Shown here one piece after another: positions 1 through 64,000 of a stretch of DNA of 64,000 nt; the stretch's first letter is position 1, and each line of letters begins with the position of its first letter. The DNA is taken from assembly GCA_964016885.1 (NCBI GenBank), contig OZ024763.1, forward strand, positions 25,978,001 to 26,042,000. The letters run 5' to 3'. The stretch is from Eledone cirrhosa (lineage: Eukaryota). Made by a program: the position numbers and the translations under genes. The notes beneath the pieces are model-generated. The model worked only from the letters and a program-made list of their open reading frames with translations, was not told where the DNA came from and made no database searches.

Positions 1-48
1 GGGTTAAATTAAGATACTCCAACATAATTTTATAAAAGAACCTTTTGT

Positions 49-248
49 TAACCCTTTAGCATTTACATTACTCTATATTTACTATTATATTTACTATTAA
101 ATTTTCATCTCACATAATATTGAAGCTATGAGATTTTGATATGATTTATTTTGAAACCAATACCTTAACATAAGTATGAGTGGCTGGTTTGAACAGAAAG
201 AGGTGAGAGAATTCTGGCTGGGTATGGCTGGTTTAAATGCTAAAGGGT
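49..248. mobile_element. piggyBac-like MITE (~200 bp); second copy at ~327-492
   Basis: Begins TTAA-CCCTTTAGCATTTA and ends TAAATGCTAAAGGG(TTAA). CCC...GGG termini with TTAA target sites are the piggyBac signature. Recurs at 4659, 7251, 7424 and 48834. Confidence 0.75.
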
Positions 249-581
249 GAGGGTTAGGATTAAGGTTAGAGTGAGGCTTAGGAATAGGTGAAAGTATTCT
301 GGCCAGATACGGCCGGTTTAAATGCTATTTAGCATTTACATTTCTCTATACATACTATTGTATTTTCATGGTAAAGACTTTACCTCGCATAATATCGAAT
401 CTATGAGATTTTGATGTTATTTATTTTGAGAACAATACCTTAACATCAGTATGAGCAGCTGGTTATGGCTGGTTTAAATGCTAAAGGGTTAATGGCTTTG
501 AACTTGTTGCAGGAATTTAGCTCCCTTTTTGTTACCAGTTCCACTATCTTTTAGGCGATGATAAAATGAATATAAAGTACC

Positions 582-932
582 ACTGGACTGGGCTCAACGA
601 GACTAGGTTGGGCTTGGCTGGGCTGGACTGGGCTCAACGAGACTAGGTTGGGCTTGGCTGGGCTGGACCGGGCTCGATGAGTCTGGGCTGGGCTAGGTTG
701 GGCTTGGCTGGACTGGACTGGGCTCAACGAGACTAGGTTGGGCTTGGCTGGGCTGGACCGGGTTCGACGAGTCTGGGCTAGGTTGGGCTTGGCTGGACTG
801 GACCGGGCTCGATGAGTCTGGGCTGGGCTAGGTTGGGCTTGGCTGGACTGGACTGGGCTCAACGAGTTTGGGCTAAGCTGGGCTTGACTGAACTGTACTG
901 GGCTCAACAAGACTAGGCTGGGCTGGACTGGC
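582..932. repeat. G-rich pentamer-based minisatellite (GGGCT/GGACT/GGCT)
   Basis: Repeating ~40-55 bp higher-order unit ctggactgggctcaacgagactaggttgggcttggctggg. The ORF at 551..934 is its translation. Confidence 0.9.
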
Positions 933-974
933 AAATTGAAGTATTAAGATTTAGTAACCATGTAAAATCTCCTT

Positions 975-1935
975 TCTTTTCATCTCCCTCTCTCTTATCC
1001 CCAGGGTTTTGTGTGTGGGGGGAGCGGGTTTAAATCTTGATTGTACCTTTATAGAAAAAAAATTTTTTTTTCAATTTTTAGCAATGTATTAATAGGTTTG
1101 GGTTGGGTAGGGAAAATATTTCATGTTGTTGTTGTTGTTGTTGTGTAGTTGTTGTTGATGATGATGATGATGACCAAGGTCCTCTCCCCTCTTTCTCCAA
1201 CCCCGAAGGAGTTTTTTGCGAGGGTGGTAAATCCTTTTTTAATGACCTATTTATAGGTTCGGGTTGGGTAGAGAAAGTAGTTTATGTTGATGATATTGAC
1301 GATGATGACTACGGTCCTCTCCCCAACCACCCCTCTTATTCCCCCCCCCCCCCCCCCGGGGATTTAAAAAAAATTTAAATCATCATGGTTATACCTTTAT
1401 AAATTAATAGTTGGTGATGATGATGATGATGGACACGGTCCTCTTAGCCCCAGGGTATTTTGTGTTTTTTTTTATATACATCATTGTTATTTTAAAAAAT
1501 GTATTATTTTTTAATTTTTTTAACGATTTATTAATTATAGGCTTGGGTTGGATAGAGAGGTAGTTTATGATGATGATGATGATGATGATGATTATCAACC
1601 TATCCCCTCTCTCTCCTCCATCTCTCTTACTCCCCAGGGTTTTTTTGTTATTTTTTTCATAAATTCTGGTTATAACTTTATAAAAAAAATGTTTTTATTG
1701 CATTTTTTAACAATTTATTAATTATAGGTTCGGATTGGGTAGAGAAAACATTTCATGATGTTGATAATAATGATGATGATGATTACCACTCTCTCCCCCA
1801 TCTCTTTTGCTCCCCAGGGGATTTTTTTTTCATTTTTTAACAATTTAATTATAGGTTCAGGTTGGGTAGAGAAAAAGTTTATGATGTTGTTGATGATGAT
1901 GACGACCACAGTGGTGATGATGATGATGATGATGA
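975..1935. repeat. Degenerate tandem repeat, about 5 units of ~180-200 bp with (GAT)n tails
   Basis: ccccaggg...ttaattataggttcgggttgggtagagaaa...(gat)n recurs at about 1090, 1255, 1535, 1720 and 1850. Confidence 0.75.
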
Positions 1936-2650
1936 ACATTAATATAAAAAAAAAATGTGATCAATCTTATTTAAGAAAAAAAAACCCACATGCACACACA
2001 CAGACGCACACACATACACGTGAAACAAAAACAAAACAAAAACAAAAAAATAAATACAAGAAAATCACCCCCAACACCACCACCAGATCCACCCCCATCC
2101 AACCCCACCCCCATCCTGCCAGAAGTAATGTTTCTTTTTCTTCTTTTTCCTTTTCTTTTTCATTAAAAAAAAAAAAATTTCATTGAATGTAATTGCAGTC
2201 CCCACCACAACCACTACCCACCCACACTCGCCTCCTCCCCACTCCTCCAACATCATTAAAATTTTTAACTATGAATAAAATTTAAATAAAAAATATAAAT
2301 ATATATATAAAATAAAAACAATTCCAAATATGGTATGGTTATTTCTTTAATGAAATCTTTTGGAATCGGATCTGTCTGAAACTCGTCCCTGGTTTTATAA
2401 TATATATGTGTGTGTATATATATATATATATATATAAATATTATCTATATATATATGTATATATATGAAGAAGGGAATTTTAAGTCCGAAATATTAGGAC
2501 AAAAGGAACTACAGTAACAAAGATTACCAGGTAACTTTCCATTAAATCATCTTACCTTCCATTTGGCATTGTTTAGCTTTATATCACTTTCCACATTATA
2601 TATTATATACATTTCTTCAAGCAAACTACATTTTATTTTATATATATATA

Positions 2651-2990
2651 GTGTCAATGTCAATGTGCGTGAACGACCAAGCATAGATGAGTTGAGAGAG
2701 AAACTGGGTCTAAGAGGGATAAGTTGTAGTGTGCGGGAGAGAAGCCTGAGATGGTATGGACATGTGATGCGCATGGAGGATGACTGCTGGGTAAAGAAGT
2801 GCCAAGAAAACCCAGTAGAAGGAAGACGTAGTAGAAGATCACAAAAAACATGGGCAGAGGTGGTAAGAGCAGACCTCAACGCTGAAGCTCACGGAGGAGA
2901 TGATGAAGGACAAGTGGAGAGATGCTGTGCTGAATAGGACCTGTCCCACCCTTGCAAGCAGGGAAAAGCGGACGTAAAATGTTGAGGATG
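2651..2990 (+). mobile_element. RTE-clade LINE, 3' fragment of ORF2 plus tail
   Basis: Translation ...RERSLRWYGHVMRMEDDCWVKKC...EGRRSRR..KTW.EVV..DL is a typical RTE C-terminus; 3' tail cctgtcccacccttgcaagcagggaaaagcggacgtaaaatg. Confidence 0.9.
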
Positions 2991-3193
2991 ATAGTATATA
3001 GTATAAGAATAAAGGAACAAAGAACCGCTGTTGCATCTTAACGTATTACATATGTTTCACTCTCGATCAGCTCAAGGAATGATCTGTTATTGATTGAACC
3101 TAACTCTGGAATTGAAAGATCCTCAGATATGTAAGCTTCTGATTTTGAATGAATATCTCTCGGCATACCGCCTACAGACGCAATTATCTTGCA

Positions 3194-3252
<59 letters not shown>

Positions 3253-3255
<3 letters not shown>

Positions 3256-3590
3256 CACATGGCTTAGTGGTTAGAGCATTGGCCTTGCAATCGAAAGGTT
3301 GTGAGTTCAATTCTCAGACCGGGTGATGTGTTGTTTCCTTGAGCAAGACACTTTATTTCACATTGCTCCAGTTTACTCAGCTGTAGAAATGAGATGATAG
3401 GGACTGGGGCCATATCATTTCACTGCAAAGTGGTCGTGGAGGTGCCACGGCAAAAAAGCACCCAGCACTCACTGTAAATGAGGTTGGTGTTAGGAAAGGC
3501 ATCCAGCTGTAGAAATCAAGCCAGAATCAGTTCCTGTCCCACCCTTGCAAGCAGGGAAAAAGCGGACGTAAAATGAAATGATGATATATA
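3253..3590 (+). mobile_element. tRNA-derived SINE with RTE-derived tail
   Basis: A box tggcttagtgg, B box gagttcaattc, central ccttgagcaagacacttt...ctccagtttactcagctg domain; last ~50 nt nearly identical to the RTE tail at 2939-2982. Confidence 0.85.
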
Positions 3591-3676
3591 GTATTAATAA
3601 ATGTGAAGACTAAAATCCAAAGAGGGCTGGATAAGGATTATATATATATAAATATATATAAAAAACCATAGAGCAA

Positions 3677-3802
3677 ATATTTATTAAAATAACAGATTAA
3701 AGTTCAAGCGAAGAATCGCTGCTTTTACCCTTAACGGGATCACTTGTTAAGGATAAAGCAGGGATTCTTTGCTGAAACTTTAATCTGTTATTTTAATAAA
3801 TA
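3677..3802. mobile_element. Short palindromic element (MITE-like); related pieces at 50130-50290 and 55980-56030
   Basis: tatttattaaaataacagattaaagtt... pairs with ...aactttaatctgttattttaataaata. Confidence 0.6.
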
Positions 3803-4042
3803 AATATATATATCAAATTAAAAACAGAGTTAAAGACTCACATTAATCCCCTATAATTTAATGAGCTCAAGGAATAGATTCCGGGCTCTTTATAAATCAG
3901 CATATAGAGAGAAGTACACATAGAGATGTGTGTTCAATCATAGGGGATAAAAAACTACCAGAGTGAAGAACATGTCTACAAAAGGAAAGGTGAATTCAAA
4001 TCAATTAAAAGAATAAATTAAAGTGTACTAACCATCCAATAT

Positions 4043-4176
4043 AGGCGGCAATTTAGCAGAGTCGTTAGAATGTCAGATAGAATGCTTTATGGTATTTGTT
4101 CCAGCTCTCTCAGTTCAAATGTGGCTGAAGTCAACTTTGCTTTTCATCCTTTCAAGGTTGATAAAAAAAAGTACCA
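4043..4176 (+). mobile_element. tRNA-derived SINE, Nin/Deu-like domain family (degenerate)
   Basis: ggcggcaatttagcag...gttcaaat...gtcaactttgcttttcatcctttcaaggttgataaaa...gtacc. Confidence 0.7.
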
Positions 4177-4658
4177 TTCTTGCAGGGTCCTTGTTTGCCT
4201 TTAAAATGTGAGGGAGACAAACCATCATTTGTTGATTCTTAAAGGAGCATACATTGCTTATGGTGCCTTATCACATAAGCAAAATTTTACGCTAATTAAA
4301 TTTTATATATTCAAATGAAGTTCAGATATAAAAAAAAATAAGCTTTAAAAGAATTTATTATATCAAATAAACAAAAAACAAAAGATGGTCTGTTCCCCAT
4401 TTCTGAAAAAGTGGTGGGGACTTGTCCCTTGGTACCCCCCCCCCCTAAAACAAGGCCCTTGCAGTCTAATACTGTGTTCGATTCTTCCTTTCTATGGAAG
4501 AAATCTGTACTCTGGCCTTGAGAGGGAAGGGCTCCACCAGGCTTGTAATGCTGTATGTCAATATGGCACCCCTACCACTCTATCAGAAGTTATGGGACCA
4601 TACCATATATATATATATAAACAGGTAGATAGGTGGAAAAATTATCTTTTAAATTTTA

Positions 4659-4837
4659 TTTAACCCTTTAGCATTCACATTACTCTGTGTATACTATTAT
4701 ATTTTCATGGTAAATGCTTTATCTCATAATATCGAATCTATGAGATTTTGAGAACAATACCTTAACACCAGTATGAGTGACCAGTTTCAACAGAAAAAAG
4801 TAGAGAATTCTGGCCGGTTTGAACATTAAAGGGTTAA
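4659..4837. mobile_element. piggyBac-like MITE
   Basis: ttaaccctttagcatt ... aacattaaagggttaa; same family as 49-248. Confidence 0.75.
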
Positions 4838-5091
4838 GTCCTTCCACGTGTTTCAAGGGAGTTGTACATCAAATTATTTGAAATGTTATGAAACAATTCA
4901 CATAATCAATATCTATATACACAGGCATTGACATATATACTCTCGGGTCTTGAATAATACCCCCCCCCCCCCCACTTATTTTTCAGATTTTTTTCCACCC
5001 CCATCCCCACCCTCTTATTAAATTTTGCTAATCTATTTCTAGCAAAATGTTATTGTGATTCATATTGATACAGCAGCTGGAGAATCTAATA

Positions 5092-5309
5092 ATGGTTTCT
5101 TATATAGGCACAAGGCCAGCAATTTGGGGGGAGGGGAAAGTCGATTAAATCGACCCCAGTGCGTGACTGGTACTTTATTTTATCGATCCTGTAAGAATGA
5201 AAAGCAAAGTGAACCTTGGCTGGATTTGAACTCAGATCATAAAGGGCCATAACTCTATGCTGCAAAACATGGCGTCCGACCCTCTACCGATACTGCCAAT
5301 CCACCGCCC
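5092..5309 (-). mobile_element. tRNA-derived SINE, Nin/Deu-like family, full length
   Basis: Reverse complement of the SINE at 11742-11966 (ggcggtggattggcagtatcggtagagggtcggacgccatg...). Confidence 0.85.
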
Positions 5310-6340
5310 TTGGAGAATCTAATAATAATAATTTTTATTTTACATTATAAAAACATTATATATGATAAAAAAAAAAGAACATTACAAAAACCCCATGTTT
5401 ACAAACGTTCCCTATACAATTACCGATTTCCCCCCTTTGCTTATAAGAATTCAAGCAAATGTCCCCCCACCCCTTGCGCTTATTCCACCAGATGGGGAGC
5501 TGGTTTAGTTGCTGACTGCTCAATCATGAACCAGGTTATACTGGATTACATGGTACCAGTAGCAACCCGAAGCCTGACCTGACCAAAATATATATATATT
5601 TGCTCAATGGACATACATATATATATCAGATAGGGTGTGGTAAAATACCAGATGGACCATAACCCACCAGAGTACTTGATACTCGGATCTAGCTGTTGAA
5701 ACAGCTGTCAGGGGTCCTGTATCTTTTCATATATATATATATATATATCGAGTCCTCTCTGGATTTGTCCTCTTTGTATTTATTACTACTATATATAAAT
5801 GTATGTGTGTGTATTGAACAATGAAAATACACATATATATAAATGACTCAGTTAACTTGAACAAATGTTTCAAGGAAACCTTATGTGATGAGCACCTACC
5901 ACAAAAACTATAAGACTTACTGAAACAACCTATTCAATGCCATTTGAGTTCTCACAATGCTATCAGTCCCACCACAAACATGAAAACCAAGAGAGAGATG
6001 TAAAATCCTGACCACAACGGATACATATCTCTATACCCACTCTACATCTCCCCATGTATTGAGTGCTCACATGATTAGTGTTCTCCTCAGTCCCAGCACA
6101 GCAGACTCTCTCTCTCTTTCTCTCTCTCTATATATATATAGTTTAAAAAAGGATAAACTGAGATACAGTAAAAATAGTCTTATTAGTTTCACGCTTGAAG
6201 GAAAAAAGAAAGTTCAATGTATTGGATCTTAGTCCTTCATCAGGAGCAGAGGAAACACTAAGATTAGGTTCACACACATATATATTTATATATATAAATA
6301 TATATATACACCTACCAGCATTTTCAATACATTGTTTGAT

Positions 6341-7100
6341 GTTCAATGTAAATGTGAGAGAAAAGCAAAGTCAGAATGAAGTGAAATCCGAAGTAGTGTG
6401 CAAGAGAGAAGACTGCATTGGTACAGACGTGATGCACATGGATGATGATTTTTGGGTGAAGAAGTGGAGGTAGGCCAAGGAAGATGTGGTGAGAGCTGAT
6501 CTCAAATTGTTGAGACTCACAGTGGAGATGACCTGGGCAGAGGTGGTGAAAGCTGACCTCACATCGCTGAGACACACATAAGAGATGGTGAAGGAATGCA
6601 GCTAGTGGAAGGAAGCTGCAGTAGAAGTAGACAAAAACAGACCTGGGCAGATGTGGTGAGAGCTGATCTCAAATTGTTGAGACTCACAGTGGAGATGACC
6701 TGGGCAGTGGTGGTGAAAGCTGACCTCACATCGCTGAGACACACAGAAGAGATGGCAAAGGAAGTGGCAGTAGAGGTAGACAGAAAGACCTGGGCAGAGG
6801 TGGTGAAAGCTGACCACACAGAAGAGATGGTAAAGGAAGGAAGCCGCAGTAGAGGTAGACAAAGAAAGACTTGGGGCGGATGTGGTGAAAACTGACCTCA
6901 CATCGCTGAGATACACAGAAGGAATGAAGCTAGTGGAAGGAAGCTGCAGTAGAGGTATACAGAGAAAGACCTGGACAGATGTGGTGAGAGCTGATCTCTA
7001 ATTGTTGAGAATCACAGTAGAGATGATGAAAGATTGTGACATGTAGAGAGTTGTTCTGCTGAGAAAGACCCGTCCAACCCATGCAAGTATGTAAAAACGA
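6341..7100 (+). mobile_element. RTE LINE 3' fragment with internal tandem amplification
   Basis: RTE C-terminal motifs; the block gacctgggcagaggtggtgaaagctgacctc is repeated about 7 times; ends with tail gacccgtccaacccatgcaag. Confidence 0.8.
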
Positions 7101-7250
7101 TGTCGGATATTACGTTTATGTCAAGAGGTAAGTTTTTTATCTGTCTCTAATTCTAATTCTAACCTTAATTTTAGATCTCACACACTCAACTTTTCTACAT
7201 CTTTCTACTCCTTCACCTACACTAACAATAAAACACAAAACATACAGTTT

Positions 7251-7639
7251 TTAACCCTTTAGCATTTACATTACTCTATATTTACTATTGTATTTTCATA
7301 TAATTATTTCACATAATATGGAATCGACGAGATTTTGATGATATTGTTAATACCTTAACATCAGTATGAGCGGCCAGTTTGAACAGGTGAAAAGTGAGAG
7401 AATTCTGGCCAGATATTGCCTGATTAACCCTTTAGCATTTACATTACTCTATATTTACTATTATATTTTCATTGTAAAGGCTTTATCTCACATAATATCG
7501 AATCTATGAAATTTTAATATTATTTATTTTGAGAACAATACCTTAATGTCAGTATGAGTGGCCAGTTACAACCGGTTTAAATAGAAAGAGGTGAGAGAAT
7601 TCTGGCCGGATACAGCTGGTTTAAATGCTAAAGGGTTAA
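7251..7639. mobile_element. Two tandem piggyBac-like MITEs
   Basis: ttaaccctttagcatttac at 7251 and 7424; end taaatgctaaagggttaa at 7639. Confidence 0.75.
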
Positions 7640-8024
7640 ACAAGCTTTATCTCAGCTACCTCACTCTTCTTTTTTACTTTCTGACTCAAAACTCCGCCAG
7701 TTGCAGACTGCGCATTAACATGTGATATCTGTCTCTACAAAGCTTGATCACTCTTCTTACCGTGCCCCAGTCTTCATGCACTAAAAAAAAAAAAAACTAA
7801 CTACACAACCCACCATATATATTTTATGTCTGAGAAATGGGCAAAAATCCAAACCCTATCTACATAGAATTTGAAGTTGGTGAAAAAAAATTGTCAAAAT
7901 ATTGACCGATCAAAATATAAGTCGGTCCCGATTCTACCATTGATTTTTTTTTTAGCATTTACATTACACGACTATTATATTTTCATGGTATAGTCTTTCC
8001 TGACATTTGTACATTATACTATGT

Positions 8025-8340
8025 ACCTTCAAATGCCGCCAAGGTTAAACTTTGCCTTTCATCCTTATGGGGTCGATAAAATAAAGTACCAGTAATGTAC
8101 TGGATAATTGCTGGCCTTGTGCCTAAAGTAGAAACAATTATACTATGTACTATACATACACCTTTGATGAGTTGTAGTGCACCTGAGCACTGTTCACAAT
8201 AATTTCATTATTATTATTAATTAAGTTCAAATCTCGCCGAGGTTAACTTTGCCTTTCATCCTTACGGGGTCGATAAAATCAAGTTCGAGTAATGTACTGG
8301 GATAATGTTGGCCTTGTGCCAAAAGTAGAAACAATTATTA
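8025..8340 (+). mobile_element. Two partial Nin/Deu-like SINEs
   Basis: gttcaaat..cgccgaggttaactttgcctttcatccttacggggtcgataaaat...tggccttgtgcc.aaagtagaaacaatt occurs twice. Confidence 0.8.
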
Positions 8341-9113
8341 TTATTATAATTATCTTACTTAATATGGAATCTACGAGATTTTGATGATATTAATTTTGAG
8401 AACAATACCTTAATGTCAGTATGAGTGGCCAATTATGGCCAGTTTCAACAGAAAGAGGTGAGAGAATTCTGGCTGGATACAGCTGGGTTAAACAAGTTTT
8501 ATCTAATTTATTGTATTTTATTACAGTCTAACTTCTCCCTATAGCTCAGTCTTCTTACCTTGTCCTGATCTGCATGCACTACAAAAACAAAAACTACAGA
8601 ACCCACTATATATATGTTAGTGCAGGCTCTCCTAAACTGCACAACCCACTATATATATTTTAGAGCAGGGTTTTCCAAACTTTTTCAAACACAGCCCTTT
8701 TTGGTTCAGAAACATTTGGGGCAACCCCAGTCTAATACTGTTATATGGTCGTATTGTAAATATACTCCTCTACCTTTTTTTGAAGGAACCCACAGATACT
8801 CCTGTGTGGAACCCACTTTGGGAACCATTGTGTTAGAGTATGACGGTACTTTAAACTGATTAGGTGAGTGATTTTCTTCTCTATATGAAGTCTAGTATGT
8901 TGGTGTAAGAAACAGCAGTACCATCCCAGATGTGGGAGAAGTACTTATCCTCAGTGCCAGATTTACCATTGTGCTTAAGCACAGGGCCCCTTTGGCCGAG
9001 CGGTGGGGGGGAATCTTCCCGCCCCTAAAGTTTTTTTACCTCCTTCAGGGCCTAAGTAAGGGGCCTCATAACTTAACTAGCATAGGGCCTCATTTGTCCT
9101 AAATCCGCCACTT

Positions 9114-9334
9114 TACCATATATACTCGGATATAAATCGAAGAATATGTAACAAAAAGAAAAATCGATGCTAGAATTGGGGTCGACTTATTTTGGGGTTA
9201 ATATTTTGACAATTTTTTTTCACCAACTTTAAATTCTACGTAGATAAGGTTTGGATTTTTTGCCCATTTCTCAGACATAAAATATTGGGGTTGGCTTATA
9301 TCTGTTACGACTTATATTCGAGTATATTACGGTA
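9114..9334. mobile_element. Tc2/pogo-like MITE; inverted partial copy at 7820-7950
   Basis: TIRs taccatatatactcggatataaatcga / cgacttatattcgagtatattacggta, flanked by TA. Confidence 0.65.
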
Positions 9335-10651
9335 CTTCATTGTGGGGTGGGCCTCGATTGAGTTTTATTGACCGTCAGTAATTGTTTATAGTGTGAATTA
9401 TTTTGTGGGCGTGAAGAATCGTACTATTAAATATCTCGTTATGGTCGAGTTGAGGTCTGGCTTGAGAGTTAAAGTAAACGACTGCAGTATCTCTGTATGT
9501 TTTCATTCCATTTTACTAGAAATAGCAGCTATATTTCCCTCGAATTACGGAGGCCAATTAGTTGTGACACGTGTAAAAGGCAATCTCCTATGTTTTCTCT
9601 GCTGCACACGAAGATATTAACGTGATATTTACACCTTTGGTTGCGTCAATAGTGAGAGATGGGGAATAGCGGGAGAGACGGAGGCAGTGACAGTGGGAGG
9701 TTGGTTCCATTGTGTTCGGACCTGGTATACATGTATATATTTATTTATTTACCATTCCTCCATTAACTGTAAATAAGGTATATTATGTCAATGTTTATAG
9801 TTTATGTAAATATATAAAAGTCTAAATATTATAAATGTAACTTCTGTTTTCTGAAATACGACGCGTTTTGCATGAATATTTATTATTTAATTATATATAG
9901 AGAGTAAGAGAGTGAAGAAGATAAAGTAAACCCAATGTAACAGATTTCGGATTTAGCGATCAAAATAACTAACTATAGAATCACATTCAAGCTGTCACGA
10001 AAAATAACTTAAAATCTATTTCATCCTTTCTCCATAAAAGCTGACTACAATTTCAAGTTATCTACAGGATAAGCTGGTAATGTAATATCGTTTCACCGGT
10101 GATATTATTAGTTTTACACCGGTTTTTTCAACACAATTCTTGTCGGATTTTATTTTCCGTGTATGTTTTGTGTTTTAACTTGTTTGTTTTTATATAGAGG
10201 GTTTCGTAAACATCTTTAATATATATATATACGTTCTGAACATAGCTATGACTATCTAATTATTACAGGCTTGTCTCTTCACGACCACAAAAACTTCTCC
10301 CACATCTGTTGCTCAGATTAACATACTGGACTCTATAAGCAGAGAAAAACTTCTCGGTGAATCAGTTTAAAATCTCCAGCACCGGAAACGTCCCAGCATC
10401 TGCATCCCACCCTCCACTACACACATACACGTGTATGTATGCTTATGTATACATGGATAAGTACACCCAGTCCTTCTTGTCCAGAATGTCGGTTCTTTGG
10501 AACTCGTTGCCCATGTCTTTCACCGGATGGTAGACTTTTGGGACATTCCATCCTGTGTTTATATGAGTACCTAAGATTATAGCGATCGAAACTGACCTTT
10601 ATTGTTTTAGAATGGACAGTAAAAAAAAATAACCTACGTCTAGGATTTCAG

Positions 10652-10865
10652 TAGGCTTAGTGGTTAGTGAGTTGAGTTCACAATCGTAAGGTTACGAGTT
10701 CGAATATCGGACCGGGTGGTACGTTGTATCTGCGAAGGTTAGCTTTGCTTTTCATCCTTCCGAGGTCGATAAAATAAAGTACCAGTAACACACTGGAGTC
10801 GATATAATCGATTTTCCTTCCTGTCTAAATTGGAAATCAATATTAAAATCAGAAACCATTATTGA
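10652..10865 (+). mobile_element. tRNA-derived SINE (degenerate)
   Basis: A box ggcttagtgg, B box gagttcgaat, then gctttgcttttcatccttccgaggtcgataaaataaagtaccag. Confidence 0.75.
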
Positions 10866-11138
10866 TCAAAGCTAACACACACATCTACATGCTCAATAAT
10901 CAGGTACGAGAGTTTAAGAACGTCACTGCAGATCATCTGGTTGTAGGATCAAATCAGGCCTAGAGAGACGAGAAACAAAGTCAAGATATATTTTATTAAA
11001 GGCCCCAAAAAGTAAAAGCCAATGTCGACCTCTTTGTAGTTTCAATAAAACTGAGAAAGCCATGAACACCACCACGTCTATTAAACTTCCAAAACAGAAA
11101 GTAGGTTTATAAATATTAATTTTCCAAGTATTTTTAAA

Positions 11139-11234
11139 GCCGTCTCATTGACCTAATGGTAGGTGTTAGAGACGGTGGAGATCTTGGTCAGGGTTTCGAT
11201 CTTGGCCAGGATCTGTATAAAATAAGGGGGTTTT
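11139..11234 (+). ncRNA. Putative Pol III two-hairpin small RNA, unit 1
   Basis: TATA at 11108 (-31); motif catgaacaccaccacgtc at -78..-61; hairpin 1 gccgtctc/gagacggt with inner accta/taggt; hairpin 2 agatcttggtc/ggccaggatct around gtttcgatc; TTTT at 11231. Confidence 0.55.
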
Positions 11235-11343
11235 GCAAATTTTTTACAGTTTTTTTTTTTTTTTTTTCCAATGTAAAATTACAAAAATTTATGGTAAAAG
11301 GAAAAAAAATGTTTATTTACTTTTTGACATTTTTAAAAAGCTG

Positions 11344-11453
11344 AAAAAAAATTAGTGAAACCCCCTTATTTTATCTCGATCGTGGCTAAGATTGAACCTC
11401 CAGACCAGGATCCCCACCATCTCTAACACCTACCAATAGCCCAATGAGACAAC
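11344..11453 (-). ncRNA. Putative Pol III two-hairpin small RNA, unit 2
   Basis: TATA at -31; gttgtctc/gagatggt stem with G:U pairs; B box ggttcaatc; T8 terminator; upstream -78 motif partly deleted. Confidence 0.45.
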
Positions 11454-11540
11454 TTTAAAAATACTTGGAAAATTAATATTTATAAACCTACTTTCTATTT
11501 TAGAAGCAAAATTCATGCCTTTCCCAGAGTTATTATTTCT

Positions 11541-11966
11541 ATTGGCAGTATCGGTAGAGGGTCGGACGCCATGCTTTGACGCATAGAGTTACGGCCCTTT
11601 CCATTCTGAGTTCAAATCCCGCCGAGGTTAACTTTGCCTTTCATCCTTACGGGGTCGATAAAATAAAGTACCAGTAATGTACAGGGGTAATTGCTGGCCT
11701 TGTGCCTAAAGTAGAAACAATTATTACTAAAAAAAAGGTCGAGGGCGGTGGATTGGCAATATCGGTAGAGGGTCGGACGCCATGCTTTGCAGCATAGAGT
11801 TACGGTCCTTTACAGTCTGAGTTCAAATCCCGCCGAGGTTAACTTTGCCTTTCATCCTAACGGGGTCGATCAAATAAAGCACCAGTAACGTACTGGGGTC
11901 GATTTAATCGATTTTTCCCCTCTCCCAAAATTGCTGGCCTTGAGCCTATATAAGAAACCATTATTA
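11541..11966 (+). mobile_element. Two tandem Nin/Deu-like tRNA SINEs
   Basis: ttggcagtatcggtagagggtcggacgccatgc...gagttcaaatcccgccgaggttaactttgcctttcatcc...gaaacaattatt at 11541 and 11742. Confidence 0.9.
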
Positions 11967-13185
11967 CTAAAAAGGGTCGACATTATTTTTCATCCTCAAG
12001 TAAATCTTCACTTTGTTTCTTATTGCTCTAGGGTTGATTTGAACCTACAATTGCTCCGACTTCAGTAATATTCTCTAACTTCAGATCTGTCATACCTAAT
12101 TAATGTGTGTGTGAAAGATTCCAACCTAGTGTGCCGTGTCTGCAAATTGTCAAACCTGATTCCTATATAGATAGATAATTTCTGTACGTTTGTAAGATTT
12201 GAACCTACAATGAGGTGATTTCAACTAATGGCCCTACGTATATGTATTTTTTCTTTTGTTAAAAATAATAATTAAAAGAAACTCTATATCTCCCGGAAAA
12301 GATTGAACTAACAACACTTTAAACTACATTACACCAATAACAACTAAGCTACCGATACACTAATTTCTATGTCAAAAATAATTAACTCCTCAATTTTTAA
12401 ATTACATTACTCCACCTCTTTATATTTTGAGAGCAAATCTTGTTGGAATTTATTTTTAATTTCTATCTTTTTCGAGTAGATAATAGTATAGTACCAGTCA
12501 TCTATTTAGTCAATTGGCTTCTTCCTCTAAATTTCTGGACTTGTTCCTAAGTAACAGATACACACAGTATATATCCGAACCACCAGTTTTAGCATTGGTA
12601 AACAACCTAATGTAAATGATATATAGTTTGTTAATGAAACATATTTTATTCCACTTATTATAAGTACATGATTGCAATAACAACAAAAGAAAAGAAAAAG
12701 TATTAAATAATGAAAGAAATTCTCATTCAGTAGACGTATTTTAATTTTTATTGTTTTCATTACATTAACTGCTCAGTGTACATTTTGTTTTTGTTCTTAC
12801 CATTTTCTACGTTGAATATATATATATTTGTATGTATGTGTGTATAAATATATATGTATATACCTAAGAATGTACATAAACACACACACATACACATATG
12901 TATATGTATATATACTATCCGGGAGCTTCCAACAGTAATGTTTGCATTCTTTAAGGGTATGTCAATATTTATTTATAAAACTGCTCTATATTATATTTTA
13001 TCTGATGAAAGCACACCATAATTTAACTTGGTGTCCTTGAAATATGTATAATGAAATAAATATGGTTTTATAAATATAGTTTCCATTTGTTAATATCGTA
13101 TTTTTACTCCAATTATTTGTTGAGTGCTTTATATCAGTTATAAAAATATTTGCTTGTTGTATCCCAACAATTTAAATAGAACTTT

Positions 13186-18450
<5,265 letters not shown>

Positions 18451-19077
18451 ATATTGCTATGTATATGCATATTCGTATAATTATACTGTATATTATTAGT
18501 TCATATATTCATATACAGTTACCCCCCCCCCCGGCATTCGTGGGGTTTACGGTCCTAGAGAACCCGAGAATAGTGAAAAACCGCCAATATTGTAGGTGGT
18601 CCATAGAAATGCCTATAAACCTCAAAATACAACGTAAAATTTAATAAAAATCGAGTGAGCGTCTTATGGAAGGGGCGTCCAATAGGCCAGCAAATACAAT
18701 ATATTGTTGTTATTGTTGTTAATAATTTAGCGTTAAAACAATATATATTGTCACAGAAAAGGCATATATATATATATATATAGTATTTACGTATCGAGAA
18801 AGAGAGAAAAAGGAGGGATAGGTGATACATATAGTTATTTGCCAAGTAGCGTATGCCAAAGGTGCTCGATACTAGTGCCGGCAGTATTAAATATTCGAAG
18901 TGTTAATATTTAGTGGGCTAGAGAGTTAGCAGAGCGTAAGCATGTGGGAAAGTAAAAATTCGGAGAATAGACCGTTAAAACATGTTTATTTAAAATATCA
19001 CCTACGTACGTTTCGCCCAGTTGGGCTTCTCAAGGACATAAATAATTACAAGTGTTCCCTATATAGTTCGGAAAGAG

Positions 19078-19124
<47 letters not shown>

Positions 19125-19131
<7 letters not shown>

Positions 19132-19510
19132 CTCTGACTGCTATTTCTAGCATACACTAGAAAAAACTGGAAGTGGAGAAAATTGAAAAACTTCTTCTTT
19201 TTCCCCCTCTAACTTTTCAAACAAAAGAAAATTTTATGTAAACAAAAACGAAATTTTTGCCAAGAAAGATAACTCTTCTCTGACTTAAATCCAAAATTGG
19301 GATACAAAAAATTGCAGAATTTTTTTTTGTATCCCAATTTTGGATTTAAGTCAGAGAAGAGTTATCTTTCTTGGCAAAAATTTCGTTTTTGTTTACATAA
19401 AATTTTCTTTTGTTTGAAAAGTTAGAGGGGAGAAAAAGAAGAAGTTTTTCAATTTTCTCCACTTCCGATTTTTCTTTTTTATGCTAGAAATAACAGTGAA
19501 AGCAATATAT
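19125..19510. mobile_element. Near-perfect ~385-bp palindrome (foldback/MITE); diverged half copy at 56087-56290
   Basis: Arms ...ctatttctagcata...ccaaaattgggatacaaaaaa and ttttttgtatcccaattttgg...tatgctagaaataac; loop about 10 nt; TA-rich flanks. Confidence 0.8.
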
Positions 19511-19585
19511 ATGTATATATATTCAGTGAACCCCGGCATTCGCGGGACCAATTATTCGCGGAATATTCATTAGAACCTAAGTAAT

Positions 19586-19720
19586 AATTGTTTCTATTTT
19601 AGGCCAGCAAATTACACAGTGCATTACTGGTACTTTATTTTATCGACCCGGTGAGGATGAAAGGCAAAGTCAACCTCGACGGGATTTGAACTCAGATCGT
19701 AAAGGGACGTAACTATGCTG
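19586..19720 (-). mobile_element. Partial Nin/Deu-like SINE
   Basis: actggtactttattttatcgacccggtgaggatgaaaggcaaagtcaacctcgacgggatttgaactcag. Confidence 0.8.
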
Positions 19721-19844
19721 GAATATATATATATAGAAATAGACACACAGATATATATATATATATATACACATATATATATATGTATGTATGTGTGTAT
19801 ACATATATTTATGTATATATATAAGTATTTATATGTATATATAC

Positions 19845-19929
<85 letters not shown>

Positions 19930-20210
19930 GCCAATCTATTGAGTACATTGGATTTATTGTGGTTTCTCCCCGACGCGACCCGTGAATCTACATACGCATA
20001 TATATAATATTATAATGAAATGACAGGAGGCTGGATTTGTGTAAATCCTTGAAAGGTTTATTATACTATGATCATTTCAATGACCGGGTTCCGTATGAAT
20101 CCGGTGATATCATCAGGTATTCGAAATATAATACGTGAATGTAATAGGTAAAATCCATGGGGCTGAAAATCGAGACTCGAGGGCGACCGCTATTCTGTTC
20201 CTTCAACCTC

Positions 20211-20312
<102 letters not shown>

Positions 20313-20732
20313 GAGGTAAGACGAGGCGCACCTCGTACCCAAAGTACGACATTTGGCTGCTATTTCTAGCAAGTTTAGAATTTACAGAATTCTGTTTTAC
20401 ACCCCTCACTCTGAACTCGATTTCAAATTACCGAGGAGTTTGTTGAAGCAGGGTTCAACTGAAATATCTACACCGGTAACTTAATTAGTGTTACACCGGT
20501 ATCCCTTAGGCATAAACTATTTAGCATTCTTGGAAGGAAATACTGGTATTTTCGCTGTCTTAAATGGAGTATATACGCACGCACAATGCATATATATAAA
20601 TTAATGTTTTTCTCTGTACAAAGAGATTGACATTTCTTAAAACATTATTTAGGGTTTTACAACAAAACATATTGTATGTGTACATACATTGAATTTAAGT
20701 ATTTATTTTTTAATTTTACATACACTTGAGTA

Positions 20733-20781
<49 letters not shown>

Positions 20782-21548
20782 TTTGTGTGTGCGTTAATTT
20801 CGTGGGTAACTGCAGTTAACGTTCATCTCGTGTTGGGTTTTATTCCAGAGTTAAAGCGACTGTAGAGTATGAATAAAAAAGTAATAAAGATCGAAAACAC
20901 TGTTGCTGTATATATACATTTTATTGGCAGATTAGAATTGTTTCAATATTGATAGCTCGGAGTACAATCGTAATATGTATATATTTTTCACATGAAATCA
21001 ATATTCAAACTGACCCCAGTGTGTTTAGTTTAAAGTGACGTAATTCTATCCCCCAGGGTTTTGAACACAGTTTCATGTTACAGGGTGGTACAATGAAGCA
21101 GAGAGAATATAAAATCGCTACACAGGTGGCATATTTAGTGTTTCACCGGTTTTCTTATAACAATACACTGGATACGACGGGCATGATAGAGGTAAATGAA
21201 ATCATTATTTTACATTGACGCAATACATATGTTCATGCATAGAATATACCCCACCCATATATATATAATTCAGATGATAAAAGTTGGTTGATCGTATAAT
21301 CGGCCGACCTTTTTGTAAACAACCGTAACTCACTCTACGATTTGTATTGCTTAGGGTTTTCTCGGTAATGTATCAACCGGAGTTTCAATATAATGAATAA
21401 GAGAGACCGTACGTACGTACGTATGTATGCATGCATGCATGCATGCACGAACGCATGCATGCACGCACGCATGCATGCATGCATGCATGCACACACACAC
21501 ACACGCACACATATATAAACATGTATATTTATGTATAAAATATATATG

Positions 21549-22038
21549 TGGCATACGTCAAAACGGCCCGTCGCAAAAGTGAAACTAATTTTTGACAATT
21601 ACGTACGTCATTTTAATTTTGGATCGTGAAATTGTTTGTTTTTTATGCCTATATATATATATATATATGCATACATACATACATACATATATGTATACAT
21701 ATGCGTATATATATACATACACACATATATATGTATATACACACACACAATATATATGTATGTATATACAGACATATATATTTGTATATATATATATATA
21801 TATATATGAAATACTGTTGGCTTCACGCTCACAATTATTTCTATACTTTCATTTATATATATATATATATATATGGCATATATATATATATATATATATA
21901 TGGCATATATATATATATATATATATATGGCATATATATATTGTAAAAAAACAAACAATTTCCCAATCCAAATTGAATGTAATGACGTATGTCAAAAATT
22001 AGTTTCACTTTTGCGACCGGCCGTTTTGACGTATGCCT
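21549..22038. mobile_element. MITE with ~95-bp TIRs and microsatellite interior
   Basis: ggcatacgtcaaaacggcccgtcgcaaaagtgaaactaatttttgaca ... tgtcaaaaattagtttcacttttgcgaccggccgttttgacgtatgcc. Confidence 0.8.
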
Positions 22039-22161
22039 GTATATGTATGAATGTGTATATATATATATATATATATACATTCATACATATATATATATAT
22101 ACTGCCAATAATGGAATTGAACCATCAAGACAGTTGAGGTATGTCATACATCAATTCATGT

Positions 22162-22225
22162 ATTTTATCTGACGAGGACGTACTGAAAAAACAGCACAGT
22201 ACCTTCGAAATATATATAATAAAAC
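22162..22225 (+). ncRNA. Minimal type I hammerhead ribozyme motif (Penelope-like terminus)
   Basis: ttttat-CTGACGA-gg.gtactg...cagtac.cttc-GAAA-tatata-TA-ataaaa; stems I and II pair and stem III is palindromic. Similar motif at 12995-13058. Confidence 0.5.
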
Positions 22226-23352
22226 ATATTTTGATTATGTGAATGTCTTCATTTATTAATATTTTGAATAATATCAATAACTCCAGAAAACTTCATTGTA
22301 GAGAGCTTTTAATCTATTGTAAAACTATATTCATTGAGTAATCAATGAACCATATTAATCTTTGGTTATATATAAGAGCGAAAGAGATAGGTATATATAT
22401 ATAACAATTTATTTTATTCAGTAAAGTTTTTATTTTATTTTATGTATTCACTGCTGAATAGTTCTCTTGATTTTGTTTGTTCTTACCATTGTTTACTGTA
22501 AATGGCCACTGTGACGAGACTGGATTATTACCAAGTTTTACTGGATGATGGCATTTTCTTATTGTATTATTTTGTTGACATCGGGACATCTCTCTAAATA
22601 CCTGGAATAAACATAAGGTGTGTCTTTTAATATCTGATGTTCCAATGGATCGCTTTTAAAATAAAACCAATAAACAGGACAGCTAGACTCCATCAAAAGG
22701 AACCACAGCGATGAGGTACGAATAATCTAAAATTAATTTTTAAAAAAAAGACAATGTTTAAAGAAAGACAATCACATCCCCAATTTAATATCTGAAGATC
22801 AACATTTTTCACGATATAAATAAAACTAAATATGTAAAGTTAAGTGACCTCTCATTTATTTGCTCTAACTTTATTTTACTAATCTGTATTCTGTAGACAT
22901 ATATTTTCGTTGGTGTACCTTACGATTTCGTTGATGAAAGTTTTCACTCGTCTTTAGATCTTTATTTCTTATAAAAGTTATAATACTCACCTCCTCTCAT
23001 TAGATCTCTATTTTACTTCTGGAATACTGTATTAACATTTATATTTTCATCTCGATATTATTAAGTATTAAGGTTGCCATGTATTACAATACTGTATATA
23101 AACAAGGGAATATGAGGAGGGGTAATCATTTAAAAACAGCTAACCCCACACTCTGTGTATTTAGATTACCCCAGGGTGTCCCGTGGGCGATTTCATATAT
23201 ACATACACACATATATATACAAGTTATTGATTACAGAGTCGGGCTAGATCGATACAGAACGAACCTTAAGCTGATGAATAGCGAAACGCGCTCCACGAAC
23301 CAATAAACGTAATGAAGGTGTACCCATTCGTCCTTGTTTAATTATATATATA

Positions 23353-23400
<48 letters not shown>

Positions 23401-23939
23401 ATAATTAATTAATTTATTTATTTATTTCCACCTGGAGTTTCGACCGATAGATAGTATTAGCAATTGGAAAGACCAGTGGAAACATTGTTTCGTCGGTCCG
23501 ATCTGACGAAGGTCGATCGACTGTCTATATATGTATATACATACCCATACATTCATATTTACTCAATTCTATGTAAATATACATACATATTAAAAACACA
23601 TACCATATACCAGCTTAAAAACGATTGACGAACCATCAGGACACATGCTTGCTCTTGTTAAAATTTCACAGAGATACTTATGAAAACCGAACTTGCAACG
23701 CCACGTACACTTACATACACACACCTGGACATACACAGACGTATAGAAAAGGTATGACTTATATAGGTACATCAAAGTTAATGTTCCACTATAGCACCAT
23801 TCGAGGTAGATAAAACGAAGTACCAGTGTAGTACTGGGGTCGATTCTTCTTCTATATCTCTTTCTTACTTCCTTTTTCCTACTTTCTCTCCTTCTCTGGT
23901 AAATATCTCCTGTGATCAGATCTAGGGTAGAGATGGGAT

Positions 23940-25075
23940 CAGTCAGCTTTTACAAAATACCCAAGACACCCCGAATATCAACGTGGGGTCACCAAGACTC
24001 TCTCGCAAGCTATACCTCCCTACATACATACATAGCAACATCAGACAGATCCTTTATGTAGATCACTTTTACTCGATGATGGAAGACAAGTTTTCAGTGA
24101 GTCAGAAAGGAATATTTGCGATATGAAGGGAGAACCTCTCTGAATAAATATTAGATAGTTAAGATGCTACGTAAAGCAGGCGGTGACAACATCGAGGACC
24201 AGAGATGCCATGTGGAAATAGACATCCACATATAAATATACAAAGATAGGGGGACCTTATCATCATAAACACTTGGGCTTATGAATACACACACACACAC
24301 ACACAAATATATATTTATATATTTATATACATACATACATACATATATACATACATACATACATACATATATATACGTGTGTGTGTGTGGCTCCTGCAGG
24401 ACTAGAACGGTTTCATTCGGAAGAAACCAAGGGCTTTCCTGATGATTTTTTTCCGAATGAAACAGTTCTAGTCCTGTAGAAGCCATTTCTATATTAAATA
24501 TTAATAATCTGCTATGTAATGAGTACCTTACTTACTGTGGTTACCGCCGATTGAACCCGGGATAAACATATATATATATACGGGTGCACAGGTGTACGAT
24601 GTCCTCAAGTTAACACTAAGGATTACGCTCGATGTCCCGTCACACATCACTACATCTTCGAGTAAATGTTGATTAGTAAATAAACCGTGTATCTCACATG
24701 TAAGAGGAAAACTATAGCAAGTGTTGAGGATAAGAGACGTGAGAAAATAATAATAATAATAATAGTGTTACAATTATTAATAGTAGTAGTTGTAATAATA
24801 AAGTGAGGGGGGACAACATTATTATAAATAGTTATGTACACACAAGCTTACACAGGTACACATTCGTACACGTATCTACACACGTACCTACATAAACGTT
24901 TATAAATAAAAGACGAAGCTGATAAAAAGAACATATATTACCGTATCGCGTTTGGAAGGATACACTTGACGTTGAGTTCTTGAATCTGATCCCATCATCG
25001 GTTGCTGATACCATTATTGCACACACAACACAAGTTTAAAGAGCTGCCTGTTTAGAAACAATATTTCCAGGCCAC
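23940..25075 (-). pseudogene. Highly degenerate LINE reverse-transcriptase remnant; paralogs at 38290-38630, 52420-53620 and 58230-58440
   Basis: Frameshifted minus-strand peptides in RT order: GLEILFLNR, GISNR...STSS, YGFPSY (52.9-kb copy), LGDPTLIF. Confidence 0.35.
24390..24490. repeat. ~100-bp hairpin element with CTGATGA...GAAAC core (Penelope-like); copies at 38688-38790 and 47500-47598
   Basis: ctgcaggactagaacggtttcattcggaa ... ttccgaatgaaacagttctagtcctgtag. Confidence 0.55.
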
Positions 25076-25321
25076 CATCTACTCACTAAGGTGTGACAGC
25101 TGAAGGACATCACTGGATATCAGCTGGTCGTTGGATGAAATAAACCTAGTGATAAGAATAAAAGTCATGATATATTTTCTGAAAACTCCAGAAAAGTAAA
25201 AACCATGGCGACTTGTTTGTGGTATTAAAAAGACTGAGAAAGCCATGAACACCACCACGTCAATTAAGCTTCTAAAATAGAAAGTAGGTTTATATATATT
25301 AATTTTCAGTATATTTTTATA

Positions 25322-25417
25322 TCCGTCTCGTTGGCCTATTGGTAGGTGTTAGAGACGGTGAAGATCGAGGTTTGGGGTTCAACCTTAGCCAGGATCTATA
25401 TAAAATAAGGGGGTTTT
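25322..25417 (+). ncRNA. Putative Pol III two-hairpin small RNA, unit 3
   Basis: TATA at 25291 (-31); -78 motif at 25244-25261; A box tggcctattgg; B box ggttcaacc; ccgtctc/gagacgg stem; TTTT at 25414. Confidence 0.55.
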
Positions 25418-25529
25418 ACTAATTTTTTTCAGCTTTTTAAAAATGTAAAAAAGTAGATAAAAATTTTTTTTCATTTTACCATAGATTTTTTTTTTACGTT
25501 TGCATTGAAAAAAGCTGAAAAAAAATAGT

Positions 25530-25625
25530 AAAACCCGCTTATTTTATATAGATCCTGGCCAAGATCGAAACCCAGACCAGGATCTCCACCGTCTCTCATA
25601 CCTCCCACTAGGCTACAAAGACAGC
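25530..25625 (-). ncRNA. Putative Pol III two-hairpin small RNA, unit 4
   Basis: TATA at -31; -78 motif at 25686-25703; A box tagcctagtgg; gctgtcttt/agagacggt stem (G:U); agatcctggtc/ggccaggatct stem; TTTT. Confidence 0.6.
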
Positions 25626-26378
25626 TTCAAAATAATATTAAAAATTAATATTTATAAACATACTTTTGATTTTGGAAGATTAATTGAAGTGGTGGCGTTC
25701 ATGCCTTTCTTAGTGTTGCTGTTATTAGAAAGGGTCGACTTTGTCTTTCATAATTCAGGGTCTTTCATGAAGTAAATATTCATTTTATTTCTTAACGCCC
25801 TAGTATTGATTTGAACCTACAATTACTTCGTCTGCAATAATGTTCACTAATTTCAAATCTGCCATACCTAAATCCTGTGTGCGACTTACAAATAAATTGT
25901 TAAATGTCACTTTTATATATTTACCAATGCGAGATTGGAACCTACAGTGATGTGCTTTGCAGTAATGTCCCGTAACTCCAACTAGATTTCGCTAAGCTTA
26001 TATATTTCTTTCGTCCGAACAAAATAATGGTTTCGATCCCAGTTCGCTACTGGTACAAGAAATAATTTAAAGAAATTCTATATCCCCAGCTAAATATTGA
26101 ACTCCTAACGACATTTTATGTTACTTAATACCAATAACCCCATTACACACTGAACATCTAAGCCCTGAACACACATTTATATTTATAACTCAATTTCCAA
26201 TTTTTTAAATGATATTACACCACCTTTGTGTTCTAGGTGAAAATCCTGTCGATATTAATTTACAATTTTATAACTTTAGAGAAGAAAAATAGAGTACCAG
26301 TCATTTTATGGGTTCAATTTAATCGATCGGCTTCACCCCGTCAATCACTTGACATTTGCCAAACAAAACACACAAACA

Positions 26379-26446
<68 letters not shown>

Positions 26447-26994
26447 GGACAAATTTAAAATAAATTACGTGTTTAATAAAGAAAAAAATTATTGAAAGTA
26501 AGAAATTATAATTATTTAGTAATAATATTTTTATTGTTTGTTTTCACTGCATTAACTGCTGAGTGTGACTTAATTTTCTTACTATTTTCTACTGTAAATG
26601 GCGGCTGAGACGTTATTGGAGTATTACTAAGGTTTACTGGATGATGTTTCCTTATTGCTTTATTTTACAAAAAGTACCAGTAATGCACTGGGTAATTGCT
26701 GGCCTTGTGCCTAAAGTTGAAACAATTATTTTACAAACAGTGGACATCGGAATATCCCTCTATATACCTGGGATAAATGTAAGGAGCATTGTTATGTTAT
26801 ACATAGTACAATGGTCATCTCTTCTTATATTTACATTTTCTTCCCAATTCTGTATTTTGAAGTCCTTTCATTATTTTAAATATTTCTATCATGTCACTCG
26901 TTTGATTAATAGTTATGTCCAAGCCAGTTGATACAATTCTAAGTTAGTTGATATATTTTGAAGCGTTCCGAGATTTACTGAGTTCTTTTCTTAT

Positions 26995-28165
26995 TGCCAT
27001 AGCAAGTTCAAATTCACTACAATGCTTTCTGCTCACTTTTACTCAGCATCACAAATATTTTTATCTATTCATTCGTTCTTCATCTGTCATATCTTTTTAT
27101 CATCATTTACTGTTGTGTCTACACCATCATTTAAACTATTCCATTCACTAATATCTCTTTGAGAAATATATATTTTCTGATGTCTTTAGAGCATTGTTTC
27201 TTATAAACAGTATAATGGTGTCCTCTTACATTTTCTTCTGTAATTTCAAGTCCTTTCATTATCATAAATATTTCTGTCGTGTCTCCCCTTAGCTTTATCT
27301 CCTCCAAAGTCGTAATTCCTAGCTTTTTACATCTTTCTTCTCAAGAATTCTGGTATTTCATGCTTTTTTTCTTCTCTGGATTCCTTCAATAGTTTCTCTC
27401 TCCTTTCGGAAGTCGGGTGACCATACCTGCAAATAATATTCTAAGTAGTATCACACATATCATTTATCTAGAGTTTTAATATTTCTGTATTTAGGTAGGT
27501 AAAGTAATATTTCATCATTCCTATAATCCGACTTGGTGTTGTGGTTTTTTCCTGTGAGATGGTTAGCTACCTTTAAATTCAAATTGATACATATTCCACA
27601 TTTGTTGGGGGTGGGTGAAACAAAAAAAAAACACAATTTTACATCAATATTCGATGTTAAAACCTGCTGGCGTCTTATACGTTCAAGATACAAATATGAT
27701 AATTAAAGTATATATGTATATACTAGCCATGTATATGTATATCCCTATTTTTAACTCTTCAAAACATATTTTCTTCAAAATGTATTCCGAAAAATCCTGT
27801 ATGAGATCTCTGTAAGTGTTCGATTTTCAATAGATTGTATTGCCGTTGAAGATGCAATCATTTCTTCTTCTTATCAATAACCAATTTGTCATACAATTGT
27901 TGCTTCGTCCATTTTAAGTTTAGCTTCACAAACTATCGTTAATTCAAGATTTTGCTCTTATATAATAAACTATACTTTTAAAAGACTGACATTCTCATAT
28001 TCATTCTATCTCTTCTATATTGTTATCTAACCGATAAAAGAATGTATGTGGTATGTGAGATGTAAAAATAACACGACCTTCTTTCACGGCTGCAGATAGC
28101 AAACTGGCAGTGTGTTTAGCTGACAACGGTGAACATCACGTGTTTAGTGTTAAATCTGCTATCAA
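26995..28165 (-). mobile_element. Degenerate CR1-clade LINE ORF2, 3' part
   Basis: LEYYLQVWSPDFRKERETIEGIQRR...ERCKKLGITTLEEIKLRGDTTEIFMIMKG...RGHHY...CSKDIRKYIF matches the CR1/L2 C-terminus pattern; many stops. Confidence 0.75.
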
Positions 28166-28558
28166 GAATTACAGTAGGTTATTTTTAACGAAGGACGTCA
28201 ATAAATTTACTAGTGAGGTGTGACAGTTGAAAAAGGCCACTGCAGATTATCGGGTTGTAGGATGAAATGATCCTTAGAGAAAGTAAGTGAAGATATATTT
28301 TCTGAAATTGACAGAAGAATAAAAATCCAATGTCGACTCTTTTGAAGTATTGATAATTCTGAGAAAGACATGAATGCCACAACATCTATTATGCTTGGAA
28401 ATGCTGGGTAGGTTTCTGAAAGCTCCAGATGAATAAAATACAAGGTCGGTCGTTGGTAGTGCGAATAACATGGAGAAAGACATGAAGGCCACCACATCAA
28501 GTTTGCTTGGATATAGAAAAGTAGCTTTATAAACATAAATTTTCATAGTACTTTTGTG

Positions 28559-28648
28559 GCAGTCTCTGTTGGCTAATGGTATGTGTTAGAGACGGTGAAG
28601 ATCCTGGTCTAGGGTTCAATCTCGGCCAGGAGCTACACTAACGCTTTT
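28559..28648 (+). ncRNA. Putative Pol III two-hairpin small RNA, unit 5
   Basis: TATA at 28528 (-31); catgaaggccaccacatc at -78..-61; gtctct/agagac and tcctggtc/ggccagga stems; B box ggttcaatc; TTTT at 28645. Confidence 0.55.
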
Positions 28649-28669
28649 CATTTTACTAGAGATAAAATT

Positions 28670-28779
28670 AAAAAAATTTGAATTCTTTCATTAAGACCCC
28701 TCTAGTCCTGGCCAAGATTGAACCCGAGACCAGGATCTTCACCGTCTCTCATACCTTCCACCAGGCCACCGAAACTTGC
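28670..28779 (-). ncRNA. Putative Pol III two-hairpin small RNA, unit 6
   Basis: A box tggcctggtgg; B box ggttcaatc; -78 motif at 28840-28857; TATA mutated to TACA; T7 terminator. Confidence 0.5.
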
Positions 28780-29696
28780 TACAAAAAGTTATGGAAAATT
28801 AATATTTGTAAATCTACTTTACTATTTTCAAGCAAAATTGATGTGGTGGCGTTCATGCCTTACTCAATGTTATAAATACTAAAAAGGGTCGACTTTGTCT
28901 TTCATCCTCCTGGGTCTTTGATAAATTAAATCTTCACTTTGTTTCTTATCGCTCGACTGTTGATTTGAACCTACAATGTCCCCGTCTACAATAATATTTA
29001 CTAACTTTAAATCTATCATACCTGGTTTGTGTGTGTGTGAAATATTCCCACCTCGTACAATACGCCCGTAAATTGTTAAACCTGATTTCTATATAGATAA
29101 TATATGTAGCAGTGTAAGATCTGAACCTACAATGATATGTTTTTCAGTAATTTTACACAATTTCAACTAAATAGCGATATGTATATGTTTTTCGTTTCTT
29201 AAAAATAAAAGAAATTCTATATCCCCAGCTAAATATTGAACTCCTGACAGCACCACAAACTACATTAAATACTTAACTACCAAGTCTCGCACGACTTTGT
29301 AACTAAATGATAAAATAATAACACCGCAATTTTTAATTGATATTACTTCACCTTTTTGTGTTCTCATCTCGATGAAAATCTGGCCCTGATTAATTTAACA
29401 TTTTTATTTTTGGATAGATAAAATCAGTCACATAGTGGATTCAATTTAATCGATCGAATTCTCCCCGTAAATTTCTGCCTTTTGCCTCAGTTACAAACAA
29501 AGAGGGTGTATCTGTATGTGTAAATATATATATATACATATATATTATATATATTAAAGTATGTGTTAGCAATAAATAAATAAAACAAATTAAATAATGA
29601 CAGTAAGACATTTTTATTCAGTAGTTTTATTGTTATTATGATTTTCAATACATTAACTGCCTAGTGTGCCTTTTGTTTTTGTTTCTTCTTATTTTC

Positions 29697-30090
29697 TATT
29701 GCAAATGGCGACTACGGCGAAACTGGATTATTACCAAGGTTTACTGGATGTTGTCTTTTGCTTCTTGGATTACTTTACAAACTGGAGACATCAGGATATC
29801 TACCGCAATACTCGAGATAAGCATAAGGTGTGTCTCTTACGCAATATTTCGTTTTAAAGACTCGTGTTCCACTTGATCAAATTTGACCTGTCTACGAGAC
29901 AGAGATGCTGTTTCAAAACAAACCACACAGACCAGCCATGAATAATCTAAAATTAGTTTTACAAAAGATAATCCATCTTTAAAGAGACAAATATTTAAAA
30001 ACTGACGTTCAAAGGAACACTCGATGGCAGAAAGAACCTCAGCCCCAATTTAATGTCTGAAGTTAGACATTTTTCACGACATAAATATAG
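29697..30090 (+). pseudogene. Possible degenerate L1/Tx1-type endonuclease fragment; paralogs at 22495, 26590, 33136, 37153, 39643, 56760 and 61671
   Basis: LLD..F.VDYF..WRH.D..(Y)TW, VRLDQI and TDQ/H motifs in APE-domain order across copies; stops and frameshifts differ between copies. Confidence 0.35.
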
Positions 30091-30311
30091 TTTAATGCCC
30101 CTCCTCTGACATCCGATTCCTTTACTCAAATCCTCCAATAATACATATTTTATAGAGATATACCTTCGAAGGTATACATTATAATGTGTTTTGTTTATAT
30201 TTTCATCTTTTCTAGTAATTCGTAGTTTTAGAATTGTCATTCCGATCATGTAGAAAATCTATGACATTATCCTGATTGATATTATACGTTTTCAATATGA
30301 GATTGGAAGGC

Positions 30312-31640
30312 ATAACAAGTTCAAATTCACTACAATGCTTTCTGCTCACTTTTACTCAGCATCACACATATTTCAATCTATTCATTCGTTCTTCATCTGC
30401 CATATCTTTTTATAATCATTTACTGTTGTGTCGTCTACACCATCATTTAAACTATTCTATTCACTAATATCTCTTTGAGAAATATATATTTTCTGATGTC
30501 TTTAGAGCATTGTATCTTATAAACAGTATAATGGTGTCCTCTTCTTACATTTTCTTCTGTAATTTCAAGTCCTTTCATTATCATAAATATTTCTGTCGTG
30601 TCTCCCCTTAGTTTTATCTCCTCCAAAGTTGTAATTCCTAGATTTTTACACCTTTCTTGTCAAGACAGATTTGTTAATAATTCTGGTATTTCATGCTTAT
30701 TTCTTCTCTGGATTCCTTCAATAGCTTCTCTCTCCTTTCGGAAGTCGGGTGACCATACCTGTACATAATATTCTAAGTAGTATCACACATATCATTTATC
30801 TAGAGTTTCAATATTTCTGTATGTTGGGAGGTATAGTAATATTTTATCATTCCTATAATCCGACTTGGTGTTGTGGGTTTTTTTTATGTGAGATGGTTAG
30901 TTAACCTTAAATTCAAATTGTTACATATTCCGATTTTGTTGGGGTAGGTGAAACAAGAGACACATTTTTACATAAAAATTCGATGTTAAAACCTGCATAT
31001 ACGAATATGATAATTATATATGTTTGTACTAGCCATGTATAAGTATATACCTATTTATAACTCTTCCTCAAAACAATATATTCCGAAAAATGCCGTATGA
31101 GGTCTCCGTGAGTGTTCCATTTCAATCAATATCTCATTTCGATTTTCAATAGATTGTGTGGCCCTTGAAGATGCAATCATTTCTCCTTCTTATAATAATT
31201 AATTTGTTTTACAATGTTCGTATTGTTGCTTCGTCCATTTTACGTTTAGTGTCACAAACGATCGTTAATTCAAGATTTTGCTCTTATATAATAAACTATA
31301 CTTTTAAAAGACTGACATTCTCATATTCATTCTATCTCTTCTATATATCTAACCGATAAAAGAATGTATGTGGTATGTGAGAGGTAGAAATAACACGACC
31401 TTCTTTCACCGCTGCAGATAGCAAACTGGCAGTGTGTTTAGCTGACAACGGTGAACATCACGTGTTTAGCGTTAAGTCCCAACATAGTGCCATTTTTATA
31501 CCGGGTTAACTCGAAAGTCGGACCAAATAAGGATACAATCTTCTGCCCTTATCAACATTCTCCGATCTTGGTCCCTGAATAAATAGTGAGATAAAGTGAT
31601 AGGGTTGAATCTCTATCAAGAATTACAGTAGGTTATTTTT
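30312..31640 (-). mobile_element. Degenerate CR1 LINE fragment (duplicate)
   Basis: Collinear paralog of 26995-28165. Confidence 0.75.
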
Positions 31641-32008
31641 AACGAAGGACATCAATAAATTTAATAGTGAGGTATGAGAGTTGAAGAAGGCCACTGCAGA
31701 TTATCGGGTTGTAGGATGAAATGAACCTTAAAGAAAGTAAGTGAAGATATATTTTCTGAAATTGCCAGAAGAATAAAAATCCAATGTCGACCCTTTTGAA
31801 GTATTGATAATGCTGAGAAATAGATGCCACAACATCTATTATGCTTGGAAATACGAGGTAGGTTTCTGAAAGCTCCAGAGGAATAAAATACAAGGTCGGT
31901 CGTTGGTAGTGCGAATAACATGGAAAAAGACATGAAGGCCACCACATCAAGTTTGCTTGGATATAGAAAAGTAGCTTTATAAATATAAATTTTCATAGTA
32001 CTTTTGTG

Positions 32009-32098
32009 GCAGTTTCTGTGTGCTAATGGTATGTGTTAGAGACGGTGAAGATCCTGGTCTAGGGTTCAATCTCGGCCAGGAGCTACACTAACGCTTTT
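32009..32098 (+). ncRNA. Putative Pol III two-hairpin small RNA, unit 7
   Basis: Paralog of unit 5 (gtttct/agagac, a G:U change). Confidence 0.5.
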
Positions 32099-32119
32099 CA
32101 TTTTACTAGAGATAAAATT

Positions 32120-32229
32120 AAAAAAATTTGAATTCTTTCATTAAGACCCCTCTAGTCCTGGCCAAGATTGAACCCGAGACCAGGATCTTCACCGTCTCTC
32201 ATACCTTCCACCAGGCCACCGAAACTTGC
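32120..32229 (-). ncRNA. Putative Pol III two-hairpin small RNA, unit 8
   Basis: Appears identical to unit 6. Confidence 0.5.
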
Positions 32230-33969
32230 TACAAAAAGTTATGGAAAATTAATATTTGTAAATCTACTTTACTATTTTCAAGCAAAATTGATGTGGTGGC
32301 GTTCATGCCTTACTCAATGTTATAAATACTAAAAAGGGTCGACTTTGTCTTTCATCCTCCTGGGTCTTTCATAAATTAAATCTTCACTTTGTTTCTTATC
32401 GCTCTACGGTTGATTTGAACCTACAATGTCCCCGTCTACAATAATATTTACTAACTTTAAATCTATCATACCTGGTTTGTGTGTGTGTGTAAAATATTCC
32501 CACCTCGTACAATACGCCCGTAAATTGTTAAACCTGATTTCTATATAGATAATATATGTAGCAGTGTAAGATCTGAACCTACAATGATATGTTTTTCAGT
32601 AATTTTACACAATTTCAACTAAATAGCGATATGTATATGTTTTTCGTTTCTTAAAAATAAAAGAAATTCTATATCCCCAGCTAAATATTGAACTCCTGAC
32701 AGCACCACAAACTACATTAAATACTTAACTACCAAGTCTCACACGACTTTGTAACTAAATGATAAAATAATAACACCTCAATTTTTAAACGATATTACTT
32801 CACCTTGTGTTCTCATCTCGGTGAAAATCTGGCCCCGATTAATTTAACATTTTTATTTTTGGATAGATTAAGTATAGTACCAGTCACATAGTGGGATCAA
32901 TTTAATCGATCGAATTCTCCCCGTAAATTTCTGACTTTTGCCTCAGTTACAAACAAAGAGTTTATCTATGTGTGTATATATATATATATATATTAGTTTA
33001 AGTATGTGTTAGCAATAAATAAATGAAAAAAATTAAATAATGATTATAAGACATTTTTATTCAGTAGTTTTATTTTTATTGTGATTTTCAATACATTAAC
33101 TGTCCAGTGTGGCCTTTTGTTTTTGCTTATATTCTATTGCAAATGGCGGCTACGGCGAAACTGGATTACCAAGGTTTACTGGATGTTGTCTTTTGCTTTG
33201 TGGATTACTTTACAAACTGGAGACATCGGGATATCTACCGCAATACCCGAGATAAACATAAGGTGAGTCTTTTACGCAATATTTCGTTTTAAAGACATGT
33301 TCGACTTGATCAAATTTGACCTGTCTATGAGACAGAGATGCCATTTCAAAACAAACGACACAGACCAACCACGAATAATCTAACATTAGTTTTTCAAAAG
33401 ATAATCCATCTTTAAAGAAAGACAAATATTTAAAAATTGACGTTCAAAGGAACACTCGATGGCAGAAAGAATCTCAGCCGCAATTTAATGTCTGAGGTTA
33501 GACATTTTTAACGACATAAATATAGTTTAATGCCCCTCCTCTCACATCTGACTCGTTTTCTTAAAACTTACTTCTAATAATACATATTTTATAGACATAT
33601 ACTTTCGAAGGTAAACATTATGTTTTTGTGTTGTGTTTTGTAATTCGTAGTTTTAGAAATGACATTCCGATTATGTAGAAAATCTATGACATTATTCTGA
33701 TTGATATTATACTTTATCAACATGAGATTGGAAGACAGGCATAATTAACGAATTTTCAAGTTTATATTTAGCCGACTACAAACACAGTACGAAAGTTTTT
33801 AGTACACGAAATCTTTAACGAACTTAACTACATACAATAATGAAAGTATTTGAAGTAAATTAATGAGTTTCACCGACATTATCGTAATCTACATCATGGA
33901 AGACGGATCTCTGTATATTTTCATGTAAAATATATTCACCGTTAACAAATTCATGGAGTGACGACTAAA

Positions 33970-35130
33970 CTGTAGTTATGTCCAAGCCAGTTGATACCAT
34001 TCTAAGTTAGTTGATATATTTTGAAGCGTTGCGAGATTTACTGAGTTCTTTTCTTATTGCCATAGCATGATCAAATTCACTACAATGCTTTCTGCTCACT
34101 TTTACTCAGCATCACATATTTTAATGCATTCGTTCTTCATCTGTCATATCTTTTTATCATTTACTGTTGTCTACTCCATCATTTAAACTATTCCATTCAC
34201 TAATATCTCTGAGAAATATATATTTTCTGATGTCTTTAGAGCATTGTATCGTATAAACAGTATAATGGTATCCTCTTCTTAGATTTACATTTTCTTCCGT
34301 AATTTCAAGTCCTTCCATCATCTTAAATATTTCTATCATGTCTCCCCAAGTTGCAATTCCTAAGTTTTTACATCTTAATTCTTTTGTTTTATTTTTTGTT
34401 CTTCTCTGGATTCTTTCAATATTTTCTGTCGTGCGTCCATGTCCCTACGGAATACTCTACGTGGTGTCGCTAATATCATTCATCGATAATTTAAAATTTG
34501 TTTGCATTTAGCTAGGTAAATTATTATTCCTATCGTCTCACTTGCTACTTTTTGCCTTTAACATGGTTAGCCACCTTTCAATTAAAACATACATATTCGA
34601 AATATATTTTCTTCCCCCAATCATTTTGTCTTGAAAATAAACATGTCTTAAAATCTATGTGTGTTCCATTTCAATTAATTTCTTATTTCGTGTTTCTGTA
34701 CATTTGTTCTTAAAACTAAGGGGGTCTTACATCCCCAAAAATATTGTAAGATGTCTCCATAAAGGTTCCTTTACAATTAATTTCTCCTTTCAGTACAATG
34801 TATTGCCGTTGAATTCGTTAATGAAATAAAATTTCCTTTTCAAAGATTGACATTCTCAATTTAATTCTTTCTCTTGTGTATTGTTCTCTAATGGATAACA
34901 TACGTATGTTGTTCCTTAGAGGTAGAAGTAACACGACCTTCCTTCATCGCTGCACAGATCTAACTGGCAGTGTGTTTAGCATGAGTAGTGGTAAGTATTC
35001 GACAACTGTGAACATCAGGTGTGAAGTCAAAACAAACTGCCTTTTATATAGGGTGTTAATTGGAAAGACTAAACAGTGAGATAAAGTGACGAGGTTCAAT
35101 CTCTACCAAGAATTACACAAGGTTAATAAA
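33970..35130 (-). mobile_element. Degenerate CR1 LINE fragment (older duplicate)
   Basis: ORF 34157..34339 MIEIFKMMEGL...RRGYHY...CSKDIRKYIFLRDISEWNSL is the CR1 C-terminus. Confidence 0.75.
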
Positions 35131-35370
35131 TCAATTAACCAGAAATTATTATGTCGTTGTTGTTGCTGTAAATGTGTAGTCAGGGTTTCAATCCTTAGCA
35201 GGGTTTGTAGAGTTACATTTACCTCTACCGATTCTGCTAATACACCGCCCCTGCCAATACACCGCCCTATGTAGTATTAATAAGACGGAACCAGCATGAA
35301 TGTAACCACATCTATTTAGCTTGCTAATAGAAAGTAGTTTCATATATATTAAATTTCAATTAGTTCTGTA

Positions 35371-35585
35371 GCTGTTATTGTTACGGTGGCCTAGTGGGGG
35401 TTATTAGAGACGGTGGAGGACCTGGTTTGGTTTTCAATGAAGACATACATTAAGGGGGTCTTACTTTTCCCTTTTATAAGAGAAAAAAAATGTAAGATTT
35501 AGTGAGATTATATCCTGATTCAGATCGAACTCACGACCAGGAACGGATTCACCTCTAATACATACCATTGGGTCACCAATACGGA
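35371..35585. pseudogene. Degenerate convergent pair of the Pol III RNA units (9 on +, 10 on -)
   Basis: + strand ggtggcctagtgg...agagacggtggaggacctggt with B box lost; - strand tgacccaatgg...ttcctggtcgtgagttcgatc; upstream catgaatgtaaccacatc at 35295. Confidence 0.45.
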
Positions 35586-36217
35586 TTTAAAACCTCATTG
35601 AAAATGAATATATATCAACCTACTTTCAATATGAAACCAATATTGTTGCAGATGTTCGGTTTTCTCTTAGCTTTCATAAATTGAATGTTGAATTAGCTTC
35701 TCATCAATATAGGGAAGATTGTAACATTCAATAATTCCGTATATATATATATACATACAGACACGCATAAACATATATATTTATATGTATATATATATAT
35801 ACATACAGACACGCATAAACATATATATTTATATGTATATATATATATATATACACACACACACAAACATATATATTTATATGTATATATATATATACAC
35901 ACACACAAACATATATATTTATATGTATATATACACACACACATTTATTTATATATCTATACACATATATATAAATAAATTATTTATATATATAAAACAA
36001 AGAAATAAGTCACCAAGTTTAACAGCTTATAAATTATTTATTTGATCAACACTTGTTTCATTGCTATTACATGTTACACATCTTTAGAAAGACATCGCCA
36101 GGAACAATTCTAAACATAACATTGGAAGTCTGCAATAGAAAATAAATCAATTTTGAGGTTGAATATATATTTCAATGCCATATTGTTGTTTTATCAACTG
36201 AAAGAATTTTCAACACG

Positions 36218-36248
<31 letters not shown>

Positions 36249-36638
36249 CGTAAGCATGTATGTTTATATATATATGTGTGTATATATACATGTATGTGTA
36301 TATGGCAATAGGGAGCAAGAGTAACACACTATTGAACTCCCGAACTAGGGTGCCACAGTATGGCACTTTAGAGCTTCAGCACTGCACTGTATTTAGTAGA
36401 TTTAACTAAACTTAGTACTGAGTTAGTAGAGTTAAAAGCGAATACAAGCAGCCAAAATGGGGTTCCTCGAAAGGGTCTTTGGAGTAACGTTACTTGATAA
36501 AGTGTGTAGATCAGAGAGTCACTCCAGGTAGAGCTGCTACTTCTCCCAACTGAGAGATCACAGCTCTGATACTATGGACATGTAGTTAGAATGTCTCAGG
36601 AAAGAATATGTATATATATGTATGTATGTATGTATGTC

Positions 36639-36669
<31 letters not shown>

Positions 36670-36748
36670 GTCTACATATATATATATATTTATATGTATG
36701 TATGTATGTATATATATATATATATATATTTATATGTATGTATGTATG

Positions 36749-36781
<33 letters not shown>

Positions 36782-36802
36782 ATATATATGTATATGTATA
36801 TA

Positions 36803-36840
<38 letters not shown>

Positions 36841-39800
36841 TATGACCGTGAAATATGTGTGAGGTAAAGTAAATCTAGACTTTATTTCTCATTGCTCTAG
36901 GCTTGATTTGAACCTACAACAACTCCGTCTGCAATAATGTCATAACACATTCCAGCTTAGTACGTGGTTCCTATATATATACATGCAAGTAAGATTTGAA
37001 CCTACATTGCTGTGTTTTATAAAAGAAAGTAAAGAAACAATTTAATGAAAGTAAAATATTTATTTTATTCAGGAATTTTTTTTTATTTTATGTATTCACT
37101 TCATAAACTGCTGAATAGTTCTCTTGTTTTTGTTTGTTCTTACCACTGTTTACTGTAAATGGTGACTGACGAGACTGGATTATTACCAAGTTTTACTGGA
37201 AGATGGCATTTCCTTATTGTATTATTTTGTTGTCAGTGGACATCTCTCTAAATACCTGGAATAAACATAAGGTGTGTCTTTTACGTAACATTTTAATGGA
37301 TCACTTTTAAAATAAAACCAATCAACAGGACAGGTAGACTCCATCAAAATAGACCAGAGATGAGCTACGAATAATCTAAAATTAATTTTAAAAAGAAGAC
37401 TATGTTTAAAGAAAGACAAACAATCACATCCATAATTTAATATCTGAAGATCAACATTTTTCACGATATAAATATGTAAAGTTAAGTGACCTCTTATTTA
37501 GTTGCGCCAACTTTATTTTACTAATCTATTCTGTAGACTTATATTTTCGTTGGTGTACATTACGATTTCGTTGTTGAAATTTTCTTTCGTCTTTAGATCT
37601 ATATTTTACTTCTGGAATACTGTATTAACAATTATATCACTCGTCTTTAGATCTTTATTTCTTATAAAAGTTATAATACTCACCTCTTCCCATTATATTT
37701 TCATATATATATATATATATATATATATTTGAAAAAAGGAAAAGAATGACTTGACTTGTAGTTCTAAACAATTTGATTTAGAACTACAAATGAAGTCATT
37801 CTTTTCCTTTTTTTAAATATACCTGACTGTACCAAGGATTTCACACACACACACATATATATACTTCTACCTGGAGTTTCGTCCGATAGATAGTATTAGC
37901 AATTAGAAAGACCATTTTCATTTATATATACCCATACATTCATATTTACTCACTTCTATGTAAATATACATACATATATATTAAAAGCACATACCATATA
38001 CCATCATAATAACGATTGACTAATCATCAGGACACATGCTTGCTCATGTAAAAATTCTCAGACACTTACGAAAACCGAACTTGCAACGCCAGGTACACTT
38101 ACATACATATATGTACGAACATCACATATAGAACAGGTATGACTTATATAGGTACATCAAAGTTTAGGTTTCGCTATTGTACCATTCGAGGTAGTTAGAA
38201 ACAAGTACCAGTGTAGTACTAGGGTCGATTCTTCTATATCTTTTTCTCAATTCCTTTCTCTCACTCTGTAAGAGATCTGGGGGTGGAGATGGGATCTCAT
38301 CTTTTACAAAGTACCCTAGACACCCTGAATGTCAATGTGGGGCCCTCTAGGACTCCCTCACAAGTTATAGGTCGCTACATACATACATAGCAACATCAGA
38401 CAGATTCTTTAGATCTTTTTTACTCGATGATGCAAGACAAGTTTTCAGTGAATCAGAAAGGAATATTTGTGATATGAAGGGAGAACCTCTCTGAATAAAT
38501 ATTAGATAGTTAAGATGCTACGTAAAGCAGGCGGTGACAACATCGAGGACCAGATGTGCCATGTGGAAATAGACATCGACATATAAATATACAAAGATGG
38601 GGGACCTTATCATCATAGTCAATTGGGCTTATGAACACACACACACATACACACATATATTTATATACATACATATGTGTGTGTGTGGCTTCTGCAGGAC
38701 GAACGGTTTCATTCGAAAGAAATCAAGGGCTTTCCTGATGATTTTTTTTCCGAATGAAACAGTTCTAGTCCCGTAGAAGACATTTCTATATGAAATATTT
38801 ATACTCCGATATATATTGAGTACCTTACTTACTGTGGCGTGCATGCCTTTCTTAGTGTTGCTGTTATTAGAAAGGGTTGACTTTGTCTTTCATAATTCAG
38901 GCTCTTTCATTAAGTAAATATTCATTTTATTTCTTAACGCCCTAGAATTGATTTGAACCTACAATGACTTCGTCTGCAATAATGTTCACTAATTTCAAAT
39001 CTGCCATACCTAAATCCTGTGTGCGACTTACAAATAAATTGCTAAACGTCACTTTTATCAATGTAAGATTGGAACCTACAGTGATGTGCTTTGCAATAAT
39101 GTCCCGTAACTCCAACTAGATTGAGCTAAGCTTGTATATTTCTTTCGTCCGAATAACATAATGGTTTCGATCCCAGTTCGCTACTGGTACAAGAAATAAT
39201 TTAAAGAAATTCTATATCCCCAGCTAAATATTGAACTCCTAACGACATTTTATGTTACTTAATACCAATAACCCTGTTACACACTGAACATCTAAGCCCT
39301 GAACACACATTTATATTTATAACTCAATTTCTAATTTTTAAATGATATTACACCACCTTTGTGTTCTCGGTGGATATTAATTTACAATTTTATAGCAGAA
39401 AAATAGAGTACCAGTCATTTTTATAGGTTCAATTTAATCGATCGGCTTCACCCCGTCAATCACTTGACAAACAAAGACACACAAACAGTATATATATGAT
39501 ACGACAAATTTGAAATAAATTACGTGTTTAAGAAAAAGAATTATTGAATGTAAGAAATTATAATTATTTAGTAATAATATTGTTATTGTTTGTTTTCACT
39601 GCATTAACTGCTGAGTGTGACTTATTTTTCTTACTATTTTCTACCGTAAATTGCGGCTGAGACGTTATTGGAGTATTACTAAAGTTTACTGGATGATGGC
39701 GTTTCCTTATTGCATTATTTTACAAACAGTGGACATCGGAACATCCCTCTATATACCTGGGATAAATGTAAGGAGCATTGTTATGTTATACATAGAAATA

Positions 39801-40101
39801 TAAGAAGAGATGACCATTGTACTATCATGTCACTCGTTAGAATTATAACTTTGGAGGAGATTAATCAAAGTGTTTATCCTTGGTATAGTGAACTAATGTT
39901 GATATTTTCAAGTCTTGACATTTATATGGAATAGTGTACTAATATTTAAATAGTCTTTATATTTTTATCCTGTCTCCAAGATTTTAGATTTTTCAGCATT
40001 TAGTTAAGAAAAAGAACGTTTTATTATTTCCATTATCCGTCTCGCTGTTTTGCTTCATCATGGTTAGCCATCTTCCAATTCTTACATATTCACAATTCTT
40101 C

Positions 40102-43100
40102 TGAGAGAGAAACGAGAGGGTAAGGAGGAGACGAGAGAAACAAGAAAGTCAGAGATGAGAGGAAGGAAGAGAAAAGAGAGGGGAGAGAAACAAGAGGAGG
40201 GAGAGAGAGAGGGAGGTGAGAGGAGTGAAGGGAGAGGAGGGAGAGGAGTGAAACAAGAGAGAGGAGTGAAACAAAAGTGAAAGGAGGGAGAGAGAAGTGA
40301 AAGAAGAGAGGAGTGAAACAAGAGAGGAGTGAAACACGAGAGAGAAGAGGGAGAGAGGAGTGAAAGAGAGAGGAGAGAGGAGTGAAAGAAGAGAGAGGAG
40401 GGAGAGAGGAGTGAAAGGAGGGAGAGAGGAGGGAGAGAGGAGTGAAAGAAGGGAGAGAGGAGTGAAACAAGGGAGAGGAGGGAAACAAGAGAGGGGAGGA
40501 AGGAGTGAAACAAGAGAGAAGAGGGAGGGAGGAGGGAGAGGGAGGGAGGAGTGAAACGGGAGAGAGGAGAGAAACAAGAGAGAGAGGAGAGAAACAAGAG
40601 GAGGGAGAGAGTAGTGAAACAAGAGAGAGAGGAGGGAGAGAGGAGTGAGAGAATAGGGTGAGGAGGGAGAGAGGAGTGAGAGAATAGGGTGAGGAGGGAG
40701 AGAGGAGGGAGAGAGTAGTGAAACAAGAGAGAGGAGTGAAACAAGAGAGACAGGAGTGAAACAAGAGAGACAGGAGTGAGACAAGTGAAAGAAGAGCGGA
40801 GTGAAACACGAGAGAGAAGAGGGAGAGAGGAGTGAAACAAGAGAGAGGAGGGAGAGAAGAGTGAGAGGAGGGAAACAAGAGAGAGAGGAGTGAGAGAGTG
40901 TAACAAGAGAGGAGTGAAACAAGAGAAAGAGGAGGGAGAGAGGTGTGAAACAAGAGTGAAAGGAGGGAGAGAGAAGTGAAAGAAGAGAGGAGTGAAACGA
41001 GAGAGAAGAGGGAGAGAGGAGTGAAAGAAGAGAGAGAGGAGGGAGAGAGGAGTGAAAGAAGAGAGAGGAGAGGGAGAGTAGTGAAACAAGAGAGAGAGAG
41101 GAGTGAAAGAAGAGAGAGGAGTGAAACAAGAGAGGAGGGAGAGAGGAGTGAAACAAGAGAGGAGGGAGAGAGGAGTGAAACAAGAGAGGAGGGAGAGAGG
41201 AGTGAAAGAAGAGAGAGGAGTGCAACAAGAGAGGAGGGAGAGAGGAGTGAAAGAAGAGAGAGGAGTGCAACAAGAGAGACAGGAGTGAAACAAGAGAGAG
41301 AGGATAGAGAGAGGAGTGAAACAAGAGTGAAAGGAGTGAAACAAGAAAGAGTGGTGGGAGAGAGGAGTAAAACAAGAGAAGAGGGAGAGAGGAGTGAAAC
41401 AAGAGAGAGGAGGGAGAGAGGAGTGAAAGAAGGAGTGAAACGAGAGAGAGGAGGGAGAGAGGAGTGAAAGAAGGAGTGAAACGAGAGAGAGGAGGGAGAG
41501 AGGAGTGAAACGAGAGAGAGGAGGGAGAGAGGAGTGAAAGAAGGAGTGAAACGAGAGAGAAGAGGGAGAGAGGAGGAGTGAAACGAGAGAGAAGAGGGAA
41601 ACAGGAGAAGAGGGAGAGAGGAGGAGTGAAACGAGAGAGAAGAGGGAGAGAGGAGTGAAACACGAGAGAAGAGGGAGAGAGGAGTGAAAGAAGAGAGAGA
41701 GGAGGGAGAGAGGAGTGAAACAAGTGAGAAGAGGGAGAGAGGAAGGAGAGAGGAGTGAAAGAAGAGAGTGAAAGAAGAGAGAGAGAGGAGGGATAGAGGA
41801 GTGAAACAAGAGAGAGGAGCGAGAGGAGTGAAACAAGAGAAAAGAGGGAGAGAGGAGTGAAAGAAGAGAGAGGAGGGAGAGAGGAGTGAAACAAGAGAGG
41901 GAGAGAGGAGTGAAAGGAGTGAAACAAGAGAGAGGAGTGAAACATGAGTGAAAGGAGGGAGCGAGGAGTGAAACAAGAGAGAGGTGGGAGTGAGGAGTGA
42001 AACACGAGAGAGAAGAGGGAGAGAGTGAAACAAGAGAGAGGAGGGAGAGAGGAGTGAAACACGAGAGAGAGGAGGGAGAGAGTGAAACAAGAGAGAGAGG
42101 AGTGAAACAAGAGAGAGAGGAGTGAAATAAGAGAGAGAGAGAGGAGTGAAACAAGAGTGAAAGGAGGGAGAGGAGTGAAACAAGAGAGAGGAAGGAGAGA
42201 GGAGTGAAAGAAGAGGAGTGAAACAAGAGAGGAAGGATAGAGGAGTGAAAGAAGAGGAGAGAAACGAGAGAGAAGAGGGAGAGAGGAGTGAAACACGAGA
42301 GAGAGGAGGGAGAGAGGAGTGAAACAAGAGAGAGAGGAGGGAGAGAGGAGTGAAACAAGAGAGAGGAGGGAGAGAGGAGTGAAACAAGAGAGAAGAGGGA
42401 GTGAGGAGGAGTGAAACGAGAGAGAAGAGGGAGAGAGGAGTGAAACACGAGAGAAGAGGGAGAGAGGAGTGAAAGAAGAGAGAGAGGAGTGAAACAAGAG
42501 AGAGGAGGGAGAAGAGTGAAACAAGAGAGAGAGGAGGGAGAGAGGAGTGAAACAAGAGAGAAGAGGGAGAGAGGAGTGAAACCAGAGAGAGAGGAGTGAA
42601 ACAAGTGAGAGTGGAGTGAAACAAGAGAGAGGAGGGAGAGAGGAGTGAAAGAAGAGGAGTGAAACGAGAGAGAAGAGGGAGAGAGGAGGAGTGAAACGAG
42701 AGAGAAGAGGGAGAGAGGAGTGAACCACGAGAGAGGAGTGAAACAAGAGAGAGGAGGGAGAGAGGAGTGAAAGAAGAGGAGTGAAACGAGAGAGAGAGGA
42801 ATGAGAGGCGAGGGAGAGGAGTGAAACAAGAGGGAGAGAGGAGTGAAACAAGAGGGAGAGAGGACTGAAAGAAGAAAGAGAGGAGGAAGAGCGGAGGGAG
42901 AGAGGAGGGAGAGGTAGGAGTGAAACAAGAGAGAGAGGAGTGAAACGAGGAGTGAAACAAGAGAGAGAGGAGGGAGAGAGGAGTGAAACGAGGGAGAGAG
43001 GAGTGAAACGAGGGAGAGGGGATGGAGGGAGAGGAGGGAGAGAGGAGTGAAACGAGGGAGAGGGGATGGAGGGAGGGGAGGGGGAGAGGAGTGAAACAAG

Positions 43101-45074
43101 AGAGGAGTGGGAAACAAGAGAGAGGAGGGAGAGAGGAGTGAAAGAAGGGAGAGGGGAGTGAAGCGATAGAGGAGGGAGAGGGGAGTGAAACAAGAGAGAG
43201 GGGAGGGAGAGGAGAGAGGAGTGAAACAAGGGAGAGAGAGGAGTGAAGCAAGAGAGAGGAGGGAGAGAGGAGGGAAACGAGAGGAGTGAAACAAGAGAGA
43301 GGAAGGAGAGGCGAGGTAGAGGAGTGAAATAAGAGGGAGAGAGGAGTGAAAGAAGAGAGAGAGGAGGAAGAGGGGAGGGAGAGAGGAGGGAGGAAGAGGG
43401 GAGGGAGAGAGGAGGGAGGAAGAGGGAGAAGTGAAACAAGAGAGAGGCGAGAGGAGGGAGAGCGGAGTGAAACAAGAGAGAGAGGAGGGAGTGAAACAAG
43501 AGAGAGAGGAGTGAAACAAGAGTGAGAGGAGGGAGAGAGGAGTGAAACAAGAGAGGCGAGGGAGAGAGGAGAGAGGAGTGGAAGGACGGAGAGAGGAGTG
43601 AAGCGAGAGAGGAAAGAGGAGAGAGAGAGGAGTGAAAGAGAGAGGGGAGGGGGAGAAGAGAGAGGAGAGAGAGAAGAGGGAAACAAGGGAGAGAGGAGTG
43701 AAACGAGGAGTGAAACAAGAGAGAGGAGGGACAGATGAGTGAAACAAGAGAGAGAGGAGGGAGAGAGGAGTGAAGCGAGAGAGGAAGGAGAGGAAAGAGG
43801 AGGGAGAGAGGAATGAAACAAGAGAGAGGGGAGGGAGAGAGGAATGAAACAAGAGAGAGGGGAGGGAGAGAGGAGTGAAACAAGAGAGAGAGGAGGGAGA
43901 GGGGCGAGAGAGAGGAGTGAAACAAGAGAGAGAGGAGGGAGAGGGGCGAGAGAGAGGATTGAAACAAGAGAGAGAGGAGGGAAAAGAGAGCGAGAGGAGT
44001 GAAACGAGAGAGGAAGGAGAGAGGAGGGAGAGAGTAGTGAAACAAGAGAGGGGAGGGAGAGAGAGGAGAGAAACAAGAGAGAGGAGTGAAATAAGGGAGA
44101 GAGGAGGGAGAGGAGTGAAACACGAGAGAGGAGGGAGAGAGGAGTGAAACAAGGGAGAGAGGAGGGAGAGGGGAGTGAAGCAAGAGAGGATGGAGAGAGG
44201 AGGTAGAGCGGAGTGAAGCAAGAGAGAGGAGTGAAACGAGGAGTGAAACAAGAGAGGAGGGAAAAGAGAGAGAGAGGAGTGAAACAAGAGAGAGGAAGGA
44301 GAGAGAGAGTAGTGAAACAAGAGAGGGGAGGGAGAGAGAGGAGAGAGGAGAGAAACGAGAGAGAGGAGTGAAACAAGGGAGAGAGGAGGGACTGGAGTGA
44401 AACACGAGAGAGGAGGGAGAGAGGAGTGAAACAAGGGAGAGAGGAGGGAGAGGGGAGTGAAGCAAGGGAGAGAGGAGGGAGAGGGGAGGTAGAGCGGAGT
44501 GAAGCAAGAGAGAGCGGAGTGAAGCAAGAGAGAGAGGAGTGAAACGAGGAGTGAAACAAGAGAGAGGAGGGAAACGAGAGAGAGAGAGGAGTGAAACAAG
44601 AGAGAAGAAGGAGAGGAGTGAAATAAGAGAGAGAGGAGTGAAACAAGAGGGAGAGAGGAGTGAAAGAAGAGAGAGGAGGAAGTGAGGAGTGAAACAAGAG
44701 AGGGGAGGGAGAGAGGAGTGAAAGAAGAGAGAGGAGGGAGAGAGGAGTGAAAGAAGAGAGAGGAGGGAGAGAGGAGTGAAAGAAGAGAGAAAGGAGGGAG
44801 AGGGGAGTGAAGCAAGAGAGGATGTAGAGAGGAAGGAGAGAGGAGTGAAACGAGGAGTGAAACAAGAGAGGTAGGAGGGAGAGAGGAGAGGTAGGAGGGA
44901 GAGAGGAGTGAAACGAGGAGTGAAACAAGAGAGGAGGGACAGGAGTGAAACAAGACAGGGGGGAGGGAGGGAGGGGAGGAGTGAAACAAGAGAAAGAGGA
45001 GGGAGAGAGGAGTGAAACAAGAGAGAGGGGAGGGAGAGAGGAGTGAAACAAGAGAGAGGCGAGAGAGGAGGGAG
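40102..45074. repeat. 5-kb polypurine/polypyrimidine satellite with core GAGGAGTGAAACAAGAGA
   Basis: Core recurs every ~20-35 bp separated by variable GA runs; the 1600-aa ORFs are artefacts of it. Confidence 0.97.
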
Positions 45075-45080
45075 ACTTAC

Positions 45081-45151
45081 CTTTTTGTGATGTCAAATAA
45101 AGTTTGACTACTTTTAGATTTTACAATTATAGGAATGGTTCGACATGATAA
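45081..45151 (-). other. Possible spliced exon (71 nt)
   Basis: Pyrimidine-rich acceptor ttctgtatattttctatcgtgtgtAG and perfect donor AAG|GTAAGT; one frame open (LSCRTIPIIVKSKSSQTLFDITK). No recognisable homology. Confidence 0.25.
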
Positions 45152-45186
45152 CTACACACGATAGAAAATATACAGAAACTAATATA

Positions 45187-45337
45187 ATTGTTTCTACTTT
45201 TGGCACAAGTCCAGCAATTACCCACTGGTAAATTATTTTATCGACCCCGTAAGAATGAAAGACTGTTAACCTCGGCCGGATTTGAACTCAGAATGGAAAG
45301 GGGCGTAATTCTATGCGTCAAAGCATGGCGTCCGAGG
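45187..45337 (-). mobile_element. Partial Nin/Deu-like SINE
   Basis: aattgtttctacttttggcacaag...tttatcgaccccgtaagaatgaaag...gatttgaactcagaatgg...gcatggcgtccga. Confidence 0.8.
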
Positions 45338-45585
45338 GTGTAGTTTGGTGATGTGTGTGGTGTGGTGTGTAGAAGGTAATGTGCGTTGTGTAGAGTATAA
45401 TGTGTGGTGTGTAGAGCATAATGTGTGGTGAGTGATGTGTATGGCGTGGTGTGCGAGTACATGTGTGGAGTATCTGGTGTAATTGTGTGTATGTGTGAGT
45501 GTTTAATGTGCTGTGTTAATGAGTGGACTGGAGTAAAAAGGAGTCACATAATCTTTAAAATACCCTAAATTAACTTGCCCTAATT

Positions 45586-47010
45586 ACTATATATACTCAA
45601 TTATAAGCCGATTCCTTTTTTATTTGAGAAATAGGCCAGAATCCAAACCCCATTTATAAGCCATGGTGGCTAATCAACAGAGGACAGTTTTGAAATTCTC
45701 ATGAGTGGAGAATATATTTATGAAGTTTTAATATTTTGATATTTAAAATGTTTTAAGTGTCATTTAGAGTATAGTTTTAATTTCACTTCTTTATGTAATG
45801 AGTTACCATTTTCTGATTGATTTCAAGGCCATATTCATTAAAATCATCAAATATAATAGCAAATATAAATTTCACCTCCAAAGTGAAACTGGTGTAATAT
45901 TCCAAAGTGAAACTGGTGTAATATTCACCTCCAAAGTGTAACTGGTGTAATATATCCACCACCAAAGTGAAACTGGTGTAATATATTCACCTGCAAAGTG
46001 AAACTGGTGTAATATATTCACCTGCAAAGTGAAACTGGTGTAATATTCCAAAGTGAAACCGGTGTAATATTCCAAAGTGAAACTGGTGTAATATACCAAA
46101 GTGAAACTGGTGTAATATTCACCTCCAAAGTGTAAACTGGTGTAATATTCCAAAGTGAAACTGGTGTAATATTCACCTCCAAAGTGTAAAATGGTGTCAT
46201 ATTCACCTCCAAAGTGTAAACTGGTGTAATATTCCAAAGTGAAACTGGTGTAATATATTCACCTGCAAAGTGAAACTGGTGTAATATATCCACCTCCAAA
46301 GTGAAACTGGTGCAGTATTCACCTACAAAGTGAAACTGGTGTAATATTCCAAAGTGAAACTGGTGTAATATTCCAAAGTGAAACTGGTGTAATATTCACC
46401 TCCAAAGTGTAAACTGGTGTAATATTCCAAAGTGAAACTGGTGTAATATACACCTCCAAAGTGAAACTGGTGTAATATATCCACCACCAAAGTGAAAGTG
46501 GTATAATATTCCAAAGTGAAACGTAATATTCTCAAGTGAAACTGGTGTAATATTCACCTCCTAAGTGAAACTGGTGTAATATATTCACCTGCTAAGTGAA
46601 ACTGGTGTAATATATCCACATCGAAAGTAAAACTGGTGTAATATATTCACCTGCAAAGTAAAACTGGTGTAATATATTCACCTGCAAAGTGAAACTGGTG
46701 TAATATATTCACCTGCAAAGTGAAACTGGTGTAATATATTCACCTACAAAGTGAAACTGGTGTAATATTCCAAAGTGAAACTGGTGTAATATTGCAAAGT
46801 GAAACTGGTGTAATATTCCAAAGTGAAACTGGTGTAATATTCACCTCCAAAGTGAAACTGGTGCAAAGCGAAAATATTTTAGCACCTCATTTACATATAA
46901 TTTTTAAGTTGGTGAAATCAAAATATTGACCTCGAAGACAAGTCCTCCTCCCTATTTTACCATCAATATTTTGTCACATTTATCGACATATATACAAGTA
47001 TATACAATAT
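45586..47010. mobile_element. Tc2/pogo-like MITE remnants flanking a minisatellite
   Basis: Left tactatatatactcaattataagccga...gagaaataggccagaatccaaaccc; right aagttggtgaaatcaaaatattgacc...tcgacatatatacaagtatatac; both match the 9114-9334 element. Confidence 0.5.
45872..46866. repeat. Minisatellite with 24/29/31-bp units caaagtgaaactggtgtaatat(at)tc(acctc)
   Basis: About 35 tandem units, read directly. Confidence 0.95.
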
Positions 47011-47605
47011 TTACTTTACATAAATTATCAAAAGATTTGCTATTTATGTAAACAGAATTATCCGAAACTAAATCTAATAAAATTTCTTTTAATTAAATTT
47101 AAGAAAAAAAATATAGTTTGAAAGAAAACTAGAGATCACTGCTCCGACCAAGGTGTAGGAGTCACTGATTTTGACCAAGGTGTAGGAGTCACGACATACA
47201 AAATAAACAGTACTCACTGTAAATGAGGTTAGCGTTTTGAAAGGCTTCCAGCTGTTAAAGCGAAGCCAAGATCAGTTCTGTATGAGCAAGACATGGTCAC
47301 CTGACCTGGCATTGCCCACAATAGGACAACTCGTCTAACCCATGCTAGCGTAGAAAAATGGACATTAAATTGTGATTATATATATATATATATATATTAT
47401 GTGTGTGAGAGAGTCTCTGGTTCAATCGAGGGGGAAACCACAATAGGTAAAGTACTCAATACATTAGTAGAGTATATACAAAATATAATATAGAAATAGT
47501 ATCTACAGGACTAGAAATATTTCATTCGAAGGAAATCATCAGGAAAGCCCCGATTTCCTTGAAATGAAAGTTCTAGTCCTGTAGGAGTCATTTCTATATC
47601 ATTCT

Positions 47606-48062
47606 GTTGACAAAGGGTTTCTCCCTACGAACGAAAAGCCAGTTATATGATGCCTGTGTGAGATGGGTAGCAACTGCGGAGGATATGCGACGGCTGGAGA
47701 GAAATGAATCAAGCATGCTCCGTTGGATGTGCAATGTCAATGTGTGTGAACGACCAAGTAGAGACGAGTTGAAAAAGAAACTGGGTATAAGAGGGATAAG
47801 TTGTGGTGTGCAGGAGAGAAGACTGCGATGGTATGGACATGTGATGCGCATGGAGGATGACCGCTGGGTAAAGAAGTGCCAAGAAATCCCAGTAGAAGGA
47901 AGATGCAGTAGAGGAAGACCACGAAAATCATGGGCGGGAGTGGTGAGAGCTGACCTCAGATCGCTGAAACTCACAGATGACGACGAAGGACAGTGACGAT
48001 GGAGAGATGCTGTGCTGAATAGGACCCGTCCCACCCTTGCAAGCAGGAAAACTCAGACGTAT
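47606..48062 (+). mobile_element. RTE-clade LINE 3' fragment
   Basis: SLRTKSQLYDACVR...LERNESSMLRWMC...RRLRWYGHVMRM...GRPRKSW; same tail as 2651-2990. Confidence 0.92.
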
Positions 48063-48759
48063 GAAAAGATATATATATATAAGATTCAAATATACTACTT
48101 GACCAATATACTAATATGTATAGATAATATAGATATAACAAACCTGTTGGTATAAATATCAACACTGGTAGACTCCTTCAGTACAGGAGAGGGGCAGATG
48201 ATACTCCTGGCTTGTGTTTGATCAATAGCATCACTCCTTCCCTCTGGCACTTAAATTTCTATTTGGTAGTGACCAGTTGTTTCCTCCTACTAAGAAAGAA
48301 ATACCACCAGGGGTCAGAAGGTTAATTTATGAGTTTTATTTATTTACTTTATGTATCATATACAGGGTGTCCCCCCAAAATGTATACACGCTTCAACAAT
48401 ATTCTTATAAATATGTGTATGCATTTTGGGGGGTCACCCTGTATTTGTGGTGGAAGGTTATTGTGGCTGAGGGAAGGAAGGGAGGGAGAATGTAGATTGT
48501 GTGTGTGTGTTGACTGTAGACTGTGTGTGTGCGCGTGCGTGTCTGTGTGTAAGTAGAAGAGAGAGAGAACCCGAGATGGGAGAGACACATGCATGTATGT
48601 GTGTCTCCCATCTCACGTTCTCTCTCCCTTCTCCTTGCACATGTGTGTGTGTGTGTACCCCAACTCTTGGAGGAGTCGGGGCGCCATAGAGATGTAGAGT
48701 GTGCCTTGGGCATTTATAAACCTGGTGGAGCCCATCTCATCAGAGAGAGGGACAGAGAC

Positions 48760-48821
<62 letters not shown>

Positions 48822-48833
48822 ACATACGCATGT

Positions 48834-49053
48834 TTAACCCTTTGGCATTTAAACCGGCCATATCTGGCCAGAATTCTCTCACCTCTTTCTGTTCAAACCG
48901 ACCGTAACTCGCCACACATACTGATGTTAAGGTATTGTTTTCAAAGTAAATAATATCAAAATCTCAGATTCGATGTGAATAATTATGTGAGATCAAATCT
49001 TTACTGTGAAAATACAATAGTAGATATAGAGTAATGTGAATGCTAAAGTGTTA
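48834..49053. mobile_element. piggyBac-like MITE (inverted relative to 49-248)
   Basis: ttaaccctttggcatttaaacc ... aatgctaaagtgttaa. Confidence 0.75.
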
Positions 49054-49118
49054 AATACACACAAACACACACACAAACATACATATACACAGCCTTAATA
49101 TAAACCATCAATACTTAC

Positions 49119-49304
49119 CATAGATATACAGTGTTGTTTACCATCTCCGGTCAGTTTAAACTGGAGATGGTAGACAGCCAGACCAATCTCAGAGATAATA
49201 TTTACGTTTATGTTGACAGAGGGCAAATGGGTGGATATTGGTGTGGTCAGCCAGAACAATGACGTCCCCTTCTTCTGTAAGGTTGCCAGGACGGGACTGG
49301 GTCA
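49119..49304 (-). other. Possible spliced exon
   Basis: GC-richer unique island with acceptor ttgttttaattttgtAG (alternative AG 8 nt further on) and donor ATG|GTAAGT; one frame open for ~60 codons (PVLATLQKKG...KQHCISM). Confidence 0.3.
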
Positions 49305-49661
49305 CTACAAAATTAAAACAATATTTGTTATATGAACAGTGTGTGTGTGAGTAGGGGGGTAATTTTTTGCGTGGGGGTTAATTTAGAGAATATAGGGTTA
49401 ACATCAACAATGTGGAGGTAATATGGCTAACATGAAGAGTGTGGTGTGTGTGTATGTGGGGGGCTAACATGAAGAGTGCGGTGGTGGTGGGGGGAAACAT
49501 GGCGAGAGTGTGGTGGGGGGTGCAAACATGGCGATCGAGTGTGTGGGCGGGGCGGGGAGGGGCAAACATGGCGAGAGTGTGTGTGGGGGGCTAACATGGA
49601 GATAGTGTGGGGGCTTTTGAACAGGGGGGGATATCAGTATGCGTGCAGTTGTAGAAGGGTA

Positions 49662-49741
<80 letters not shown>

Positions 49742-49742
49742 A

Positions 49743-49960
49743 GGCACGTGGCCTAGTGGTAAGGGTCTTGGACTTACAATCATAACATCGTGGGTTCGAT
49801 TCCTGGGTTCTGTGTTGTGTTCTTGAGCAAAACACTTCATTTCACGTTGCTCCAGTAAACTCAGCTGAAAATGAGTACCAACAATAGATGGGGGTTTAAC
49901 CCTGCGATAGACTGGCGCCCTGTCCAGGGTGGAGTCTTGTACTCTGTCGTTTCACGCCAT
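49743..49960 (+). mobile_element. tRNA-derived SINE (same head family as 3253)
   Basis: A box tggcctagtgg, B box ggttcgattcc, central ttcttgagcaaaacactt...ctccagtaaactcagctg. Confidence 0.85.
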
Positions 49961-50095
49961 AATGCATGGAAAATCTAAGTCGTCTAACTACAGAGGTACA
50001 ACGTCAAACCATTCTAGCCCATTACTATAAAAAGTTATTTCAAAAATAAATAGATGCTAAATAGAAAAAGAGAAATGGGGAATACATATACATAC

Positions 50096-50135
<40 letters not shown>

Positions 50136-50293
50136 TAAAATAACAGATTAAAGTTTAAGCAAAGAATCGCTGCTTTCACCCTTAACGGGATCTGTTATTT
50201 TAATAAATATTTGCTCTACGGTTCTTATATATTTGATATATATTTATCCTTATCGAGCCCTCTTTGGATTTTAGTCTTCAAATTTATTATTAT

Positions 50294-50332
<39 letters not shown>

Positions 50333-50377
50333 AGTGAGTTTTATTATTTCTGGAAATATAATAATATCCCCCACCCC

Positions 50378-50411
<34 letters not shown>

Positions 50412-50436
50412 AATATATATAGGGGTGGGGGATATT

Positions 50437-51143
50437 ATTATATTGCCAGAAATAATAAAACTCACTTTTTGGTTTGGGTTGGATTTCACTTCCATATATT
50501 TTATATCTATCCCTATAGTTAATTTAACTAGCAATCAATGTTTTATTGATTGACCAACAGTTTTATATATATATACATAGTCTCCCAGAGTTCTTTCGTC
50601 ACACACCTGTGAGATCAGTGATACTATTGTTTCTTCCTGTTGTATTGTAATGATGGTACAACAACCAATCAAAGGCCATAAGAAAGATTAAAGTGGTAGA
50701 AAAGCCAGGATCTACTATAAAATCCCTGAATTAGGGAAGCAACTGAAATAGAACCAAGAAAACCGAAGTAGAACAGAAAACTTCAATGGAACAACAACAA
50801 CCATACAAATACACACTAGTGACCAAAGATAGAATACAAACACGAACACAAACCAAACAGAAAACGCGCATAGAAACACATTCGGAAATCGAGACAAATA
50901 AATAAACAATTGAATAAGTAAACATTACAATACAACGGGAGGAAACAATAATATCACTGATGATGTCACAAGTGTGTGATGAAAGAATTCAGACTATAAA
51001 TAAATATATATATATATAAACAGTTGGTCAATCAATGGTAAACATTGATTGCCAGCTAAATTAACTATCGGGATGTAGAATATACGGAAGCCAAAACCAA
51101 CCCAACCCAAACTGTTTTATTATATATTTCTGGCAATACTATA
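50437..51143. mobile_element. Foldback element with ~215-bp TIRs, plus adjacent small palindrome at 50330-50470
   Basis: tattgccagaaat...tgttgtattgtaatg versus cattacaatacaac...atttctggcaata. Confidence 0.7.
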
Positions 51144-51378
51144 ACAATATGACCCTTCCCAAATATAATTTGTTTCGACATACGATTTCATATAAAAAAA
51201 TGTTGCAAATAAATTAGTTCGGATCTAGCTGTCGAAACATCTAGCTTCTGTGTTTTTTTTTCTTTTGTTTTTCCTTTCCCTTTCCTTTATATTATATTAT
51301 ATTATATATTTGTTTGTGCTTTCGTTCTGTAAATATTGTATTATATTTCTTTTTATAAGAAATATAATACAATTTTAA

Positions 51379-51558
51379 GGGCAGTAGATTGGCAGTATCA
51401 GTAGAGAGTCGGACACCATGCTTTGCAGCATAGAGTCACGGCCCTTTACGCTCTGAGTTCAAATCCCGCTGAGGTTAACTTTACCTTTCATCCTTACGGC
51501 GTCGATAAAATAAAGTACCAGTCATGCGCTGGCCTTGTGTCAAATGTAGAAACAATGA
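51379..51558 (+). mobile_element. Nin/Deu-like tRNA SINE
   Basis: ggcagtagattggcagtatcagtagagagtcggacaccatg...gagttcaaatcccgctgaggttaact. Confidence 0.85.
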
Positions 51559-52032
51559 TATTTCTTTTTATACAAAATAAAATTTAAATCATCTATAATA
51601 CTTGGATACAACAATACAATAAAAATATTGCAAATGAGAGGTGTCATTTACCTTTAATCTCACCTCTTCCCATTAGATCTATATTTTACTTCTGGAATAC
51701 TGTATTAACATTTATATTTTCATGTCTATATTATTAAGTATTAAGGTTGTTATATAATATTTAGAATACAGTCTACAGACAAGGGGAAGTAGGGAAGGGA
51801 TAATTATTTAAAAACTGATCTCTCAACTCCATCTTTATTTAGCTTACCCCAGGGTTTCCCAACCTGGGCGATTTCATATATACGTACACATATATATTCA
51901 TTAAATAATAACCCTTCTTTAATATTTAACTCTGCACCTTAAGCATTGAGCACACCTCGCTTCGGCTACTGGCGTCTAGTATACTGTACCACACTTTTTT
52001 GTCTCCTCTTTTCTTATGATACATATCTTCTC

Positions 52033-52074
<42 letters not shown>

Positions 52075-53030
52075 CATGCATAAACACTTCTATGCAAATA
52101 CTCATACATATATATTAAAAACACATATATACCAGCATAATAACGATTGACAAACCATCAGGACACATGCTTTGCTTGCTCGTGTGAAAACCGAACTTGC
52201 TACTCTACGTACACTGACGGAAACAGATATGTACATAAACACACAAATAGAACTGGTATGACTTATATAGGTACATCAAAGATTTTGTTCCAATATTGAA
52301 CCATTCGAGGTAGTTAGAACGAAGTAGCAGTGTAGTACTGGGGTCAATTCTTCTATATCTCTTAATTCCTTTCTCTCACTCTATATCCGTCTCAGGAAAA
52401 CATAACCTATCTGGGGTAGAGATCGGATCTGTCACCTTATACAAAATGCCCCGAACACCCCGAATGTCAATGTGGGACCTCTACAACTCCCTAGGTCCCT
52501 ACATACATACATAGAAACATCAGAGATATCTTTTATATCTTTCACTCGATAATGCTAGACAAGTATTCCGTGAGTCAGAAAGGAATATTTGCGATATGAC
52601 GGGAGAACCTCTCTGAATAAATATTAGATAGTTCAGATGCTACGTAAAGCAGGCGGCGACAACATCGAAGACCAGAGATGCCATGTGGAAATGGACATAA
52701 CACACATAGGGTTACCTTATAATCATAGACATTTGGGCTTATGAACACACACACTCACACACATATAAATATATACGGGTGCACAGGTGTACGGAGTTCT
52801 CATGTCGCCACTAAGGATTCCGCCAGATGTCCCGTCACACATCTCTACACCTTCCATTAAATGCTGATTAGTAAATATATAGTAAGTATATATCACATGT
52901 AAGAGGGAAAGCCATAGCAAGTGTTGAGGATAAGAGACGTGTGGAATTAATAATAAAAATATTGTTAAAATTATTAATAGTAGTAGTTGTCACAATAAAG
53001 TGGGGAGGACAACATTATTATAAATACTTA

Positions 53031-53320
53031 TAATTGTTTCTACTTTAGGCACAAGGCCAGCAATTACTCAGTACATTACTGGTACTTTATTTTATCGACC
53101 CCGTAAGGATGAAAGGCGTTGTTTAGAGGGCGGTGGATTGGCAGTATCAGTAGAGGGTCGGACGCCATGCTTTGACGTATAGAGTTACGGCCCTTGCCAT
53201 TCTGAGTTCAAATCCCGCCGAGGTTAACTTTGCCTTTCATCCTTACAGGCTCGATAAAATAAAGTACCAGTAATGCACTGGGTAATTGCTGGCCTTGTGC
53301 CAAACGTAGAAACAATTATT
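53031..53320. mobile_element. Head-to-head SINE pair (partial on -, full on +)
   Basis: 53031-53117 is the reverse complement of the 3' half of 53128-53320. Confidence 0.85.
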
Positions 53321-53844
53321 ATAAATACTTATATACACACAAGCTTAAACAGGTATACATACGTACGCTTATCTAGACTCGTACGTACATAAACGTTTAT
53401 AAATAAAAGCCGAAGCTGATAAAAAGAACATAGCTTACCATATCGAATTTGGAAGGATGCACATAACTGTTTCTACTTTAGGCACAAGGCCAGCAATTAC
53501 CCAGTGCATTACTGGTACTTTGTTGCTTCAACATGGTCCCATCATCATTTGCTGATACGATTATTGCATACGCAACACAAGTTTAAAGGGCTATCTGTTT
53601 AGAAACCATCAAGCCAGGCCACCATCTAGACACTGAGGTATGACAGTTGAAGGACATCAGGTGGTTATAGCTTCAAATCAAACCAAAAGAGATAAAAATA
53701 AAATCATATATTTTCTGAAAACTACAGAATAGTAAAAGACATGTCGACACCTTTGCGGTATTAATAAGACTGAGAAGGGTATGAACGCCACCACGTCAAT
53801 TAAGCTTCGAAAATAGAAAGTAGGTTTATATATCTATTAATTTT

Positions 53845-55050
53845 CATTTTCTTCCCCAATTCTGTATTTTGAAGTGCTTTCATTATTTTAAATATTTCTA
53901 TCATGTCACTCGTTTGATTAATCTCCTCCAAAGTTGTAATTCTAAGTGTTTGTCCTTGGTATAGTGAACTAATGTTGATATTTTCAAGTCTTGACATTTA
54001 TATCGAATAGTGTACTAATATTTAAATAGTCTTTATATTTTTATCCTGCTCCCCTAAGATTTATCTCCTCTAAATTTACAAAAGTTCACATTTCTTTCAC
54101 AAGATAGATCCTTAAATAATTATAGTGTTTTCTGTTTTCTTCTTCTCTTGGTTGCTTCAAGAGCCTCACCGTTTTTACAGATGTCGGTTGACAATTTTCT
54201 CAGTGGTATCATACATATTCATCTAGAATTTTAGATTTTTCAGCAATTAGCTAGGGAACAGAATGTTTTATTATTTCTATTATCCGTCTCCCTCTTTTGC
54301 TTCAACATGGTTAGCCATCTTTCAATTCATATTCATACATATTCACAATTCTTCTGTGAGGGGTATAAGAAGCTCGTTTTTTGCTCCACATTCGATACCA
54401 AATCATGCTTCCTTTTTATAACTTCGTTGTACAAATATAATAATTAAAGTATATATATATATAAGCAATGTATATATATATATAGCTTCTTATTAACTCT
54501 TTCCCGAAACATTTATTTCTTCAAAATAAGGTAAGACATATTCCGAAAAATATTGTAAGGTGTCTCAATAATTGTTCCATTTCAATCAATTTCTCATTTC
54601 AGTTTTCTTTAGAAATATCTTGGCGTTGAAGATTTGTCCTCATAGTAATTAGCTTGTCTCAAAATTGTTCGCAGTGTTTCCATGTTTAGTGTCACAAACT
54701 ATCGTTAATTCATGATTTTGCTCTAATGTAATAAATGTTACTTTTAAAAGAGTGAAGCTCTCAATTTTTTCTTTCTCTTCTATATTGATATCTAATGAAT
54801 GACAAATGTATGTGTTATGTGATAGGAGAAAAAACACCCAGCCTTCTTCCCTCGCTATTGAAGGCTAACTGACAATGTCGTTCGTAGGAGTAACAAGTTA
54901 CCTCTTACTGCCTTTTATATACCATGTTAACTGGAACGACTTTCCAAGTATGGATACACTCTCTCCTTATCAATATTGTCCGAGTCCGAGGACATTTTCT
55001 CCCTGGTTAAGGAGTGAGATAAAATATTAGGGATCAATCTCTAGCAATAA
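53845..55050 (-). mobile_element. Degenerate CR1 fragment (most diverged duplicate)
   Basis: LRITTLEEINQTSDMIEIFKIMK; collinear with the other CR1 copies. Confidence 0.65.
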
Positions 55051-55296
55051 TTTAATTAAATTATATTTAACCAAAGCTGTTATGTCGTGGTTGTTGTTAT
55101 ATTTTATAGTCGTGGTTTCAATGTTTATGAGGGGTTGTAGAATTAGTTTTATCTAATTATTATCAAACAAAAATGATGTATATATTGTCGTTGTACGTTG
55201 AAATCACATATATACATTTATATACACACCAAGGATGGAGGGAAGACGGAATTGAAAACCATTATTGCTGAGCACAACATTGCAGGATCAAATATA

Positions 55297-55329
<33 letters not shown>

Positions 55330-55555
55330 ATCAGGTATGACCATTGATGAATGTCCCTGCAGATCATCAGGTTGTAGGATGAAATCAACCCTAGAGAAAT
55401 GATAAGGTATATTTTATGGAAGCTTGAGAAGAATAAAAATGAAAGTGAACCATTTTGAATTAATATCATTGGGAAAGCCATGAAGGCCACTACATCAATT
55501 TTTCTTTTAAATAGAAAGTAGATTTATAAATTTTAATTTTGATAGTATTTTTGTA

Positions 55556-55650
55556 GTTGTCTTCGTAGCCTATTGGTAGGTGTTGGGACAGTGGTGATGC
55601 TGGTCTGGGGTTCAATCTCAGTCAGGAATCTCACGAGAAATTTAATTTTT
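55556..55650 (+). ncRNA. Putative Pol III two-hairpin small RNA, unit 11
   Basis: TATA at 55525 (-31); catgaaggccactacatc at -77; A box tagcctattgg; gttgtctt/gggacagt stem; B box ggttcaatc; T9 terminator. Confidence 0.55.
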
Positions 55651-55674
55651 TTTTAATTTTTCATAAAATGAACG

Positions 55675-55766
55675 AAAAATAGAGGTTGCAGGAATCTGAC
55701 TGAGATCGAACCCCAGACCAGCATCTCCATCACCTCTAATACTTACCACTAGTCTACAGAGGCGGT
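55675..55766 (-). ncRNA. Putative Pol III two-hairpin small RNA, unit 12
   Basis: TATA at -31; cgcctct/agaggtg stem (compensatory); B box ggttcgatc; T5 terminator. Confidence 0.55.
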
Positions 55767-55826
55767 TATAAAAACTTAGTGAAAATTAATATTTATAAAC
55801 CTACTTTTTCAATTTTTTATAAAAAC

Positions 55827-55927
55827 AAAATTTCTGTACAAGGTTTTCATGTACACCTGACAGAGATCGAACCCCTAATCAATATCACCACTGTCTCTAA
55901 TGTCTACCACTAGACCACTGAGACGGT
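55827..55927 (-). ncRNA. Putative Pol III two-hairpin small RNA, unit 13 (extra tandem copy)
   Basis: TATA at -31; A box tggtctagtgg; inner stem gtcta/tagac and ttgat/gtcag (compensatory); B box ggttcgatc. Confidence 0.55.
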
Positions 55928-58452
55928 TATGAAATCGTAGTGAAAATTAATATTTATAAAACTACATTTTGTTTCTGACGATCCCGTAACAAGTTTAAAG
56001 CAGCGATTCTTTGCTTAAACTTTAATTTGTACTCATAATAAATAAATAAACATATGTATTTATGTGTGTATACATGTATATTCGTTGCTTTGATGCTATT
56101 TCTAGCATATTTATTGTTGTTTTTTATGAAAAATACAGAAACCGGAAGTGAAAAGATTGAAAAATCTTTGGTCAAAATTCAGGCGAACATTTTTAAACAA
56201 AAGGATTTTTTTTGTAAACAAACTTGAAATTTTTGCCAAGAAACATAACTCTTGCCTGACTTAAACGCAAAAATTGATGCAAAAACTTTGCGTGTGTGCA
56301 AATTATAGGGACTGTACGAATTCGTTGTGAAAATTAATATTTATAAAACTACATTTTGTTCGGTTGAAAACTCGATGTAGTGGCATTCATGGCTTTTTCG
56401 GGACGTCCTTGAATTCATAAAGTAAATCTAGACTTTATTTCTCATTGCTCTAGGCTCGATTTGAACCTACAACAACTCCGTCTGCAATAATGTCATACCT
56501 CATTCCAGCTTAGTACGTCGTACCCGTAAATTGTTAAACGTGGTTCCTATATATACATGCAAGTAAGATTTGAACCTACAATGCTGTGCTTAATTTCTAT
56601 TAATAAGTGTGTTTTATAAAAGAAAGTAAAGAAACAATTTAATGAAAGTAAAAAATTTATTTTATTCAGGAATGTTTTTTTTTTTATTTTATGTATTCAC
56701 TTCATTAACTGCTGAATAGTTCTCTTGTTTTTGTTTTTGTTTGTTCTTACCATTGTTTACTGTAAATGTGACGAGACTGGATTATTACCAAGTTTTACTG
56801 GATGATGGCATTTCCTTATTTTGTTGTCAGTGGACATCTCTCTAAATACCTGGAATAAACATATGGTGTGTCTTTTACGTAACATTTCATTTAATATCTG
56901 ATGTTCCAATGGATTACTTTTAAAATAAAACCAATAAACAGGACAGGTAGACTCCATCAAAAGAGACCAGAGATGAGGTACGAATAATCTAAAATTAATT
57001 TTTTAAAAAGACAATGTTTAAAGAAAGAAACATTAAAAAAGGATTTCCAACAAACACGTAAAGACAAAGACAATCACATCCACAATTTAATATCTGAAGA
57101 TCAACATTTTTCACGATATAAATAAAACTAAATATGTAAAGTTAAGTGACCTCTCATTTATTTGCTCTAACTTTATTTTAATAATCTGTATTCTGTAGAC
57201 ATATATTTTCGTTGGTGTACATTACGATTTCGTTGATGAAAGTTTTCACTCGTCTTTAGATCTTTATTTCTTATAAAAGTTATCATACTCACCTCCTCTC
57301 ATTAGATCTCTATTTTACTTCTGGAATACTGTATTAACATTTATATTTTCATCTCGATATTATTAAGTATTAAGGTTGCCATGTATTAAATACAGTATAT
57401 AAACAAGGGAATATGAGGAGGGGTAATCATTTAAAAACAGCTAACCCCACACTCTGTGTATTTAGATTACCCCAGGGTGTCCCATGGGCGATTTCATATA
57501 TACATACACACATATATATACAAGTTATTGATTACAGAGTCGGGCTAGACCGATACAGAACGAACCTTAAGCTGATGAATAGCGACACGCGCGCCACGAA
57601 CCAATAAACGTAATGAAGGTGTACCCATTCGTCCTTGTTTTATTATATATATATTTTAATAAATATATATATAATATATATATATATACACATATTAATT
57701 AATTTATTTATTTATTTATTTCCACCTGGAGTTTCGACCGATAGATAGTATTAGCAATTGGAAAGACCAGTGGAAACATTGTTTCGTCGGTCCGATCTGA
57801 CGAAGGTCGATCGACTGTCTATATATGTATATACATACCCATACATTCATATTTACTCACTTCTATGTAAATATATATACATATTAAAAACACATACCAT
57901 ATACCAGCTTAAAAACGATTGACTAACCATCAGGACACATGCTTGCTCTTGTTAAAATTTCACAGAGATACTTATGAAAACCGAACTTGCAAGGCCACGT
58001 ACACTTACATACACACACCTGTACATACACAGACGTATAGAAAAGGTATGACTTATATAGGTACATCAAAGTTAATGTTCCACTATAGCACCATTCGAGG
58101 TAGATAAAACGAAGTACCAGTGTAGTAGTGGGGTCGATTCTTCTTCTATATCTCTTTCTTACTTCCTTTCTCCTACTTTCTCTCCTTCTCTGGTAAATAT
58201 CTCCTGTGATCAGATCTAGGGTAGAGATGGGATCAGTCAGCTTTTACAAAATACCCAAGACACCCCGAATATCAACGTGGGGTCACCAAGACTCCCTCGC
58301 AAGCTATACGTCCCTACATACATAGCAACATCAGACAGATCCTTTATGTAGATCACTTTTACTCGATGATGGAAGACAAGTGGAAATAGGCATCGACATA
58401 TAAATATACAAAAATAGGGGGACCTTATCATCATAAACACTTGGGCTTATGA

Positions 58453-58487
<35 letters not shown>

Positions 58488-58789
58488 ATTGGTGTTGGAT
58501 GCTTAAAGCCGTATTAGCACTCGATGCTCTCATAGAGTAGAGTATGATATCCCAGAAAAATAGAGAATCAGTGTTGCGACGAAGGGAATTTATTGGACAT
58601 ATTACAATCGTTTCTCTGGTGACCAAATCGAGTCACGATCGATGTGATGATCGAACCTGACTGAAAATTGTAAGGTCCTCAGATTTTCCTATTTCCATAC
58701 ATTTATTTACACACAAAGGATGGCAGACAGATCTCTGTATATTTTCATGAAATTATATTCACCGTTAACATGGAGTGACGACTAAACTG

Positions 58790-60200
58790 TAGTTATGTCC
58801 AAGCCAGTTGATACAATTCTAAGTTAGTTGATATATTTTGAAGTATTGCGAGATTTACTGAGTTCTTTTCTTATTGCCATAGCAAGTTCAAATTCACTAC
58901 AATGCTTTCTGCTCACTTTTACTCATCATCACAAATATTTCAATCTATTCATTCGTTCTTCATCTGTCATATCTTTTTATCATCATTTACTGTTGTGTCG
59001 TCTACTCCATCATTTAAACTATTCCATTCACTAATATCTCTTTGAGAAATATATATTTTCTGATGTCTTTAGAGCATTGTATCTTATAAACAGTATAATG
59101 GTGTCCTCTTCTTACATTTTCTTCTGTAATTTCAAATCCTTTCATTATCTTAAATATTTCTATCATGTCTCCCCTTAGCTTTATCTCCTCCAAAGTCGTA
59201 ATTCCTAGCTTTTTACATCTTTCTTCTCAAGAATTCTGGTATTTCATGCTTTTTTCTTCTCTGGATTCCTTCAATAGTTTCTCTCTCCTTTCGGAAGACG
59301 GGTGACCATACCTGCAAATAATATTCTAAGTAGTATCACACATATCATTTATCTAGAGTTTTAATATTTCTGTATTTAGGTAGGTAAAGTAATATTTCAT
59401 CATTCCTATAATCCGACTTGGTGTTGTGGTTTTTTCCTGTGAGATGGTTAGCTACCTTTAAATTCAAATTGATACATATTCCACATTTGTTGGGGGTGGG
59501 TGAAACAAAAAAAACACAATTTTACATCAATATTCGATGTTAAAACATGCTGGCGTCTTATACGTTCAAGATACAAATATGATAATTAAAGTATATACTA
59601 GCCATGTATATGTATCTCCCTATTTTTAACTCTTCCTCAAAACATATTTTCTTCAAAATGTATTCCGAAAAATCCTGTATGAGGTCTCTGTAAGTGTTCG
59701 ATTTTCAATAGATTGTATTGCCGTTGAAGATGCAATCATTTCTCCTTCTTATCAATAAACAATTTGTCATACAATTGTTGCTTCGTCCATTTTAAGTTTA
59801 GCTTCACAAACTATCGTTAATTCAAGATTTTGCTCTAATATAATAAATTATACTTTTAAAAGACTGACATTCTCACATTCATTCTTTATCTTCTATATTG
59901 TTATCTAATGAATAAAACAATGTATGTGAGATGTAGAAATAACACGACCTTCTTTCACCGCTGCAGATAGCAAACTGGCAGTGTGTTTAGCTGACAACGG
60001 TGAACATTACGTGCTTAGTGTTAAATCCCAACAAAGTACCATTTATATACCGTGTTAACTGGAAAGACGGACCAAATAAGGATACAATCTTCTCTCCTTA
60101 TCAATATTCTCCGAGATTGAGGACCTTGGTCCCTGAATAAGCAGTGAGATAAAGTGACAGGGTTGAATCTCTATCAAGAATTACAGTAGGTTATTTTTAA
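58790..60200 (-). mobile_element. Degenerate CR1 fragment (duplicate)
   Basis: Collinear with 26909-28165 and 30312-31640. Confidence 0.75.
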
Positions 60201-60570
60201 CGAAGGACATCAATAAATTTAATAGTGAGGTATGACAGTTGAAGAAGGCCACTGCAGATTATCGGGTTGTAGGATGAAATGAACCTTAGAGAAAGTAAGT
60301 GAAGATATATTTTCTGAAATTGCCAGAAGAATAAAAATCCAATGTCGACCCTTTTGAAGTATTGATAATGCTGAGAAAGGCATGAATGCCACAACATCTG
60401 TTATGCTTGGAAATACAAGGTAGGTTTCTGAAAGCTCCAGAGGAATAAAATACAAGGTCGGTCGTTGGTAGTGCGAATAACATGGAAAAAGACATGAAGG
60501 CCACCACATCAAGTTTGCTTGGATATAGAAAAGTAGCTTTATAAATATAAATTTTCATAGTACTTTTGTG

Positions 60571-60659
60571 GCAGTCTCTGTGGGCTAATGGTATGTATTA
60601 GAGACGGTGAAGATCCTGGTCAGGTGAAGATCTCTGCCAGGAGCTACACTAACGTTTTT
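60571..60659 (+). ncRNA. Putative Pol III RNA unit 14 (B box overwritten)
   Basis: Paralog of unit 5, but tagggttcaatctcg is replaced by aggtgaagatctct. Confidence 0.35.
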
Positions 60660-60680
60660 CATTTTACTAGAGATAAAATT

Positions 60681-60790
60681 AAAAACTTTTGAATTTTTTC
60701 ATTAAGACCCCTCTAGTCCTGGCCAAGATTGAACCCGAGACCAGGATCTTCACCGTCTCTCATACCTTCCACCAGGCCACCGAAACTTGC
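60681..60790 (-). ncRNA. Putative Pol III two-hairpin small RNA, unit 15
   Basis: Body matches unit 6; TATA region altered. Confidence 0.45.
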
Positions 60791-62469
60791 TACAAAAATT
60801 GATGGAAAATTTTTATTTTAAAACCTACTTTACTATTTTCAAGTAAAATTGATGTGGTGGCGTTCATGCCTTACTCAATGTTATAAATACTAAAAAGGGT
60901 CGACTCTGTCTTTCATTCTCCTGGGTCTTTCATAAATTAAATCTTCAATATGTTTCTTATCGCTCTACGGTTGATTTGAACCTACAATGTCCCCGTCTAC
61001 AATAATATTTACTAACTTTAAATCTATCATACCTGGTTTGTGTGTGTGAAATATTCCCACCTCGTACAATACGCCCGTAAATTGTTAAACCTGATTTCTA
61101 TATAGATAATATATGTAGCAGTGTAAGATCTGAACCTACAATGATATGTTTTGCAGTAATTTTACACAATTTCAACTAAATAGCGATATGTATATGTTTT
61201 TCGTTTCTTAAAAATAAAAGAAATTCTATATCCCCAGCTAAATATTGAACTCCTGACAGCACTACAAACTACATTAAATACTTAACTCACACGACTTTGT
61301 AACTAAATGATAAAATAATAACACCTCAATTTTTAAATGATATTACTTCACCTTGTGTTCTCATCTCGGTGAAAATCTGGCCCTGATTAATTTAACATTT
61401 TTATTTTTGGATAGATAAAGTATAGTACCAGTCACATAGTGGGATCAATTTAATCGATCGAATTCTCCCCGTAAATTTCTGACTTTTGCCTCAGTTACAA
61501 ACAAAGAGAGTTTATCTATGTGTGTATATATATATATATATTAGTTAAAGTATGTGTTAGCAATAAATAAATGAAAAAAATTAAATAATGATAGTAAGAC
61601 ATTTTTATTCAGATTTTCAATACATTAACTGTCCAGTGTAGCCTTTTGTTTTTGTTTCTGCTTATATTCTATTGCAAATGGCGGCTACGGCGAAACTGGA
61701 TTACCAAGGTTTATTGGATGTTGTCTTTTGCTTTGTGGATTACTTTACAAACTGGAGACATCAGGATATCTACCGCAATACCCGAGATAAACATAAGGTG
61801 CGTCTTTTACGCAATATTTCGTTTTAAAGACATGTTCGACTTGATCAAATTTGACCTATCTATGAGACAGAGATGCTATTTCAAAACAAACCACACAGAC
61901 CAACCACGAATAATCTAACATTAGTTTTTCAAAAGATAATCCATCTTTAAAGAGAGACAAATATTTAAAAATTGACGTTCAAAGGAACACTTGATGGCAG
62001 AAAGAATCTCAGCCGCAATTTAATGTCTGAAGTTAGACATTTTTCACGACATAAATATAGTTTAATGCCCCTCCTCTCACATCTGACTCGTTTTCTTAAA
62101 ACTTACTTCGAATAATACATATTTTATAGACATATACTTTCGAAGGTAAACATTATGTTTTTGTGTTGTTTTGTAATTTTTCAAGTAATTCGTAGTTTTA
62201 GAAATGACATTATTCTGATTGATATACTTTATCAACATGAGATTGGAAGACAGGCATAATTAACGAATTTTCAAGTTTATATTTTGCCGACTACAAACAC
62301 AGGACGAAAGTTTTTAGTACACGAAATCTTTAACGAACTTAACTACATACAATAATGAAAGTATCACCGACATTATCGTAATCTACATCATGGAAGACGG
62401 ATCTCTGTATATTTTCATGTAAAATATATTCACCGTTAACAAATTCATGGAGTGACGACTAAACTGTAG

Positions 62470-63770
62470 TTATGTCCAAGCCAGTTGATACCATTCTAAG
62501 TTAGTTGATATATTTTGAAGCGTTGCGAGATTTACTGAGTTCTTTTCTTATTGCCATAGCAAGATCAAATTCACTACAATGCTTTCTGCTCACTTTTACT
62601 CAGCATCACAAATATTTCAATCTATTCATTCGTTCTTCATCTGTCATATCTTTTTATAATCATTTACTCCATCATTTAAACTATTCCATTCACTAATATC
62701 TCTTCTGATGTCTTTAGAGCATGGTATCCTCTTCTTAGATTTACATTTTCTTCCGTAATTTCAAGTCCTTCCATCATCTTAAATATTTCTATCATGTCTC
62801 CCCTTTGTTTTATCCCCTCCCAAGTTGTAATTCCTAAGTTTTTACATATTTATTCTCAAGACAGATTTCTTAATTCTTTTGTTTTATTTTTTGTTCTTCT
62901 CTGGATTCTTTCAATATTTTCTGTCGTGCGTCCATGTCCCTACGGAATACTCTACGTGGTGTCGCTCATATCATTCATCGATAATTTAAAATTTGTTTGC
63001 ATTTAGCTAGGTAAATTATTATTCCTATCGTCTCACTTGCTACTTTTTGCCTTTAACATGGTTAGCCACATTTCAATTAAAACATACATATTCGAAATAT
63101 ATTTTTTGTGGGGTGGGGAATAAGAGGTACTTTTCTACCCGAAAAAAAAAAATAAAAATAAAAAACGGTGTACCCCCCCCCGAAAAAAAAACAAAAAACA
63201 ACCGTCTGCCCTTTGCCTTAAAGGTACGAATATAATAAACACTATACATAGATACACACACTCCATGAACAAGGATAGCTGCATATTTACACTTCCCCCA
63301 ATCATTTTGTCTTGAAAATAAACATGTCTTAAAATCTATGTGTGTTCCATTTCAATTAATTTCTTATTTCGTGTTTCTGTACATTTGTTCTTAAAACTAA
63401 GGGGGTCTTACATCCCCCAAAATATTGTAAGATGTCTCCTTTCAGTACAATGTATTGCCGTTGAATTTGTTAATGAAATAAAATTTCCTTTTCAAAGATT
63501 GACATTCTCAATTTAATTCTTTCTCTTGGGTATTGTTCTCTAATGGATAACATATGTATGTTGTTCATTAGAGGTAGAAATAACACGACCTTCCTTCATC
63601 GCTGCACAGATCTAACTGGCAGTGTGTTTAGCATGAGTGGTGGTGAACATCAGGTGTGAAGTCAGAACAAACTGCCTTTTATATAGGGTGTTAATTGGAA
63701 AGACTAAACAGTGAGATAAAGTGACGAGGTTCAATCTCGACCAAGAATTACACAAGGTTATTTTAAACCA
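62470..63770 (-). mobile_element. Degenerate CR1 fragment (duplicate of 33970-35130)
   Basis: Collinear sequence identity with the 34-35 kb region. Confidence 0.7.
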
Positions 63771-64000
63771 GAAATTATTATGTCGTTGTTGTTGCTGTAA
63801 ATGTGTAGTCAGGGTTTCAATCCTTAGCAGGGTTTGTAGAGTTACATTTATGTAATTATTAACAAATAAAAACAGATTTATATAGCGATGTTGTACGTTC
63901 AAATAAAACACACACACACATATATATATAAATATTTATATATTATATCGTTTCTAATTTTGGCACAAGGCCAACAATTATCCCAGTGTATTACTGGTAC

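What the first reader, a model, noticed from the sequence alone, without database searches (positions are those of the whole stretch)
10902..61034. Cluster of 15 candidate RNA polymerase III genes for a ~90-110 nt tRNA-derived double-hairpin RNA, arranged as convergent pairs
Seen: an ~800-bp imperfect palindrome recurs at 10.9, 25.1, 28.2, 31.7, 35.3, 55.3 and 60.2 kb. Each arm, read towards the centre, contains the approximate consensus gccgtctc-ggTGGCCTAGTGGtaggtgtta-gagacggt-gg-agatcctggtc-tggGGTTCGATCtt-ggccaggatct followed within ~10-30 nt by a T-run. Established: TRGCNNARYGG and GGTTCRANY about 33 nt apart, ending in T4 or more, are the type 2 Pol III A box, B box and terminator. It does not fold as a cloverleaf (no anticodon stem) but as two hairpins, one carrying the D-loop-like A box and one the T-loop-like B box. 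About 250 bp of upstream flank is co-duplicated and there is no tail or target-site duplication, so these are DNA-level gene duplicates rather than SINE insertions. Most other sequence in the duplicated blocks is decayed transposon debris. Inference: an amplified, possibly undescribed small RNA family, comparable in organisation to vault RNA, snaR or VA RNA genes.
Basis: partly seen in the sequence, partly recalled or inferred. Interest (0 to 1): 0.88.

Follow-up and report, generated by a model that had tools for sequence, protein, structure and literature searches.

The report
New octopus tRNA-like small RNA genes
Fifteen short tRNA-like units here belong to a genome-wide family of many hundreds of copies, in what is likely an octopus, that were likely transcribed by RNA polymerase III into ~100-letter RNAs matching no catalogued family; their predicted two-hairpin fold shows no statistical sign of being preserved, and their predicted job as a protein-binding tRNA mimic is untested.

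Summary
In detail: 15 units, in six convergent pairs and one triplet, each with A box, B box and T-run.

The family is genome-wide (655 exact hits to one tight pattern). It spread by inverted arrays, segmental duplication, capture of one gene pair by a non-autonomous hAT-type transposon, and retrocopying. The window copies lack transposon ends.

Transcription is inferred from two DNA footprints. Promoter-less solo copies start near the predicted +1 (12 of 19), and several are fused to the same retroelement tails as vault and tRNA-Sec retrocopies. In transposon-borne copies the 11 bp before +1 mutate 3-4 times faster than flanks.

It is not tRNA, vault (a separate vault cluster exists), snoRNA or a SINE head found here.

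Verdict: an apparently undescribed 4.5SI/snaR-like Pol III multigene family; expression unmeasured, function inferred. No earlier scan note matched this sequence.

The parts
11098..11124 (+). upstream TATA-containing element (-38/-12) of unit 1
   Evidence: 0 mismatches
11136..11234 (+). unit 1, predicted RNA from +1 to first T4; two hairpins, z -6.9
11348..11456 (-). unit 2 (z -0.2)
11468..11494 (-). upstream element of unit 2
25281..25307 (+). upstream element of unit 3
25319..25417 (+). unit 3 (z -3.1)
25530..25628 (-). unit 4 (z -3.9); its 81-bp core has 17 identical matches among the 40 scored in the genome, this one included
25640..25666 (-). upstream element of unit 4
28518..28544 (+). 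upstream element of unit 5
28556..28648 (+). unit 5 (z -2.4; D stem broken)
28673..28781 (-). unit 6
28794..28820 (-). upstream element of unit 6
31968..31994 (+). upstream element of unit 7
32006..32098 (+). unit 7 (recent duplicate of unit 5)
32123..32231 (-). unit 8 (recent duplicate of unit 6)
32244..32270 (-). upstream element of unit 8
35331..35357 (+). upstream element of unit 9
35374..35468 (+). unit 9; damaged B box with internal T4 and a deletion, likely pseudogene
35487..35588 (-). unit 10 (diverged; outer stem broken)
35600..35626 (-). upstream element of unit 10
55515..55541 (+). upstream element of unit 11
55553..55649 (+). unit 11 (z -2.5)
55676..55769 (-). unit 12
55781..55807 (-). 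upstream element of unit 12; kept although the gene sits only ~20 bp behind the terminator of unit 13
   Evidence: 0 mismatches
55827..55930 (-). unit 13 (tandem to unit 12)
55942..55968 (-). upstream element of unit 13
56329..56355 (-). orphan upstream element; homology stops a few bases after +1
60530..60556 (+). upstream element of unit 14
60568..60658 (+). unit 14; B box destroyed, likely pseudogene
60682..60792 (-). unit 15
60805..60831 (-). upstream element of unit 15

Best explanation
These are members of a large, likely octopus-lineage family of tRNA-like units that RNA polymerase III likely transcribes into 90-145 nt non-decoding RNAs, predicted to act in bulk as protein-binding tRNA mimics. 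Shown in sequence: a fixed TATA-containing element at -38/-12, a spacer of fixed length, an A box from +14, a B box 33 nt on, and a T-run. From established Pol III biology, TFIIIC would bind A and B, TFIIIB would load on the upstream element, and Pol III would start at the purine at +1 and stop at the first T4-T5. Predicted: the 5' end re-pairs with the old anticodon-arm region to carry a D arm, and a second hairpin carries the T loop, so the two loops could dock into a tRNA-like elbow with no acceptor end or anticodon. Inferred: selection acts mostly on output (the promoter) and more weakly on the RNA. The family turns over by birth and death, through inverted duplication into convergent pairs, segmental duplication, capture by a hAT-type element and retrocopying. 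The two RNAs of a pair do not overlap.
For: PROMOTER: the upstream element precedes 15 of 15 window units. Of 234 distinct units found by the RNA profile alone, 218 have it within 6 errors. Element-to-A-box spacing is 51 nt in 327 of 393. Its TATA lies at about -30/-23, as in 4.5SH/4.5SI genes (PMC10137851, Introduction read). In 44 contig-24-type representatives it takes 1.63 substitutions per column against 4.65 in the adjacent -100/-39 flank; A box 3.8, B box 3.0, A-B middle 3.7. TRANSCRIPTION 1: 14 of 40 dispersed loci fetched are solo copies with no element and no partner. Of 19 solos, 12 begin at +1 to +7. At least 7 are joined at the 3' end to retroelement tails. This genome's vault and tRNA-Sec retrocopies are joined to two of the same tails, the pattern described for U6 chimeras with L2 and RTE elements (PMC4476161, passages). 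The best match of 12 of the 19 is a contig-24-type gene, the window's lineage (soft assignment). TRANSCRIPTION 2: in 25 transposon-borne copies, non-CpG A/T sites diverge 9-11% in the 11 bp before +1 and 5-6% in the RNA, against 2.8-3.5% in the element, the arm-B flank and the subterminal DNA (p=2.5e-6 for arm B). This resembles the hypermutable inner 5' flank of active tRNA genes (PMC6130373, abstract and passages). RNA-LEVEL CONSTRAINT (weak): the RNA body of contig-24 genes changes no faster than the flank (4.3 against 4.65) although it is about twice as mutable in passengers. Named pairs form in 76% of cells against 37-47% when slid, and D-stem pair 12-23 has four pair types.
Against: No RNA data: no RNA holder was listed, which is not evidence either way. 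Tree-aware tests find no selection on pairing: best covarying pair E=1.25 (108 copies), and 82 pair-keeping changes against 78.2 expected (p=0.29; 77 non-transposon representatives). RNAalifold finds no consensus fold on 41 diverse copies. Only 5 of 15 window copies fold at z <= -2. The 3' half varies widely, including arrays with two or three tandem B-box modules. The expected C>T excess on the coding strand is absent (p=0.74), and the arm-A far flank also diverges 5.0%. Transposon-borne copies show no constraint on the RNA. The D- and T-loop bases of an elbow are also promoter bases, so their conservation cannot show an elbow. Solos were defined by lacking the element, and 14 of 19 were found with a pattern starting at +7, so the 5' range was partly preset; 5 of 19 align further upstream over AT-rich flank and 2 start at +12/+14. 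No protein partner or target was identified.
Confidence: 0.5

Rival explanations
1. Selfish or DNA-level Pol III modules. The units are transcribed, but the RNA is a by-product. Copies with a strong TFIIIB/TFIIIC site are over-duplicated (fork stalling, recombination at inverted pairs) or are kept as chromatin barriers in duplicated and subtelomeric blocks.
For: The DNA element is the best-kept part, ahead of the A and B boxes. There is no selection on the stems. B-box modules are duplicated in tandem, which would help TFIIIC binding more than a fixed fold. Neighbours under 700 bp apart are convergent 51, divergent 14 and same-strand 24 times in 34 ten-kb stretches. Many clusters lie near contig ends.
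Against: The non-promoter A-B middle is as conserved as the A box in contig-24 genes (3.7 against 3.8 per column). Two strong hairpins absent from tRNA arose at some point. Retrocopies from three subfamilies imply enough germ-line RNA to be captured repeatedly.
Confidence: 0.3
2. Source genes of a weak, simple SINE. The clusters are master loci, and the RNA's only role is to be retroposed.
For: Solo retrocopies exist. Five of them (L088, L092, L142, L149, L153) share one head and one 3' end followed by AT-rich sequence.
Against: Solos are a minority (14 of 40 dispersed loci, far fewer once arrays are counted). They share no tail, and a credible TSD was seen in at most 1-2 of 15. The varied tails match passive chimeras such as those of vault and tRNA-Sec. 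Similarity to the SINE heads tested is no better than shuffles.
Confidence: 0.1
3. The palindrome is simply the inside of a MITE/hAT element, and the window holds old copies that lost their ends.
For: A dispersed element with 14-bp TIRs carries a convergent pair: 356 and 260 exact end matches, and 8-bp TSDs with at most one mismatch in 8 of 17 elements with both ends (read by eye).
Against: Only 7 of 40 right ends carry the full pair, and complete pair-less elements exist. Window and array copies match only the gene cassette, never the element ends. Diverged same-strand arrays on contigs 3 and 4 keep the promoter without pairs.
Confidence: 0.06
4. A diverged member of a known RNA class (vault, tRNA-Sec-derived, H/ACA snoRNA, Y RNA).
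For: Size, type 2 promoter, and duplicated B boxes in some arrays (two B boxes in rodent vault RNA is recalled, not checked). An ACA/ATA follows hairpin 2 in 28 of 74 representatives.
Against: No relevant Rfam hit at E up to 5-10 on three stretches. True vault genes lie elsewhere (14 hits over the cut-off). Similarity to this genome's tRNA-Sec is not significant (p about 0.08), and the proximal element shared by U6 and tRNA-Sec genes is absent. An H box is found in 2 of 74, an Sm site in 0 and C/D boxes in 0.
Confidence: 0.04

Closest known systems
Rodent 4.5SI and 4.5SH RNA genes (PMC10137851, Introduction read)
   Same: 94-98 nt lineage-specific Pol III RNAs; type 2 A/B boxes plus a required TATA-like box at -31/-24; 4.5SI is related to a tRNA-derived SINE; 4.5SH has hundreds of copies in 4-5 kb tandem repeats.
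   Different: No sequence relation was tested or is expected. Here the genes form convergent pairs, the conserved upstream element is 27 bp long, there is no detectable parent SINE, a pair was captured by a hAT-type element, and expression is not measured.
Primate snaR family (PMC3045588, abstract and passages)
   Same: Fast-evolving small Pol III RNA genes spread mainly by segmental duplication, with internal duplications near the boxes and retroposed relatives.
   Different: snaR derives from Alu, is expressed and has known partners (NF90, ribosomes). This family looks tRNA-derived, is far larger, is paired head-on and has an upstream TATA element.
Vault RNA (Rfam RF00006)
   Same: Size, clustered type 2 Pol III genes; both yield retroelement-tail chimeras in this genome.
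   Different: No model score, no vault motif and no terminal panhandle. The genome's vault genes are a separate cluster on contig 3.
TRIMp3 elements Helenus, Ajax and Cassandra (PMC10886601, passages)
   Same: A non-autonomous mobile element carrying a small-RNA-derived Pol III promoter.
   Different: Those are LTR retroelements with the unit inside direct LTRs. Here a cut-and-paste TIR element with 8-bp TSDs carries two complete convergent genes, in a minority of its copies.
U6/LINE template-switch chimeras (PMC4476161, passages)
   Same: A small RNA copied from its 5' end and joined to a retroelement 3' end; described for L1, L2 and RTE clades.
   Different: Used here as a footprint of transcription. 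TSDs are mostly not recognisable and several solos are 3'-truncated.

Membership tests
Type 2 Pol III gene with upstream TATA-like box | A box about 11-13 nt from the start, B box 30-40 nt further | tested here: met
   A box from +14, spacing 33 nt; B box damaged in 2 of 15 window units
Type 2 Pol III gene with upstream TATA-like box | TATA-like box near -30 | tested here: met
   15 of 15 window units; fixed spacing in 327 of 393
Type 2 Pol III gene with upstream TATA-like box | T4+ terminator | tested here: met
   First T4 gives 91-111 nt RNAs in the window
Type 2 Pol III gene with upstream TATA-like box | Discrete transcript and Pol III occupancy | not testable with these tools
   No RNA holder listed; indirect footprints only
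Type 3 (U6/tRNA-Sec) promoter | Proximal sequence element | tested here: not met
   U6 and tRNA-Sec genes share a motif about -78/-58 (seen by eye); the family's upstream consensus shows no significant match to them
tRNA | Cloverleaf with acceptor, anticodon and T stems | tested here: not met
   ARAGORN 0; mean pairs 4.1/7, 2.1/5 and 2.4/5 in 43 of 74 representatives with standard spacing
Vault RNA | RF00006 score and terminal panhandle | tested here: not met
   No vault hit on units; genuine cluster elsewhere
H/ACA snoRNA | H box in the hinge and ACA near the 3' end | tested here: not met
   H box 2 of 74; ACA/ATA 28 of 74
SINE | Dispersed copies lacking upstream flank, with a common tail and TSD | tested here: not met
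   Window copies keep about 250 bp of flank; solos are a minority with mixed tails
SINE | Match to a catalogued cephalopod SINE head (Repbase/Dfam/SINEBase) | not testable with these tools
   Only SINE heads present in fetched DNA were compared; not significant
Non-autonomous hAT element (window copies) | TIRs and 8-bp TSD around the palindrome | tested here: not met
   No subterminal match in the window; two 14-mers at 2 mismatches in the same orientation are the only TIR-like hits
Non-autonomous hAT element (dispersed sister pair) | Short TIRs starting CAG and 8-bp TSD | tested here: met
   8 of 17 elements with TSD at most one mismatch
Non-autonomous hAT element (dispersed sister pair) | Autonomous partner with a hAT transposase | not tested
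   No search was made; ORFs printed looked like inserted retroelement debris
Conserved structured ncRNA | Covariation beyond shared ancestry | tested here: not met
   Best E=1.25; 82 against 78.2 pair-keeping changes, p=0.29; paralogues include many decayed copies, so power is limited

The most novel reading that the evidence does not exclude
Octopods have evolved their own abundant Pol III RNA class: a re-wired tRNA in which new pairing puts the D loop and the T loop on two separate hairpins that rebuild the tRNA elbow without acceptor or anticodon. It is encoded by hundreds to thousands of head-on gene pairs under one 27-bp promoter, is dosed by copy number to titrate elbow- or dsRNA-binding proteins, and has been broadcast through the genome, promoters intact and still firing, by a cut-and-paste transposon.
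Probability: 0.2. Interest if true: 0.85.

Novelty: new variant of a known kind. Interest (0 to 1): 0.6.

Why it matters
Lineage-specific Pol III RNAs are known mainly from mammals, and one of them (4.5SH) was recently assigned a role against toxic SINE exonization (PMC10137851, Introduction). A family of this size in a likely octopus genome would be a major unannotated RNA species that small-RNA and poly(A) libraries can both miss. It is directly testable, because start, end and promoter are now predicted to the base. A DNA transposon carrying two complete Pol III genes did not turn up in my search for it (0 papers), and it offers a natural neutral control for transcription-associated mutagenesis.

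Tried and rejected
RNA evidence: the look-up of sequencing runs gave no RNA holder. Laying contigs showed hundreds of related contigs in the organism-A run. The organism-B and -C runs gave only 9-10 short pieces each, either near-identical 151-190 nt pieces at low depth or AT-rich matches, which I do not count as cross-species evidence. No second laying was obtained, so presence in other species stays open.

Other collections: no exact match in metagenome contigs or viral contigs.

Known RNA families: Rfam gave only AT-repeat and palindrome noise (top 150 of 259 rows seen). A tRNA-Sec origin, a recalled lead, was not significant against this genome's tRNA-Sec. A SINE-head origin was not significant, and no parent tRNA could be named from the 25 distinct tRNA-like genes in hand. 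No antisense target was found in 1.2 Mb of fetched DNA.

Proteins: 93 window ORFs beyond 10 kb (low-complexity ones left out) gave no Pfam match over its cut-off.

Structure: a closing stem between the 5' end and the 3' region appears in a few folds and was not supported generally. One search used a wrong register and was redone. The cloverleaf count covered only 13 copies and was redone, whose hairpin-2 count is off-register and is not used. Five broken representatives and 28 of 30 transposon-borne ones were left out of alignment A2.

Genome count: no genome-wide covariance-model search was possible, so copy numbers are lower bounds from exact patterns. A likeness to the two AT boxes of the silkworm tRNA-Ala promoter is recalled only; the paper was not held.
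Full report
OBSERVATION. The window lies on contig 24 of a 3.0 Gb animal genome. That it is an octopus is an inference from its repeats (recalled) and from earlier scan notes, not tested here. Each has an A box, a B box 33 nt on (damaged in two), and a T4 that gives a 91-111 nt RNA. The A-B pattern occurs 14 times against 0.07 in shuffles. They are not tRNAs. Rfam offers only repeat noise. No window ORF tested has a Pfam match over cut-off (93 tested). The surrounding blocks are segmental duplicates at 65-95% identity.

A MISSED PART. A 27-bp AT-rich element with a TATA core precedes all 15 units. It has 331 exact matches in the genome, with 0 for the reversed control. In the 40 loci then held, all but one of the distinct matches led into a recognisable family member. 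Of 234 distinct units found by the RNA profile alone, 218 carry it within 6 errors. Spacing to the A box is 51 nt in 327 of 393. With +1 set 13 nt before the A box, the element spans -38/-12 and the TATA about -30/-23. This matches the position in rodent 4.5SH/4.5SI genes (PMC10137851, Introduction). It is not the type 3 promoter of this genome's U6 and tRNA-Sec genes, and I did not see it before the tRNA loci fetched.

GENOME-WIDE FAMILY. Exact patterns give lower bounds: 497 for the 5' hairpin, 655 for element plus start, and 38 for the window-type second hairpin, 31 of them on contig 24; reversed controls gave 0 each time. Four settings occur. (1) Contig-24 clusters of pairs repeated in duplicated blocks. 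(2) Inverted arrays, often near contig ends, whose RNAs have two or three tandem B-box modules and run to about 145 nt. (3) Old, diverged same-strand arrays on contigs 3 and 4. (4) Dispersed copies. Of the first 100 places listed I fetched 40 dispersed ones: 24 keep the element (21 with a convergent partner), 14 are solos, 1 is a pair with a deleted element and 1 is a tandem repeat of the 5' part.

TRANSPOSON CAPTURE. The dispersed pairs lie inside an element with 14-bp TIRs (356 and 260 exact end matches). Eight of 17 elements with both ends show an 8-bp TSD with at most one mismatch (read), which by established criteria points to the hAT superfamily; no transposase was sought. Only 7 of 40 right ends carry the full pair, pair-less complete elements exist, and window or array copies match only the gene cassette. 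The pair was therefore most likely captured. These passengers show no constraint on the RNA.

FOOTPRINTS OF TRANSCRIPTION. Of 19 solos, 12 start at +1 to +7, 5 align further upstream over AT-rich flank, and 2 start at +12/+14; their 3' ends fall between +66 and +125, several at the T-run. At least 7 are fused to retroelement 3' tails. One tail follows an RTE-like ORF remnant in the window and one follows a CR1/L2-like remnant (clade names recalled, not from a call). Vault and tRNA-Sec retrocopies in this genome carry two of the same tails, as described for U6 chimeras (PMC4476161, passages). The 5' range is partly preset by how solos were found, and TSDs are mostly unrecognisable. Independently, in 25 passengers non-CpG A/T sites diverge 9-11% just before +1 and 5-6% in the RNA, against about 3% in the element, the arm-B flank and the subterminal DNA (p=2.5e-6). 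This resembles the hypermutable inner 5' flank of active tRNA genes (PMC6130373, abstract and passages). Two details weaken it: there is no C>T strand bias (p=0.74), and the arm-A far flank is at 5.0%. I put past germ-line Pol III transcription of the family at about 0.85.

WHAT SELECTION KEEPS. In 44 contig-24-type representatives, substitutions per column are: element 1.63, B box 3.0, A-B middle 3.7, A box 3.8, RNA body 4.3, -100/-39 flank 4.65, spacer 4.8, 3' tail 8.6. In passengers the element changes at background rate, so its threefold advantage in genes points to purifying selection. The RNA body equals the flank despite higher mutability, which suggests weak constraint. The two-hairpin fold describes the ancestral state well (76% of cells paired against 37-47% slid), and three window copies fold at z -3 to -7. 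But tree-aware covariation is not significant, pair-keeping changes match the mutation spectrum (82 against 78.2, p=0.29), and RNAalifold finds no consensus on 41 diverse copies.

MECHANISM. Shown: the promoter anatomy, the spread and the retrocopies. From established biology: TFIIIC and TFIIIB assembly and termination at oligo-T. Inferred: an abundant non-decoding RNA whose D and T loops could form a tRNA-like elbow and bind proteins in bulk, in a family evolving by birth and death (0.5). The main rival is a self-amplifying or barrier-type Pol III module with a by-product RNA (0.3). SINE master loci (0.1), MITE interior (0.06) and a known class (0.04) are weaker.

COMPARISON AND NOVELTY. It works like 4.5SI/4.5SH and snaR (PMC3045588, abstract and passages) but belongs to neither. 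It is not vault RNA, which has its own cluster on contig 3. Searches (listings and abstract starts only) showed no description of such a family. The giant squid genome paper lists only Rfam-type RNAs in the passages seen (PMC6962438). PMC10886601, PMC7279448 and PMC3082873 were seen as passages only. No supplements were opened. Subscription papers, Repbase and Dfam could not be searched, so the element or the solos may be catalogued there under an anonymous repeat name. The scan index held no look-alike. Verdict: a real, apparently undescribed family, a new variant of a known kind; interest 0.6.

Noticed in passing
G000:C3:221.18-221.25 Mb (L157-L166): Cluster of vault RNA genes: 14 hits over the RF00006 cut-off, two alternating types, plus two dispersed retrocopies (L167, L168) fused to retroelement tails. 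A search for octopus plus vault RNA listed one unrelated review.
   Followed up: partly
L185, L186, L195-L197, about 78-58 nt upstream of the genes: U6 and tRNA-Sec genes share an upstream motif, the likely proximal sequence element of this species, followed by a TATA near -30.
   Followed up: partly
G000:C19:31.78-31.84 Mb: Tandem array of at least 30 U6 genes with a period of about 1.8 kb.
   Followed up: no
G000:C1:441.19-441.22 Mb (L190-L194): A 1,685-bp tandem repeat holding a tRNA-Ser(TGA) gene, the left end of the TIR element and one gene of this family.
   Followed up: partly
L063, L065-L073: A dispersed tRNA-like family with identical flanks on both sides and varying anticodons (called Ala, Val, Thr, Asp), so copied at DNA level, perhaps inside another transposon.
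   Followed up: no
L152 (G000:C5:31.82 Mb): Minisatellite of about 55 bp made of the 5' part of this RNA gene, about 29 copies.
   Followed up: no
window, about 200 bp upstream of contig-24-type units (e.g. upstream of 25628 on the minus strand): A conserved extra B-box-like motif in the far upstream flank; B-box relics also at 31565-31629, 35033-35119 and 63668-63754, and a decayed unit at 12283-12364 on the minus strand.
   Followed up: partly
window 53817-53843 (+): Upstream flank and a damaged element with no gene behind it.
   Followed up: no
window 3260, 10653, 49749 (+): tRNA-derived SINE heads with the same 33-nt A-B spacing; not significantly similar to the unit outside the boxes.
   Followed up: yes
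window 13189-18454, 40193-45075, 45871-46863: A 5.3-kb TA-type microsatellite, a 4.9-kb GA-rich satellite and a 31-bp minisatellite.
   Followed up: no
window 19112-19522 and 21511-22080: Two further palindromes, 93% and 72% identical between arms, unrelated to the RNA unit.
   Followed up: no
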